From an uncultured Verrucomicrobiae bacterium (GTDB taxonomy: Bacteria > Verrucomicrobiota > Verrucomicrobiia > Chthoniobacterales > Chthoniobacteraceae): a DNA stretch of 64,000 nucleotides. Location of the stretch: positions 224,001 through 288,000 of the forward strand of contig CAWIKF010000001.1 of assembly GCA_963836755.1 (NCBI GenBank). The letters run 5' to 3'. The notes under the pieces were generated by a model that searched no databases, was not told the origin of the DNA, and worked only from the letters and a program-made list of their open reading frames with translations. The translations under genes were made by a program, and so were the position numbers. This document shows positions 1 through 64,000 of this stretch, one piece after another (within the stretch, counting starts at the first letter, position 1; every line of letters starts with the position of its first letter).

Positions 1-1341
1 TTGGTGGGCGGAGCGAACTTCTCGGTAGGCAGCGGCGGCGGCGGCAATACGGAAACCATCTCGGGGGGTATCACCGGCACCGGTAACTTCATCTCCGGAA
101 GTCCGGCCGGCAACAGCAGAACGTCCAAAGTGACGCTATCGGGCGCTGCCATTAACATGACTGGCTACCTCGCCAATAACACGGCCGCGACCCTCGCCAA
201 TGGCGGGTTTGGCTATGGATCAGACAGCGCTGCGGGCAGCAATACCACAGTGAGTGCGCAGATCGGCGCCAACGTGACCGCGTTGTATCAAAACTCGGCC
301 ACCAATACGTTCATCCTCACCGGAGCGAGCAATCCGTTCTTCGGGGACACCATCGTTTCCGCAGGCACTTTGAACCTTCGTAACTCGACCACCTTGCAGA
401 ACAGCGTGGTGAACTTCACCGGCGGTGCGGCGACCTTCGGCACGAGCACCACCGTGGGCCTTTCGTCCGTCACGCTCGGCGGCCTCGCAGGCTCCGGCAA
501 CGTGAACCTAAACAACACGGTCACCGCTACGCCGGGAGCCGTGGCCTTGACCATCGGCAACAGCAATGCCAGCAACGGCAGCACTGCCAATCCGAACACG
601 TTGAATCCGGTTTATTCCGGCATTCTCTCCGATGGCACCGCCACCGGAGCCAGTGTGACAAAGACCGGCACGAACACGCAGGAATTCTCCGGCGCGAACA
701 CCTACACCGGCGGCACGACGATCAACCAAGGCAAGCTGCGAGTGACTAACACCACCGGCTCAGCCACCGGCACAGGCGACGTGGGCGTGACCGGGAGCGC
801 CACGACCTTGAGCGGGACCGGTTTTGTCACCGGCAATGTCAATGTCAGCGCCAGCGGGCGGCTCGCACCCGGCACCAATACCACCGGCGCCAACAGCAAC
901 TTCGGAGCGCCAAACCTTTTGACCCTCGCCTCGGGCAGCGGGACGACTCTTTCGCTCAATGGCGCCAACGCGGACTTCGATCTAAGCAGCACGGCGGGTG
1001 GGTCCAATGACAAGATTGCCACCAATGCGCTGAGCCTCACCGGCACGAATACCTTCACCTTCAACGAGCTCAATGGCACACTCGACACCACGAACACCTA
1101 CACCTTGGTAAATGGCAGCAACCCCGTGACCGGCTTCAACCCCGCGAGCTTCACCACCAATTTCATCAATACCAACGGCAGCGCGACCCTCTACACCCCG
1201 ACCTATTCGACGGACGGTAACAACCTGCTGGTCAGCTTTGCCGTCGTCCCCGAAGCCAGCACATGGGCGATGATGCTCGGCGGGTTTGGCACACTCATCG
1301 TTTTCCAGCGGATGCGCAGTCGCAAATTGGTGCGGGCGTAA
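1..1341 (+). CDS. PEP-CTERM-type surface protein with autotransporter-associated beta-strand repeats (5' truncated by window edge)
   Basis: G/T/S/N-rich; TKTGTNTQEFSGANTYTGGTTINQGKL repeat; C-terminal VPEASTWAMMLGGFGTLIVFQRMRSRK (PE motif, TM helix, basic tail). Confidence 0.9.
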   Translation: MVGGANFSVGSGGGGNTETISGGITGTGNFISGSPAGNSRTSKVTLSGAAINMTGYLANNTAATLANGGFGYGSDSAAGSNTTVSAQIGANVTALYQNSATNTFILTGASNPFFGDTIVSAGTLNLRNSTTLQNSVVNFTGGAATFGTSTTVGLSSVTLGGLAGSGNVNLNNTVTATPGAVALTIGNSNASNGSTANPNTLNPVYSGILSDGTATGASVTKTGTNTQEFSGANTYTGGTTINQGKLRVTNTTGSATGTGDVGVTGSATTLSGTGFVTGNVNVSASGRLAPGTNTTGANSNFGAPNLLTLASGSGTTLSLNGANADFDLSSTAGGSNDKIATNALSLTGTNTFTFNELNGTLDTTNTYTLVNGSNPVTGFNPASFTTNFINTNGSATLYTPTYSTDGNNLLVSFAVVPEASTWAMMLGGFGTLIVFQRMRSRKLVRA

Positions 1342-1361
1342 ACGATTCCAAGCGAAACTCT

Positions 1362-1402
1362 AAAGCCGCCGCGTCATTTGCTTGGCGCAGCGGCTTTTTT
1401 TT
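1362..1402 (+). terminator. Rho-independent terminator
   Basis: AAAGCCGCCGCGTCA-loop-TGGCGCAGCGGC followed by a T-run, 20 nt after the stop codon. Confidence 0.8.
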
Positions 1403-1649
1403 CTGTGAGCAAAGGAGCCCTTTTCAAGCAGATGGGCGCGAGGAGGCACTTTGCGGACTTACCGCTCTTAACTCTCGCAAACTATCACATCCTAAGACCT
1501 GAAATAGCACACGAAAAAACATGCGATGGCCATCTTTGCCACTATTTTCCATACAGCCGAATGGCCGCCTTTGTCCGCCACAAACCTGTTTTCACTTCTC
1601 CTCAGACACAAAACAAAATCCCGTGAAAAAAACAAGTTCAGTTCGCCCC

Positions 1650-3479
1650 ATGAAAACCACCCGTCGCCGCACCTCCTTCATCCTTGCCGGTTCCATCAGC
1701 GCGTTGCTCTCCGTCCACTCCGCGCAGGCGATCATGGTAAGCAACACCGAGGATGATGTGCTCAATGGCAGCACCGATCTCACTGACCCCGCCTCCTACA
1801 ACAATGGGGCTCCCGGCACCACAAGCGACGTCACTTTTACGGCGCAGTCATACAGCCCCGCAACCTTTACCGTTCCTACAAACCTGAGCATCGGCACGCT
1901 GGATGATCTGGCCACCAACGCGCTGACCATCACTGGCGGCGGGAACTCCACCACCTTGACGCTCAATGGCGGCGCAAACTCCGTCGCCGGTGCCGATCCC
2001 GCCGATTTGATTTACGTTAAAACCTCCAACTTCACGATTGGCGCTGCTTCACCCACCATGGGTCTGGCCTTGGCCGCCTCCGGAAATTTCGACATCGCGG
2101 CTGGCACAACCACGATCAATTCGGTGATCTCCGACAGCGGCGGCGGATTCACCAAAACCGGCGCGGGCAAGCTAGTGCTTGCCAACAGCGGGAATACCTA
2201 CACAGGGCCGACCGCGATCACCGGCGGCGCGCTGAGCATCGCAGCTGAGGCCAACCTCGGGGCGGCCCCGGCATCATACGTGGCAAATCAACTGACGCTG
2301 GATGGGGGAACGCTTCAGCTTTCAGGAAACACGAGCACACAGAACTGGTCGGCGAATCGAGGCATCTATATCGGTGCGGGAGGTGGTGCCATTACTACTC
2401 CCGGCAACGATGTCCAGCATGTAAACTTCCAGGAAATCATTTCCGGCCCCGGCACGTTGACCTTGAGCCCGCGCGGAACCGGCACACGAGCGTTTATTTT
2501 GTCCGGTGCCAACACCTTCGGCGGGCTGATTATTGCGCAGAACGAGGTGGATGCAGCGAATAGCTCGGCCCTCGGTGCCGGATCGGTGCAGCTCGGCACG
2601 ACCAACAGTAATAACAATACTACGATTTATATTACTGCCAACGGTGCGAATATCACCAACAACATCACCGTCACGCCGGGTGGGACTCGCACCTTGGGAA
2701 TTAACTCAAGCGGCGGAACCAGCACATTCTCCGGCCCGATTTCTCTCACGGGAGGCACGGTCAATCCGACCCTTAATCTTGCTCAGCTGAACAACAACAG
2801 CACCCTCAACTTGACCGGCGGCATCACCGGCACGGGTAATGTCGCCTTTGCCGGCGGCATAGGCACGAGAAACAACGCAAATATAACGATCAGCGGTGCC
2901 GACGTGAACAACGTGGGCACCATCAGCAACCTCGACAGCGTCAGCTCGGGCACGAACACGATCAGCGCGAACATTGGCTCAAACGTCACAGGCATCATAC
3001 AAAATACCACCCACTCACCACTGGTCGTTTCAGGGGCGAACACTGCCTTCGCTGGCACAACCACGGTTACCCTTGGCACTCTTTCGACCAGTTCCGCGGG
3101 CACTCTCGGAAGTGGGAACGTGGCGGTCGCGGACACCGCTGGGGCGATCCTGACCTTGCAGAACACGGCTTCGATTGGCAGTTCGGCCATCCTCAGCTTC
3201 GGCACGAATTCAGCGATCAACATGAACTTTACCGGCGACGACACACTCGCCGGAATCACCGACACGACCACCTCGCAAATGCTCGCGCCCGGCACTTACA
3301 CGGCAGATCAACTCAATACCTTCTTCGGTGTCAGCTCCTTCGCGACCACCAATGGCGACCCAACGACCGCCACGTTCAGCGTCGTTCCCGAGGCGAACAC
3401 GTGGGCGCTGATGCTTGGCGGGTTTGGCACGCTGGTAGTTTTCCAGCGGATACGCCGCCGGAGCTCGCAGCGGGTGTAG
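1650..3479 (+). CDS. PEP-CTERM-type surface protein with autotransporter-associated beta-strand repeats
   Basis: Likely start ATG 1650 gives signal peptide MKTTRRRTSFILAGSISALLSVHSAQA; TKTGAGKLVLANSGNTYTGPT repeat; C-terminal VPEANTWALMLGGFGTLVVFQRIRRR. Confidence 0.9.
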   Translation: MKTTRRRTSFILAGSISALLSVHSAQAIMVSNTEDDVLNGSTDLTDPASYNNGAPGTTSDVTFTAQSYSPATFTVPTNLSIGTLDDLATNALTITGGGNSTTLTLNGGANSVAGADPADLIYVKTSNFTIGAASPTMGLALAASGNFDIAAGTTTINSVISDSGGGFTKTGAGKLVLANSGNTYTGPTAITGGALSIAAEANLGAAPASYVANQLTLDGGTLQLSGNTSTQNWSANRGIYIGAGGGAITTPGNDVQHVNFQEIISGPGTLTLSPRGTGTRAFILSGANTFGGLIIAQNEVDAANSSALGAGSVQLGTTNSNNNTTIYITANGANITNNITVTPGGTRTLGINSSGGTSTFSGPISLTGGTVNPTLNLAQLNNNSTLNLTGGITGTGNVAFAGGIGTRNNANITISGADVNNVGTISNLDSVSSGTNTISANIGSNVTGIIQNTTHSPLVVSGANTAFAGTTTVTLGTLSTSSAGTLGSGNVAVADTAGAILTLQNTASIGSSAILSFGTNSAINMNFTGDDTLAGITDTTTSQMLAPGTYTADQLNTFFGVSSFATTNGDPTTATFSVVPEANTWALMLGGFGTLVVFQRIRRRSSQRV

Positions 3480-3666
3480 CGCAGCGCGGGAAAAACTCCC
3501 GCAACTGCGTCACACCATATCGCGCCGATCGTCTTTTCATGCGCGGGAAATCAAATTCACCGCGCCACCGCATTTCTGCCAAGCCTCGCGCGCGACGATG
3601 CGCCTTCCAACGCGCCCGCCGCCGGCGGCCCGCCCGCGTGAGCTAAGCGAAAGACACGATCAAAAC

Positions 3667-3699
3667 AAAAAGCGCCGCAGGAGACTGCGGCGCTTTTTT
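3667..3699. terminator. Bidirectional Rho-independent terminator
   Basis: AAAAAGCGCCGCAG-GAGA-CTGCGGCGCTTTTT perfect stem with A-run and T-run, between convergent genes. Confidence 0.85.
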
Positions 3700-3790
3700 A
3701 GTTCTTAGTAAGATGTCAGAAGTGCCCGCTCTGCATTTCGAGCACTGCTCACGCATCCGCGCGCACCAATTCCTAAATCCTAAAATCTCC

Positions 3791-4495
3791 TCACCCTCTC
3801 ACCAGCACCGTCTGAATCGCACTCTCCACCCCCACGGCCGAATCCTTCAGATACGCCTGCCCCTGGATCTCCCACTCCTCCGGTTGGCCCGGCGTCGCGA
3901 TCGGGATGTGTAGCATCGCCGGCGTCGCCATGAAGCGGCCGAGATCACTCCACGTGCTCGTGCCCGCTTTGCGTCCTTGGAAATTCATCGCTGTGATCTG
4001 GCCATTCGCCTTGCGGAACTTCGCGCTGACCGTCGCCGTCGCCGTGCAAGTCACGCCAGTGATCACCGCCACGTAGCTGGTGGGATTAAAACTGCCGGCC
4101 GTCGCTTCCGTCCGCAGCGTATTTCCCTGCACGGCGGGATTGTAGCTCGTCGAGCTTTTCACTGCCTGCACCCATTTTTCGCGACGCGCCTCGATTCCCG
4201 CCAGCACTGCTGCGGGCGCAACCGGCATCGCGGGCACCGGTGGAACGACGGGTGCGGGTTGGTCAATCGCCCCGTCCAGGTAGGAGTGGATGTAGCCTGT
4301 GATGGAGGTCACGAAGCCTTCGTAGACATTCGGCAGCGTCCGGTAGAGATAGACCGCCATGGCCGCATCGGCGAGAATGGAGGTGAGTTGTGTGGCGGAA
4401 ACGCCGCAGGCCGTGAGCGTCGGTCCCTGGGTGGCGATGTTGGCCCACCAATCGGCGCGGCCTTCGTTGTTTGGGGAATAGTAACCTTGTGACAT
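3791..4495 (-). CDS. Hypothetical protein, predicted helical N-terminal part, Pro-rich linker and Ig/Fn3-like beta C-terminal domain
   Basis: 234-aa ORF from ATG 4495 (MSQGYYSPNNEGRADWW...), normal codon style, PAPVVPPVPAMPVAP linker, C-terminal WEIQGQAYLKDSAVGVESAIQTVLV beta pattern; fold is inferred. Confidence 0.75.
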   Translation of the reverse strand: MSQGYYSPNNEGRADWWANIATQGPTLTACGVSATQLTSILADAAMAVYLYRTLPNVYEGFVTSITGYIHSYLDGAIDQPAPVVPPVPAMPVAPAAVLAGIEARREKWVQAVKSSTSYNPAVQGNTLRTEATAGSFNPTSYVAVITGVTCTATATVSAKFRKANGQITAMNFQGRKAGTSTWSDLGRFMATPAMLHIPIATPGQPEEWEIQGQAYLKDSAVGVESAIQTVLVRG

Positions 4496-4579
4496 AGTTT
4501 TTTGTTCTTTCGTTTCTGTTGGGTTTTGCCACCCCGTCATGGGGCGGCTTTGGGCGGATTCTTACCTCCGCCGCCGCGA

Positions 4580-4610
4580 TGTCGAAACCTTTAGTGTTAA
4601 GATTTCGACA
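4580..4610. promoter_or_regulatory. Imperfect palindrome, possible operator
   Basis: TGTCGAAACCTT-N7-AAGATTTCGACA, 11/12 complementary arms, 85 bp upstream of the 4495 start. Confidence 0.4.
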
Positions 4611-4705
4611 CATTGGATTCGAACGGCTACAAAATCGTTCCAGCCGCCCACCGCATCCCGTGCCATCGCCGCTGGCAGCGAAACAGCCGGCGCACGGCAT
4701 CGATC

Positions 4706-4961
4706 GGTGACCACCAGACGGCGAATGGTCGCCACCCGACCGGAGATAGTGGCCACCTTTCTGGAATGGTGGGCACCGGACAGGAAATGGTGGCCACCAT
4801 CGCGGAATGGTGGGCACCTGCGAGCATTTGGTGGCCACTTTTTGCAAATGGTGGCCACCTGAGAGGTTTTGGTGGTCACCATTTTGGAAAGGTGACCACC
4901 GGGGACGAATTGGTGGCCACCTTTTAGAAATGGTGGCCACTATTTGGAAAAGGTGAGCACT
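4706..4961. repeat. Tandem array 1: 13 copies of palindromic core GGTGGCCACC with 10/11-nt spacers
   Basis: Cores start at 4706, 4727, 4748, 4768, 4789, 4809, 4830, 4850, 4871, 4891, 4912, 4932, 4952. Confidence 0.95.
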
Positions 4962-5353
4962 TTTCTCGAGCAATTCCAGCCTTTTACTCTGTTGAGCAGC
5001 ACGGGAGGAGGTTTCTCGGCCCCTTGGACCAGCCGATCTGAGTGCCAGGCGAGAAGAGGGGAGCGCACGCAAGCATCCGTTTACGCCGCGCATCGTCATG
5101 GCGACGATTGTCACACGTCCGTGCGCACTCGCCTGTGCTCGCCGAGCAGTCCCATCCCAAATTGCTGAGAATGCATATAAAAAGTCACAAAATAGAATTG
5201 GACGCCATTCGCAGCCGGATTATTTTCCCCGCGCTCGATCCCCTTTGTGCTGCTTTTCCCCGAACCTTTATCCCACACGAACCCGCGTAAACAGAGGCAT
5301 CGCGGTCATTTTTCAAGTGCCGGAGCCACATTTCCCGCGGCTCCGAAAAATTC

Positions 5354-5405
5354 TCACAAGAAAGTGAAAAAATTATTTGACGCCCGCTTTCCGCTCCGGT
5401 ATCTT
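5354..5405 (+). promoter_or_regulatory. Sigma70-type promoter with upstream TCAC-N6-GTGA inverted repeat
   Basis: TTGACG (5377-5382), 17-bp spacer, TATCTT (5400-5405); TCACaagaaaGTGA 5354-5367; same arrangement upstream of the paralog. Confidence 0.7.
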
Positions 5406-5449
5406 CCATCCCAGCAGCTCCCATTCTCATTAAAAACCTCCCGTTTCAA

Positions 5450-8400
5450 ATGAACCAATCTTCGATCTCGAATTCCGTCTCCATCAACCTCTCAGCCTCC
5501 AAAAGCAGAATGAAATACAAGCAATCCTTCGCCCTCAAGCTCCGCAACCGCGTCGCAGCGGTCATCGCCACCACCGCCGCGATCACGATGTCCAGCCACT
5601 CGGCTCACGCGCAGAATACGGTGGACAATTACACCGGCACCACGACCGGAAACGTCACTACGCCTGGCAACTGGAGCTTGAACGCGGTCCCTGTCATTAC
5701 CAATGATGCCGTTTTCCCAGTCGGCGCCGCCACCGGCGTTAGGAATTTCAGCGTAGGCAACGGCGCCTCTGTGGGACCGAGCTTGGTGGTTGGTTCGCTG
5801 GACGATTTATCCACAGGAACCACGGTCACGATCCAGAACGTTACGACCTCTGCCTCCGCTGTCACCATTACCTTGGGCGGTGCGGGTAATCTTGGAAATT
5901 CTGTCAGCGGAACCGCCGCCGATTTGTTTTACGTTGCGACGGGCGGAACTTTCAACATTACGGGCACTGGCGGCACTGGTGCCACCCTCGGCCTCGTTCT
6001 CGGCCAATCGGGTAATTTTGATGTCGCCGGCACCTCGACCATCACTTCGATCATCAGCGATGGCGGAAACGCCTTTGCGATCACCAAAACGGGCGCTGGC
6101 ACCCTGACGCTCTCGGGTGTCAATACCTTCTCCGGCGGATTCACCGTCGGCGCGGGCACTGTGACTTTCGGCGGCAATGCTGCCAATCTGGGGGCCGGCG
6201 CGATCGGTCTCGGCATAGCCTCCGGCTCTACGAACGCGATCCTGCAGTATAATACGGGGGGGGTCAACACGTTCACTAATGCGGTCAATGTCAACGCAAC
6301 TTCCGGTGGGACGCTGGAAATCTTGAACAGTTCCGGTTCTGTAAACTTCTCGGGGCCGGTGACGCTAGCCAACAACCTGCTGTTGGTGAATACCAACGGC
6401 ACCACCACAAATACCCTGACGCTCAGCGGGAATATCACTGGCACGGGTAATATCACCGCCAGCGCTACGACTGGAGCGCCCATCATTCTTACTGGAACGA
6501 ACTCTTACATCGGCACCACGACCCTGACGGCGAACAACTTGTATGCGGAGAATACAGGAGCGACAAATGTCGATAAGGCACTCAGCACGGGCACAGTGAT
6601 TTTGAATGGCGGCAGTCTCTTTCTGAAAGCCGACGGCAGCGGCAATGCTCAAACGATCATCACGGGCGACGGGACGACGGGCAACAACGTCACGGTGGGC
6701 GGAAACACGACCATTGACGTCAATAAGCTGGTAGCGGCCAACACCGGAAATACTTTTGTGCTCAACAACCTGAGCATTGGCGCAAACACACTCAACGTCA
6801 CAGGCGGGAGCAGCTACGCGCTGAAGTTCGCGGGCACGACGACCTTGACGGGCAACGCCACATTCAGCCCCAGCACGGCGAACCTCACTTTGACCGGCGT
6901 TATCGGCGACGGCGGCAGCGGATTCACGCTCACGAAAACCGGAGCAGGCACACTGTCGCTAGCCGGCGCGAATACCTACAGCGGCTTGACCACGGTTTCC
7001 GCCGGAACGCTCTCGCTGGCGGGTGGCACCATTGCCAACAGCAACGTCAGCCTCGGTTCAGCCACCTTCCAGGTTCTGAATGATGGTGCAGGCAGCAATG
7101 GGACGATCAGTCTCGGCAATAACGTCACTGTTAATGGAGCGACTACGACGGATACCATCAATGTCGGCAACAACGGCAGCGGGAACACTGGCAATACTGT
7201 GGCGTTCGGCGCGTTGAGCAACGGAACACCCGCTCAAGGTAACGCGGTCACGATCAATTTTACCGGCGCCAATGGCTACTTGGAAAGCTTCAGCAGTCTG
7301 GCACTGACCGGCGGTGGGGGTCAAGGAACCACCTTAAATCCGACGAGCACCTCGGTCACCATCCTGGGCAATGTCACCAATCAGATTACCACCAATCCGC
7401 CGACGGGAAAATTTGACACTCTGGTCCTCAGCGGCACCAGCTCGGGCAATGCGATCAATGGTGTCATCGCCGACAACGCCAACTACACCTCGGTCGGCAA
7501 CGGAGACACTCGAGTCACCATGACCGGCACCGGCTCGTGGACGCTCGGCGGCGCGAACACCTACCACGGTCCCACGACCGTCAACAACGGCACTCTCAAG
7601 TTGGGTCTCACCAATGCCATTCCGACGGCCAGTGCGCTCACGGTTTCGGGCTCGGGTGCGGGAGTGACCGCCATTCTCGATTTGGCGGGCTTCGATGAGA
7701 CCAACAGCAGCCTGAGCTTGGGCGGCAGCACCGCTACCAGCGGCGCGACTGTCACGAACTCCACTGGCAGCAGCACGCTCAAACTCACGGCCGGTGCGAC
7801 TTATTCGGCCACCAACAATCCGCTGGGTGCCACGATTTCCACCACCACCCTCGACCTGAACGGCGCGGCGCAGACCTTTACCGTTGGCGACAGCACCACG
7901 GCGCCATTTGATCTCTCCATTTCCTCCGTCATTCAGAACGGCTCTCTCATCAAAGCAGGCTCCGGCGTCCTCGCTCTGAGCGGCGCGAATACCTATGCTG
8001 GGGGAACGTCGGTTACTGCCGGCACTCTCGACTTTCAAAAGACGGCGGCGAAGCCGGTGGCCGGAACCACCACCGTCTCCAGCGGCGCCACTCTGGGACT
8101 CGGGGTGGGAGGAGCGGGATTTTTTGGTGCGGCGGATGTGAATGCCTATCTGACGAATACACTTTCCGGCGTGAGCGCATCTCGGAATCTCGCGATCGAT
8201 ACGACAGCCGGTGACTTTAGCCTGGGAGGCCTCGCCCTCCCGAATGGTTTGCGCTCTATCGCCAAGCTGGGCGCCAATACCTTGAATCTGGGCGGGATTA
8301 CTCGCACTCTGGGGATTTTGAATTTGCCGAACGCGACCGGTGCGGTCACGACCACGAACAGCAATGACGCAAGCGGCATCCTCGGGCCTTGGGCGACCAT

Positions 8401-11400
8401 CGGCACCGGTGCATCGATCAGCTACGCGGTGGCCAACGGCGGCAGCACCCCCATCAGTGCGTTGCCTGTCGCCTCGCAGACGGGTCTAGGGAACGCAGGA
8501 GGAGGCACGGTGGACATCACGAACTTCATCGATAACACCGGCAGCAAAACATTCACGGCGAATGTGGCGGCCAATACTATCGAGAATAGCTTTGCCGGCG
8601 TGACGCTGGCCAACGGCGGCTTCAGCGTGACCACGAACGGCATCCTCGACCTGACCGGCACAACGTTCAGCGGGGCCGGACATATGAAGGCCGGTGCGAC
8701 CAAGGAACTCGACATCATCAACACGAACGTGACCACGACGATCAGCTCGGTCATCGAGGATTCGGCGTCTGGCCCATCGTCGTTGGTTTTTGCCGGCGTC
8801 GGCGGGGGCACCCTGGTTCTTGGTGGAACTACTAATACCTACACTGGCAAGACCTTGATCACCAACGGCACCATTTCCATCTCCGTTGAGGCTGCTCTCG
8901 GTGCTACGCCGGTTTCAGCCGTGGCTGACGAGATTACTCTCGATAACGGCACTCTCCTCGTGACGGGTTCGGGCAATCAAGTTATACTGACCGCAAACCG
9001 GGGGATCACCCTCGGAACCTACGGTGGAACTTTGAATCCTGGCTCCAACAATGCCAGCCTCACGGTGAATGGCGTCATCACCGGCTCTGGCTCGCTGACT
9101 ATTAATGGGAGTAACGCCAGCGGTCGCTTTTTTACTCTTGGTGGTGCGAATACTTACACTGGCGACACCAGTATTCAAAACTCTACCGTGCTGAATGTGA
9201 ATACTGCGACAGCCTTCGGCGTTGGCGGCACGGTGTCCGTTGGCTCCTCCGGAAGTAACCTCACTCCTAATATCAAGATCGGTAACTTCACTGTCGCAAA
9301 CGCGATTTCGGTGACCGCGGGTGGAGGGCGCAATTTCCTCGCCGTTGGAGCAACGAGCGGTCTGAGCGGTGCGATCGCATTGGTCGGTGGAGCGACGAAT
9401 CCCACCTTGAATCTGGGCATTAGCGGCAACAATGAGACGTTTAACATCACCGGCGGAGTGACCGGCACGGGGAACATTTCCCTGGGTTCTGGATCGTCTG
9501 CCGTGACTGGCGCGCAAATCAATCTCAGCGGGGGCGCGATCAACAATATCGGCACGATCACCAATGTGGGGGTCGTTACTTCGGGCACATACACCATCAG
9601 CGCCAATATCGGCTCGAATGTCACGGGCGTGATCCAGAACAGCAGTGCGGTTCCTCTGGTATTGAGCGGAGTGAACACCTACACCGGCGCGACCGCCATC
9701 AATAGCGGCAAACTCCGCTTGACCGGTTCGCTGACGAGCGCGGTAACGGTGGGCAATGACTCAGCCACCACGGCCATCTTCTCTGGCACGGGCACGACAA
9801 CGGGCTTGGTGACCACTTTCACCAATGGAGCGAACGTTGCCTACCTCGCCCCTGGCGTGAATGTCAGCGGCACCCGCACCGACTTCGGTGCAGCCGGCAC
9901 GCTGCACCTGAACAATGGGTTGACTATCGGCAACGGGACGCAGCTTGATTACGACTTGGGCACCTCGCAGGATTTGATCGCCGGCAGCGGCGCTCTTAGC
10001 CTTGGCACCGGAGTCACTGTCAACGTTGCCGATCTTGGTGGCCTGGCGACAGGCACCGCTTACACCCTGATCAGTGGCTTCGGCTCCCACAGCGGTGACG
10101 TGAGCACATGGACGGCGGCTGGCACGGCACCCGCCGGCACGACGGGCTACACCTTTGCTCTTAGCGGCAACGACGTGACGCTGAAATTCATCGGGGCGGC
10201 GGCGACTGCGACCAGCTACTCGCTCGCAGCGGTGGCGGCGAACAACAATGTGCTCGTCAACCACGCCACAGGAGTCACCAGCACGATCACCAACACCGGC
10301 ACCGGCACGGCGGATACGCTCGACTACACCGGCTTGAGCGCAAGCGCGACCGGCGGCACGATCACCGGGGCGGCGACCAATGGCGGCCCGCTGGCGCTAG
10401 GCGCGAGCGGCAGCAACTCCGGGTTGACCTACAACGCGGGAGCCACCAGCGGCACCTACGCAATTGCGGTCACCCCGACCGTGGGCACCGCCACCAATGA
10501 CACCATCGGCGGCAGCGCTTCCAACAGCGGCACGACGACACAGGCGGTGACGGTGTATGACGCCGCCTCGCTCAGTGGCAGCGGGCTCAACGTGGCCAAC
10601 GCCGCGGGAACTTTCCGCGCCTCGGCCGCGGTGACTTCCGAGAGCTTCAATGGCCAGGCTGGCTTCACGGCCGCCGGCGGCCTTGTTGGCACGCAGATCG
10701 ACGCAGGCACCTCCACGGCAGCGGCGACCTTCGACAGCACCGGCAAACTCAACGGCACCTATAACACCACCGCCACCATCGGCTTCAACGATGTGACCAG
10801 CGGCAGCGCAGCCATCGCAGGCGGCACGGGTGACAGCGCTACGGGCATCGCCCTTTCGGCGACGGTCACCGGCAAGACCAACAACGGCAGCGCCACGGTG
10901 CTCGCGGGACAAAGCTACGCGGGCTACGGATTGACCAGCTCCGGCTTTGCCCAGAGCCCGACCACGGCCACGCTCCTCGACGGTCACGCCGGCGTGGGCA
11001 ACACAGGCCCTCTCTCCGATGGGCTGGATCACACCGTCGTCATGGCCTTCTCGAACGGGGTCGGCGGCGAACCGAACGACGCGAGCAAGCTGAGCGATGT
11101 GCTGACCTTGACCGGCACCAACACCGACAAGTTCGTGCTGCAACTCACCTACACCGGCACACCGGCCCAAGGCACTCCGTTCCTCGCCTACTACAGCGCG
11201 GCCTACGGCGGCTATGTCAACGCGATTGCAGGCAACAGCAGCGGGAACATGACCCCGTTCGGCGGAGCCGCATACGGAGAAATCGCAGGCGCCTATGATC
11301 CGAACAACGACTTCGTGCTCGGCGACTACGGGTTTGATGCCGCCAACCACACCGCGTGGGCAGTGCTCGATCACAATAGCGACTACGAAGTCATCCCCGA

Positions 11401-11491
11401 GTCCAGCACTTGGGCATCACTCGCAGCCGGCTTCAGCACGCTCATCGTGTGGCAGCGCGGACGCCGCCGGAAGTCAGTGCGCCTGAGCTAA
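5450..11491 (+). CDS. Large (2013 aa) PEP-CTERM-type surface protein with many autotransporter-associated beta-strand repeats
   Basis: Signal peptide after MKYKQSFALKLRNRVAAVIA; repeated TKTGAGTLTLSG-NT[YF].G.T motifs; C-terminal WAVLDHNSDYEVIPESSTWASLAAGFSTLIVWQRGRRRK. Confidence 0.92.
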   Translation: MNQSSISNSVSINLSASKSRMKYKQSFALKLRNRVAAVIATTAAITMSSHSAHAQNTVDNYTGTTTGNVTTPGNWSLNAVPVITNDAVFPVGAATGVRNFSVGNGASVGPSLVVGSLDDLSTGTTVTIQNVTTSASAVTITLGGAGNLGNSVSGTAADLFYVATGGTFNITGTGGTGATLGLVLGQSGNFDVAGTSTITSIISDGGNAFAITKTGAGTLTLSGVNTFSGGFTVGAGTVTFGGNAANLGAGAIGLGIASGSTNAILQYNTGGVNTFTNAVNVNATSGGTLEILNSSGSVNFSGPVTLANNLLLVNTNGTTTNTLTLSGNITGTGNITASATTGAPIILTGTNSYIGTTTLTANNLYAENTGATNVDKALSTGTVILNGGSLFLKADGSGNAQTIITGDGTTGNNVTVGGNTTIDVNKLVAANTGNTFVLNNLSIGANTLNVTGGSSYALKFAGTTTLTGNATFSPSTANLTLTGVIGDGGSGFTLTKTGAGTLSLAGANTYSGLTTVSAGTLSLAGGTIANSNVSLGSATFQVLNDGAGSNGTISLGNNVTVNGATTTDTINVGNNGSGNTGNTVAFGALSNGTPAQGNAVTINFTGANGYLESFSSLALTGGGGQGTTLNPTSTSVTILGNVTNQITTNPPTGKFDTLVLSGTSSGNAINGVIADNANYTSVGNGDTRVTMTGTGSWTLGGANTYHGPTTVNNGTLKLGLTNAIPTASALTVSGSGAGVTAILDLAGFDETNSSLSLGGSTATSGATVTNSTGSSTLKLTAGATYSATNNPLGATISTTTLDLNGAAQTFTVGDSTTAPFDLSISSVIQNGSLIKAGSGVLALSGANTYAGGTSVTAGTLDFQKTAAKPVAGTTTVSSGATLGLGVGGAGFFGAADVNAYLTNTLSGVSASRNLAIDTTAGDFSLGGLALPNGLRSIAKLGANTLNLGGITRTLGILNLPNATGAVTTTNSNDASGILGPWATIGTGASISYAVANGGSTPISALPVASQTGLGNAGGGTVDITNFIDNTGSKTFTANVAANTIENSFAGVTLANGGFSVTTNGILDLTGTTFSGAGHMKAGATKELDIINTNVTTTISSVIEDSASGPSSLVFAGVGGGTLVLGGTTNTYTGKTLITNGTISISVEAALGATPVSAVADEITLDNGTLLVTGSGNQVILTANRGITLGTYGGTLNPGSNNASLTVNGVITGSGSLTINGSNASGRFFTLGGANTYTGDTSIQNSTVLNVNTATAFGVGGTVSVGSSGSNLTPNIKIGNFTVANAISVTAGGGRNFLAVGATSGLSGAIALVGGATNPTLNLGISGNNETFNITGGVTGTGNISLGSGSSAVTGAQINLSGGAINNIGTITNVGVVTSGTYTISANIGSNVTGVIQNSSAVPLVLSGVNTYTGATAINSGKLRLTGSLTSAVTVGNDSATTAIFSGTGTTTGLVTTFTNGANVAYLAPGVNVSGTRTDFGAAGTLHLNNGLTIGNGTQLDYDLGTSQDLIAGSGALSLGTGVTVNVADLGGLATGTAYTLISGFGSHSGDVSTWTAAGTAPAGTTGYTFALSGNDVTLKFIGAAATATSYSLAAVAANNNVLVNHATGVTSTITNTGTGTADTLDYTGLSASATGGTITGAATNGGPLALGASGSNSGLTYNAGATSGTYAIAVTPTVGTATNDTIGGSASNSGTTTQAVTVYDAASLSGSGLNVANAAGTFRASAAVTSESFNGQAGFTAAGGLVGTQIDAGTSTAAATFDSTGKLNGTYNTTATIGFNDVTSGSAAIAGGTGDSATGIALSATVTGKTNNGSATVLAGQSYAGYGLTSSGFAQSPTTATLLDGHAGVGNTGPLSDGLDHTVVMAFSNGVGGEPNDASKLSDVLTLTGTNTDKFVLQLTYTGTPAQGTPFLAYYSAAYGGYVNAIAGNSSGNMTPFGGAAYGEIAGAYDPNNDFVLGDYGFDAANHTAWAVLDHNSDYEVIPESSTWASLAAGFSTLIVWQRGRRRKSVRLS

Positions 11492-11556
11492 GGCGACAGT
11501 CGCAACCATTACTCCAAAAAGCGCCGCAGTTCGAAAGACTGCGGCTCTTTTTTTTT
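9674..11556 (+). repeat. Long direct repeat copy 1 (3' ~600 codons plus terminator), paralogous to 16186-18064
   Basis: Near-identical protein and DNA from NTYTGAT..GKLRLTGSLTSAVTVGNDSATTAIFSG through the stop codon and terminator. Confidence 0.9.
11516..11556 (+). terminator. Rho-independent terminator
   Basis: AAAAAGCGCCGCAGT-TCGAAAG-ACTGCGGCTC followed by T9. Confidence 0.85.
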
Positions 11557-11844
11557 GCGCTGAGTAAGAACGGCCTGCTCGCCGCTCTGAGCGCTGGCGA
11601 TTTTTACCGACTCTCTTTCCCACACGGTCCTTCCAATCGAGTAGCGCTGTTTTGTCCGGAAGATAACGGAAATGTCACAAAAAGGACGCTGACACAACGC
11701 CACAAAATCTCGTTTTCTTAGCGCTCGATCGCCGCGCGCCGCTTTTCTCGCCGACTTTTTATCTCCCGCGGAGCCTGTCTGGACAGAGTAATTGCGTCGA
11801 TTCCAGCCAAATCACCCATCGTTTCCGGTGTCGCCAAAAAAATG

Positions 11845-11896
11845 TCACAAAAAAGTGAAAAAATTATTTGACACCCATTTTTCCCTCCGCTATCTT
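11845..11896 (+). promoter_or_regulatory. Sigma70-type promoter with upstream TCAC-N6-GTGA inverted repeat
   Basis: TTGACA (11868-11873), 17-bp spacer, TATCTT (11891-11896); TCACaaaaaaGTGA 11845-11858. Confidence 0.75.
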
Positions 11897-11940
11897 CCAT
11901 CCCAGCAGCCCCCATTTTAATTAAAAACCTCCCGTTTCAA

Positions 11941-14900
11941 ATGAACCAATCTTCCATCTCCAATTCAGTTTCCGCCAACCTCCTCATCAAAACCTCCAAA
12001 AACAAAATGAAATACAAGCAATCCTTCGCCCTCAAGCTCCGCAACCGCGTCGCAGCGGTCATCGCTACCACCGCCGCATTCTCGATGTCTGCGCAGGCGG
12101 CAGATACCACCACTTCTTCGTGGCTCGGCGGAACGACCAACTGGTCAACCTCCGCGGGGAACTGGAGCGCCGGCGTGCCTTCTGCAACGATCAGCGCGAA
12201 GTTTGACGGGACTTTCACGAACCAGCCGACCCTCACCGCGGCTTCTACGGCACAGGGAATCTGGTTGGCCACTGGCGATGCCCAGGATGTGACGATCAAT
12301 GCGGCTTCTGCCTTCACGCTCAGCTTGACCGGCACGGCCACCTTAAATAGTCAGACCAATGCCGGTATCATCATGACCGATACGGCGAATCACAACCTCA
12401 CGATCGGGCCGAACGTGAGCATCACGCTGTCCAACCCTACTGGTTTTTATAACAATGAAGCGACGGGTCTCCTGACGGTCTCTGGCGGTTTAAACACGAA
12501 TGCGAAAGCCCTGGCCATTGCTGGCACGGGTGCCACGACCCTCTCCGGTGTTGTTAGCGGCAGCGGTGCAATTACCATCAGTAACGGCGGCACGGTGACG
12601 ATTTCGAACATCACTGACTCCTATAGCGGCCAGCTCACCGTTCAGAACGGCAAGTTGAAGATCGATACGATCAATAACACGAGCGCGAATGGTGAATTGG
12701 GTAACAATGCGCTTGCTGTCATCCTGGGCAATACGGGCGGCCAGACCGGCACGCTGGACTACACCGGCGTCACGGCAGCGAGCAGTAAGAAATTCACGAT
12801 GGCCACCGGCGGCACCGGCGCTTTCCAGATCGATACAGCGGCGGCTGTCCTCACACTCAGCGGCGTGATTGACGGCGGCGGCGCGCTCACCAAGACAGGT
12901 GGCGACACCGCGAGCGTGCTCCTTCTCTCGGGTGGAAACTCCTACAGTGGTGGTTTGAATGTCGTCACCGGCACGGTGAAGCTCGGCAATACCACCGGCT
13001 CGGGTGCCGCGACAAACATCGTCTCCGTCGGCACGGGTGCGACTTTCGATATCGCGACTTTCTCGCCAACCATCGGCGGTTTGACCGGATTGGGAACGGT
13101 GACCAATAGCAGCACAGCGGGCACGCTGACCATCAACTCCACGACCACCAACACCTTTGGCGGCGTGATCACGGCAGTCACCCCTGCCAACCTCTTGCTG
13201 ACCAAAAGCGGTTCGGGAACTCAAATCCTGACCGGCGCGAACACCTACACTGGCGCGACCACCATCAATGCGGGCATTCTGCAATTGAGCGGCGCAACCG
13301 GTGCCTTGGCGCTTTCCGCCACGGCCCCGGCGTTGAACGGCGGCTCTTTGATCCTGGATAACACCGGTGCTGCCAGCAACAACAACAACCGTATCGCCGA
13401 TACACAGGCACTCGCGCTCAACGGCGGCAACTTCGTTTACAAAGGTTCCGATCAAGGGGCCACCAACTCCACGGAGACCATCCAAAACCTCAGCGGCACT
13501 GGCAATTCCACCATCACGGTCTCCTTCGGCGGCACGAACGGGGCTACTCTCACGGCGGGAACCTTTACGCACGCAGCGGGCAATGCCACCGATATGGTCA
13601 ACGGTGTAAACCTTGGCAAAAACTCGACGGATGCCGCGAGCTTCGCCCGTTTCATCAGCACTGCGCCGACTCTGACCGGCACGACGAACGCCCTCACGAC
13701 GGGCATCAATTCCGCTGTCAAGAACACGAAAATCGTTCCGTTCCTGGTGGGCGAAGCGACTTCGACCACTGGCGGCTTGGGAACGGCCACCGGCACGGCG
13801 AATACTTTTGTCACCTACATTGCCGGCAGTGGCTATCGCCCGTTGAACCCGACCGACGAGTTCACCAACAACGCCATCACGGCAGGCACTAACACTTACG
13901 TCACCACGGGGGCTACCAACACCGCCAATACCTCGATCAATTCCCTCGTCATCAATGGCGGTGACGTGACGGTCAACGACGGCTTCACCCTCACGAACAC
14001 CAGCGGCGCCTTGCTCTTTGCTTCGTCGAACAGCATCAAACCCAGCGGCACGACCGGCCTCTACACGGGTTCTGCGGAAAACCAGATCACGGTGAATTCC
14101 GCTGTGACCGGCACCATCAGCGCGATTGTGAGCGGCTCGCAAGCCCTCACCAAGAGCGGCGCGGGCACGCTGGTGCTCAGCGGGGCGAACACCTATAACG
14201 GCGCCACGACCCTCGCCGCGGGCACGCTGAACCTTAGCAATGCGCTGGCTCTGCAAAACAGCACCTTGACGTATAGCACCGCCGGCACATCGCTGGTATT
14301 CGATGCAGCGGGCGGCACCGCCTTTACCCTTGGTGGCCTGACCACGGGCAACAACATTCTTTTAGCTAATAATGGTTCAGCTGCAATCAACTTGACCGTG
14401 GGCGGCAACAACAGCTCGACGACCATTGGTGGTGTCCTCTCGGGCACGGGCGGCTCGCTGACGAAGACTGGCACTGGCACGCTGACTCTGGGTGCAGCGA
14501 ATACCTACACCGGCGCGACGGTCGTCAATGGGGGCAAACTCTACCTGCAAAATGGTGCGACGCTCAAGTTCAGCTCCTCTGTCACTGCGACCGGAACCGG
14601 CTTGCTCGCGATGAACAACGGCAGTGAAAGCGGCCAGTTTGCGGCGGGAGTGGTAATCCAGGGCACTGGTGGCTTTAGCAACGAGATCAACAACCCGAAT
14701 ACCAACGTAACTTTAGACCGGGACAATACTTATACCGGGCAGACGACATGGGGATCTCGAGGTGTCACCGCAGCGGGCGTGGTCTCAAAATACGACGTCA
14801 GCGGCAACCAGATCAGCGGTGCCTTTGGCGTCAATTCAAAGATTAATTTTGCCGCCCAGCCGTCTACGTTGCTTTTAAGCGGCAATAACAACCAGGTTGG

Positions 14901-17900
14901 GTCGCTGTCCGGGACGCCCGGCGGCGGAGGTGGCGTGCTGCTGCGTGGTGCAACCATCACGATCGGCGGAGACAACACAGACGCCACCTACACCGGGCCT
15001 ATTACCAATAACTATTTACCGGGCACCGATCAAAACGGCAACGGCAGCACTGGCCAAGTTGCAGGCGGTAATGTCATCAAGATCGGCACCGGCACGCAGA
15101 CCATCGTTTCAACCAACAACCCCAGCGGCTATGAGGGGACAACGACCATCAAGGGCGGTGTGCTGAGCATCAATGTGCTGGGAACCAACGGGGATACTGC
15201 TAACAACCCAAATGGAACGAGCGGCTATGTGACCGCGACGACTACGATCGTCAACACCACGACACTTACGGTTGCGAGCGGCACGACGGGTTTGGTTAAA
15301 GGTATGAGTGTATTCGATCTCCAGTCGCTTGGTAACGGAGCGAAAATCACCAATCTCGTGGACAACGGCACGACTATCACGATTACCTTATCCGCCGGTC
15401 TTAATGCGGGCGTTACTGGAACCAAAACCAATGTAAACTATGGTTTTGGCAGCGGCATCGGCCTTGCCGGTCCCGCCGCATCCACCCTCGTCCTTGACGG
15501 CGGCACGCTGCGATACACGGGTGTGGCGACCACCACCGACCGTCTCTTCACCGTCGGCTCCACGGTCGCTGGCGCGACGGGAACACTCGATGCCTCTACC
15601 GGGGGGGCTATCACCTTCGGCAACACTGGCGCAATCGCCTACGGGACGATCGATCAAACCCGCACGCTCGGCCTCACTGGCAGCACTGCCGGGAACATCT
15701 TCAATCCCCTGATTGGCGACAATGGCGCGGGTGCAGTTAGCGTGCTCAAATCGGGCACGGGTTCCTGGACGCTCACGAACACGGGCAACGCCTACACTGG
15801 TGGAACCACCGTCAACGCCGGCATCCTGACTTCCGCAGTGACTGGTGGCTTCGGCGCAGGCAATGTGACCGTGAATCCGACCGGAAACACTTTGGCGGAT
15901 GCGACGACGTTAAACTCGACCGGCAGCATCGCCTCGACGGCGCTGGTCACGGTTAACAACAACGTTGCCGCCATCGGCACGGTGAACTTTAACGGCGCGG
16001 CGCCGACCATCGGCGGCTTGACCGGCAGCGGCAACGCGGTCCTCAACAACGCGACCGGAACTGCATTGACCGTGGGCAGCACGAACAACCTCGACTCGAG
16101 CTTCACAGGCGCCATCAGTGAAGGCACCGTCGGAATGGGCAGCCTCATCAAGGCGGGCACTGGCACACTGGCCTTGGGCGGCACGAATACCTACACCGGC
16201 GCGACCACGGTCGCGAACGGCAAACTCCGCTTGACCGGCTCGCTGACGAGCGCGGTAACGGTGGGAAATGATAGCGCGACCACCGCCATCTTCTCCGGCA
16301 CGGGCGCGACGAGCGGCTTGGTGACAACGTTCACCAATAACTCGAACATCGCCTACCTCGCGCCTGGCGTGAATTCCACCGGCACCCGCAGCGACTTCGG
16401 TGGGGCTGGCACGCTGCACCTGAACAATGGGTTGACCATTGGCAACGGGACTCAGCTTGATTACGACTTAGGCACCTCGCAGGATTTGATCGCCGGCAGC
16501 GGCGCTCTCTCGCTCGGCACGGGTGTCACGGTGAACGTCGCCGACCTGGGTGGCCTGACGACCGGCACGACCTACACGCTGATCAGCGGCTTTTCCGGCG
16601 TAACCGGCAGTCCGACAGGATGGACGGCGGCTGGCGCGACGCCTTCTGGCTCGACCGGCTACACCTTTGCCCTCAGCGGCAACGATGTGACACTGACCTT
16701 CAACGCTCCTGTGAGTGCGACGGCGACGACCTACTCGCTGGCAGCAGTGGCAGCGAACAACAATGTGCTCGTCAACCACACCACAGCAGTCACCAGCACG
16801 ATCACCAACACCGGCACCGGCACGGCGGATACGCTCGACTACACCGGCTTGAGCGCAAGCGCGACGGGCGGGACCATCACCGGGTCTGCGACCAACGGCG
16901 GCCCGCTGGCGCAAGGCGCGAACGGCAACAACCCCGGGTTGACCTACAACGCGGGAGCCACCAGCGGCGCCTACGCAATCACCCCGACCGTGACTACCGC
17001 AACCAACGACACGGTAGGCGGCAGCGCGAGCAGCAGCGGCACGACACCTCAAGCGGTGAACGTGTATGATGCAGCCTCGCTCAGCGGCAGCGGACTCAAC
17101 GTAGCCAACGCAGCGGGATCTCCGCTCCGCGCCTCGGCCGCAGTGACTTCTGAGACCTTGAGCGGCCAATCCGGCTTCACCGCCGCGCTGGTCCCCGGCA
17201 CCACGAAGATCGACGCGGGCACTTCCACGGCAGCGGCGACCTTCGACAACACCGGCAAGCTCAACGGCACTTATCACACAACCGCCACTGTCGGCTTTGA
17301 TAATGTGACCAGCGGCAACGCTGCCATCGCAGGCGGCGCAGGCGACAGCGCCACCGGCATCGCCCTGAGCGCCAGCGTCTCCGGCAAGACCAACACCGGC
17401 AGCGCCACGGTGCTCGCGGGACAAAGCTACGCGGGCTACGGCTTGGGCAGCACGTTTACCGACAGCACCACCGCCACGCTCCTCCAAGGCAACGCCGGCG
17501 TAGGCAACACAGGCCCTCTCTCCGATGGGCAGGATCATACCGTCAACATGGCCTTCTCCAACGGGGTCGGCGGCGAACCGAATGATGCCAGCAAGCTGAG
17601 CGACGTGCTCACCTTGACCGGCACCAACACCGACAAGTTTGTCCTGCAACTCACCTACACTGGCACACCGGCCCAAGGCACACCGTTTATCGCCTACTAC
17701 AGCGCGGCCTACGGCGGCTATGTCAACGCGATTGCCGGCAACAGCAGCGGAAACATGACCCCCTTCGGCGGACCCGCCTACGGAGAATTGACGGGTGCGT
17801 ATGATCCGAACAGCGAGTTTGTCCTCGGTGACTACGGGTTTGATTCCAACACCAACACCGCATGGGCAGTGCTCGATCACAATAGCGACTACGAAGTCAT

Positions 17901-17997
17901 CCCTGAGTCCAGCACTTGGGCATCGCTCGCAGCCGGCTTCGGCACGCTCATGGTCTGGCAGCGCGGACGCCGCCGGAAATCAGTGCGCCTGAGCTAA
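11941..17997 (+). CDS. Large (2018 aa) PEP-CTERM-type surface protein with autotransporter-associated beta-strand repeats; tandem paralog of 5450-11491
   Basis: Same leader MNQSSISNSVS...MKYKQSFALKLRNRVAAVIATTAA; same C-terminal region and IPESSTW tail; different centre. Confidence 0.92.
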   Translation: MNQSSISNSVSANLLIKTSKNKMKYKQSFALKLRNRVAAVIATTAAFSMSAQAADTTTSSWLGGTTNWSTSAGNWSAGVPSATISAKFDGTFTNQPTLTAASTAQGIWLATGDAQDVTINAASAFTLSLTGTATLNSQTNAGIIMTDTANHNLTIGPNVSITLSNPTGFYNNEATGLLTVSGGLNTNAKALAIAGTGATTLSGVVSGSGAITISNGGTVTISNITDSYSGQLTVQNGKLKIDTINNTSANGELGNNALAVILGNTGGQTGTLDYTGVTAASSKKFTMATGGTGAFQIDTAAAVLTLSGVIDGGGALTKTGGDTASVLLLSGGNSYSGGLNVVTGTVKLGNTTGSGAATNIVSVGTGATFDIATFSPTIGGLTGLGTVTNSSTAGTLTINSTTTNTFGGVITAVTPANLLLTKSGSGTQILTGANTYTGATTINAGILQLSGATGALALSATAPALNGGSLILDNTGAASNNNNRIADTQALALNGGNFVYKGSDQGATNSTETIQNLSGTGNSTITVSFGGTNGATLTAGTFTHAAGNATDMVNGVNLGKNSTDAASFARFISTAPTLTGTTNALTTGINSAVKNTKIVPFLVGEATSTTGGLGTATGTANTFVTYIAGSGYRPLNPTDEFTNNAITAGTNTYVTTGATNTANTSINSLVINGGDVTVNDGFTLTNTSGALLFASSNSIKPSGTTGLYTGSAENQITVNSAVTGTISAIVSGSQALTKSGAGTLVLSGANTYNGATTLAAGTLNLSNALALQNSTLTYSTAGTSLVFDAAGGTAFTLGGLTTGNNILLANNGSAAINLTVGGNNSSTTIGGVLSGTGGSLTKTGTGTLTLGAANTYTGATVVNGGKLYLQNGATLKFSSSVTATGTGLLAMNNGSESGQFAAGVVIQGTGGFSNEINNPNTNVTLDRDNTYTGQTTWGSRGVTAAGVVSKYDVSGNQISGAFGVNSKINFAAQPSTLLLSGNNNQVGSLSGTPGGGGGVLLRGATITIGGDNTDATYTGPITNNYLPGTDQNGNGSTGQVAGGNVIKIGTGTQTIVSTNNPSGYEGTTTIKGGVLSINVLGTNGDTANNPNGTSGYVTATTTIVNTTTLTVASGTTGLVKGMSVFDLQSLGNGAKITNLVDNGTTITITLSAGLNAGVTGTKTNVNYGFGSGIGLAGPAASTLVLDGGTLRYTGVATTTDRLFTVGSTVAGATGTLDASTGGAITFGNTGAIAYGTIDQTRTLGLTGSTAGNIFNPLIGDNGAGAVSVLKSGTGSWTLTNTGNAYTGGTTVNAGILTSAVTGGFGAGNVTVNPTGNTLADATTLNSTGSIASTALVTVNNNVAAIGTVNFNGAAPTIGGLTGSGNAVLNNATGTALTVGSTNNLDSSFTGAISEGTVGMGSLIKAGTGTLALGGTNTYTGATTVANGKLRLTGSLTSAVTVGNDSATTAIFSGTGATSGLVTTFTNNSNIAYLAPGVNSTGTRSDFGGAGTLHLNNGLTIGNGTQLDYDLGTSQDLIAGSGALSLGTGVTVNVADLGGLTTGTTYTLISGFSGVTGSPTGWTAAGATPSGSTGYTFALSGNDVTLTFNAPVSATATTYSLAAVAANNNVLVNHTTAVTSTITNTGTGTADTLDYTGLSASATGGTITGSATNGGPLAQGANGNNPGLTYNAGATSGAYAITPTVTTATNDTVGGSASSSGTTPQAVNVYDAASLSGSGLNVANAAGSPLRASAAVTSETLSGQSGFTAALVPGTTKIDAGTSTAAATFDNTGKLNGTYHTTATVGFDNVTSGNAAIAGGAGDSATGIALSASVSGKTNTGSATVLAGQSYAGYGLGSTFTDSTTATLLQGNAGVGNTGPLSDGQDHTVNMAFSNGVGGEPNDASKLSDVLTLTGTNTDKFVLQLTYTGTPAQGTPFIAYYSAAYGGYVNAIAGNSSGNMTPFGGPAYGELTGAYDPNSEFVLGDYGFDSNTNTAWAVLDHNSDYEVIPESSTWASLAAGFGTLMVWQRGRRRKSVRLS

Positions 17998-18064
17998 GGC
18001 GACAGTCGCAACCATTACTCCAAAAAGCGCCGCAGTTCGAAAGACTGCGGCGCTTTTGTTTTTT
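16186..18064 (+). repeat. Long direct repeat copy 2, paralogous to 9674-11556
   Basis: Near-identical 3' coding region, 3' UTR (GAGCTAAGGCGACAGTCGCAACCATTACTCC) and terminator. Confidence 0.9.
18022..18064 (+). terminator. Rho-independent terminator (probably bidirectional)
   Basis: AAAAAGCGCCGCAGT-TCGAAAG-ACTGCGGCGCTTTTGTTTTTT between convergent genes. Confidence 0.85.
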
Positions 18065-18223
18065 GCCTCCAACGTGTCGGGGGGATCGGGCATGCGGCCG
18101 CTAAGCCGGGCGCGAGTGAGAAGGCGACGATGACTGACCGGGTCTTGTTTGTGACTACCGGCAAGCGATGACCGAACTTTGACCGCAGACGCGAGCGACG
18201 CGCGTCAAAGTTCCCAGCTGGAC

Positions 18224-18923
<700 letters not shown>

Positions 18924-18931
<8 letters not shown>

Positions 18932-19703
18932 TCGGCGCAGTTTCCGTCCCGAGATAAGCCTCGATCACTTTCGGGTTGATTTTTATTTCGGCCGGCGTCC
19001 CGTCGGCGAGTTTTTCGCCATAATCGAGCACGGCGATGCGCTGGCAGATGCCCATGACGACGCGCATGTCGTGCTCCACGAGCAGCACGGCGATCTGGAA
19101 TTTCTCCTGCACGAAACGGATCAGCTCCATCAGCTCTTTTTTCTCAGTTGGGTTCATGCCGGCGGCGGGCTCGTCGAGCAGAAGCAGCTTCGGCTGCGTG
19201 GCGAGCGCGCGCACGATCTCGAGCCGGCGCTGGTCGCCATACGGCAGACTGTTGCACATTGCAGAACGCTCGCTTTCGAGGTGAAAAATTTGCAAAAGCT
19301 CCATCGCACGCGCGTCGATCTCGCGCTCCTCCTGCGCGAATCCGCCGCCGCGCCAGAGCGCGTGCGCGATGCCGTGGCGCAAGTGCATGTTCAGCGCGGC
19401 GCGGACGTTGTCGAAGACGCTGAGCGATGGGAAAAGGCGGATGTTTTGAAAGGTGCGGGCGATGCCGCGCTTGGTGATCTGGTAAGGCTTGCGGCCGACC
19501 ACCGATTTACCGTCAAAGCGAATCTCGCCTTCCGTTGGGCGGTAGACACCCGTAATCAGGTTGAAAATGGTTGTTTTACCCGCGCCATTCGGTCCGATCA
19601 GCCCGACCAGCTCGCGCGCGCCGATTTTCAAATCCACATCCGAGACCGCTTTCAGTCCGCCAAAGCGCACCGTGCAATGATCCAGCTCGAGCAGCGCATT
19701 CAT
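18924..19703 (-). CDS. livG: Branched-chain amino acid ABC transporter ATP-binding subunit
   Basis: [39 protein letters not shown]. Confidence 0.93.
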
Positions 19704-20701
19704 CGCGCGCTCGCCCTTCGCCGCGGCGCTTTCAGCCCGCCAAACAAGCCCTGCGGCCGCGTGAGCATCAGCACGATCAGCAGCAGCGAATAAAGTATCA
19801 TCCGGTTCTTCGCGATCTCGCGCAGCCAGTCGGGCAGAAATTCCAGGCCCGAGACGCCGCGTAAAAGTTCCGGCAAAATCGTAAGCAAAATCGCGGCGAT
19901 CACGACGCCGAAGGTGTTGCCCATTCCGCCGAGGATCACCATCACCACGATGTCGACGCTGCGGAGAAAGTTGAATCCTTCGGGGTGAATGTATTGCTTG
20001 AAGTGCGCGTAAAGTCCGCCGGCGATTCCCGCGAAAAATGCGCCGAGCGTGAACGCGAGCACCTTGTATTTCGTCGTGTTGATCCCCATCGCTTCCGCCG
20101 CGATTTCGTCGTCACGGACTGTTAAAAAACCGCGACCGTATGTGGAATCGACGAGATTGCCGATGACGTAAACCGTGATTGCCGCAAAGCCGAAGGTCCA
20201 AAAAAAGTTCGTATAACCGGCCGCGACGGAAAAGCCGCGCGATGCGCCAACAGCGTCGGTATTTTGAATGATCACACGGATGATTTCGCCGAACCCGAGC
20301 GTGACGATCGCGAGGTAATCGCCTTTCAAACGCAGCGACGGAATGCCCACAAGCAGGCCCACGACAGACGCGGCGACGCCGCCGGTGGTGAGTGCGAGCA
20401 GGAAGAAAATCGCGTTGCCGAAAAAGCTCTGGTAGCCGCCGAGCCATGGGAGAATCGGCTTTGACAGAAATGTCGTGAACGCCGCGGCGACGTATGCGCC
20501 GACTGCCATGAAACCGGCGTGCCCGAGCGAAAATTGGCCAGTGTGGCCGTTCACCAGATTGAGGCTGACGGCGAGGATGATGTTGATGCCGATCGAGAGG
20601 ATGATGTCGTAAAAATACGGATTGATCGCGGCGGAGTAGTGCGAGATCGCGAGGCTCGCCGCGAGCACTGCCAGCAAAATTGTTTTGGAATGCGCGCGCA
20701 T
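19700..20701 (-). CDS. livM: Branched-chain amino acid ABC transporter permease
   Basis: True start likely ATG 20701 (overlaps the livH stop); SLNLVNGHTGQFSLGHAGFMAVGAY, LRLKGDYLAIVTLGFGEIIR. Confidence 0.92.
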   Translation of the reverse strand: MRAHSKTILLAVLAASLAISHYSAAINPYFYDIILSIGINIILAVSLNLVNGHTGQFSLGHAGFMAVGAYVAAAFTTFLSKPILPWLGGYQSFFGNAIFFLLALTTGGVAASVVGLLVGIPSLRLKGDYLAIVTLGFGEIIRVIIQNTDAVGASRGFSVAAGYTNFFWTFGFAAITVYVIGNLVDSTYGRGFLTVRDDEIAAEAMGINTTKYKVLAFTLGAFFAGIAGGLYAHFKQYIHPEGFNFLRSVDIVVMVILGGMGNTFGVVIAAILLTILPELLRGVSGLEFLPDWLREIAKNRMILYSLLLIVLMLTRPQGLFGGLKAPRRRASAR

Positions 20702-21627
20702 CAGACTTTTTCGCGCTCCACTTTTCCGAGGAGGCCGTTTGGCTTGAAAAGCAAAATCAAAATCAGCACGGCGAACGCAATCGCGTCGCGATAAGTCGGC
20801 GAGACATAGCCGACGACGAGTGTCTCGAGCACGCCAATCAGAATTCCGCCGAGAGCCGCGCCGCGGATGTTGCCGATTCCGCCGAGCACTGCGGCCACGA
20901 AGGCTTTGATTCCCGGCAAAATTCCCATCAACGGATCGATAGATGGTTGTTGAATAGACGTTAAAATACCGGCAGCGCCCGCGAGCGCTGAGCCGAGGCC
21001 GAATGTGAACGAGATGACGACGTCGTTGTTCACGCCCATCAGCGATGTGGCGACGGGATTGACGGAAAGCGCGCGCATCGCGAGACCGAGTTTTGTTTTC
21101 AAAACGATGAAACGGAGCGCGGCGAGCATGAGGAGTGTGACACCGAGCACGAGCAGTTGGCCGGTCGTGATCGTGAGATCGGCGAAACGGCCGAACGATT
21201 CCGGAATCGTGATCGCCTGGTCGGTGATCAAATCGGGGAACGATTTCGGGTCCGCGCCGAAGACGAACTGGCCGCCGTTTTCGAGGAAAAGCGAGACGCC
21301 GATCGCGGTGATCAGCACCGTCAGGCGCGGCCGGTCGCGCAGCGGACGATACGCGAGTTTTTCGATGACGATGCCGAGGACGGCGCAGATGGTCATCGCG
21401 AAAAGCAGCACGCAAACCGCGCCGAGCCACGAGGCATTGCCGGGAAAATGCCGCATGATGAATGGCGCGGAATAAAAGCCGGCGAACGCACCGATCATGA
21501 AAACATCGCCATGCGCGAAATTGATGAAGCGCAACACCCCGTAAACCATCGTATAACCAAGCGCGATCAGGGCGTAAATCGCGCCGAGCGAGAGGCCGTT
21601 GATGAGCTGCTGAAGAAACTCAATCAA
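20701..21627 (-). CDS. livH: Branched-chain amino acid ABC transporter permease
   Basis: QQLINGLSLGAIYALIALGYTMVYGVLRFINFAHG, KAFVAAVLGGIG; TTG start. Confidence 0.93.
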   Translation of the reverse strand: MIEFLQQLINGLSLGAIYALIALGYTMVYGVLRFINFAHGDVFMIGAFAGFYSAPFIMRHFPGNASWLGAVCVLLFAMTICAVLGIVIEKLAYRPLRDRPRLTVLITAIGVSLFLENGGQFVFGADPKSFPDLITDQAITIPESFGRFADLTITTGQLLVLGVTLLMLAALRFIVLKTKLGLAMRALSVNPVATSLMGVNNDVVISFTFGLGSALAGAAGILTSIQQPSIDPLMGILPGIKAFVAAVLGGIGNIRGAALGGILIGVLETLVVGYVSPTYRDAIAFAVLILILLFKPNGLLGKVEREKV

Positions 21628-21726
21628 AATTAAAAAGCTAAAAAATCAAAGTTTGCGGAAATCGGAAGGTCGCATGGAAAAGACGCGGCAGATTTTCAAA
21701 CTCTTGATTTTCTACTTTTTGATTTT
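21626..21726. repeat. AT-rich imperfect inverted repeat between livK and livH
   Basis: AAAATTAAAAAGCTAAAAAATCAAAGTTTG (21626-21655) is near-complementary to CAAACTCTTGATTTTCTACTTTTTGATTTT (21697-21726). Confidence 0.75.
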
Positions 21727-21731
21727 CGCCA

Positions 21732-22850
21732 TCACGGCGCGACTGCCTGCTGGAATTTAAATTGGCCGTTCTCGATCGTCATGATCACAACGGGCTTCGA
21801 CGCGTTGCGCTGCGCGTCGAGCGAGATCGTGCCGGTGACGGCCTTAAAATCTTTCGTCGCGGCAATCGCGTCGCGCAGTTTCGGCTCGTCCGTCGTGCCC
21901 GCGCGTTTGATCGCGTCCGCGAGGATCTTCGCGGAATCGTAGCCAAGCGCCGCCATGTCATCCGGTGCCTCGCCGTATTTCGCCTTAAACGCTTTCAGGA
22001 AATTTCGAACCGCGGGCGATTGATCGTCGGCGGAAAAATGTTTGGAAAAATAGCTGCCGTCGAGCGCGTGACCCGCGACCTGAAGGAGCGATTCGCCGAC
22101 CCAGCCGTCGCCTCCGAGCAGCGGAACTTTGATGCCGAGCAGCTTCGCCTGCTTCGCGATCAATGCGACTTCGCCATAATAACCGGGAACAAAAATCGCG
22201 TCGGGATGCGTGACTTTGATCGAGGTGAGCTGGGCTTTGAAATCTTTGTCGCCCGAGCTGTAGCTTTGTTCCTTGACGATTTGGCCGCCGTTTTTCTGGA
22301 AGTTTTGCTTGAAGGCTTCCGCGAGGCCGACGCTGTAATCTTGTTTAACATCCGTGAGAACCGCGACTTTTTTCCAACCTTTCGAGAGTGCGAATTTTGC
22401 CATCACCGTCCCTTGGAACGGATCGATGAAGCAGATGCGAAAAATGTAATCGCCAACCTCGGTGACCTTCGGATTCGTCGATGCAGGCGAGATCATCGGG
22501 ATCTTATTTTCCTGGCAGATCGGCGCGGCCTCGAGCGATTTCGACGAGGCGACTTCGCCGAGAACTGCGACGACTTTGTCGCGCGAGATGAACTTGCGAA
22601 TGATGGTTGCAGGCTGGCCGGAGAGCGATTGATCGTCCTCGGTGAGCAGATCGATTTTTTTACCAAGCAATCCGCCGGCCGCGTTGATTTCCTCGACGGC
22701 GAGCGCGGTGCCTTTGTGCGCGGATTGGCCGAAGCTGGCGCTGCCGCCGGTGAGCGATGCGAACTCGCCGACTTTTATTTCATCCTGCGCGAGCGCGGAG
22801 GAGATGCCGAGAATGGTCGCCGCAAACGCAAGGAAGAATTTTCGATTCAT
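21732..22850 (-). CDS. livK: Branched-chain amino acid ABC transporter substrate-binding protein
   Basis: Signal peptide; SLTGGSASFG, EEINAAGG, ISPASTNP, FRICFIDPFQG; operon context. Confidence 0.88.
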   Translation of the reverse strand: MNRKFFLAFAATILGISSALAQDEIKVGEFASLTGGSASFGQSAHKGTALAVEEINAAGGLLGKKIDLLTEDDQSLSGQPATIIRKFISRDKVVAVLGEVASSKSLEAAPICQENKIPMISPASTNPKVTEVGDYIFRICFIDPFQGTVMAKFALSKGWKKVAVLTDVKQDYSVGLAEAFKQNFQKNGGQIVKEQSYSSGDKDFKAQLTSIKVTHPDAIFVPGYYGEVALIAKQAKLLGIKVPLLGGDGWVGESLLQVAGHALDGSYFSKHFSADDQSPAVRNFLKAFKAKYGEAPDDMAALGYDSAKILADAIKRAGTTDEPKLRDAIAATKDFKAVTGTISLDAQRNASKPVVIMTIENGQFKFQQAVAP

Positions 22851-23004
22851 ATAAGCGGTGGAAACTAGGAAAAGGTGACCGCCGAATCAACTGCCAATCG
22901 GCTCCGCATGAAAATGGAAAGCGTGCGCCACTTGCATTTCGCGCGCGGCCTGTTTTACAGGTGCTTTTGCAAATGCCGTGCTGCTATTATCTCCGCTCGT
23001 CCCG

Positions 23005-23682
23005 ATGAATCCCGTCGCCCACTTTTACCAGTCCTCCATCGGCAAAAAATGGATCGTCGCGCTCACGGGCCTCGTCCTCATCGGCTATGTGATCGGCCAT
23101 CTCATCGGTAATCTGCAAATTTTTGTCAGTCCCGCGCAGATCAATGCCTACGGCGCGTTCCTGCACAGCCACGTCGTGCCGCTCTGGTTCGTCCGCATTT
23201 TTCTGATCATTTGCTTTGTCGCACATATTTTAACGACCATTAAACTTGCGATCGAAAATCGCGCGGCGCGTCCGGAGCGATACGCAGTGGTCAAGCGAGA
23301 GCGGGCGTCGCTCGCGGGGCGCACGATGCTCGTGAGCGGCTTGATCGTCTTGTGCTTTGTGATTTTTCACATCCTGCATTTCACATCGCAAACGATCGAT
23401 CCGAGCTTCAAGACGTTTGAAGATCCGAAGCAACAGCACGACGTTTATCGCATGGTCATCACCGGCTTTCGAAATCCTTTCGCGTCGGCTTTTTACATCC
23501 TCGGGCTTTTCCTGCTCTGCTCGCATTTGAGCCACGGCTTCGGCAGTTTTTTCCAGACGCTCGGCTTCAATACGAAACGCACCGGACCTTATCTCGTGAA
23601 CGGCGGACGCATCCTGGCGTGGCTGATTTTCGCCGGCTACGTCTCGATCCCGATCGCGGTGATGCTGCATATTTTAAAATGA
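23005..23682 (+). CDS. sdhC: Succinate dehydrogenase/fumarate reductase cytochrome b subunit
   Basis: [33 protein letters not shown]; several TM helices; immediately upstream of sdhA. Confidence 0.9.
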
Positions 23683-25598
23683 CAAACGGGCTCGACGCAA
23701 AAATTCCCGCGGGTCCGCTCGAGAAAAAATGGGCGCAGCGGAAGTTTGACTCCAAGCTCATCAACCCGGCGAATCGCCGGAAGTTTGAGATCATCATCGT
23801 CGGCTCCGGCCTCGCGGGCGGGGCGGCGGCGGCGACGCTCGGCGAGCTCGGCTATCGGGTGAAATGCTTTTGCTACCAGGATTCGCCGCGGCGCGCGCAC
23901 TCGATCGCTGCGCAGGGCGGAATCAATGCCGCGAAAAATTACCAGAACGATGGAGACAGCGTTTACCGTTTGTTTTACGACACGATCAAGGGCGGCGACT
24001 TCCGTTCCCGCGAGGCAAACGTTTACCGGCTGGCCGAAGTTTCGGCGAACATCATCGATCAATGCGTCGCGCAAGGCGTGCCGTTTGCGCGCGAATATGG
24101 CGGGCTGCTCGCGAACCGCAGCTTCGGCGGCGCGCAGGTTTCGCGCACTTTTTACGCGCGCGGCCAGACCGGACAGCAGCTTTTACTCGGCGCGTATTCC
24201 GCACTTTGCCGGCAGATCGCGGCGGGCACAGTCGAGATGTTTCCGCGCACGGAAATGCTCGATCTCGTGCTCGTCGATGGCCACGCAAAAGGGATCGTCG
24301 TCCGCGACATGGTCACGGGAAATATCGCCTCGCACGCGGGCGATTGTGTCGTGCTCGCGACGGGCGGTTACGGCAACGTTTTTTACCTCTCCACGAATGC
24401 GAAAGGCTGCAACGTCACGGCCGCGTATCGCGCGCATAAACGCGGCGCGCTTTTTGCAAATCCGTGCTACACGCAAATTCATCCGACGTGCATTCCCGTG
24501 ACCGGGGAATATCAATCGAAGCTCACGCTGATGAGCGAGTCGCTGCGCAACGATGGCCGCGTCTGGGCGCCGGCAAAGTCAGGCGACAAGCGGCCGCCGA
24601 ACGAGATTCCGGATGCCGAGCGCGACTATTATCTGGAGCGAAAATATCCGAGCTATGGAAATCTCGCACCGCGCGACATCGCCTCGCGCGCCGCGAAGGA
24701 AGCGTGCGACGAGGGCCGCGGCGTCGGCGATACGGGGCTCGGCGTTTACCTTGATTTTCGCGACTCGATCAAACGGCTCGGCGAAAACGTTGTGCGAGAG
24801 CGCTACGGAAATCTTTTCGACATGTATCACAAGATCACCGACGAGGATGCGTATCGCGTGCCGATGCGGATTTTTCCCGCGGTGCATTACACAATGGGCG
24901 GCTTGTGGGTGGACTACAATTTGATGAGCAACGTGCCCGGCCTGCACGTGCTCGGAGAAGCGAATTTTTCCGATCACGGCGCGAATCGACTCGGCGCGAG
25001 CGCGCTGATGCAAGGGCTCGCGGATGGTTATTTTGTTTTGCCGAATACAATCGGGAATTATCTCGCGCAAAACGTCGGCAAGCGCCCAGCAGTTGATCAC
25101 CCGGAATTTAAACAAGTGGAAAAAGCGGTGCGCGATCGCACGACGCAATTGCTCGGCATCAACGGCACGCGCAGCGTCGACTCTTTTCACCGCGAGCTCG
25201 GGATGATTCTCTGGGAAAAATGTGGCATGGCGCGGACGGAAACCGGCTTGCGCGAGGCGCTGAAACGCATCCCGCAACTGCGCGAGGAATTTTGGAAAAA
25301 TGTTTGCGTGCCCGGCAAAAACGAGGAGCTGAACCAGTCGCTCGAGAAGGCGGGGCGCGTCGCGGACTTTTTAGAATTTGGCGAACTGATGTGTTACGAC
25401 GCGCTGCACCGGCGTGAAAGTTGCGGCGGACATTTTCGCGAGGAATACCAGACGCCGGACGGCGAAGCGTTGCGCGATGACGCGAATTTTACCTATGTCG
25501 CCGCGTGGGAATTTGCGGGTGAATCGAGCCCGCCGCTGCTCCACAAGGAGCCGCTCGAATTCGAGAACGTTCATCTCGCCACCAGGAGCTACAAATGA
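23679..25598 (+). CDS. sdhA: Succinate dehydrogenase/fumarate reductase flavoprotein subunit
   Basis: GSGLAG FAD motif, [39 protein letters not shown] overlap with sdhC. Confidence 0.95.
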
Positions 25599-26377
25599 TC
25601 GCCAACGGCCCAGCGAAACGGAATTTCGACCTCAAGGTCTGGCGTCAAAAAGACGGCACTGACGCGGGAAGGTTTTGCGATTACGAGGCGCGCGAAATTC
25701 CGGCGGATGCGTCATTCCTGGAAATGCTCGACATCGTCAACGAAACGTTGATCGCAAAAAAAGAGGATCCGATCGCGTTCGACCACGACTGCCGCGAGGG
25801 CATTTGCGGCATGTGCTCGCTTGTCATCAACGGCGTTGCACATGGCCCGGAGCGTGCGACGACGACGTGTCAACTTTACATGCGGCATTTTGCCGATGGA
25901 GACACGATCGTCATCGAGCCGTTTCGCGTCGGAGCGTTTCCGCTTTTGAAAGACCTGATCACCAACCGACGTGCGCTCGATCGTATGCAGCAGGCGGGCG
26001 GTTTCATCACCGTGCACACTGGTTCTGCGCCGGATGGCAACGCGGTTCCGGTTCCGAAAACTGAGGCCGATCTCTCAATGGACGCCGCTGCGTGCATCGG
26101 CTGCGGCGCGTGCGCAGCGGCTTGCCCGAATGCGAGCGCGATGCTTTTCGTCGGCGCCAAAGTTTCACACCTTGCGCTCCTCCCGCAAGGCCAGCCGGAA
26201 AGGTTTCGCCGCGTTTTAAAAATGCTGCGGCAGCATGACGCGGAGGGTTTTGGAAATTGCACGAACCACTATGAATGCGAAGCCGTTTGTCCTGCTGAAA
26301 TCAGCGTGGAGTGGATCGCGAAGCTCAACCGCGAATATGCCGCGGCGTCTATCAAAGACAGCGTCGGCGCAGCTTAG
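25595..26377 (+). CDS. sdhB: Succinate dehydrogenase/fumarate reductase iron-sulfur subunit
   Basis: [33 protein letters not shown] clusters. Confidence 0.95.
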
Positions 26378-26383
26378 CGCCCG

Positions 26384-26977
26384 TTAATTCCCGCGCGCCG
26401 GATTGTCCTCGCCCGGCAGCATCTCGTGCCAGGAGCGGATAATGTTGAACGCGCGGCTCGTGGCTACGCCAAACTGCTTCGCGTCCGCCGTCGTGCGCAG
26501 CATCAATTGCTGTTTGTCATCGAGGTTCAGAAAAGTGATCTCCGTGCGAAGGTCGCTGCCAGGCAGCTTGTAGCCGAGCACGAAGCGGTAGCTCTTCCAG
26601 TCGTTCACCGGCAAAGGATTCAGGTCTTCGTGGAGAATCGCCACCTCGGTCGCCCCAGTTGGAGCTAGCTTCAGGACTGCCTTCCGATAAGCCGCCAGCG
26701 AATCGGAGAACTTCACGTCTGGCGTGAATGCAGAAAAGCGGATGTGAAAAGTTGCATTGTCGAGGCTTTTGAAACGGAAGAGTGCACCCCCGTCGGAAGT
26801 GACTTCGGTCTCATGATCGATGGCCACGGAGTAGCGAGTATTTGCATCGGAAAAATAAGGATGGCGAACACCGAGCATGTTTGATTCCGCGCTCGAGAAG
26901 TGCGGCGTCAAGTCGAGAGCCCAGAGACCCGAATGCGGCAGGAAACTGCAAAGAAGAAGAATACGGATGACTTTCAT
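26384..26977 (-). CDS. Secreted hypothetical protein downstream of the pilin cassette
   Basis: ATG 26977 gives signal peptide MKVIRILLLCSFLPHSGLWA; starts 4 nt after the upstream stop. Confidence 0.7.
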   Translation of the reverse strand: MKVIRILLLCSFLPHSGLWALDLTPHFSSAESNMLGVRHPYFSDANTRYSVAIDHETEVTSDGGALFRFKSLDNATFHIRFSAFTPDVKFSDSLAAYRKAVLKLAPTGATEVAILHEDLNPLPVNDWKSYRFVLGYKLPGSDLRTEITFLNLDDKQQLMLRTTADAKQFGVATSRAFNIIRSWHEMLPGEDNPARGN

Positions 26978-26981
26978 AGAG

Positions 26982-28769
26982 CTAGAACTTTGTCCACGCC
27001 CCACGGCCCCATGTCACTGCATCGAGGCTGCCGGCTGGAGGATTAGTTCCGAAATTGAGATCATAGTTAAAGCGGCGCAGGGGAGGCGAAAATATGTTTC
27101 CGGTGTCCCATTCGCCCGTGAAGGTTTTGCTTTGGTAAAGCTCTACCATTGAGCCGTAGTAAGTGCAGTATTGGTCGGTCCAGTTCTCAAGATAGCGAGG
27201 AAAATTGTTTGCCCCGCCCGAGTAGCCATATTGCGCTGCACCATAGTGCGGATCGCTGGAACCCGGTGTGTAGCCGGATGGAATGAAACCCGAAAGGATG
27301 GCTGTGTTGTAGGTGGTATCGCTTGCTGTTCGATAACTGATACTCTTTGAAGAATTGGAGTCATTCCAGGAATTCGACAGAAACATCACCGCGTCAGCCA
27401 TTACCGCCGCCGGCTTGCGAGTGTAGCTACTGGTGGTAGGGCTCGCGCTATTGTCAGTGTTGCTAACGTTTGCAGGCACAGCTGCTGGATTGGTGGTTGT
27501 GCCGGTATTATAATCGCCTTGAATGTAGACTGGATTTTGACTTGCGATGGTAAGGCCGTTGTCGGGCAACTGCCCACCATTTTGAAGGCGAATCGTCTTT
27601 GGCTGTGGATCTGCAGTCGTCTGCGCCGTGACGTCGTAGATGTAAACGATGTTATTGAAACCAGATATTCCTGCGTTCAAAACAGTCCTCAGCGCGCTTA
27701 TGTCCACATTATTGACGTCAACATAGGTTCCTTCCCGTTGATCGTAAAGCGCGCTTTGAACCTTTGTAATCGCAGCCTTGATGGCAGTTTGTTGCGTAGA
27801 CGTAACGCTCGTTCCATTCTTTCCAGTGACGGTTACAGCGGTTCCGTTGATGCTGATAATCATGCCGGCCTTGTTATAGATCCGGCGGTTGGCGAATGCG
27901 GTGGGATCTGTATAGCTGGTGTTCGCTGGCTCAATGAGTTCGTGGAGACTGTCATTATTCGGATTCGAATCAGTGGTATTGATTGCCGAGCTAATGGAGA
28001 CGCCAAGAGGTTCCATCGAATTCACCTGACTTAGCTGTGCATTCACGCCGCCACTGCTGTAGACAGGCGAGACTTCAGCGTTAGCGGAATACCCGCTCCA
28101 CATGTTCGCATAGGGTGGATCAATGGTGGAGGAATAGCTGTCCGAGTAGGAAACGTCTCCGGTGAAGGTTAGCGATGCGCCGGACTGCCCACTGAGATAC
28201 GCGTTTCCATTGGTGTGGACCAATCCACCTACGATCATCTGTGCCGGCTTGTAAAAAACCAAGTCATCTTGAAAGAAATACATCGATTGAAACAGTGGCA
28301 CTGCCGTGTAGGCAAAGTAGCGCTTGATGCCGACCTGAATCGGAAGCGTTCCCACGTTTCCTTTGAGTTTCGCAGAAGCAAGGTAGCTATAGGTCTGGCC
28401 GCGCCATCCATTGTAGGTTGGAACGTCTGTCATGACTCCGACAGGCGTTGCAACTGGCGCTCCGTATTGATCCAAGGGGGTAATCGCAAGGTTTGATGTA
28501 TAGGTCAGACCAGAAAACGCGGGCGGAGTCGTAATCGAAAGTCCGCTGGATGGGAGATATGTTACAGCGTTTACCGTGCGGGTCTTCCAGATACCGAAGG
28601 CATACTCGACCGCACCTTCCGCCGCTGCCTGAATGGAGGCGTATTGACGGCTTCTATCCGTGATCCTCGCTGTGGACAAGGTGGAATTGACGGCAACGCC
28701 GACGAAAGCCGAGATCAGAATGATCAGGATCAACGTGATTAGCTGAATATTTCCGTCGCAGCGCTTCAT
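26982..28769 (-). CDS. PilX/GspK-like large minor pilin
   Basis: N-terminal MKRCDG|NIQLITLILIILISAFVGVAV, AAEGAVEYA motif, GLVHTNGN, NPVYIQGDYN, ENW, YYGSMV, PPLRRFNYD. Confidence 0.75.
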   Translation of the reverse strand: MKRCDGNIQLITLILIILISAFVGVAVNSTLSTARITDRSRQYASIQAAAEGAVEYAFGIWKTRTVNAVTYLPSSGLSITTPPAFSGLTYTSNLAITPLDQYGAPVATPVGVMTDVPTYNGWRGQTYSYLASAKLKGNVGTLPIQVGIKRYFAYTAVPLFQSMYFFQDDLVFYKPAQMIVGGLVHTNGNAYLSGQSGASLTFTGDVSYSDSYSSTIDPPYANMWSGYSANAEVSPVYSSGGVNAQLSQVNSMEPLGVSISSAINTTDSNPNNDSLHELIEPANTSYTDPTAFANRRIYNKAGMIISINGTAVTVTGKNGTSVTSTQQTAIKAAITKVQSALYDQREGTYVDVNNVDISALRTVLNAGISGFNNIVYIYDVTAQTTADPQPKTIRLQNGGQLPDNGLTIASQNPVYIQGDYNTGTTTNPAAVPANVSNTDNSASPTTSSYTRKPAAVMADAVMFLSNSWNDSNSSKSISYRTASDTTYNTAILSGFIPSGYTPGSSDPHYGAAQYGYSGGANNFPRYLENWTDQYCTYYGSMVELYQSKTFTGEWDTGNIFSPPLRRFNYDLNFGTNPPAGSLDAVTWGRGAWTKF

Positions 28770-28775
28770 GTTTGA

Positions 28776-29663
28776 TCACGGATTGCTTCTCGGGCGAACA
28801 GCTAGATCAGCTCGCGCGAACGTCGAAAAACTATCCTTCTGTTTGTTAGCCAATACTTGATCGTAAGAATCGGCTCGCAAACAAAGGGAACAGCTCACAA
28901 AGCTCTGGCCGTTATTCTGAGTGATCGAAAATGGCGATTGGTCTGTCGCCACGCTCCCAATCTGCCGTGACAGGACTACATACTTCGTGGAGTCATTCAA
29001 GTCAGCTGGAGCATTGTAAGGCCGGACGAGTCGAAGTTCCCATTGGCCGCCGTTTTGCTCTACGACCAAAGCCATGGGTCGAACCACTCTCGCTGTCACT
29101 CCGTTCGTGACATTGGTTGTTGTGACAGCGCTCGCAAGGCCGCTTGTCAAATTTACCGTCATCTGCTGGTTCCCGGGAACACTGCCAGTGACTGTAGCAT
29201 TGGCGCTCGCGGTAGGTCGTAGTGTTGTATTGGTGCCATCGATGCGGACTACATCTCCTTTTAATGGTGTGAAAACTGCGGAAGCCGTTGAGTCTGCGCA
29301 GTAAATATTCATCTGGAACGAGGTTATCCCGGCTGCCAAGCCCGAAGTGGAGGCAGTGATTACATAGGGAGCTCCGACATAGTAATCGAACACTACTCCT
29401 TGTGCGGAACCTGAACTTACTGCGTTACCTTGTGCATCAATCAGCGTTGGCATTGTATCCGCCTGTTGCAGATACTGCTCAATTCTGTCGATGGACCGGT
29501 GCAGGGAGTTTCCCGTGACATTGAAAGCAAAATTTTTCGACCATAGAAGCATGGTCGTGTTCAAGAGGTAGTAAGTGCCGACTCCGAAAATCGACGCAGC
29601 AACCATGCTGACTACAGTTTCCACCAAAGTGAAGCCTCTGTGTTTGCAGAGCTTCATCGTCAA
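28776..29663 (-). CDS. Prepilin-type N-terminal cleavage/methylation protein (PilW/GspJ-like)
   Basis: KHRG|FTLVETVVSMVAASIFGVG class III signal with Glu5. Confidence 0.85.
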   Translation of the reverse strand: MTMKLCKHRGFTLVETVVSMVAASIFGVGTYYLLNTTMLLWSKNFAFNVTGNSLHRSIDRIEQYLQQADTMPTLIDAQGNAVSSGSAQGVVFDYYVGAPYVITASTSGLAAGITSFQMNIYCADSTASAVFTPLKGDVVRIDGTNTTLRPTASANATVTGSVPGNQQMTVNLTSGLASAVTTTNVTNGVTARVVRPMALVVEQNGGQWELRLVRPYNAPADLNDSTKYVVLSRQIGSVATDQSPFSITQNNGQSFVSCSLCLRADSYDQVLANKQKDSFSTFARADLAVRPRSNP

Positions 29664-30130
29664 TCCTGCGCGCGGAGACTAGTCATATGATAACTATAGG
29701 ACCGTCCGCGGAAGGTGTAGTTAAGTTGAAAAGTGATACGAAAGATCGGCGCGCTATCTGAGTTTGCTTCAGCGACCACAGTGCGGTTCAAAGTGCCAGT
29801 GACCAAAACGTTTCCACTGCGCGTGTCGACAACGTTTTCGGTATAGCTCCCATCACCATCTTCGTCGTAAAGAGCTCCACTAGATCCTGTGGTCGCAAGG
29901 ATTGCCGGGGTGGAAGTGGAGCTAAAGGGAGCGACGAGCGCTGCGTCCATATTCCTCTGCACGATCGCGCGGGCATTGGAATAGACGCGTGCGGTTGCAG
30001 CTTCACGGTTGACGGTGAGCAGAGTGGAAATGCTGGAGACGCCCACAACGACCATGATTGCCGCCGCGATCATTACTTGCACCAGCGTAAAGCCGCCGGC
30101 GCGCCGCACGCGAGGGCGCGGCGCCTTCAT
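29660..30130 (-). CDS. Prepilin-type minor pilin (PilV/GspI-like)
   Basis: RRAGG|FTLVQVMIAAAIMVVVGV class III signal; likely start ATG 30130. Confidence 0.8.
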   Translation of the reverse strand: MKAPRPRVRRAGGFTLVQVMIAAAIMVVVGVSSISTLLTVNREAATARVYSNARAIVQRNMDAALVAPFSSTSTPAILATTGSSGALYDEDGDGSYTENVVDTRSGNVLVTGTLNRTVVAEANSDSAPIFRITFQLNYTFRGRSYSYHMTSLRAQD

Positions 30131-30262
30131 TGTCGGGCCATTTGCAGGCGCGAAACAAAGCTGCTCGCTGTTTTCGGCAGACGACATCGTGTCATTTAGA
30201 GCAGAATTCGTGCCCTTTTGGTCCGGGCTGATGCAGCAGCCAGTCGCTCCGAGAGATTTTCG

Positions 30263-33273
<3,011 letters not shown>

Positions 33274-33423
33274 TGGCTGACTTCCTGTTTGTGGTGAACT
33301 CCCAAAAAGCAGGAAGCAGACCAGCCCCGTGCCCGCCGCGTTTTTCCCTCAAAAAATCTTTAGCCACAGAGGGAGCGACGCCTCTCAACTTTGCATTTTC
33401 CGCGCCTTGCCTCTTGGTTTTGG

Positions 33424-34065
33424 CTACGCCGAATGCGCTGCTTCGATGAAAGCGCGCATCAATTCGCGGTCCTTGCGGCCGGCAGAAATTTCGACGCCGC
33501 TTGCGACATCCACGGCAAACGGCTGCACTTGACGCACTGCTTGCGCAACGTTAACCGGTGTCAAACCTCCCGAAAGCAGCAGCTCGATCTCCGGATTTTG
33601 CCGCGCAAACTTTGCCGCCAACTCCAAATCGATCAATTTTCCGGTGCCGCCGAATTGCCCGGGCACATGCGCATCGAGCAAAATTCTGCGAGTGTGAAAA
33701 TGTTTCGCGTCCTCGATCGCGCTTTCATCGCGCAACCCGACGGCCTTGAAAAACGGCAGACCGCGCCGCGCAAAATGCGCGCAAAAATCCGCGCTTTCGT
33801 GTCCGTGAAATTGAACCGCGTCGATGAACGGCAGCGCGAAAATTTCCTCCGCTTCGGCAATGGTCGGATTCACCATCACCGCCACGCGCGTGACGAGCAG
33901 CGGCAGTTCGCGGATCCAGTGCGCCGCGTCTTTCATCTCGATGAACCGCTTCGACGCCGGGAAAAGATTGAAACCCAGCGCATCCGCGCCGAGTTCAATC
34001 GCGCTCTCCGCATCGGCGCGATTGGTCACGCCGCAGATTTTCACCCGCGCCTGCCGCGTGCTCAT
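33424..34065 (-). CDS. trpF: Phosphoribosylanthranilate isomerase
   Basis: VKICGVT, GADALGF, VQFHGHES, GGTG, LLSGGLTPVNV, VDVASGVE; start ATG 34065 overlaps the upstream stop. Confidence 0.93.
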   Translation of the reverse strand: MSTRQARVKICGVTNRADAESAIELGADALGFNLFPASKRFIEMKDAAHWIRELPLLVTRVAVMVNPTIAEAEEIFALPFIDAVQFHGHESADFCAHFARRGLPFFKAVGLRDESAIEDAKHFHTRRILLDAHVPGQFGGTGKLIDLELAAKFARQNPEIELLLSGGLTPVNVAQAVRQVQPFAVDVASGVEISAGRKDRELMRAFIEAAHSA

Positions 34066-34835
34066 TCGATTCCTTCGCCCGGCTGCCGTTCCATGCCGGA
34101 AAAAGTAAGCGCCGGAATGTCCGCTACCAATTGCACCAACCCATCTTGCCAGCGACGGCGGACGTCCTCGAGGTAGCTGTCGCCTTCCTGCAGACGCAGC
34201 TGATATTTCACGGTGAGCGAGTCGCGTTCGTAGCAAAAAATATCGAATGGCGTGCCGACGGCGACGTTGCTTTTCATCGTCGATTCGAGCGAGAGCACGC
34301 CAAACTTCAGCGCCTGCGCGAGCTTTGTCTCATAGGTGAATCCGCGGTCGAGAATCGGCTTCCCGTATTTGAATTCGCCGATCTGCAAAAACGGCGAATC
34401 GGTGTCCGCGTGAATCGCGTTCCCCTGCGGGTAAACGTGATAAATCTGGTGCGGAAGTCCGGCGATTTGTCCGCCGATGCTGAAGTGGATGTTGAAACTA
34501 AACCCGTCCGCTTCGAGCGCGGCGCGGTCGAGTTTTTCCACCTGTCGAATCTTCGAGCCGACGTAGCGCGCCGTCTCAAAAATCGTCGGCTGGTTGAGCA
34601 GGTTCGGAATTTCCTGGTCGGTCTTCGCGCGCAGCATGTCCTCCTCGATCAACGCAATCGCCGTCTGTGTCAGCGAGAGATTTCCCGAGCTCATCAGGCA
34701 GATCACGCGCCGGCCTTCGTCCGCATACACACGCATCTTCGAGTGGATCGTGATGTTGTCGACGCCGGCGCTCGTGCGCGAATCGGAGAGAAACACGATG
34801 CCCTGCCGGCAAAGCAAACTCAGGCAGTAAGTCAT
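34062..34835 (-). CDS. Proteasome-type Ntn protease (Anbu/COG3484-like)
   Basis: MTYC N-terminal Thr nucleophile, SDSRTSAGVD, SGNLSLTQ, YPQGN, FLQIGEFKYGKPILDR, STMKSN. Confidence 0.88.
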   Translation of the reverse strand: MTYCLSLLCRQGIVFLSDSRTSAGVDNITIHSKMRVYADEGRRVICLMSSGNLSLTQTAIALIEEDMLRAKTDQEIPNLLNQPTIFETARYVGSKIRQVEKLDRAALEADGFSFNIHFSIGGQIAGLPHQIYHVYPQGNAIHADTDSPFLQIGEFKYGKPILDRGFTYETKLAQALKFGVLSLESTMKSNVAVGTPFDIFCYERDSLTVKYQLRLQEGDSYLEDVRRRWQDGLVQLVADIPALTFSGMERQPGEGIE

Positions 34836-34838
34836 CGT

Positions 34839-35252
34839 TTAAACATCGATCACGCGTCCGCGCACTTGTTTCATCTGCGAATGATGCGTGATGATCTGCA
34901 CGCGGCCTTTGCTGTCCCTAAAAAACGCGCTCAGCAGCCAGCTCACGATCGAGATGAGCAGCCCGCCAAAAAAAGCGCTGTGGAAATTTTCCACCTGAAA
35001 ACACGGCACGATCCCGCCCACCAGCTTCAGCATCAATGCATTCACGATCAAAATTCCAAAGCCAAGCGTGATCAAAATAAACGGCAGGCTCAGCAGCAGC
35101 ACGAGCGGACGCAGGAATGCATTTACGATGCCGAGCAGCAGCGAAGCGCCGAGCAGGCAGCCGAGCCCCTCGCAGTGAATGCCGGGAACCAGCGACGAAG
35201 CGATGAACACCGCGACCGTCGTCACCAGCCAGCGAATCACAAAAGGTTTCAT
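34839..35252 (-). CDS. 4-TM membrane protein, phage holin family 4/YvlD-like
   Basis: LLGIVNAFLRPLVLLLSLPFILITLG...VNALML; start ATG 35252. Confidence 0.85.
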   Translation of the reverse strand: MKPFVIRWLVTTVAVFIASSLVPGIHCEGLGCLLGASLLLGIVNAFLRPLVLLLSLPFILITLGFGILIVNALMLKLVGGIVPCFQVENFHSAFFGGLLISIVSWLLSAFFRDSKGRVQIITHHSQMKQVRGRVIDV

Positions 35253-35422
35253 GAGAAATGTATAAGCGAATTCGCCGCGCGAATCCATCCTGAGCGGACG
35301 CGTCGAGAGATTTCGGTGAAAATCAAAAAAGGATGGACTGCGCCGCACAAACTCGTAAATTCTCCGCTTCAAAAAAAGCCGGTCTCAACCAAATCGGCAG
35401 GGAAAATCTAAAAGTAGATCCT

Positions 35423-35779
35423 ATGGGAAAAAAAATCGAACAGGGAAAAAAGGCGGTGGCAAATACCGCCGGCACTGCTGGCAAGGCGCCTGCAAAACCA
35501 ATCGAAACCACTGCGACTCCGGTTGCAGCCTCGCCTGCGCCTGCGATTGCGGAGAAAAAAGCGCGTGCCAAGCGAACCGTCAGCAAAACCACCGCTGCAC
35601 CTGCCGCGCCCAAAGCGGCAGCAATTTCCTCCGATGAAATTGCGCTGCGCGCATACTTCATCGCAGAAAAACGGAATGCTCAGGGACTGCCGGGCGATCC
35701 GCATCAGGACTGGATCGAGGCCGAGCGGCAATTGCGCGCCGAGGCGAAAAAAAGTTCGTCGAAGCCGTCGTCGAAATAA
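35423..35779 (+). CDS. DUF2934-like small protein with Lys/Ala/Pro-rich N-terminus
   Basis: C-terminal EIALRAYFIAEKR...GDPHQDWIEAERQL motif. Confidence 0.8.
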   Translation: MGKKIEQGKKAVANTAGTAGKAPAKPIETTATPVAASPAPAIAEKKARAKRTVSKTTAAPAAPKAAAISSDEIALRAYFIAEKRNAQGLPGDPHQDWIEAERQLRAEAKKSSSKPSSK

Positions 35780-35791
35780 CGGCGTTCCGGT

Positions 35792-36193
35792 TTAGGAGCT
35801 GATCAGCTCCGAAACTTTTTCCACGAGCCGCTCAATGCTGAACGGCTTCGCGAGAAGTCCGCGCACACCCGGCTCGCGCAGCAATTCCTGCGCTTTTTTT
35901 TGCGATGCGTTGCCGGACATCAGGATGAGCGGTGGCAGCTTGCGTCCGTGCGGCGGGTCGATCGAGTAAAGCTTGGAGATCAAGCCGTAGAGCACCGCGC
36001 CGTCGATCCCAGGCATCGAAAAATCGAAGATCAGCAGATCGAACGGCTTCTTCAAAATCAGCTCGAATGCGTATTCCGGATTCGGCGTCGTCTCGACTTC
36101 GCAATGCAAAAGTCCGGTGAGCGACTCGCGCACGAGACGCAGGATCACCACGTCGTCATCGACGACCAGGACGCGCTGGGACTTTTCCGCCAC
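35792..36193 (-). CDS. Single-domain response regulator (receiver)
   Basis: VLVVDDD, DLLIFDFSMPGIDG, ILMSG, LAKPF. Confidence 0.9.
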   Translation of the reverse strand: MAEKSQRVLVVDDDVVILRLVRESLTGLLHCEVETTPNPEYAFELILKKPFDLLIFDFSMPGIDGAVLYGLISKLYSIDPPHGRKLPPLILMSGNASQKKAQELLREPGVRGLLAKPFSIERLVEKVSELISS

Positions 36194-36242
36194 GCGCTCT
36201 GCGTAACAAACCGCGCGTCCGGTGCAAGGCTAATTGCACAGC

Positions 36243-36911
36243 TCACACGCGTTCTGGAAAATCGGTAAACACGCCGTCGACGCCCAACGCTTTCATGCGC
36301 GCGATATCTCGCGGGCGATTTGCCGTATAAACAAAAACTTTCAGCCCACTCGCGTGCGCCCGATCGACGAGCCGGCGGTTCGTGAAACGGATGTGCGGAT
36401 GAATCGCGACAGCGCCAAGCTCCGCCGCGAGCTTCGCGAATCGCCGCGCCGAGCGTTTGAATAAAATGCCCAGCGGAACTTTGCCGCCGACGAGCGCGCG
36501 CAACTCACGGCGATGAAATGATGAGACGAGAAAGTCCGAAAACTCGCAGCCACGCTCGCGCACATATTCGCCAATCAAAGCAGCGACAGGCTTCGACGTG
36601 TTTCGCCCTTTTAACTCGATGTTAACAAACGCGCGCCGATCCACGGCGTCAAAAATTTCGCGCAACGTCGGAATGCGCTCCCCTTTTCCCGCATCGAGCG
36701 CACGAAGTTCGATGAGAGTTTTTCGCATCAACCTGCCGCGCCCATTCGTGGTCCGATCGAGCGTCGTGTCGTGGAAAACGAGCAGCTCATTGCCGACGAA
36801 ATAGACATCGATTTCGACGCCGTCCGCACCGAGTTCAATCGCCTTTTGCACGGAGCGGATCGTATTTTCCGGCTCATGCCCGCGCGCGCCGCGATGTCCT
36901 ATGCACAACAT
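36243..36911 (-). CDS. Glycerophosphodiester phosphodiesterase
   Basis: GHRGA..PENT, GVEIDV, HDTTLDRTTNG, NIELK, GVDGVFTDFP. Confidence 0.92.
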   Translation of the reverse strand: MLCIGHRGARGHEPENTIRSVQKAIELGADGVEIDVYFVGNELLVFHDTTLDRTTNGRGRLMRKTLIELRALDAGKGERIPTLREIFDAVDRRAFVNIELKGRNTSKPVAALIGEYVRERGCEFSDFLVSSFHRRELRALVGGKVPLGILFKRSARRFAKLAAELGAVAIHPHIRFTNRRLVDRAHASGLKVFVYTANRPRDIARMKALGVDGVFTDFPERV

Positions 36912-37024
36912 GCCGGCAAAAATGCACATCCGTCGCGGGGAACGAAAGCCGCATCATTTCGCCACCAGTTTGCCTCGCGTTCGCAGGCTGCTCATCGGAT
37001 AAAAATAGAAACGGAAACGAAGCT

Positions 37025-39437
37025 TTGATCACGATTCCTGGCGCCGAAAATTGCAAAATCGCACTGGCGTTTTCCGACGGAAAGCTGCGCATTGACTATT
37101 CCGCTTCCGGAATTGATGGACCGCAGCAGCGGCTGTTCGTCGCGCTTTCTCGCGTGTCGAATGCGGGCTCGCCGATTTTGCCATTCGCGCAAAACGAGGA
37201 AGGTTCCACGGTCTTTCTCGCGTTCGCAGCAGATCGACTTTACTGCGCGGGCACGGACGGTTTGCGCACCGTTCGCGCCTGGCAAACGACGCAATGGAGT
37301 GAAAAATTCGAGGCGACAACGGAATTTAGCGCAAGTTTTACTGAGCGGAAATTGCAGACTCGAAATCGATTTCGCTGCACTCGGCCAGCCGCCGCTCCTC
37401 GGGATGATGATTTACGCGAAGGATTTCCGCGAAAACAACGGCTGGGGAAAGTTTTACGGCTGCATGGATCCGAACGTCCGCGGCGGCATCGGCGACAAAT
37501 ACATCCCGCGCTATTTTTTACTCGATACAAAGGCGCATTGCGGGAATTTTCACGCGCGTCTTCACGCGAAAAAGCGGGTGCGGATTTATCAGTTGTTCGT
37601 GCGGCTTTTCGGAAACACGAATGAGACGCGCAAGGTGAATGGAACGGTCTTCGAGAACGGCGTCGGGAAGTTTTCCGACATTAACGATGCCGCGCTCACG
37701 GCGGTTTCAGCGATGAACTTTACGCACGTGTGGCTGACCGGCGTGTTGCGCCAGGCAACCGCGACCGATCACAGCGCGACCGGCGCAGTGCCGGATGATC
37801 CGGATTTGCTCAAGGGCCTCGCGGGCAGTCCCTATGCGATTCGCAGCTACTTCGACGTTTGCCCGGATTACGCGCTCGATCCGAAAAATCGGCTCGAGGA
37901 ATTCAAAGAGCTGGTCGCCCGCATGCACGCGCACGGGTTGAAAGTCATCACCGATCTCGTGCCGAATCACGTCGCGCGCAGCTATCATTCGGACATCGCG
38001 CCGGAGCACGACTTCGGCGTGAGCGATGACAAATCGAAATTTTTCGATGTGCGGAACAACTTTTTTTACCTCCGCGCCGACGATCCCGGCGGCGGACCGC
38101 CATTGAAATTACCCACTTTCAGCGGCGGCGAAGCGATCAGCCCGACCTGCAAAGTGCTCGGAAAAAAGTGCGACGGATTTTTCGATGGCGAAATGAATTT
38201 CGGCCGCGTCACCGGCAACAATGTGGTGAGTTGGGCGCCGCAACTCAGCGATTGGTATGAAACGGCGAAGCTGAATTTCGGATACGATTTCACGACCGAC
38301 GAACGCGCTTATCCCTACGGCGAACAGCCTGACAGGCCGCTTCCCGACACATGGCTGAAGATGGACCGCATCCTCGAGTATTGGCAAAACATGGGCGTCG
38401 ACGGCTTTCGCTGCGACATGGCGCACATGGTGCCGCCGGAATTTTGGGCGTGGGCGATCGGGCACGCGCGGGCGCGGGATCCCGACGCATTTTTCATGGG
38501 TGAAGCTTACGACGACGATCCGGGAAAAATGTTCGGCACGAATCCGGTGCTCCGCGCGCTGAATGGCGGTCGCGGAAACGTGATGTTTGATTTGTTAAAC
38601 AGTGGTTTTAGCGCGACGTATGACGATCCGGGCTACAAGGCGCTCAAGAATATTTACGACGGACCCGGTTGGGCAAATGACCTCGACCGCGTCATCACTA
38701 ACGAATTCATTTTTCAAAACGGACTGCGCTATGCGGAAAACCACGACGAGGTGCGGCTCGCGGGAAAACGAAATTGGTCTGAGATCGGGATGGAGGTCGG
38801 GAGACCGGTCGCAGCGATTTTATACGGTCTCGGGCGCGGACCGGTGATGCTTTACAACGGCCAGGAAGTGGGCGAGCCGGCGCACGGGGTCGAGGGATTC
38901 GGGGGCGATGACGCGCGCACGACCATCTTTGATTATTGGTCGATGCCTGAATTCACCAAGTGGGTGAACGGCCACAAGTTTGACGGCGGACGCTTGAGCG
39001 ATGCGCAAAAAAGTTTGCGAGAGTTTTATATTCGTTTGATTGCGCTCGTCGGAGAGCCGGCGTTTTCTTGCGGAGATTTTTTTCCGCTAAACTCTGCAAA
39101 CGCTGACACGGCGCGCTTTGGCACGGTGGACGGCGATCCTTCGAGCGGACATTGGATGTATGCATTTCTGCGGAGCGATGCGCAAAGTGGACAACGTTTT
39201 TTGGTCGTCGCAAATTTGCACCGAAGCGTCGAATTTCAAAATGTGCGGCTCCGTTTTTCGAGCGCAGCGCTGGAGGCAATTGGGTATGCGAACAATTTCC
39301 ATTTTGTTGAGCGGCTCAGCGGTGGTCCGACGCTAGACACAAACAGTGAGACTTTGACGGGTAGCGGTTTGGAAATTCCTTCGATCCCACCGCTCACACC
39401 GTTCTACTTTGAAGTGTCCACGCCGCCGCGCGGTTAG
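37025..39437 (+). pseudogene. GH13 alpha-amylase-family protein with N-terminal extension, apparent frameshift near 37340-37350 (pseudogene or sequencing indel)
   Basis: Frame of 37025 reads natively to ...TTEFSASFT, then the native-looking sequence continues in the 37092 frame (GNCRLEIDFAALG...); IYQLFVRLFGN, DLVPNH, GVDGFRCDMAH, FMGEAY, ENHDE. Confidence 0.75.
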
Positions 39438-39452
39438 AAAATCACGCAGCGG

Positions 39453-40220
39453 TTAGGCTGCCGCGGACGCGATTTGAATGATCTCGGCGAACCCGCGCGG
39501 GTCGAGACCCGCGCCGCCAACCAGCGCCCCGTCAATGTCTGGCTGCGACATCAGCGCGTCGGTGTTTTCCGGTTTGACGCTGCCGCCATATTGAATGCGG
39601 ATTTTGTCGGCAATGCCTTGGTCAGAAATTTCTGCGAGCATTTTGCGGATGAAGGCGTGCGCGGCCTGCGCCTGCTCGGGAGTCGCGGTGCGGCCTGTGC
39701 CAATCGCCCACACTGGCTCATACGCGATCACAATTTCGCTCAATTCTTTCCCGCTCATTCCGGCGAGGCTCCCGCGAATTTGTGCAGACAAAACTTCCTC
39801 GACCCGTCCGGCATCGCGCTCGGCGAGTGTTTCGCCGATGCAGACAATTGTCTTCAACGCTGCCGCATGCGCCGCGTGGATTTTGCGATTTACGATCGCA
39901 TCGGTCTCGCCGAAAAGGGTGCGGCGTTCGCTGTGGCCGAGCACGACGTAACGCACAAAAAGTTCGCGCAGCATCGCGGCGCTGATTTCACCGGTGAACG
40001 CGCCGCTTTTTTCCGCGGACATATTTTGCGCGCCGAGTTTGACGTGCTGCACATTGCTGAGAAGTGCGGAAACTTTCGCGAGCGCGGTGAAAGGCGGCAC
40101 GATCACGATCTCGACCGCATCTTCCTGCCCGATCTCACGCAAAAAATGTTCGAGGAATGACTCCGCCTCCGCGCAAGTCATGTTCATCTTCCAGTTCGCC
40201 GCGATGATCTTTTTTCGCAT
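39453..40220 (-). CDS. tpiA: Triosephosphate isomerase
   Basis: AANWKMN, GHSERR, AYEPVWAIGTG, YGGSVKP, DGALVGGA. Confidence 0.97.
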   Translation of the reverse strand: MRKKIIAANWKMNMTCAEAESFLEHFLREIGQEDAVEIVIVPPFTALAKVSALLSNVQHVKLGAQNMSAEKSGAFTGEISAAMLRELFVRYVVLGHSERRTLFGETDAIVNRKIHAAHAAALKTIVCIGETLAERDAGRVEEVLSAQIRGSLAGMSGKELSEIVIAYEPVWAIGTGRTATPEQAQAAHAFIRKMLAEISDQGIADKIRIQYGGSVKPENTDALMSQPDIDGALVGGAGLDPRGFAEIIQIASAAA

Positions 40221-40222
40221 CG

Positions 40223-41419
40223 CTATTTTTCCGAAAGAGCCGCGACGCCGGGCAATTCGCGGCCTTCGAGCAACTCGAGTGAGGCACCGCCGCCGGTGGA
40301 AATAAAAGTCATCTGGTCATCGAGCCCGAATTGTTTGACGGCGGTCACTGAGTCGCCGCCGCCGACGATGCTCTTCGCGCCGGATTGTGCGATTGCCTCC
40401 GCCACCGCGCGGGTCCCTTTCGCGAAATCAGCAATTTCGAAAACACCGACCGGGCCATTCCAAAGCACGGTCGCAGCGGACGAGATTTCCTCGACGAAAA
40501 GCTCCGTGGTTTTCGGGCCGATATCGACGCCTTCCCATCCGTCATCGATCGCGCGGCCTTTGGTGATGCGGGTTGGCGCGCCTGCCTGGAAAAGTTGCGT
40601 TTCGAGGGAATCGACCGGCAACACGAGTTTCACGTTTTTCTCTTTCGCGAAATCGACGATCTCACGCGCGAGGTCGAGCTTGTCGGCCTCAACGAGGCTT
40701 TTCCCCGTTTCGATGCCGTCCGCACGCGCAAAGGTGTAAGCCATCGCGCCGCCGACGAGAATCGTGTCGGCTTTTTCCATGAGCGATTTCATCACAGTGA
40801 TCTTCGTGGAAACTTTGGCGCCACCGAGGATCACGACGAAAGGCCGAGCCGGGTCTTTCAATTCATCGATCAAATATTTCAGCTCCTTTTCCATGAGCAG
40901 ACCCATTGCGGCCTGCGGCACCAATTTCGTGATGCCATCAGTCGAGGCGTGGGCGCGGTGAGCTGCACCGAACGCGTCGTTCACGAAAATATCGGCGAGG
41001 CTAGCGAGCGCTTGCGCAAACTGCGGATCGTTTTTTTCCTCCGCATCGGTGAAGCGCAAATTTTCAAGCAAGGCAACGTCGCCATTGTGCATGTGCGCGA
41101 TGATTTCCTCCGGAACTTTCCCAACAGTGTCGTGGCTGAAAATGACCGGATGCCCGAGCAGATCGTGCAGAGCGACGCCAATCGGGCGCAGCGAATATTT
41201 CTCGCTCGGCTTCCCTTTCGGCCGGCCGAGATGCGACATCAGAATGACTTTGGCACCGCGCTCGCGGAGGAGCTGAATCGTCGGCAGCGATTCGCGAATG
41301 CGCGTGTCATCGGTGATGAATTGCTGCCCGTCGCGGTCCTCGAGCGGGACGTTGAAATCGACGCGCACGAGGACGCGTTTTCCGGCGACGTCGAGGTCGC
41401 GAACAGAGAGCTTAGCCAT
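40223..41419 (-). CDS. pgk: Phosphoglycerate kinase
   Basis: RVDFNVP, SHLGRP, LENLRF, NDAFGAAHRAHAS, WNGPVGVFE, STGGGASLELLEG. Confidence 0.97.
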   Translation of the reverse strand: MAKLSVRDLDVAGKRVLVRVDFNVPLEDRDGQQFITDDTRIRESLPTIQLLRERGAKVILMSHLGRPKGKPSEKYSLRPIGVALHDLLGHPVIFSHDTVGKVPEEIIAHMHNGDVALLENLRFTDAEEKNDPQFAQALASLADIFVNDAFGAAHRAHASTDGITKLVPQAAMGLLMEKELKYLIDELKDPARPFVVILGGAKVSTKITVMKSLMEKADTILVGGAMAYTFARADGIETGKSLVEADKLDLAREIVDFAKEKNVKLVLPVDSLETQLFQAGAPTRITKGRAIDDGWEGVDIGPKTTELFVEEISSAATVLWNGPVGVFEIADFAKGTRAVAEAIAQSGAKSIVGGGDSVTAVKQFGLDDQMTFISTGGGASLELLEGRELPGVAALSEK

Positions 41420-41425
41420 GGCGCA

Positions 41426-42478
<1,053 letters not shown>

Positions 42479-42498
42479 TTAAAAAAAGTGAAGATGGG

Positions 42499-42528
42499 AA
42501 CTTACTAGCCGCTTCTCAGCAGCGTCAA
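42499..42528 (-). promoter_or_regulatory. Possible sigma70 promoter of gap-pgk-tpiA
   Basis: Minus strand TTGACG, 18-bp spacer, TAAGTT, 30 nt upstream of the gap ATG. Confidence 0.4.
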
Positions 42529-42547
42529 CGCGCGATTTTGCCGCGCG

Positions 42548-45500
42548 TCACAATCGAGCCGGAGCAGGCGCTGGAAGGCTGCACACAACCACTGTCCCGG
42601 TCTGCGCGCCGCGCCTGAAGTGGAGCTGCGCGCCGATGATGCGGGCGCGGTAATGCATCGTGTGCCAGCCGAGCCCCGGCGACGCGGGCGCGGAATGGTC
42701 GAGCGCGATGCCCACGCCATCGTCCTCGACGGAAAGCGTGGTGCCGTCGGCATTTGACGCGAGGCAAATCACGATGCGTTTGCCGCCGCTGTGCTTCGCG
42801 GCATTGTGTGCAGACTCCTGCGCGATTCTGTAAAGATGCGTCGCGACCGCAGCGTCTGCAATTTCGACGACCGATGCGCAATCGAAGATGCACTCAATGT
42901 TAAATAACCGCTGGACCATGTGAGCCAATTCCTGGAGCGCCGCGACAAATCCCGTGCCAGCCAAATCCAACGGCGCGAGCCCCTTCGCAATGCTGCGTGC
43001 CTTGATCACGGCCTGCCGCACCAGCTCGTTGATCTGGCGCGCATCGTCCGCCTCCTTGATTTGTTGCGCGGCGAGATTGTCGCGCAGCACGTTCGCGAGC
43101 AGCGACACTCCCACGAGATACTGGCAAAGATCGTCGTGCAAATCCTGGCCGATCCGCCGTTTTTCATTGTCGCTGATTTCCAGGACCTCGCGTTCGAGCC
43201 GCTTCCGCTCGCTGATGTCGCGGATGATCGCCGAGACGCCGCGGATTTCTCCGCCTTCATCACGCAAAGGCGAGACCGTCATCGCGATTTCGATCTTTCG
43301 TCCGTCCTTCGTCTGTCGCACGGTTTCAAAGTTTTTGAAAACCTGCCCCTGCCGCACGAGGTCGCTCATGCCGGCCGCTTCGTCGCGACGTTCAGGCGGC
43401 GAAAGTTTTGATGCGGTCCCGCCGATCATTTCCTCCGCCGAATAGCCGAAAATAGTTTCCGCCGCTTTGTTCCAACTGAGAATTGCTCCGTCGTTGCTCG
43501 TGCTTATGATCGCGTCGTTCGATGATTCGACGATCGAGGCGAAGCGCGACAGTTGTTGCTCCGTCTGTTTACGCTCCGTAATATCACGCTGCACGCCGAG
43601 CAGGCCGACTGTTTTTCCGGCGCTGTCGAGCAACGGCACTTTCGAGGTCAAGAACCACCGCGTTTGACCCGCAGCGTCCAACATTGTTTCAGTTTGATCG
43701 ATGAGCGCGCGGCCGGTGGCGAGGACCTCGCGCTCCTCCTCCAGATTGCGCGCGGCAATTTCCGGTGGGAAAAAATCGGAGTCAGTTTTGCCGGTGATTT
43801 CCTGCTGCGTCCGCGCGCGTAAAAGTTGTCGATGCGCAGCATTGCTCACGACGAAAAGGCCTTCATTGTCTTTCACAAAAACCGAGTCCGGCAGGTTGTC
43901 GATCAGCGTGCGGAGCAGGTTGCGCTCATGCGCGAGCGCTTCGCTCATCCGGTTGCGTTCCGTGATGTCGCGCGAGATGCCGAAGATGCCGACGATGTCG
44001 CCCGCGGCATTGCGGCAAACGCCCTTCGTCGCCAAAAAATCATGCTCGCGTCCCATCAATCGCATGGTGCTGAAAAATGTTTGCGTGTGGCCGGTCACGA
44101 CTACTTTCAGATCCTCGCGAACGATGCTGCGCGCGGTCTGCGGATCAAAAAGATCGCGCGCCGTTTTCCCAATCACGTCATCTGGCGTCCGCCCCAATGC
44201 GAGCGCGCCCGCGGAATTCATCATCGTGTATCGCCCTTGCAAATCCTTCACATAAATGGCGTCGGTTGTTCCTTCGACGATATCGCGCAGAAGCACGTGG
44301 CTGGCGCGCAACGCCATCTCGGCGCGGTGCCTGCCGGTGATTTCTGTCTGGGAAATTACCGCTCCGCCGCCCTCGGGCGAAAGGGGCGTGGCGCAAAGCG
44401 TAAACCAGCGCTCTCCCGCGTGGTCGGCACAATACTCGAACGAAAATTCCGCGAGCGATCCATCCAGCACGCATTGCACGCCGGAAACCGTCTCGCTCGC
44501 GCTGATCTCTGCGGACTGAAAAGCCGTGCGACAGAAATCGAGATAATTCGCGCCGACGCTGCAGTTCATCGCTCCACAAAATTCATCGCGAGCGCGCATC
44601 CATACTTTGTTTACGGTGAGCACATTGCCTTGCGGATCGAGCACTGCGACCTGCGCCTGCAGCGAATCAATCAACGACCGCAGCAATCCTTTGCTGTTCC
44701 GCAAATCTCTCTCGGCCTGACGCCGATCTTCGACTTCCTTGAGCAGCGCGTCGTTGAGCCCGCGCAGTTCCGCTGTCCGTTCCTCGATGCGCTGCTCCAG
44801 TTCCTCGTGCATTTTTTGCAATTCATCCTCCGTTTTTTTGCGAAGCGAAACGTCCTCGACCACCGTGACGAAATATTCCGGCGCGCCCGACTCCTCGCGC
44901 ACGAGCGTCCCGCTGACGTGCACCCACACGATGGAACCGTCTTTGCGGACGTAGCGCTTTTCCACGCTCATCCGCGGAAATTTCTCCGCAACCGCGCGCC
45001 TAAAAAAATCGATGTTTGAGGCGAGGTCGTCCGGATGAGTGATGTCGACAAAGTTTCGCTGCAGCAATTCCTCGCGCGAGTAGCCGACGATTTCGCACAT
45101 CCGGTCATTCACGCGGATCCAGCGGCCGTCGAGATCGACTTGCGAGATACCGACCGCGGCTTGCGCGAAAGTTGCCTGCAGCCGCTTTTCTTTTTGCTGT
45201 AATCTTCGCTGCGTGAGCCGTTGCTCCGTCACGTCGCGAGCCAGCACTAGCGCGGCATCCCGGGCGGCGAAGTCGAGCGCGTGCGAGGTAAGTTCGACTT
45301 CGATGAGATCGCCGTTCTTTTTTTTATGCCGCCAAAATCCGAAGTGCTCGCGCTCCGATTTTTGTTGCTCGAAAACCGCGCGATATTCCTCGAGATCCTC
45401 GATCGGCCAGATCTGCTCAATCGTCATCGCGAGAAACTCCTCGCGCGAATATCCGTAGCAAAAAATCGCTGCGTCATTCACCGCGAGGAAGCGGAGCGTC

Positions 45501-45667
45501 TCGCGATCGTAGACCCACATCGGCTGCGGATTCGCATCGAAAAGCAGGCGATAATTTCCTTCCCCCGGCGTGGCGGACGCACTCGCCGAAACGTGGTCAT
45601 CCGTCGCAACGGCAGTCTGCTTCGCGTTGCGCGCGACCGGCGACTTGATGGACTTCCCCTTGGCCAT
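42548..45667 (-). CDS. Cytoplasmic multi-PAS sensor histidine kinase (HisKA_3/NarX-like class)
   Basis: Six PAS/PAC-like segments ending in D[IV][TS]E.K-type motifs; H-box EKRRIGQDLHDDLCQ; RIAQESAHNAAKH, VEDDGVG, GLG; no TM helix. Confidence 0.92.
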   Translation of the reverse strand: MAKGKSIKSPVARNAKQTAVATDDHVSASASATPGEGNYRLLFDANPQPMWVYDRETLRFLAVNDAAIFCYGYSREEFLAMTIEQIWPIEDLEEYRAVFEQQKSEREHFGFWRHKKKNGDLIEVELTSHALDFAARDAALVLARDVTEQRLTQRRLQQKEKRLQATFAQAAVGISQVDLDGRWIRVNDRMCEIVGYSREELLQRNFVDITHPDDLASNIDFFRRAVAEKFPRMSVEKRYVRKDGSIVWVHVSGTLVREESGAPEYFVTVVEDVSLRKKTEDELQKMHEELEQRIEERTAELRGLNDALLKEVEDRRQAERDLRNSKGLLRSLIDSLQAQVAVLDPQGNVLTVNKVWMRARDEFCGAMNCSVGANYLDFCRTAFQSAEISASETVSGVQCVLDGSLAEFSFEYCADHAGERWFTLCATPLSPEGGGAVISQTEITGRHRAEMALRASHVLLRDIVEGTTDAIYVKDLQGRYTMMNSAGALALGRTPDDVIGKTARDLFDPQTARSIVREDLKVVVTGHTQTFFSTMRLMGREHDFLATKGVCRNAAGDIVGIFGISRDITERNRMSEALAHERNLLRTLIDNLPDSVFVKDNEGLFVVSNAAHRQLLRARTQQEITGKTDSDFFPPEIAARNLEEEREVLATGRALIDQTETMLDAAGQTRWFLTSKVPLLDSAGKTVGLLGVQRDITERKQTEQQLSRFASIVESSNDAIISTSNDGAILSWNKAAETIFGYSAEEMIGGTASKLSPPERRDEAAGMSDLVRQGQVFKNFETVRQTKDGRKIEIAMTVSPLRDEGGEIRGVSAIIRDISERKRLEREVLEISDNEKRRIGQDLHDDLCQYLVGVSLLANVLRDNLAAQQIKEADDARQINELVRQAVIKARSIAKGLAPLDLAGTGFVAALQELAHMVQRLFNIECIFDCASVVEIADAAVATHLYRIAQESAHNAAKHSGGKRIVICLASNADGTTLSVEDDGVGIALDHSAPASPGLGWHTMHYRARIIGAQLHFRRGAQTGTVVVCSLPAPAPARL

Positions 45668-45764
45668 AGAGCCGTGAGGCTCTTGGCGGGGCCGGAGCAT
45701 CAGGCAGGCCATCGTGGGCATCGGTGCCCACTTTTCCAACAACTAAATCGCGACTCGCGATAAA

Positions 45765-47783
45765 CTACGCCGGCGCTTCCGTGAGCCCGTGCGGATAATC
45801 GGGCGCGAGCGTGGTTGTGCCTTCGCTCAATGGCGGCGGCTCTTTGCTCGGCTTGCTCGGGCCGCTCGTTGGCGGATTAAGCATGCGATCATGCTTTATG
45901 ATGTCGCGAATTTGGGCGCCATCGAGAGTTTCATATTCGAGCAGTGCTTTCGCGATCGATTCCAACTTCCCGCGATATTTCAAAAGCATTTCCTTCGCAC
46001 GCGAATACGCATCGTCGCAAAGTTTGCGCACTTCGCGGTCGATCTCCTGCGCCGTCGCCTCGCTGTAATCGCGAGCTCGTGAAATGTCGCGGCCGAGGAA
46101 AACATAGTCTTCGTGCTCACCGTATTCGACCATGCCGAGTTTTTCCGACATGCCCCATTCACACACCATTTTGCGCGCGAGGCCAGTTGCCATTTTGATG
46201 TCGCCGCGCGCGCCACTCGTCACGTCGCCGAAAACAATTTCCTCCGCAACGCGACCGCCCATGTCGACGACGAGATCGTCAAGTAACTCGTTTTTGCGCA
46301 TCGTGTATTTGTCCTCGATCGGCAGCCACATGGTGGACCCGAGCGACGGGCCGCGCGGAATGATGGTCACCTTGTGAAGCGGCTCGGTGTGCTCGAGGAG
46401 CTCGAGCAGAAGCGCGTGGCCGGCTTCGTGATACGCGGTATTTTCTTTTTCTTTTTCGGAAATGGCGAGCGAGCGGCGCTCGCGTCCCCAGCGAACTTTG
46501 TCGCGCGCTTCCTCGAGATCGTGGAGGAAAATCGATTTCTGACTTTTTCTCGCGGCAAGCAGCGCGGCTTCGTTGATCACGTTCGCGAGTTCTGCGCCGG
46601 AATAACCGGGCGTTCCGCGCGCGATGACTGCCATGTCCACGTCTTCGCCGATTTTTACGCGACGTGCGTGCACTTTTAAAATTTCCTCGCGGCCTTTGAC
46701 ATCGGGCAGATTGACCGTGATCTGTCGGTCGAAACGGCCCGGCCGCAGCAGCGCCGGATCGAGCACGTCGGGTCGGTTCGTTGCCGCGATGATGATGACC
46801 CCTTCCTGCGTGTCGAAGCCGTCCATCTCAACCAACAAAGCGTTTAACGTCTGTTCACGCTCGTCATGCCCACCGCCGAGCCCGTGGCCGCGGTGCCGGC
46901 CGACAGCGTCGATCTCATCGATGAAAATAATGCACGGCGCACTCTTTTTACCTTGTTCAAACATGTCACGCACACGTGATGCACCGACGCCGACAAACAT
47001 CTCCACGAAATCCGAGCCGCTGATCGAGAAAAACGGCACGTCCGCCTCGCCGGCGATTGCGCGTGCGAGCAAAGTTTTTCCGGTGCCGGGAGGGCCGACC
47101 ATCAGCACGCCTTTCGGAATGCGGCCGCCGAGCTTTTGAAATTTTTTCGGGTCGCGCAAAAACTCCACGAGCTCCTGGACTTCATCTTTAGCCTCGTCGA
47201 CGCCGGCGACGTCCTTGAACGTGATTTTGTTTTTGTCGCGCGCGAGCATCCGCGCTTTTGATTTGCCGAAATTCATCGCCCCTTTCCCCGCCATGCGGAT
47301 TTGCTGGCGGAAGAAAAAGTAAATCAGCAGCAGGAACAGCGCGAACGGCAGGAAACCGAAAATCGCCGACGCGACAAAGTTCGACTCCGGTTTCGGCGCG
47401 ACTTCGAAGCCGGCTTTTTTCAAGGTCTCCGGCAGATTTTTGTCCCACTCGAGATCGACCGGCGTGCGGAATGTGCCGACGATATCCTCGCCCGCGGCGG
47501 TTTTGCCGCGCGTGTAATTTCCGCGCAGATACCTGGCCGTCTGCCCTTCCTGCTGCACGAGTTCGAGCGGCGGGGCTTTGCGAATCTGCCCATCCTCGAC
47601 CATTTTCAAAAACGCCGGCTCGGAAAATTCGTCCGGGCTGCCGTAAGGCCCCTTGAATAAAAAGGCGCCGCCGATCAATGCGATGGCGATGGCGAAAAGC
47701 ACGAGGCCGCGCCAGTTAAAATTCGGGTCGCCGCCATTGCGATTGCCTTTTTCTTTTGGCGGACGTGATTCGAGTTGTGACAT
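45765..47783 (-). CDS. ftsH: ATP-dependent zinc metalloprotease FtsH
   Basis: Two TM helices, [43 protein letters not shown]. Confidence 0.97.
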
Positions 47784-48116
47784 AAATTCAGCTCACTGTG
47801 GAAACACGCCGCGCACATTCGCGCGTCCGACGCCAGCGCCACGGAAGCAACCGCGCAATCTAGGTATTCTCGTGGATTGGTCAAACATGTTTGTCACTCT
47901 GTAAAAAAATATTCGATTTTGCCGGCCCACCAAGCTGCCTGCTGTCGCTCACGGAGCGGGGACCTTTGGCGCAGTTTTCCTAATTTTTCGCCTGGCATCG
48001 GCTTGAGAAATCTCCCGTATAAACAAGACACTGCTCCTTCTGCTTTCGTTCACCTGCTGCCGATCGGAATTTTTTTCGCGCTATTTTCGGGGTTCCCGCG
48101 TCTTATTTCCACACCG

Positions 48117-49559
48117 ATGAAAACACCGTTCCTTCCCGGCCTTATTCTGGCCTGCATCTGCGTTCATACTTTCGCGGGCGAGCCCGCGCTCACCATATAT
48201 AATCAAAACTTCGCCGTCGTCCGTGAAATCGTCCCGCTCAAGCTCAACGCCGGCGTCAACGACATCCGCTTCTCCGACGTGACCGCGCAGGCCGAGACCG
48301 ATTCCGTCATCCTCCGCGACCCGAGCGGCAAGGTGAAATTGCAAATCCTCGAGCAAAGTTATCGCAACGACCCGGTCTCGCAGGAATTCCTCCTCTCGCT
48401 CAACGAAGGCAAAACCATTTCGTTTTTCGTCAACCGGCCGAACAAGCCCGACCAAACCATCCAGGGCAAAATCATCCGCAGCGGCTACGGCGCCGGCGGA
48501 CAGAACCCGACGCAGCCGATCATCGAGGTCAATGGCGAGCTGCAGTTTTCCCTGCCGGGCGAGCCGCGTTTCCCCGCGCTCGGCGACGATACGATTTTAA
48601 ATCCGACGCTCGGCTGGAAGCTCAACGCCAGCGCCGCCGGGCCTCTCGACGCCGAGCTCGCCTACATCACCGGCGGACTTTCCTGGCATGCCGATTACAA
48701 CATCGTCGCGGCCGAGAAAAGCGACATCATCGACCTCGTCGGCTGGGTCACCTTTGACAACCAAAGCGGTAAAACTTTCCGCGATGCGAAGATCAAACTC
48801 ATGGCCGGCGACGTGAACAAAATCCTCCCGCAACCCGGGCTGATGAAGGCCAGAACCTTCGCCCTGAGCGCCGATGCAGCGGCTGGCGAAGCCGCGCCCG
48901 TCACCGAAAAAGCCTTCTCCGAATTTCACCTCTACACGATCAGCCGTCCCGCCACACTCCGCGACCACGAGTCGAAACAAGTCGAGTTCGTCCGCGCCCA
49001 GGGCGTCAGCGCCCCGCGCATCTTCGTTTACGATGGCGCCACCGTCACCTACGGCCAGGTCCCGATGTATCGCGGCGAGGGCGACTACGGCATCCCGATG
49101 AACAAAAAAGTCTGGGTCCTGCGCGAATTCAAAAACTCCGAGGCGAACCACCTCGGCATGCCGCTGCCCAAAGGCCGGCTCCGTTTCTACCAGCAGGACG
49201 ACGACAAACAGCTCGAATTCATCGGCGAAAACGAAATCGACCACACTCCGAAAGACGAAACCATCCGCGTCTACGTCGGCAACAGCTTCGACCTCGCCGG
49301 CGAGCGCCGCCGCACCAGCTTCAAAGTCAGCGACAGCGAGCATTGGGCGGAGGAAGCCTTCGAGATAAAACTCCGCAACCACAAAAAAGAACCCGTCGAA
49401 ATCCGCGTCGTCGAGCACCTCTCCCGCTTCGACAACTGGCAGGTAAAAGAAAAAAGCGACGAATTCACAAAACTCGACTCCCACACCATCGAGTTCCGCA
49501 TCCCGCTCAAGCCCGACGAGGAACACGTCGTCACCTACCGCGTCCACTACTCGTGGTGA
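48117..49559 (+). CDS. DUF4139-like secreted protein
   Basis: Signal peptide from ATG 48117; ALTIYNQNFAVVRE, YITGGLSWHADY, LGMPLPKGRLRFY, FIGENEIDHTPKDE. Confidence 0.8.
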   Translation: MKTPFLPGLILACICVHTFAGEPALTIYNQNFAVVREIVPLKLNAGVNDIRFSDVTAQAETDSVILRDPSGKVKLQILEQSYRNDPVSQEFLLSLNEGKTISFFVNRPNKPDQTIQGKIIRSGYGAGGQNPTQPIIEVNGELQFSLPGEPRFPALGDDTILNPTLGWKLNASAAGPLDAELAYITGGLSWHADYNIVAAEKSDIIDLVGWVTFDNQSGKTFRDAKIKLMAGDVNKILPQPGLMKARTFALSADAAAGEAAPVTEKAFSEFHLYTISRPATLRDHESKQVEFVRAQGVSAPRIFVYDGATVTYGQVPMYRGEGDYGIPMNKKVWVLREFKNSEANHLGMPLPKGRLRFYQQDDDKQLEFIGENEIDHTPKDETIRVYVGNSFDLAGERRRTSFKVSDSEHWAEEAFEIKLRNHKKEPVEIRVVEHLSRFDNWQVKEKSDEFTKLDSHTIEFRIPLKPDEEHVVTYRVHYSW

Positions 49560-49579
49560 GGCGCCATCGGCGCTCTCTT

Positions 49580-49675
49580 TTAGCCACGGATGGAAACGGA
49601 TGAAACACAGATACGGATTGGCACGCAGCCGTCCTTGGTTTCTCCACATCCGTGCTCCATCCGTGCCGATCCGGC
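49580..49675. repeat. CACGGAT/ATCCGTG-type short inverted repeat element
   Basis: GCCACGGATGGAAACGGATG... pairs with CATCCGTGCTCCATCCGTG; a further right arm occurs at 50137-50161. Confidence 0.75.
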
Positions 49676-49678
49676 ACT

Positions 49679-49952
49679 GAAAACTCGGCGTCCCGGCGTG
49701 AATTCCTCACGTCCCGTCGAGAAAAGTCCACGTCCGATGGAGAAAAGTTGAGGTCCCGAGGAGAATTTCTCACGTCCCGGGGAGAAAACTTCACGTCCCG
49801 CGGAGAATTTCTCACGTCCCGTTGAGAAAACATCACGTCCCGGGGAGAATTTCCCACGTCCGATGCAGAAGTTTTCACATCCCGAGGAGAAGTTCTGACG
49901 TCCGGTGTAGAAGTTTTTTACATCCCGAAGCCATTTCCTCACGTCCCGCCGC
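49679..49952. repeat. Tandem array 2: 13 units of 21 bp, consensus GAA-WWNYY-CACGTCCCG-NNGA
   Basis: Units start at 49679, 49700, 49721, 49742, 49763, 49784, 49805, 49826, 49847, 49868, 49889, 49910 (22 nt), 49932. Confidence 0.95.
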
Positions 49953-49991
49953 CGAAAACGGATAATTTAAGACAAATCTCTCGCAAATGAC

Positions 49992-50097
49992 CGGGAGCGC
50001 ACGCTTCCAGCGTGCAGTCGCCGGCATCCTGCCGGCGACATCCGCGAAGGATTCGGCAAGGATGCCGAACCCGGCACGCTGGAAGCGCGCGCTCCCG
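49992..50097. repeat. REP/MITE-like palindromic element (106 bp)
   Basis: CGGGAGCGCACGCTTCCAGCGTGC ... GCACGCTGGAAGCGCGCGCTCCCG terminal arms (23/24 complementary); internal CGGCATCCTGCCG / CGGCAAGGATGCCG hairpins. Confidence 0.85.
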
Positions 50098-50248
50098 ATA
50101 AGAGCCGTCCGTCTCATCCCAAAAAACCCCGTTTCCCATCCGTGTCCCATCCGTGGCTGAACCAAATGGAACCCGCATGAATCTCCTTCCCAATGCACCC
50201 AAAAACATCACTCTCCCCAAATGCCTGAAAACACACCCGCCACGTTGA

Positions 50249-50680
50249 CGATCCGCAACGCGCAACATCCTCGAAGCCGCTCTCAACAATGAGGCGACCT
50301 ATGTGGAAGGCCTCGTCGAAGACCTCACCGATGCCGCCGCAGCCGCCATTATCGAGGAAGCGGGCATGTCCGTGGCGGGAGAAGTTCCGCCCATCGGCCC
50401 GATGCCGAAAGTCGATGGCCTTTCCGCCACGCAAGGCGACAGCGAAGGCGAAGTCGATCTCCATTGGAACCCCGTGAAACGCGGCTTGCAAAACTACCTC
50501 ACCGAGGTCACCGACGACCCGACCGGCCAGACCGGCTGGCGCTTTGCCGCCAACAGCCGCAAAAGCAGCGTCGCAGTCACCGGCCTCACGAGTGGGAAAA
50601 GGTATTGGTTCCGCGTCACGGCCGAATGCGCCTCCGGCTCCGGCCCCGCCAGCGAGCCGCAAACCAAAGTCGCGCCGTAA
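50249..50680 (+). pseudogene. Fibronectin type III domain protein, apparently 5'-truncated
   Basis: Open frame from in-frame TGA 50246-50248: ..RNILEAALNNEATYVEG..IIEEAGM..LSATQGDSEGEVDLHW..VTGLTSGKRYWFRVTAECASGSGPASEP; no ATG before the helical remnant. Confidence 0.75.
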
Positions 50681-50693
50681 AAACCTCTCCCGG

Positions 50694-50749
50694 ATTAGAC
50701 TCAAACATGCGCATTATATTGCGCATGTTTGAGGTCTAATTCGTTAGGC
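50694..50749 (+). other. Long palindrome ending in an attI-like recombination core GTTAGGC
   Basis: ATTAGACTCAAACATGCGCA-TTATAT-TGCGCATGTTTGAGGTCTAAT then TC then GTTAGGC (GTTRRRY). Confidence 0.55.
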
Positions 50750-51298
50750 GCTCCTGATGCGCTATCTACCCAAAATATTGTTTCTCTATCTGGGCGCAGC
50801 GGTATATGCGTGCGCTAGTGACAGGGTCGATTTCACAGGCACGTGGGATCAGCGGAATGCCAAAGCGATCTCGTTCACGCTGTCATTAAAACAGACTGGT
50901 AATCGACTCGAAGGGTATCATCTCGCCGTGGTGCTATACACTCGCGCTCATCACATCGACGACGGGGGCTCTCCAGAAGACGGCGATCCACCATCAATTA
51001 TAGGTATTGTCAGTGGCCAAGAAGCCAGGGTGCGGTTTGAGAGTGGCCGAGAGGGAGGTGGCGCTGCCTTGATAAGATTTGAAGGCAATCGAATTGAGTG
51101 GAAGACGCTTAGTTCTCGTCCTGGGCACTTTTTCCCTGATCATGCGATTCTCGAAAGAAGAGGCTCTCGAAATCATTAAAGGTTCTCAGTCACCACTCGC
51201 TGTCGCAGGATGAAAAAGCCTAACAACGTTGCAGCTAATTGGCTCCGGCCTTCACGCTGGCTGCTGCGCACCCAGCGCCCCATCCTCCGCCATTAGCG
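50743..51298 (+). mobile_element. Solitary integron-type gene cassette with degenerate/truncated attC
   Basis: Core GTTAGGC 50743-50749 just before the ATG; exact inverse core GCCTAAC 51218-51224 after the stop; GCTAATTGGC...GCCATTAGC stem; terminal GTTRRRY missing. Confidence 0.7.
50757..51179 (+). CDS. Small secreted hypothetical protein (cassette-borne)
   Basis: 140-aa ORF, N-terminal signal MRYLPKILFLYLGAAVYA(C), DFTGTW beta-barrel-like start, atypical A/T-ending codons (AGA, TTA, ATA). Confidence 0.7.
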   Translation: MRYLPKILFLYLGAAVYACASDRVDFTGTWDQRNAKAISFTLSLKQTGNRLEGYHLAVVLYTRAHHIDDGGSPEDGDPPSIIGIVSGQEARVRFESGREGGGAALIRFEGNRIEWKTLSSRPGHFFPDHAILERRGSRNH

Positions 51299-52261
51299 GA
51301 AAAGCCGGTGCTCCCGCGTGCCGGTGAGCGCTTTTTGCAGGACGATGAACAGCAGCAGCAGCGCGCCGGTGGCAATTTTCGTCCACCAGGTGTTCAGGTT
51401 CCCCTGAAAAGTAATCAAGGTCTGGATCAGGCCCAGGATCAGCACTCCCATCAGCGTGCCGGGGATGAATCCGACGCCGCCAGTCAGCAGCGTGCCGCCA
51501 ATGACGACCGCTGCGATGGCGTCGAGCTCGAGGCCGACGAATGAGGCCGGGTTGCCCGATTGCATGTAAAAAGTGGAGACGCAGCCCGCGAGGGCGGAGA
51601 AAAAACCGGCGAGCGCGTAGATGCCGATCTTCGTGTTGCCGACCGGCACGCCCATGAGCAGCGCGGAGTTTTCGCTGGAACCGATGGCGTAAACGTTGCG
51701 CCCGAAGCGCGTGTAAACGCAGAGCCACGTGGCCGCGATGACGACCGCGATGAAGCAGAGCGCCGTGAATGGAATGCTGATGCGCGGCGCGAGCGGGATC
51801 GAGAGTTCGCGGATGGTCTGCTGGTAAAAGTGGTCCTTGATCGCGAGCGAATCCTCGCGCACGACGAACGCCATTCCGCGCATGAAAAACATTCCGGCCA
51901 GCGTGACGAGGAACGGCGGCAGATCGAAAAACCGGATGAGGCTTCCCTGCGCCGCGCCGAAGATTGTGCCGACGACGAGGGCGATCGCCATTGCCAAAAG
52001 CGGCGGAGTGCCGTCGGCGATCAACGTGGCGATGAAGATGCCGATGAAGGCGATGACCGCGCCCACGGAGAGGTCGATGCCGCCGGACAAAATCACGAAC
52101 GTCGCGCCGACGGCGGCGATGCCGAGGAAGGCGTTGTCGCCGAATAGATTCACGATCACGCGCGGCGAGCTGAAGTTTGGATACAGCACGCAGCCGAGCG
52201 CGTAGAGGGCGATCATGACGAGCGCGGTCGCGGCGAGCGGGATGTATTTGGGGTTGATCAT
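51293..52261 (-). CDS. yjfF: Monosaccharide ABC transporter permease (YjfF-like)
   Basis: DNAFLGIAAVGATFVILSGGIDLSVG, ELDAIAAVVIGGTLLTGGVG, WWTKIATG. Confidence 0.85.
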   Translation of the reverse strand: MINPKYIPLAATALVMIALYALGCVLYPNFSSPRVIVNLFGDNAFLGIAAVGATFVILSGGIDLSVGAVIAFIGIFIATLIADGTPPLLAMAIALVVGTIFGAAQGSLIRFFDLPPFLVTLAGMFFMRGMAFVVREDSLAIKDHFYQQTIRELSIPLAPRISIPFTALCFIAVVIAATWLCVYTRFGRNVYAIGSSENSALLMGVPVGNTKIGIYALAGFFSALAGCVSTFYMQSGNPASFVGLELDAIAAVVIGGTLLTGGVGFIPGTLMGVLILGLIQTLITFQGNLNTWWTKIATGALLLLFIVLQKALTGTREHRLFR

Positions 52262-53302
52262 GCCGCGGCTGCCGCCTTTCGCGCGAAGAGCCGCGTGAAG
52301 CAGCGGCGCGCTTTTTCACTTTGCAAAAGACAGACGGCGATGACGACGAGCGCCTTCGGGACCGGCGCGATGTCGGCGCTGACGTTGCGCGCATACATCG
52401 TGGTCGTGAGCGTCTGGATGAGCAGCGCGCCGACGATGGAGCCGAGCAGGTAAAAGCGCCCGCCGGTGAGCGCGGTGCCGCCGATGACGACGGCGAGGAT
52501 CGCATCGAGCTCAAAGTAAAGTCCGGCGTGGTTCGCATCGGCGCTCTTGATGTCGGACGCGACGACGAGGCCGGCGAGCCCGGCGCAAAAACCGGCGAAG
52601 ACGTAGGCGATGAATTTTACCATGCGCGCATTCACGCCGGCGTAGCGGCTGGCGATGTCGTTGTCGCCGACTGATTCGATGAACAAGCCGAGCGCCGTGC
52701 CGCGGGTGAGCGCGTGCGGTGACGCCGAGCAGCACGAGCACGAGAATGCACGGAAACGGCAAGCCGAAGAGGTAGCCGTTCGCGATGTAAACCAGCGCGG
52801 GGTCGGTGAAATTGGTAATTTGTCCACCGGTGATGAGCTGCGCGATTCCGCGGCCGGCGACCATCAAAATCAAAGTTGAAACGATCGGCTGGATGCCGAT
52901 GCCGGCGACGAGGAAACCATTCCACGCGCCGAGCAGGAGCGAGACGAAAAGCGCGAGCGCCATCGCGGCGGCGGGTGAAAATGGATGCGCCACGACCGCC
53001 TGCGCCAGCACCGCGCCAGTCACGGCGACGATCGCGCCGACGGACAAATCGACGCCGCCCGTGGCGATGACGAGCGTCATGCCGAGCGCAACGAGCATCA
53101 CGATGCCGCCGTGTTTTAAAATATCGATCAGCGTCCCGTAGAGATGCCCATCGCGCAGCTCGAGCTTGAAGAAACCGGGCGTCAGCAGCGCGTTAAACAA
53201 AAGTAAAAGTCCCAGCGCGAGCAGCGGAAAAAAGATGCGCTCTTTTCGCGTGAAAAAGAGCAACGCCGCAAACGCTGCCCAAAAAAGAACGAGAAAAATC
53301 AT
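52258..53302 (-). pseudogene. ytfT: Monosaccharide ABC transporter permease (YtfT-like), split by a frameshift near 52717
   Basis: N-half (ALGMTLVIATGGVDLSVG...GRGIAQLITGGQI) in the 53302 frame; C-half (LTRGTALGLFIESVG...ELDAILAVVIGGT) in the 52258 frame. Confidence 0.8.
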
Positions 53303-54828
53303 TTCAGCACTGCCTCGGATTCCGCAGTTGGCGCGGCGATCTGCCGCATGATCGCCTGCTCGCTGATTGCGCCGCCCGAGAGCTCGCCAACTTTTTTCCG
53401 ATCGCGCAAAATCACCACGCGTTGGCTCGTGCGGACGATCTCCTCAAGCTCGGAGCTGATGAGCAAAATCGCCAGACCGTCGCGGCGCAGCTCGTCGATG
53501 AGCTTCTCGATTTCCGCCTTCGCGCCGACATCGATGCCGCGCGTCGGCTCGTCGAGAATGATCAGTTTCGGCTCCGTCGCGAGCCAGCGCGCGAGCAAAA
53601 CTTTTTGCTGATTGCCGCCGCTCAGGTTTTTCACCGGCTGCTCCGGCCCCGGAGTTTTGATGCGCAGCGCCGCGATGAATTTCTCGGCGAGCGCATTTTG
53701 TTTTGCCCGCGAAAGCTTTGCCCATGCGCCTCGGCTGGCCTGGAGCGCGATCACGATATTCTCGCGGATCGAAAGATTCGGGATGATGCCGTCCACTTTG
53801 CGATCCTCGGCGGTGAAGGCGAGACGCTGCCGAATCGCGGCGCGCGGCGAGGAAATATTCACCCGTTCGCCGTTCAAAAACATTTCGCCCGAATCCGCTT
53901 TATCCACGCCGAAAATAATGCGCGCCGTTTCGGTGCGGCCGGAGCCAAGCAGCCCCGCGAGCCCGACGACTTCGCCGGGACAAATGCTCAAGTCCAGCGG
54001 CGCGATCGAGCCTTTGCGCCCAAAGTTTTTGACTTCTAGGAACGGCTTTTCGGAAATGTCGCGCGCGCCCTGATGATGGCTTTGCATCGCCGCGACCTCT
54101 TTCACGTCTTTGCCAATCATGCGCGCGACGAGCTCGAGACGCGGCAGCTCGGCGGTCGGATACTCGCCGACGAGTTCGCCATTGCGAAGCAACGTGATGC
54201 GATCGGTCACCGCATAAACTTGATCCATGAAATGCGTGACGAAGACGATGCCCATGCCGTCGTCGCGCAGCTTGCGGATGACTTTAAAAAGTTCGGCGAC
54301 CTCGCGCTCATCGAGGCTCGAGGTCGGCTCGTCGAGGATGAGCAACTTTGCCGCAACGTCCGTGGCGCGGGCGAGCGCGACCATTTGCTGGATCGCAATC
54401 GAGCAGGCGGAGAGCTGCCGCGACGGATCGAGATCGAGTTCCAGCCGCGCCAATGCCTGCTTCGCGCGCTGCATAATCGCGCGCCAGCGAATTTTCCCGA
54501 AAAAAGTCGGCTGCCGCCCGAGGCAGATATTTTCCGCGATGGACAGGTCGGGAATGAGATTGACCTCCTGATAGACCGTGCTGATGCCGCACGCCTCCGC
54601 CTCGCGTGGACTGCGCGGCGAAATCGCGCGGCCATCCAGCCGCGTCTCGCCCGCGTCGCGGTCGTAAACGCCGGTCAGCACTTTGATCAGCGTGCTTTTG
54701 CCTGCGCCGTTCTCGCCCATCAGCGCGTGGATCTCGCCGCGGCGGACGGTGAAATCGACGCCGGCCAGCGCGCGGACGCCGGGGAAACTTTTCGTCAATC
54801 CACGCACTTCGAGCAGGGGGCTGTTCAT
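53299..54828 (-). CDS. ytfR: Monosaccharide ABC transporter ATP-binding protein with two ABC domains (YtfR-like)
   Basis: True start likely ATG 54828 (MNSPLLEV); GENGAGKST, LDEPTSSL, GLLGSGRTE, LSGGNQQKVLLARWL, DEPTRGIDVGAK. Confidence 0.88.
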   Translation of the reverse strand: MNSPLLEVRGLTKSFPGVRALAGVDFTVRRGEIHALMGENGAGKSTLIKVLTGVYDRDAGETRLDGRAISPRSPREAEACGISTVYQEVNLIPDLSIAENICLGRQPTFFGKIRWRAIMQRAKQALARLELDLDPSRQLSACSIAIQQMVALARATDVAAKLLILDEPTSSLDEREVAELFKVIRKLRDDGMGIVFVTHFMDQVYAVTDRITLLRNGELVGEYPTAELPRLELVARMIGKDVKEVAAMQSHHQGARDISEKPFLEVKNFGRKGSIAPLDLSICPGEVVGLAGLLGSGRTETARIIFGVDKADSGEMFLNGERVNISSPRAAIRQRLAFTAEDRKVDGIIPNLSIRENIVIALQASRGAWAKLSRAKQNALAEKFIAALRIKTPGPEQPVKNLSGGNQQKVLLARWLATEPKLIILDEPTRGIDVGAKAEIEKLIDELRRDGLAILLISSELEEIVRTSQRVVILRDRKKVGELSGGAISEQAIMRQIAAPTAESEAVLK

Positions 54829-54882
54829 CTGTTGATGGGAGATCGGGTAAAAGTCCTCGCTCGGGGCGACCATTCTGCGACG

Positions 54883-55112
54883 TCGGGGATCTACTTTGCA
54901 AGGATGCGGAGAGAGGTTGGGCGAAGTCGCGTTGGGAACGTGAAAAATCGTGGCGACTTTGCTCCCAATCGCGACGACTGCGTTTAAAGTCGCAATGACT
55001 TTGCTCAAAGAAATGACGACTTTGTTCCAAGAAATGAAGACTTTGTCAGAAATCGGAATGGCTTTGTTCCAATCGTCGAGACTTTGTCCTGAATCGCGCT
55101 GATTCTCTCTTT
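54883..55112. repeat. Tandem array 3: degenerate 21-bp units with core GACTTTG
   Basis: Clear units at 54946, 54967, 54988, 55009, 55030, 55051 (20 nt), 55071; in-register degenerate units at 54883, 54904, 54925, 55092. Confidence 0.85.
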
Positions 55113-55253
55113 TGAGCCGAAAATGAGATCCAACTTTTCCGCAACTTTTTCCCCATTTCGCCGTTGACGGCTCCAGTCTACCCATGAAGGAATGAGGAGC
55201 GGCCTCCCTTTCTTCCCGCCACCCCCGCATTTCAAACCTGTAAAATCCGCACC

Positions 55254-58200
55254 ATGATCCAAAGAATCCGCTTCACCCTCATCGCCGCCGCATTGGCCGC
55301 GACCACCACGATCGGCTACGCCGGCCGGCAGGAGACGCCGATCGACCTCGCCGAGCTCCAGACCCCGCTCTACACGGTGAAAGGAGACGCGATCATGCGG
55401 CACAATGGCGACCGCTTTTGCAACCGGCCGCTTTATTGCAATCACATCTACGCGGCGGCGCTCGGCGGCGACAAGCCGACGGCGATGGTCGGCAACAAAA
55501 AGTCGTTTCTCGGCAACCTGATGTTTGCTTTGATCCGGCAGGGAAGCGGCAAATGGCTGCAGGATGCGTCCGATATTACCTCCATCTACAGGCCGGGCCG
55601 GATGGAATGGGTGGTCACGGATGCCTCATGGGGCGGGACGATCGTTCATCTGGAAGTCGTCCCCGCGGCGCATGGCGCTGGGATGATCGCGCGGGCGCGG
55701 CTGGAAAATGGGCAGCCGGGCGACAAGCTGCTCTGGGCGAGCGGCGGCTTCAGCAACGACAACGGCAGCATCCTTTGGACGATGGATATGACGAGCTTGA
55801 AGGTGAAATACCTGCTGACCGGATTCCAAGCGACCGATTGCGTCAAGAACAAGGTGCAGGCGCAGGGAAAGTCGTGGACTTTGCAGGAGGCCGGCAGCGC
55901 GGAGCAGTCGTTCGGCATTTGCAGCGAAGAGACGAACACAGTCGTCGCCGACGCCAACGCATGGAAGGATCCGGTCGCGCTCCTGGCGAGCCAGGGGAAA
56001 GAACTTCCGATGGCCTGCGGGACAGTGTCACCCAAAGGCGATCGCGAGATTTACTGGTATCTGCATGATTCCGCGAAGGATGAGTCAGGCGCAAAGACTC
56101 CCGCCGAAGAATTTGCCGCTGCGATGCAGCGCGAGGTCACGCTTGAAAACGTGGTCACAGTCGATACCCCCGATCCTTGGCTCAATGCGGAAGTGGGCGC
56201 ATCGGTCAATGCCATCGATGCGGTCTACCGGGAAGGGATTTACACTCACTCGGCGATGCGATGGGCGACCGCGCTTCTCGGCTGGCGGACTTTGTTTGGC
56301 GGCACTGTCTATGGCTGGCACGACAATGTAAAAACGGACGCGGCTACTTTCATCAGCGCGCAAATCACCGACTCCGACAGGACCGTTCCCCATGCCGATC
56401 CAAAGACGCTGCTGACGAGCCAGGCGCCTGATTCCCGGATGTTCGGCAAAGGCCGCATCGACCTTCATCACCCGCATCATTATGACATGCAGAGCCAGTT
56501 TTTCGACCAGGTCCAGCACGCATGGGCATGGACGGGCGATCCCGCGCTCGAGAAACTGCTTCGGCCTTCGCTCGACCTGCATTGCGAGTATATCAAGGAT
56601 TGCTTCGATCCGATGAACCTCGGCATCTATGAGAGCTATGCCAATACCTGGCCGACCGATGACCAATGGTATAACGGCGGCGGCACATCCGAAGAGACGG
56701 CCTATGCTTATCATGCCGAAAAAACCGCTTTGCAACTGGCCGAGCGGGCAGGGGATCAAGCTGGGATCAAACTTCACACCGCAAACATTGAGCACATCCG
56801 CAAAGGTTTCTTCGATCTGCTATGGGTTTCGAATACGGGTCATCCCGGAGCCTATCGCGAGCAATACGGTTTGAAGCGGCTGCACGACAATCCATGGCTC
56901 TATGGCATCTTCTGCCCGATCGACGCCGGCTTACTCGATACCGAGCAGGCAGCGCAGGCGTTGCAGTTCAGCGAGTGGGGTCTCGAGCGCGTGAAGATGC
57001 CCTATGGTGGCGAGCAATGCTGGCCGTCGAATTGGGTGCCATCCCTTTGGTCTGTCCGCGAAATGTGGCCGGGTGACAGCTATCAGCTCGCGCTGGCTTA
57101 TTTCCAGACCGGACTCGCGGACGATGGCTGGAAAGTATTTCACGGCACTTATCCGCAACAAATGCTTTATGGCAAAGTTCCCGGAGACACAGGTCATCCC
57201 GCAGGCGGCACCGATTTCAACGACTGCAACAGCATGTTCGCGCGCACCGTCGTGGAAGGACTCTTCGGCTATCGGCCAGACTATCCGAACAAGGTCGTCA
57301 AAATCTCGCCGCAGTTTCCGAGCGATTGGGACCATGCTTCCATCAAGACGCCGGACATGAGTCTCAAGTATTCGCGCAAAGGCGCCGACATCCTTTGCGA
57401 CGTGACTCTTTCAAAGGCTTGTGCGCTGGACGTGCAGCTTCCCGTTTCGGCAAAAGGTATCCAGTCTGTAAAAGTAAACGGCGAGCCATCGAAGTGGACT
57501 TTGACGCCATCTTTTGGGTGCAGCCTTGTCACTATCTCCGTTCCGTCCACTGACTCTGCAAAGGTCGAGGTCACTTGTGACGATGCGCTGGAGACTTATC
57601 CCGCTACCTATCTCGATGGTAACAGCGGCGATGCGATTACTTTGGAAGCAAAGGATGGTGAACTAACTGAGTTCCACGATCCACAAAGTGTCTTCAAGGA
57701 TGCCAAGATAGAGAATGGCAAGATTGCCGGCACCCTTGCCGCCAATGACGGCCATCATCTGGTATTCGGGCTGGTAAACGTAGGTAAGACACAGCAGTGG
57801 CGGCTTTTTAAGATCCACGTGACCGACGTGCAGGCGGCCAAGTTGATCGCGGATAAAACACAAGTGCAGCCTTCGGCGCAGCCGAGCTGGAAGCAGGTAG
57901 ATATGCAGCAAGTATTGAACGGAGACATCCGCACCATCTATAAGCAGAACTACGTTTCGCCGCGCCCGGACACCTGCTCCTTGCGGCTGGCTACCAATGG
58001 TTACAACACGTGGCAAATGTCCGGAAGCGGAGAAAGCCGCGCGCCGGAGATCGACTTGAGCAATGTTCCTGCCTTGAGCGACGGCAAGGGAAATATTGTC
58101 GCCGATAAGGGTATTCCTTTCCGCTGGAGCGATGCGAAAAACAATATCGCCTTTACTTCCCGATGGGATAACTGGCCCAAACAAATCGAGGTTCCCGTAA

Positions 58201-58556
58201 ACCAAACTGGAAAGGCAGCTTGGTTTCTATTGTGCGGCACCACCAATCCGATGGAAGTGCAAATCGCAAACGCGGAACTACGTTTGAAGTATGCGGATGG
58301 CGTCGTAGAAAAAGTAGAGATTGTTCCGCCCATGAACTTCTGGACGCTCTGCCCATTTGGTGTGGATTACGATTACAAGCGCGACGCTTTTGCACTGCCA
58401 AAGGTTCCGCCTATGACCTTGCAGCTAGGAAAGAACTGCCGGGGCATCGTGCTGCCGTGGCGTTTGCGTCAAGGTGTGGCGCTGGAAAGCGTGAGTCTGG
58501 AAACACTCTCCGAAGAAGTAGTCATCGGCCTGATGGGCGTTACTGTGATGAATTAG
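55254..58556 (+). CDS. Large secreted glycosidase-like protein (DUF4450-like, predicted (alpha/alpha)6 catalytic region)
   Basis: Signal peptide; FCNRPLY, HYDMQSQFFDQ, YESYANTWPTD, FARTVVEGLFGYRP, IAFTSRWDNWP; family assignment from motif recall. Confidence 0.7.
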   Translation: MIQRIRFTLIAAALAATTTIGYAGRQETPIDLAELQTPLYTVKGDAIMRHNGDRFCNRPLYCNHIYAAALGGDKPTAMVGNKKSFLGNLMFALIRQGSGKWLQDASDITSIYRPGRMEWVVTDASWGGTIVHLEVVPAAHGAGMIARARLENGQPGDKLLWASGGFSNDNGSILWTMDMTSLKVKYLLTGFQATDCVKNKVQAQGKSWTLQEAGSAEQSFGICSEETNTVVADANAWKDPVALLASQGKELPMACGTVSPKGDREIYWYLHDSAKDESGAKTPAEEFAAAMQREVTLENVVTVDTPDPWLNAEVGASVNAIDAVYREGIYTHSAMRWATALLGWRTLFGGTVYGWHDNVKTDAATFISAQITDSDRTVPHADPKTLLTSQAPDSRMFGKGRIDLHHPHHYDMQSQFFDQVQHAWAWTGDPALEKLLRPSLDLHCEYIKDCFDPMNLGIYESYANTWPTDDQWYNGGGTSEETAYAYHAEKTALQLAERAGDQAGIKLHTANIEHIRKGFFDLLWVSNTGHPGAYREQYGLKRLHDNPWLYGIFCPIDAGLLDTEQAAQALQFSEWGLERVKMPYGGEQCWPSNWVPSLWSVREMWPGDSYQLALAYFQTGLADDGWKVFHGTYPQQMLYGKVPGDTGHPAGGTDFNDCNSMFARTVVEGLFGYRPDYPNKVVKISPQFPSDWDHASIKTPDMSLKYSRKGADILCDVTLSKACALDVQLPVSAKGIQSVKVNGEPSKWTLTPSFGCSLVTISVPSTDSAKVEVTCDDALETYPATYLDGNSGDAITLEAKDGELTEFHDPQSVFKDAKIENGKIAGTLAANDGHHLVFGLVNVGKTQQWRLFKIHVTDVQAAKLIADKTQVQPSAQPSWKQVDMQQVLNGDIRTIYKQNYVSPRPDTCSLRLATNGYNTWQMSGSGESRAPEIDLSNVPALSDGKGNIVADKGIPFRWSDAKNNIAFTSRWDNWPKQIEVPVNQTGKAAWFLLCGTTNPMEVQIANAELRLKYADGVVEKVEIVPPMNFWTLCPFGVDYDYKRDAFALPKVPPMTLQLGKNCRGIVLPWRLRQGVALESVSLETLSEEVVIGLMGVTVMN

Positions 58557-58565
58557 CTGAGACTT

Positions 58566-60008
58566 ATGAAAACGCATTACAAAGGTCTCGTCCAAACTAT
58601 TCCTCTGCTCCTGCTAACCACAGGCTTAACGAGCGGCTTCCTCTCCACTGGCACCGCGCAAACGATGCCCGAGGTAATGAAGACTTTGGACAACAAGGAA
58701 GACATGTCGCCCGAGCATGAGAAAAAGATGGCGTGGTTTCGCGAGGCGAAATACGGCCTTTTCATCCACTGGGGACTTTATGCGATCCCCGGCGGAATGT
58801 GGAAAGGCGAGCACATCCGCATCAGCAGCGAATGGATCATGGCGCACGCGCGGATTCCAGTGAAGGAATATGAGAACCTCGCAAAGGAGTTCAACCCCGT
58901 TAATTTTAACGCCGACCAATGGGTGAAGATGGCAAAGGACTCCGGCATGAAATATCTAGTCTTCACCGCCAAGCACGGTGACGGCTTTGCCATGTATCAT
59001 TCGAAGGTAACTCCATACAACATCTACGACGCGACACCTTTTCATCGCGATCCGCTCAAGGAGCTTTCGGAAGCTTGCGCGAAGTATGGAATCAAACTTG
59101 GCCTATATTACTCGCAGTCGGTGGACTGGCACGAGCCGGGTGGCGAAGGCAATAGCTGGGACTACAAAAGGGATAGTGAGAAGGACAAGAGCGGTGCCTT
59201 TGATAACTATCTCCAGACCAAGGTCGAGCCGCAGATCAAGGAATTGCTTTCGAACTACGGCCCGATCTGCGAAATCTTTTTTGATACTCCCGCGATGATC
59301 ACGCCGCAGCGTGGCCAGCGCATCGCGGATATTGTTCACAAGCTTCAACCTGCCTGCTTGATCGACGGCCGGCTAGGTGTCCCTGGCGACTACGCGACGA
59401 TGGGCGACAATGGTATTCCGAATACGACCGTAGTCGGCGACTGGGAAACTCCTGGTGAACTGAATCATAATTGGGGCTTCGATCAAACGGACAAGGACTA
59501 CCAATCGCCGAGTCAGGTCATCTTCAAGCTCATGGAGATTGTGAGTAAAGGCGGTAACTACTTACTGGATGTCGGGCCGACGGCTTTAGGCGAGATTCCA
59601 ATCGTGGCGGAGAAAAACCTCGAGACGGTGGGGGACTGGCTGAAGGTTAATGGTGACGCCGTTTATGGCACGATCCGTTCTCCGTTCGGAGAAGGATTTA
59701 GCGGCTTTGGGAGGAAGCTATCCGACGGCCGAGGCAAAGATGTAGAGTTACCGTTCCTGGATTGGCGATGCACAACAAAGCCGGGCAAACTTTACTTCAC
59801 AATCTTCCATTGGTCGGGCAATGGCTTCAAGCTTCCGGCCTTCAAAAACGAGGTAGCTAAAGCATACTTTCTCGCGGACAAAGATCAGGCTTCCATACCT
59901 ATCGCGGACACCAACGGATCGCGCATCGTGCAGACTCCTCACTATGCGCCAGATCTCATGGCGACAGTGCTGGTGGTGGAATTCAAAGGCGACAAAGTAG
60001 AGCGTTAA
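58566..60008 (+). CDS. GH29 alpha-L-fucosidase family protein
   Basis: WFREAKYGLFIHWG, FNPVNFNADQW, GMKYLVFTAKHGDGF, LYYS, VSKGGNYLLDVGP, WLKVNGDAVYGT. Confidence 0.9.
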   Translation: MKTHYKGLVQTIPLLLLTTGLTSGFLSTGTAQTMPEVMKTLDNKEDMSPEHEKKMAWFREAKYGLFIHWGLYAIPGGMWKGEHIRISSEWIMAHARIPVKEYENLAKEFNPVNFNADQWVKMAKDSGMKYLVFTAKHGDGFAMYHSKVTPYNIYDATPFHRDPLKELSEACAKYGIKLGLYYSQSVDWHEPGGEGNSWDYKRDSEKDKSGAFDNYLQTKVEPQIKELLSNYGPICEIFFDTPAMITPQRGQRIADIVHKLQPACLIDGRLGVPGDYATMGDNGIPNTTVVGDWETPGELNHNWGFDQTDKDYQSPSQVIFKLMEIVSKGGNYLLDVGPTALGEIPIVAEKNLETVGDWLKVNGDAVYGTIRSPFGEGFSGFGRKLSDGRGKDVELPFLDWRCTTKPGKLYFTIFHWSGNGFKLPAFKNEVAKAYFLADKDQASIPIADTNGSRIVQTPHYAPDLMATVLVVEFKGDKVER

Positions 60009-60062
60009 TTGGCACAAATTAGCTGATGCAAAACCGGTAAAACCGCCGATGGTTTGGCTCTT

Positions 60063-61193
60063 ATGTCCAAAGCGGAAACGAGTTCGCAAAAGCGAAACAA
60101 GATCGGGTTCTTTCAGCGGCTGCGCCGATACTCTCGGCTGATTTTTCAAATTTTCATCGTGATCGCGGTGTTGCTGATTGCAGCGCGAATCGCGGCACCG
60201 TATTTCATCCGCAAATACGTCAACGAGAAGATCAACGAAATACCAGGTTTTCGCGGCGAGATCGGCGACGTGCATCTGCATCTTTGGCGAGGCGCTTATT
60301 CAATCGAAGAGATCAAGCTGCTTAAGACGGAGGGCAGCGTGCCAGTGCCTTTTTTTTCGTCGCACACGGTCGATCTTTCGGTGCAGTGGCGCGCACTTTT
60401 TGACGGAGCGCTTGTGGCGAAAATCCGTTTCTACGATCCGGTGATTAATTTCGTAAAAGGACCATCGGAAGCGACGACGCAGGTCGGCGTGGACAAGCCG
60501 TGGACAGGAGTTGTGCAGGATTTGTTTCCGCTAAATATCAATCGCTTCGAGGTGTTCAACGGCGAGGTGCATTATCGCGATTTTCACAGCAGCCCCAAGG
60601 TAACCCTGACGCTCGATCGCATTCACATGCTCGCGGAAAATTTAACGAACAGCCGCAAGGTCGCGCAGACGCTGATCGCGACGATTCAAATCGATGGCCA
60701 GGCTTTCGAGTCGGCGCCATTCGATGTGCACGTGAAGCTCGACCCGTGGCGCTACAAACCGACATTCGACCTCGCTGCGAAAATGCAGCCGGTGCCGCTC
60801 ACAAAATTCAACGAGTTCTCGGAGGCATACGGGAAATTTCATTTTACCAAAGGCACCTTTTCGCTGGCCACCGAACTCGCAGCGTCCGACGGAAAGTTGA
60901 CTGGCTACGTCAAGCCTCTGCTCGACAACATCGCGATCATCGACGTGCGCGACGTGAAAAATCCGATCAAGCTGTTGTGGGAAAGCGCGGTGGCTGGATT
61001 GACGCGGCTCTTCCGCAACCAAGGCGAGAACCGCTTCGCGACTAAAATTCCAGTCTCGGGATCGCTCGATTCACCGAAGATCGCGGTGCTGCCGATGCTC
61101 GGGAATATTTTGAAAAATGAATTCATCAAGGCCTATCAGGGCAACATCGATAATGATGTTTCGCTGAAAGACGCCGCGAAGGGCAGAAAATAA
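60063..61193 (+). CDS. DUF748/AsmA-like membrane-anchored protein
   Basis: N-terminal TM; LHLWRGAYSI, DLSVQWRALF, PLNINRFEV, GYVKPLL, FATKIPVSG. Confidence 0.75.
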   Translation: MSKAETSSQKRNKIGFFQRLRRYSRLIFQIFIVIAVLLIAARIAAPYFIRKYVNEKINEIPGFRGEIGDVHLHLWRGAYSIEEIKLLKTEGSVPVPFFSSHTVDLSVQWRALFDGALVAKIRFYDPVINFVKGPSEATTQVGVDKPWTGVVQDLFPLNINRFEVFNGEVHYRDFHSSPKVTLTLDRIHMLAENLTNSRKVAQTLIATIQIDGQAFESAPFDVHVKLDPWRYKPTFDLAAKMQPVPLTKFNEFSEAYGKFHFTKGTFSLATELAASDGKLTGYVKPLLDNIAIIDVRDVKNPIKLLWESAVAGLTRLFRNQGENRFATKIPVSGSLDSPKIAVLPMLGNILKNEFIKAYQGNIDNDVSLKDAAKGRK

Positions 61194-61203
61194 ATCGGCG
61201 CGA

Positions 61204-62370
61204 TCAGGCCGCAACGCTCATCTGGCGTAGCTTCGCGATGATCTGCGGCAAAATCTGCAGCGCGTGCTCGACTTCGCGCACCGTGTTAAAGCGGCTGAAC
61301 GAAAAGCGGAGACTGCCGCGCGCGCGCTCGTTGCTGAAGCCCATCGCTTTCAAAACGTGCGACGGATGAATCGAGCCCGTGGTGCACGCGCTGCCGGCCG
61401 AGCAGCAGATGCCGGCGTTGTCCAAAAGCATCAGCACGCCTTCGCTTTCGATGCCGTCAAACGCAATGCTGGTGGTGTTCGGCAGGCGATGCGCGCGGTC
61501 GCCGTTGACTTGCGTGTCAGCGATTTTTTCGAGGATTCCGCTTTCAAAGTCATCGCGCAGTCCGCGCACGAAAGAATTTTCGTGCTCCATTTTTTCAGCC
61601 GCCAATTCGCACGCCTTCCCAAGCGCAACGATGCTCGCCACGTTTTCCGTGCCCGCGCGCTTGCCGTGCTCCTGCCCGCCGCCGATGAACGATGGATTGA
61701 AGCGAGTGCGCCGGTTGACATAGAGCACGCCGACGCCTTTCGGGCAGTGCAATTTGTGGCCGGAGACGCTCAGGAAATTGATGTGCGAATGCGAACGCGC
61801 GAGATCGATCGGGATTTTTCCGACGGCCTGCACGGCATCGGTATGGAAAAAAGTTTTCTTTCGATGCACGAGCGCGGCGATTTCTTCAATCGGAAAAAGC
61901 ACGCCCGTTTCGTTGTTCGCCCACATCGTCGATACGATCGCAGTGTCGGGTCGGATCGCCCGCTCCAGCTCGGCAAGATCGATTTGGCCCCGCTCGTCGA
62001 CTCCCAGCCAAGTGACTTCAGTGCCACGTTTCGCCAGCGCTTCACAATGTTTGGTAATCGCACTGTGTTCAACACGCGTTGTCACAATGTGCTGCCGATC
62101 GGGATCGAGCGAAAGCGCGGACGCGATCGCAGAGTTGTTCGATTCCGTGCCGCAGCTCGTAAAAATAATTTCGCGCGGCTCGCAGCCAAGCAGCCCGGCA
62201 ACCCGCTCCCGCGCTTGCTCCACGGCCTGCGCCACGCTTGCGCCGAATGTGTAGGCACTCGATGGATTGCCGTAAAAGTCAGTCAAAAACGGCAGCATCT
62301 CCGCGACCACCGCGGGATCAACCTGCGTCGTCGCGTTGTTGTCGAAATAAATGACCGGCTCCTTTTTCAT
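61204..62370 (-). CDS. nifS: Cysteine desulfurase (NifS/IscS family)
   Basis: YFDNNATT, GNPSS, FTSCGTES, HTDAVQAVGK, SGHK (PLP Lys), SAGSAC. Confidence 0.9.
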   Translation of the reverse strand: MKKEPVIYFDNNATTQVDPAVVAEMLPFLTDFYGNPSSAYTFGASVAQAVEQARERVAGLLGCEPREIIFTSCGTESNNSAIASALSLDPDRQHIVTTRVEHSAITKHCEALAKRGTEVTWLGVDERGQIDLAELERAIRPDTAIVSTMWANNETGVLFPIEEIAALVHRKKTFFHTDAVQAVGKIPIDLARSHSHINFLSVSGHKLHCPKGVGVLYVNRRTRFNPSFIGGGQEHGKRAGTENVASIVALGKACELAAEKMEHENSFVRGLRDDFESGILEKIADTQVNGDRAHRLPNTTSIAFDGIESEGVLMLLDNAGICCSAGSACTTGSIHPSHVLKAMGFSNERARGSLRFSFSRFNTVREVEHALQILPQIIAKLRQMSVAA

Positions 62371-62426
62371 GGAAAGCCGCGCACCTTAGCGCAATCCGCC
62401 ATGGCGCGCCACCGAGTTTCGCGCCG

Positions 62427-63395
62427 TCACGCCCAGCTGACTGTCCCTTTCGCTTCGCGCAAAATAATGTTTTGTAAAAATTCCACGCCTTTGCGCAGCC
62501 CTTCATTCGGCGTCATCAGCGAATCCTCGTGCTCCATCGAAAGAACGCCGTCGTAGCCGCACATCCGCAGCGTGCTCACAAACTCGCACCAAAAATCCGC
62601 GGCGTGTCCGTAGCCGACGGTGCGGAAAATCCATGCACGATTTTTTTCATCGCGATACGGCTTTGTGTCGAGATAGCCGTCGAAATCGGCGTTGTGCTTG
62701 AAGAGCCCCGTGTCCTTCGCATGCACGTGATAGATCGCGCCCTCGAGCTTGCGCACGGCCTGATTCGGATCGATGCCCTGCCAGAAAAAATGGCTCGGGT
62801 CAAAGTTCGCGCCGAGCACGCTGCTCTCCGTCGCGTCACGCAAACGCAAAACTGTGGACGGATTGTAAACGAGAAAACCCGGATGCGCCTCGAGCGCAAT
62901 CTTGTTCACGCCATGGTCCTGCGCGAATTTCACCTGCTCCCGCCAATACGGAATCGCGATCTCATTCCACTGCCAGTCGAGGATTTTTGAAAAATCCGGC
63001 GGCCATGGACACGTGACCCAGTTTGGATATTTCGCGCCGACCTGATCGCCTGGGCAACCGGAAAAAGTTGTTACCACTTCGACGCCGATTTTCTCCGCCA
63101 GCCGCACCGTTTCCTGAAAAACTTCGTGATGCTCCCGCGCGAACTCTGCATCCGGGTGCAGCGGATTTCCGTGGCAGGAAAGTGAACTGATCTCCAGCCC
63201 GCGCGACTTCGCGGCGTCCACGAACTCGCGCAGCTTGCCCTCGTTTTGTAAAAGTTCCCGCGGCTTGCAATGCGCGTCGCCGGGATAAGCGCCCGTGCCG
63301 ATCTCCACGCAATCGCAGCCGAGCGCGGCAATGTGGTCGAGTGCCTTTTCAAGAGGGAGGTCGCTGAGAATCGCGGAGAAGACGCCGACTTTCAT
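62427..63395 (-). CDS. Sugar phosphate isomerase/epimerase (xylose isomerase-like TIM barrel)
   Basis: Start ATG 63395; LSCHGNPLHP, FSGCPG, ALEAHPG, NFDPSH, HVHAKD, FRTVGYGH, LSMEHED. Confidence 0.88.
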   Translation of the reverse strand: MKVGVFSAILSDLPLEKALDHIAALGCDCVEIGTGAYPGDAHCKPRELLQNEGKLREFVDAAKSRGLEISSLSCHGNPLHPDAEFAREHHEVFQETVRLAEKIGVEVVTTFSGCPGDQVGAKYPNWVTCPWPPDFSKILDWQWNEIAIPYWREQVKFAQDHGVNKIALEAHPGFLVYNPSTVLRLRDATESSVLGANFDPSHFFWQGIDPNQAVRKLEGAIYHVHAKDTGLFKHNADFDGYLDTKPYRDEKNRAWIFRTVGYGHAADFWCEFVSTLRMCGYDGVLSMEHEDSLMTPNEGLRKGVEFLQNIILREAKGTVSWA

Positions 63396-63444
63396 AAAAA
63401 TTCGTTGGAAACCAAATCGCCCTTGCGGGCAAAATAGAATCCAC

Positions 63445-64000
63445 ATGCAGGACGATATTGAAAAGACACTTTTTCACGCCACGACGATCCTTTCCCGGCT
63501 CGATGAAATCGCGCGCACGATCACTGAGGATTATCGCGGCAGAGAATTGACGATCATCGCCGTCTTAAACGGAAGTTTAATGTTTGCTGCCGATCTGTTG
63601 CGCCGCATTCCTCTGCCGCTAAAACTCGAATGCCTCAGCGTCGCGAGCTACCATGGCGGCACGTCGAGTTCCGGCCACGTGACTTTTCACCAGCTTTCGT
63701 TGCCCGATATCGACGGCCGCCACGTCCTGATTCTCGACGACATTCTCGACAGCGGCCTCACGCTCAGCGCGATCTCGGAAAGACTGCAAACCTTGACAAA
63801 GCCGCTCAGCATCAAGATCTGCGTCCTTTTGCGAAAACTGAAAACACGCGCAACGCCGGTTGACGCCGATTATGTCGGCTTTGATATCGGCGACGAATTT
63901 GTCGTCGGCTACGGCCTCGATTATCAGGAGCGGTATCGCAATTTGCCATTCGTCGGCGTGCTGCGTCCGGGATTGATCGGCGCGCCGCCGCACGCTGTCA
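63445..64000 (+). CDS. hpt: Hypoxanthine phosphoribosyltransferase (3' end runs off the window; absent from the ORF track)
   Basis: Manual translation from ATG 63445: MQDDIEKTLF...AVLNGSLMFAADLLR...VASYHGGTSSSG...VLILDDILDSGLTL...YVGFDIGDEFVVGYGLDYQERYRNLP. Confidence 0.95.
   Translation, partial: MQDDIEKTLFHATTILSRLDEIARTITEDYRGRELTIIAVLNGSLMFAADLLRRIPLPLKLECLSVASYHGGTSSSGHVTFHQLSLPDIDGRHVLILDDILDSGLTLSAISERLQTLTKPLSIKICVLLRKLKTRATPVDADYVGFDIGDEFVVGYGLDYQERYRNLPFVGVLRPGLIGAPPHAV

Follow-up and report, generated by a model that had tools for sequence, protein, structure and literature searches.

This window (the whole 64,000-nucleotide stretch that was analysed) contains three short tandem arrays that share a pitch of about 21 bp and differ in their core sequences. 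Array 1 (4706..4961) has 13 units with the palindromic core GGTGGCCACC, which is matched by 12 of them at no more than two mismatches, the 13th being degenerate; because 21- and 20-nt units alternate, its true period is 41 nt. Array 2, with the core CACGTCCCG, lies at 49687..49960 (49679-49952 in the initial annotation) and has 13 units of 21 nt, one of them extended to 22, such that its 12 spacings are 11 of 21 nt and one of 22 nt. Array 3 (54883..55112) is an orphan with the core GACTTTG; some seven clear units, one of 20 nt, are seen at 54946-55100, fading leftward. Identity at the repeat lag is 0.64, 0.64 and 0.51 in arrays 1, 2 and 3, respectively, compared with a maximum over any lag of 0.37-0.38 in 200 dinucleotide shuffles of each array. 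Thus, the three arrays first noted by eye are real, and the counts of 13 units in the first two, the 20- or 22-nt unit in every array and the array-to-gene distances of 210-300 bp (measured as 211 bp for array 1 and approximately 300 bp for array 2) all hold on recounting. In each array a single frame, and no other, is free of stops; it lies on the minus strand.

Array 1 and its gene are the only intact array-gene pair of the three. The gene (3791..4495, minus strand) encodes a 234-residue protein, here termed family A, for which structure prediction gives a helical hairpin (helices 10-30 and 34-74), a proline-rich linker, two short helices and an Fn3-fold domain at residues 135-234 (Z 10.9, rmsd 2.4 over 89 residues in the fold search). 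Fold matches to the whole protein as query span residues 135-234 only, and in a viral library the match is likewise confined to the Fn3 part; the fold search recognised no DNA-binding fold. The protein is predicted to be a homodimer: the model scores 0.81, against 0.00 for the best of three controls, with contacts that agree between runs to at least 84% and pLDDT of at least 86; of 30 solved pairs 20 reach the mark, as does 1 of 23 single chains. The members of family A are acidic, with a median pI of 5.4 and a net charge of -3. Downstream of the gene is a bidirectional terminator-like hairpin (3667..3698). Between gene and array lies an inverted repeat, TGTCGAAA-N15-TTTCGACA (4580..4610), possibly an operator or promoter; its 16-bp spacer motif occurs at four sites in the genome, each beside a family A or E gene. 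Beyond the array, on the plus strand, is the end motif TTTACTCTGTTGAG (4983..4996), common to sequence-unrelated arrays of the genus and possibly a -10 box or end signal. The stop-free candidate frame across the array (4263..5114, minus strand, 283 codons) overlaps the family A coding sequence in another frame. The array 1 family has three orphan copies elsewhere in the genome. Five relatives have no orthologue of the array 1 region. In one DNA run the locus is covered only by short contigs, which end at the array.

Locus 2 is a decayed chimera, a feature missed by the initial annotation, which had listed 50249-50680 as a small gene. That stretch (plus strand) has no start codon and corresponds to residues 74-216 of a 216-residue family C protein, a helix plus fn3 protein, with 65% identity. 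It follows, out of frame, the first eight codons (MPENTPAT; 50221..50243, plus strand) of an all-helical family B gene, the original partner of array 2, now cut off. The fragment is probably a pseudogene. The Ig/Fn3-like domain proposed for both window proteins is confirmed by search: the seven-stranded Fn3 sandwich is found in the family A protein and in this fragment, which matches PF00041 at 32.5 bits (cut-off 25). A multi-copy, REP-like palindromic element (49992..50097) separates array 2 from the gene start. The region of array 2 and the family B start is 89% identical over 662 bp to G000:C1:615768-616415, where the sister copy of the array lies at 615830-616131. Array 3, by comparison, has no sister copy in the genome; it lies where synteny breaks, upstream of the gene for a sugar ABC ATPase, and an open frame (53299..55230, minus strand) starts beyond it, reads through and continues in frame into the ATPase.

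Some 58 array regions are found in this genome, 21 of them beside small helical-protein genes and 37 orphans, a majority that had also been overlooked. There are 56 regions at lags of 20-22, compared with one to six per bin in eight bins at other lags, and the proposal of a constant pitch with differing cores holds: of 720 windows along arrays, 639 have a local unit length of 21 nt, 40 of 22 nt and 27 of 20 nt. Orphan copies within an array family share little outside the array itself, and reciprocal empty sites indicate that arrays move alone. They have reached essential genes: four arrays lie in frame inside housekeeping genes, with insertions in alaS, ispG and nrdJ that are absent from orthologues. 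The alaS gene with an array also holds, as read by eye, a RAYT-like domain and REP copies. No target-site duplication is visible by eye. Many arrays are flanked by the motif TTTACTCTG, which at some sites only runs on into GTAG or GGAG. The TACTCT of the end motif lies 20-45 bp past the array in roughly helical phase (Rayleigh p ~0.002, n=17) and some 20-50 nt ahead of the ATG in several loci of two other genomes (G251 and G252).

The position of the paired arrays is one-sided. All seven family A paralogues in this genome have an upstream array, and elsewhere family A loci have one in 56 of 65 cases upstream and in 0 of 61 downstream, as expected from the original idea of an array plus helical-gene module. 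Enrichment extends to family C (35 of 75 upstream, undetected in 40; 0 of 63 downstream) and family B (16 of 20; 0 of 18). The loci of all these families are phylogenetically clustered, so that the counts overstate independence. Broad alignments of family A gave no searchable pattern and a 10-sequence alignment was used, so that the 76 family A loci are skewed to one subgroup. The genome contains at least six partner families (A-F), and the genes are patchy and multi-copy, occurring in 4 of 251 genomes sampled across the phylum. Families A, B, D, E and F match nothing at cut-off in Pfam, NCBIfam or PHROG, and an Atlas search gave unnamed clusters and a weak lead to DUF6261 (0.87). Family B is predicted to be a long helical bundle, with no clear Foldseek match (best E 0.21); its best VIA match, to I-BAR domains at Z 9.2, is within the range usual for helical bundles. 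Homology between A and B was not detected (hhalign probability 3%), and a single reader mechanism across the partners is thus an assumption. An ArsR-like gene beside one array was considered as a recurrent neighbour and dismissed; it is single-copy, with one weak match in 235 loci. The tight co-variation of core and protein that had been foreseen was not found: proteins 75-90% identical can have unrelated arrays. The family A protein of the window, for example, is 75% identical to its closest paralogue, and their arrays share 1% of 8-mers.

The geometry of the units was analysed in 76 dereplicated array families. Dyad symmetry is significant in 35 (column-permutation p<=0.05) and not in the other 41, with conservation peaks 5-7 bp each side of the axis. 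The conservation harmonic has z of 9.7 at 10.5 bp, 6.7 at 21 bp and -2.6 at 3 bp, in keeping with the suggestion that the cores lie on one helix face, 21 bp being two turns of B-DNA. Across the families, conserved blocks recur every 10.5 bp in inverted orientation. Array 1 has a contiguous palindrome per two turns rather than a half-site each turn. Codon-phase bias is seen in 0 of 53 and 0 of 57 arrays, pairing at the dyads has no wobble bias (G-U 1288, A-C 1248) and folding energy does not differ between the strands (p 0.64). Inverted blocks at 10.5 bp, together with the lack of codon or RNA-strand bias, favour a double-stranded DNA lattice. Stop codons are avoided on the gene strand (32 vs 8 of 47 families), where TGA is the most strand-depleted of the 64 triplets, although in families B and C alone the avoidance (19 vs 10, p 0.14) does not reach significance; it may be partly base skew. 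Period, position, dyad geometry, orphan spread and stop avoidance are established by these computations.

On this basis we suggest, with a little less than even confidence, that the arrays are double-stranded DNA lattices read by their spacing and tied to the helical-gene module. Each 21-bp unit would present two short, conserved, oppositely oriented blocks about one turn apart, so that successive copies of a two-fold symmetric protein could dock on a single face of the helix. The likeliest reader would be the encoded dimer, with low sequence specificity. Duplication and homogenisation of units would shift the sequence and keep the spacing. The lattice would belong to a small, multi-copy and often decaying module with a helical-protein gene, most likely controlling that gene or nucleating assembly of its product; arrays are also copied to new sites without it. 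A unit of 21, rather than 20 or 22, may have been favoured because no shorter length makes a whole number of both helical turns (10.5) and codons (3), which would allow arrays to grow, shrink and be read by ribosomes. What we infer from the patterns above is that the lattice is bound, what reads it, that it regulates, why the unit is 21 and how arrays are copied. Several observations weigh against this reading: the acidity of family A and its lack of a recognised DNA-binding fold, the unrelated cores beside very similar proteins, the 41 array families with no significant dyad, the contiguous palindrome of array 1, the undetected homology between A and B, the 40 family C loci in which no array was detected and the limits of the stop avoidance.

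Alternatively, the array might be a translated leader of seven-codon units, with the partner gene started by translational coupling and either the peptide or its translation functional. Of 36 family A loci that have an overlapping stop (ATGA or TRATG), 22 have an ATG-initiated frame that runs through the array and terminates where the gene begins, whereas the other two frames behave in this way in five loci each; in four related loci, pN/pS is 0.36-0.72 in the leader frame and 0.79-1.26 in the others. An open gene-strand frame crosses 61 of 63 arrays, against 44 antisense, and the four in-frame arrays in housekeeping genes would also fit. However, the 22 loci amount to eight array groups, one of them with 15 members, and coupling is absent from families B (0/1/0 of 13) and C (1/1/1 of 25). 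Translated arrays with a conserved frame, the outcome that the initial annotation named as refuting, are thus borne out in part, in one subgroup. Between units, pN/pS is 0.86 vs 0.76 and 0.94, with no amino-acid constraint, mismatches by codon position are even (0.41/0.38/0.40), codon-phase bias is lacking, the period of array 1 is 41 nt and the 10.5-bp harmonic goes unexplained; we consider a translated leader unlikely. A transcript folded into a repetitive hairpin RNA, acting as scaffold or guide for the partner, is very unlikely. Dyad units could fold as hairpins, and the triplet bias of the gene strand implies transcription of at least some arrays, but the strand tests give this early suggestion no support, Rfam has no match in the window, the variable positions are homologous from one unit to the next, unlike unique spacers, and the pitch matches B-DNA.

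It is also possible, although improbable in our estimation, that the arrays are selfish dispersed repeats copied in trans by an enzyme of the host or of a mobile element, similar to REPINs or Rickettsia palindromic elements, and that they accompany helical genes because both travel in one mobile unit, with no binding between them. The 37 orphans among 58 regions, the likeness of family members in little beyond the array, the reciprocal empty sites, the in-frame insertions, the end motif beside unrelated arrays, the patchy multi-copy genes and the RAYT-like domain and REP copies in one alaS gene would all be expected. What such copying leaves unexplained is the fixed upstream position over distant lineages and the fixed pitch with free sequence; moreover, no target-site duplication is seen, fold searches find no transposase fold in the partner proteins and, of 85 upstream regions from outside this genome, a single one has the end motif nearby. 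The remaining proposal, that a separate regulator of the host or the neighbourhood, such as an Xre HTH dimer, uses the array as a phased operator or activator site, with unit number tuning the promoter and the helical protein merely regulated, appears quite unlikely. HTH dimers would fit the observed spacing of half-sites, 20 of 235 loci include an Xre-family gene (HTH_3, E 6e-9) and TACTCT, at the distances given above, fits a -10 box. Against this, dozens of cores per genome would require dozens of regulators, no Xre homologue was found in G000 and the orientation of the motif relative to the partner gene varies.

The arrays resemble several known systems in part. Many intragenic REPs are reported in the verrucomicrobium O. 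terrae (PMC3733652), and the arrays share with REP/REPIN-RAYT and intragenic RPE-type repeats their palindromy, many dispersed copies, few copies beside a partner and in-frame copies in housekeeping genes. They differ in being head-to-tail 21-bp lattices of dozens of unrelated sequences per genome, with a helical or helical plus Fn3 partner rather than an HUH tyrosine transposase. As to the GTAG or CGTC tag of a single REP hairpin, the array units have no common tag, and the flanking motif runs on into GTAG or GGAG at some sites. Plasmid iterons and centromeres likewise consist of tandem sites that lie in phase on one face of the helix, next to a gene. R6K, P1 and F iterons, and sopC, parC and tubC, have periods of 21-22 and 42-43 bp, with dyads in sopC units. 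The present arrays, however, are chromosomal, number some 58 per genome and are untied in sequence to their partner, with units 50-65% alike (0.51-0.64 in the window) rather than near-identical; no Rep, ParA/ParB or filament NTPase was found among the 13 window proteins scanned, and the neighbours are PATR/PEP-CTERM, DUF4139, ABC and DUF4450 genes with no NTPase/centromere-binding operon; at other loci the scan covered three recurrent neighbours. PARCELs likewise combine tandem repeats, DNA dyad symmetry (here in 35 of 76 families), patchy distribution and intragenomic movement, but encode a conserved 25-residue motif, whereas the arrays have a seven-codon unit, are mostly intergenic and show no codon-phase or pN/pS signal of an amphipathic peptide between units. 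Phased operators of the HTH, LytTR and ArgR type also set inverted half-sites a turn apart, with a promoter-like site downstream, yet have only 2-4 units, against 8-20 here with rapid sequence turnover and orphan dispersal. CRISPR and TIGR-Tas also place a repeat array beside a protein gene, but our arrays have shorter units, no unique spacers and no RNA-strand signal, and no cas-type gene was found among the scanned neighbours. In TIGR-Tas the partner has a Nop domain and the array RNA is processed to guides; the family A fold matches, obtained with the whole protein as query, fall within residues 135-234.

The array class, free in sequence and fixed at 21 in unit, is apparently undescribed: no named system had been recognised at the outset, and we found no description in the literature searched (mostly open-access, main texts). 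A more far-reaching picture, which we consider doubtful, is that A-F helical dimers polymerise on dyad lattices by shape, and that the nucleoprotein governs its own gene and drives array copying, as a mobile repeat without a transposase fold whose pitch is set by the helix and the genetic code; in some Verrucomicrobia the system would also take in a coupled leader frame, a gene of the Xre family and one that is fibre-like, which would suggest a built particle. If the lattice reading is true, bacteria would have a class of element recognised by spacing and not by sequence, with several unnamed protein families. It would explain a source of spurious heptad-repeat open frames in Verrucomicrobia annotations and the heptad insertions in the essential enzymes AlaRS, IspG and ribonucleotide reductase, and would open direct tests of phase against sequence and of DNA binding against translation.

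The three tandem arrays of the window (array 1, 4706-4961; array 2, 49687-49960; array 3, 54883-55112) are present as the initial annotation described them and stand clear of chance: their lag identities are 0.64, 0.64 and 0.51, compared with at most 0.38 in 200 shuffles of each, with the maximum taken over any lag. Units of 21 and 20 nt alternate in array 1 to give a period of 41; array 2 has 13 units, one of them 22 nt, and array 3 has approximately seven clear units, one of 20 nt. The window is C1:224001-288000 of the source genome, G000, which the names of homologous proteins suggest to be a member of Chthoniobacterales. A lag scan of G000 found 56 regions at 20-22 bp versus 1-6 per bin in eight other lag bins, and 77 regions at a lower threshold. 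Removal of eight with a best period outside 21, 41, 42, 62 and 63, and of 11 judged by eye to be coding coiled-coil repeats or weak or duplicate signals, left 58; this number is approximate because two of the latter 11 were later found at or beside real arrays and the end motif described below revealed two further arrays. By reading, 21 of these have as neighbour a small gene or gene fragment from one of six unnamed families; the array is upstream of the partner in A (7), B (7), C (1), D (3) and E (1), and downstream only in F (2); the family F genes (160-170 aa) are L151 and L152, at G000:C1:161195 and C2:1046063. The other 37 are orphans with no recognised partner. Separate 8-bp tandem repeats occur directly upstream of 21-bp arrays at L007, L012, L084, L087 and L110.

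Many arrays are accompanied by an end motif, TTACTCTG, usually 20-45 bp beyond the array and oriented away from it. Of its 31 copies in G000, 17 are no more than 150 bp away from one of the 58 arrays, where 0.31 would be expected, and it is loosely in helical phase with them (p about 0.002, for 17 sites selected from the 20-45-bp outward configuration). It lies at arrays in 10 of the 15 sites fetched from the related genome G252 (22 in total) and in 7 of 15 in G251, with 0 of 44 controls; beyond the genus the link almost disappears (1/85). The motif could act as a -10 box or mark the array end.

The expectation that homologues of the partner would be enriched for arrays held. Upstream arrays, with seven different cores, accompany all seven family A matches in G000 and also occur at 56 of 65 loci elsewhere that are complete at the 5' end and extend 600 bp or more upstream; controls gave 0/61 downstream and 0/35 farther upstream, and the background among all G000 genes, at a lower threshold, is 106/2725. 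By record title, the array-bearing loci are mostly from Verrucomicrobiota, with single Gallionellales and Armatimonadota cases; two Methylococcales loci have no array. For family C, 35 of 75 upstream regions carry an array (control 0/63) and for family B 16 of 20 (control 0/18), the remainder of the 106 and 24 loci examined being too short or partial. As the loci are related to one another, all these counts overstate independence.

A search at E<=0.001 yields 223 family A representatives; the family belongs to no Pfam family, a scan of 83 members yielding one spurious hit. Its gene is patchy and multi-copy (4/251 genomes in a phylum sample, 8/41 relatives, up to eight copies). In the model (pLDDT 95) a hairpin of helices is followed by a linker rich in proline, then by two short helices and an Fn3 fold (Z 10.9, rmsd 2.4, 89 residues). 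The protein is predicted to form a homodimer through the long helix and a conserved GIxxR stretch, with a score of 0.81 (best control 0.00), contact agreement of at least 84% between runs and pLDDT of at least 86. Among solved pairs 20 of 30 reach that mark, among single chains 1 of 23. For family B, a long bundle of helices, a fold search gave no clear match. Fifty loci with family A or C genes also carry a gene for an MPFDP...RR protein (85-220 aa, with variable collagen-like inserts and a weak PHROG minor-tail match, E 0.006), downstream of the partner in the inspected copies (L016-L093, L112, L319-L331); the partner genes there often have a Trp-Asp-repeat N-terminal extension.

The proposed constancy of pitch was borne out, local unit length being 21 in 639 of 720 windows. 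Among 76 dereplicated, gap-free families taken from 149 arrays, dyad symmetry is significant in 35. Conservation is maximal 5-7 bp on each side of the axis and minimal at it, with harmonic components of z 9.7 at 10.5 bp and z 6.7 at 21 bp and none at 7 or 3 bp; the average unit is thus a pair of inverted blocks separated by one turn. G or C occupies the axis in 72% (56% expected). Array 1 is an exception, with a single contiguous palindrome per two turns. The suggestion that cores co-vary with the protein fared less well: it applies only above approximately 60% protein identity and breaks even there, since protein pairs at 0.90, 0.81 and 0.75 identity have arrays with almost no common 8-mers. 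Unrelated arrays at similar proteins, together with the acidity of those proteins, argue against core-specific recognition by the partner.

Judged from sequence, arrays also appear to move without the partner gene. G000 has 11 array sequence families of 2-6 copies in which the common part is mostly the array alone, and array 1 has three orphan relatives. One orphan site is empty in 4/4 relatives; the G252 copy of that array (80% identity) is at a different site, empty in G251. In-frame arrays lie inside alaS, ispG, nrdJ and an RND pump gene. The insert is absent from orthologues of nrdJ (4/4), ispG (4/4) and the RND gene (2/2), and that of ispG shares 85% identity with an array next to a family E gene. 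In alaS, a different heptad array occupies the same loop in G252, two genomes have other inserts there and two have no insert; by eye, the G252 array (L173) resembles the array 1 family, with GGTG..CAC cores. The G000 alaS frame itself (L155, C1:58953-62516, minus strand, 1187 codons) contains, all in frame, REP-like inserts, a 21-bp array and, by eye, an apparently whole RAYT transposase domain.

Locus 1 is intact, comprising the 234-aa family A gene (3791-4495, minus strand), an inverted repeat (4580-4610), array 1 and an end motif (4983). On its far side a large PATR-repeat gene diverges (5450-11491); this and its neighbour (11941-17997) encode approximately 2015 aa each, and two PATR/PEP-CTERM genes precede the pair. 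Array 1 could act on the diverging gene as well, as an array and end motif lie upstream of all three surface-protein paralogues with the common N-terminus (the others at G000:C2:709161 and C2:1904311). A 16-bp motif at 4590-4605 has four copies (others at C2:1903708, 2228657 and 2229918), two being direct repeats 1.26 kb apart around a family E array and gene, like module boundaries. Locus 2 is decayed: array 2, a REP-like element and the first eight codons match a family B locus at 89% identity over 662 bp, and beyond an out-of-frame junction come residues 74-216 of a helix+fn3 gene of family C. Array 2 and the REP-like element are bracketed by CCACGGAT/ATCCGTG-type short repeats (49583-49670 and 50129-50160), a kind of repeat that occurs at GxxExxY loci. 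A 140-aa frame of deviating base composition follows the family C fragment (50757-51179), with no match in Pfam or five relatives. Array 3, an orphan without any sister copy in G000, lies upstream of a sugar ABC ATPase gene; both sister genomes have at this site an apparent substrate-binding gene (by eye) and no array.

The arrays seem to tolerate translation: TGA and TAG are the first and second most depleted of the 64 gene-strand triplets, and stops are fewer on the gene strand in 32 versus 8 of 47 families (p 0.0002). Of 36 family A loci with an overlapping stop, 22 have an ATG-initiated frame that runs through the array to the gene start, whereas each of the other two frames does so in 5; the 22 represent only eight array groups. 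A fibre-like gene lies downstream in 18 of these 22, and 20 loci have an Xre gene; G000 yielded neither. One orthologue group shows mild purifying selection. The single open frame is on the strand of the adjacent gene for arrays 1 and 3, and opposite for array 2. A peptide function is disfavoured: neither codon-phase bias nor constraint between units was found, and families B and C lack the coupling and avoid stops weakly.

What the arrays do has several less favoured candidate answers. Translated leaders are an unlikely one, selfish repeats are equally doubtful, and an operator for another regulator is slightly less probable again. Least likely is the RNA scaffold suggested initially: wobble pairs and folding energy have no strand preference, which favours duplex DNA over RNA hairpins.

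The arrays work partly like REP/REPIN elements, iterons and centromeres, but fail a defining feature of each. REPs, a different element, can likewise be intragenic and in frame, with many in O. terrae, according to PMC3733652. No description of these arrays was found in the open literature covered, PMC2996958 and PMC3733652 included.

The leading reading, which we hold tentatively and at rather less than even confidence, is that the array would be first and foremost a DNA lattice, its reader being a symmetric dimer and most probably the partner protein itself. The simplest account of both the helical and the reading-frame signals may be that 10.5 and 3 have 21 as their least common multiple, so that a change in unit number could leave both helical phase and reading frame intact; array and partner together would form a mobile, fast-decaying module.

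Follow-up and report, generated by a model that had tools for sequence, protein, structure and literature searches.

What kind of element is the row of short palindromic cores designated array 1, and does it act alone or together with the gene beside it? The array lies in the window, by which we mean the whole 64,000-nt stretch of DNA analyzed here, taken from a genome of the Chthoniobacteraceae (G000, 3.18 Mb, 96% complete). The original prediction described a repeat unit of about 41 bp and offered two readings, a guide array reminiscent of miniature CRISPR or dual-repeat systems, and a row of dimer-binding sites. We re-parsed the array, compared it with a related strain and with other periodic arrays of the same genome, modeled the product of the neighboring gene (hereafter, the partner) and examined the neighborhoods of partner relatives in other genomes. 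The features of the window and a conserved block found in two other genomes are collected in Table 1.

Table 1. Features of the window and conserved block loci in genomes G001 and G002 (C1 and C2 are contigs of the source genome)
Feature	Position or loci	Strand	Description
Partner gene	3791..4495	-	234 aa; helical N-domain (1-135) and C-terminal fibronectin type III (FN3) fold
Partner leader	4496..4607	-	Conserved with the 74%-identical paralogue; inverted repeat at ~4580-4610
Array 1	4706..4961	.	13 palindromic cores GGTG-NN-CACY on a 20/21-bp grid; local 41-bp higher-order repeat
Conserved tail	4962..5029	+	Common to the sister arrays; homology with the solo array at C2:713.5 kb stops approximately here
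Terminal box TTTACTCTG	4983..4991	+	Faces away from array 1; holds a -10-like TACTCT (putative promoter)
Second array	49684..49928	.	21/42-bp grid, other core; with flanks 89% identical to the array at C1:615.8 kb
Broken partner gene of the second array	50221..50680	+	Start matches the intact gene at C1:616.4 kb
Third array	54934..55109	.	Weak member of the class, without partner
Second conserved block	L116, L123, L126, L129 (G002); L117, L121, L127, L130 (G001)		

The re-parse recovered the 13 cores, the core-to-core distances (21,21,20,21,20,21,20,21,20,21,20,20) and all 12 spacers exactly as first described. Twelve cores (4706-4941) match GGTGGCCACC with at most one mismatch, and the 13th (4952-4961) is more degenerate, with three mismatches; the spacer lengths are 11,11,10,11,10,11,10,11,10,11,10,10. 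The GGTGGCCACC core has 15 matches in the window against 1.51 expected, a number that none of 100 shuffles reached. As had been noted, the 10-nt spacers are more alike than the 11-nt spacers (mean pairwise identity 0.61 versus 0.50) and more self-complementary, forming 2-4 of 5 possible self-pairs, compared with 0-1 in five of the six 11-nt spacers and three in the remaining one. Both classes exceed the null identity of 0.26 obtained from random genome pieces (p ~1e-4 for each). Array 1 matches itself better at lag 41 (0.60) than at lags 20 and 21 (0.46), permutation of the spacer order gives p=0.03, and with the lengths alone a runs test yields p=0.067. The alternation is real yet modest. Reading frames drift across the array and no peptide recurs, which bears out the earlier statement that it is not a coding repeat.

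A 255-base contig of a related strain, from another public run, spans positions 4632-4886 and covers nine of the 13 cores, the four distal units falling outside it. It differs from the window by nine substitutions and no gaps. Among the seven changes listed inside array 1, five are in spacers and two at core positions 1 and 6, with none at core positions 2-4 or 7-9. Over these nine cores the regularity is thus no assembly artefact, in agreement with the first reading of the locus, and the proposed strain comparison for spacer gain or loss revealed neither over nine units, only substitutions.

Three sister arrays with the core of array 1 were identified in the source genome (C1:29.6 kb, C1:630.2 kb and C2:713.5 kb), and in this core family of four members the gene is found only at array 1. 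The suggested genome search for isolated core dyads gave 118 sites with at most one mismatch genome-wide, of which 49 are inside the four same-core arrays. Two of the sister arrays consist of 21-bp units followed by 20-bp units and the third mixes them, so none of the three alternates; the basic unit is therefore 20/21 bp, and the 41-bp period, originally called the true unit, holds for array 1 only, as a local higher-order repeat. Sister-array spacers are 0.78-1.0 identical within a class. The 11-nt spacers of array 1 agree with the sister consensus at 47% of positions (24% by chance), and its 10-nt spacers agree with those of the third sister at 73% (23% by chance). Since the 11-nt spacers are related both to one another and to the sister spacers, they derive from one ancestral repeat and were not acquired. 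Judging from these likenesses, both spacer types are likely old variants of one repeat that were amplified as a pair, which would have produced the 20/21 alternation as a minor local by-product.

The 53 cores of the four same-core arrays reveal how the core itself is constrained. Positions 2, 3, 8 and 9 are invariant relative to the consensus, position 4 deviates twice and position 7 once, while 20 deviations fall at the centre (positions 5-6) and 22 at the last base. The core is composed of two half-sites with a loose centre, a pattern that fits the predicted row of dimer-binding sites. Outside the source genome, a triple GGTG-NN-CACY pattern was not found in 150 other genomes of the family, and 133 metagenome and viral loci with the pattern yielded one weak hit to the partner-family profile, the longest arrays among them being unrelated repeats. 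A partial REP-like copy is located near 5058-5075, after the tail of array 1.

Array 1 belongs to a much larger class. We found 67 periodic regions in the source genome, of which four ordinary coding repeats were dropped before counting, leaving 63 arrays, a few of them weak. The steps within the 63 arrays are 21 (352 cases), 42 (52), 41 (31), 20 (30), 22 (4) and 19 (1), and frame-breaking 20- or 41-base steps in 18 of the arrays rule out a coding repeat for the class. Cores differ widely among the arrays. Dyad density exceeds the 95th percentile of the background in only 14 of them, array 1 being among the dyad-richest. Eighteen arrays precede an intact gene for a helical or helical-FN3 protein of 200-350 aa, five a broken one (truncated or frameshifted), and for 40 (solo arrays) none was detected with 21 seed proteins; this count is partly circular because the seeds were chosen from array neighbors. 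The solo arrays are placed between convergent (8), divergent (9) or tandem (18) genes or were scored inside a gene (5, one of them in an apparently spurious frame), and many begin just past stop codons. The idea that solo arrays are younger and more uniform than gene-linked ones found no support, the two groups showing no difference in homogeneity (p=0.54).

The window contains two further arrays of the class (Table 1). The second shares 662 bp with another locus, and its broken partner gene, after the matching start, runs into an FN3-bearing remnant in another frame. Two palindromic repeat types, one of them REP-like, flank this array (49577-49680 and 49990-50160) and are co-duplicated at C1:615.8 kb.

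The partner gene starts 210 bases from array 1, and its leader has a weak sigma-70-like match. No family was assigned to the protein in Pfam, NCBIfam or PADLOC; it has relatives in 628 cluster representatives (E<=0.001), and the ESM Atlas returned only unnamed Verrucomicrobiota clusters, the nearest named cluster being fn3 at 0.85. In the structural model (pLDDT 86) the C-domain matches FN3 chains (Z 11.0, rmsd 2.5, 89 aligned residues). Modeled alone, the N-domain reaches pLDDT 96 and has no clear match among 48,161 solved chains (best Z 5.1, rmsd 4.5, 87 aligned), which is not proof of a new fold; no known nuclease or recombinase was matched (best Z 5.1), and a comparison with viral models gave nothing clear (best E 2.4). 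Residues P7, W16, D43, G100, R104, Y118, G124, G222 and S225 are near-invariant in 107 sequences.

Two copies of the partner gave a dimer score of 0.82, compared with 0.01 for the best of three controls; at least 70% of contacts agree between runs at a pLDDT of at least 86, and the predicted contacts involve the long helix at 46-74 as well as the segment extending to residue 104. Of 30 proteins solved as pairs, 20 attained the mark for a dimer, as did 1 of 23 solved as single chains; these counts hold only roughly since our own alignment was used. Modeling thus supports the prediction that the partner forms a two-fold homodimer.

More than 20 partner genes or remnants are present in the 3.2-Mb genome, including one full-length partner-like gene without an array. 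The array of the 74%-identical paralogue has a different core, and the paralogues that are 74% and 54% identical to the partner have no repeated 8-mer in common with array 1. On this sequence comparison, array likeness does not appear to track protein likeness, which is hard for a model of strictly cognate sites. The partner-family database proteins P0010, P0011, P0013 and P0016 have N-terminal extensions, one with a clear heptad repeat; the extensions are probably the upstream array read through by gene callers. Four genes for PEP-CTERM/PATR surface proteins with near-identical starts form a run at 1-17997 of the window. The module sits between two genes of this run, and the 74% paralogue likewise faces such a gene.

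The association of array and partner recurs beyond the source genome. An array with 21/42 lags lies upstream of the partner relative in six of seven loci, with differing cores. In related genomes the same was found upstream in 19 of 23 partner-relative loci, compared with 2 of 23 in a downstream control; the 23 loci come from 30 fetched, after five of G000 and two duplicates were left out. As some loci may belong to both sets, the counts are kept separate. Partner relatives are patchily distributed, being present in 12 of 61 genomes.

The arrays also have an end signal in common. Allowing up to one mismatch, TTTACTCTG has 25 hits at the ends of the 63 arrays against ~3 expected, of which 21 point outward, and arrays whose core is a different one also have it at their ends; the majority of the 63 arrays are without a terminal box. 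Exact hits number 11 in G001 and 13 in G002, compared with 3 and 1 for the reversed control, and 5 of 8 fetched hits in G001 and 6 of 8 in G002 adjoin arrays. At two G001 loci the box is found 30-42 bp ahead of the start codon of the partner, and at some G000 loci it stands in the interval from array to gene; with respect to the gene, three proximal and three distal boxes face outward, and two distal ones inward. Because this place varies, the box could be either a portable promoter or the end of an element. At a distance of ~10 bases from the box there is a second conserved block, which has an A/T-rich centre and occurs in both orientations (loci in Table 1); it opens the insert in the alanyl-tRNA synthetase (AlaRS) gene of G002 and may mark an element end. 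At G000:C2:2209386-2209455, beside array 63, two terminal boxes stand back to back around ~53 bases and resemble a minimal element without an array.

Among the arrays there are 14 families with several members. Eight of these include an intact partner (exactly one in seven cases), one only a broken partner, and five none. One copy matches a gene-linked array at 96% identity over 496 bp, and it ends after the first 35 codons of the gene. Inside genes we found four arrays, all in frame; from their sequence and conserved orthologues we take these genes to encode AlaRS, class II ribonucleotide reductase, IspG and an RND transporter. At one and the same loop of AlaRS, G000 and G002 have arrays with different cores (lag-21 match 0.78 in the latter), G054 has a degenerate 21-lag insert (0.61) and G001 an unrelated insert; in G003 and G004 the loop is a short linker. 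In the reductase the segment measures 124 aa, versus 51 aa in all three usable orthologues (five genomes were searched; one yielded a fragment and another a distant relative). In IspG it measures 134 aa, versus 37-70 aa in the four orthologues located among five. Both the AlaRS and the IspG insert have relatives among the intergenic arrays (76% over 207 bp; 85% over 110 bp), so they did not arise by local slippage and were likely copied in; for the reductase insert no relative was found at other sites of the genome. As a whole module with its stop codon would not be tolerable inside a gene, bare arrays likely move, and the presence of copies in frame even inside housekeeping genes suggests that they likely move on their own.

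Neither terminal inverted repeats nor target duplications are in excess at the array flanks. An inverted match of at least nine bases between the 100-bp flanks was found at one of the 63 arrays (null 6.7%), and direct repeats suggestive of target duplication at three of 63 (null 6.3%, no excess). The reductase insert is bracketed by a 7-bp repeat whose copies lie 216 bp apart; the empty alleles are too diverged to fix the junctions. Downstream of ahcY the array is absent in all five relatives, and since the next gene differs there is no clean empty site. The G001 AlaRS insert (L069) is ~70 aa long and presumably resembles the helix-turn-helix of sigma-factor region 4. The AlaRS gene of the source genome (L009, G000:C1:58953-62516, minus strand) contains in-frame inserts of three kinds and is nonetheless open throughout: REP-like hairpins, an array of 21-bp period and, with REP-like sequences on either side, a whole Y1 (RAYT-type) transposase domain. 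The G054 orthologue is enlarged too.

The reading that we prefer, and to which we give an even chance, is that array 1 is part of a dispersing module in which the array would serve as a same-face platform for the partner dimer. Its components differ in strength: the arrays probably disperse as a family, and whether the partner is the protein that binds them is evenly balanced, the dispersal being better supported than the identity of the binding protein. The arrays could instead be a passive minisatellite, that is, parasitic repeats spread by the REP/RAYT system of the host and kept at 21 bp by slippage and conversion, with the partner as a non-binding passenger. The genome does possess a RAYT-type Y1 transposase gene, ~3 kb from an array, as well as the second Y1 domain in frame in the array-bearing AlaRS; one REP-like motif has 7 of its 14 hits within 400 bp of four arrays (a zone of 2% of the genome); the cores do not track the protein; and the many solo arrays beginning just after stop codons are placed as REPs are (PMC3733652). 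Passive spread nevertheless leaves unexplained why 19 of 23 partner relatives have an upstream array of fixed period and changed sequence, and why 20-base steps are allowed while 22-base steps are almost never seen, and its REP-like link is limited to 4 of 63 arrays; we consider it unlikely. A fixed regulatory role, with the array as a platform for a transcription or nucleoid factor of the host that controls the partner or the divergent PEP-CTERM gene through the promoter-like TTTACTCTG box, appears quite unlikely. It would agree with the box preceding the partner start codon at two G001 loci or lying in the array-gene interval at some G000 loci, with its facing of a divergent PEP-CTERM gene both at array 1 and at the 74% paralogue, and with the half-site pattern, which suits any dimeric regulator. 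However, 12 of the 40 solo arrays (eight between convergent genes and four in coding sequences) can serve no flanking promoter, dozens of unrelated cores would call for dozens of factors, and the position of the box relative to the gene is not fixed.

Two further alternatives place the function in RNA. If the array were transcribed as a leader, each core could pair with the next, and the resulting chain of hairpins could be an RNA scaffold bound by the partner dimer. The partner-sense strand does fold strongly (-130 kcal/mol, z=-9.2), neighboring cores close hairpins over the 10-nt spacers when pairing is short-range, and in some cases the box is directed into the array and toward the gene. 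Yet any row of palindromes folds strongly, the clustering of core changes at the centre would break core-to-core helices mid-way, and the 20/21 period is a measure of B-DNA, a fixed period being no requirement for hairpin chains; we regard the scaffold as quite unlikely too. Least probable by far is a guide array in the manner of CRISPR or TIGR, whose 41-nt unit would combine a hairpin repeat of 30 nt with an acquired spacer of 11 nt. The alternation on which it was built is real and the 11-nt spacers are the most varied part of the array. TIGR-Tas systems likewise combine a short-unit array, having two short spacers per unit, with one adjacent gene whose product is a two-fold dimer formed through a coiled coil (PMC12045711), as array 1 adjoins one gene with a predicted dimeric product. 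Against this, array 1 spacers are homologous to one another (11-nt class 0.50 versus the 0.26 null) and to near-identical spacers (0.78-1.0) of sister arrays that do not alternate, and the related strain neither gained nor lost any. No match to Cas1 or to the Nop domain (PF01798) was found in the 96% complete source genome, no member of the partner alignment hit a Nop family, Rfam gave no match within the window, and the partner has an FN3 fold. Array 1 further differs from TIGR arrays in having one repeat type in place of box C and box D repeats with two variable spacers, non-independent spacers, and a 20/21 grid instead of 18-nt half-units. The guide-array half of the original prediction is thus largely refuted, by spacer homology, by the absence of gain or loss, and by the lack of Cas1, Nop and Rfam matches in the scopes given.

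Under the preferred reading of a dispersing module, array 1 would be a local copy of a genome-wide family of non-coding repeats with a period of two DNA turns. The predicted partner homodimer would cover the row of palindromic cores on a single face of the helix, reading spacing and dyad shape more than a fixed sequence. Both whole modules and bare arrays would be copied to new sites, and the bare arrays may be non-autonomous copies or the remains of modules after loss of the gene. The mobilizing enzyme may reside in the helical domain, or a REP-type HUH transposase may supply the activity in trans. A stronger version would make this a new class of mobile DNA, in which a helical-FN3 dimer reads geometry and polymerizes on the array, and its helical domain (D43, R104, Y118) performs the strand transfer that copies modules and bare arrays, even in frame into essential genes; we regard it as unlikely.

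Several known systems share single traits with these arrays. Plasmid iterons and centromere arrays (parC, sopC) consist of same-face phased sites bound cooperatively by a protein encoded next door. Unlike them, the present arrays occur in ~60 chromosomal copies whose sequence turns over while the period stays, and no Rep, ParA or ParM gene is found beside array 1, where the neighbors are the partner and PEP-CTERM/PATR genes. BrickBuilt of Porphyromonas gingivalis is a non-autonomous minisatellite-MITE with 23-nt tandem units at 19 loci, common leader and tail pieces and promoter activity reported for segments (PMC4596501). The present arrays resemble it in their short units, in dispersed non-coding copies (14 multi-member families) and in tails held in common. 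They differ from its single repeat sequence, inverted-repeat ends and invariably intergenic location (PMC4596501) by the dozens of cores arranged on a strict 20/21 grid, by ends at which no inverted repeats were found, by a dedicated downstream gene family and by some copies in frame inside genes. REP, REPIN and BIME elements, linked to RAYT transposases, and the Rickettsia palindromic elements are described in PMC3733652 as palindromic, multi-copy, often located just downstream of genes and sometimes in frame inside working genes, two locations that they share with the present arrays. The unit differs, being here a phased row of 10-bp dyads and not a 20-40-bp tagged hairpin, and the linked gene encodes a helical-FN3 protein instead of an HUH (Y1) transposase (PMC3733652).

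The pairing of arrays with the partner gene was not found described in the open literature, subscription papers being outside the scope of the search. Main-text passages of two 2026 preprints on non-coding mining make no mention of fibronectin, FN3 or DUF6261; their supplements may include arrays of this kind under 'uncharacterized repeat arrays'. We regard the array class as abundant and undescribed, with a mechanism that we infer. If the arrays spread as proposed, they would represent an abundant undescribed genome component, with 63 arrays and more than 20 partner genes or remnants in 3.2 Mb; they would extend essential enzymes by heptad loops and place promoter-like ends beside genes of the host. 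If a protein read the helical phase and left its sites free to change in sequence, this would amount to a new mode of DNA recognition, and to our knowledge an FN3 fold on DNA would be unusual in bacteria. The 74%-identical paralogues with unrelated cores make this genome suitable for a clean cross-binding comparison.

Two minor observations concern integron-like sequences. The window segment 50690-51260 contains an orphan gene (129-aa frame, no Pfam family) and a long inverted repeat with a GTTAGGC-type core end and a partial attC-like end, which we take to be integron-like remains. Arrays of 41-bp period with a long partner (346-348 aa) are located at C2:763489-766066, C2:1470100-1472200 and C1:703300-704700; all three adjoin an integrase-like gene or attI/attC-like clusters, and in two of them the array occupies the place of the integrase.
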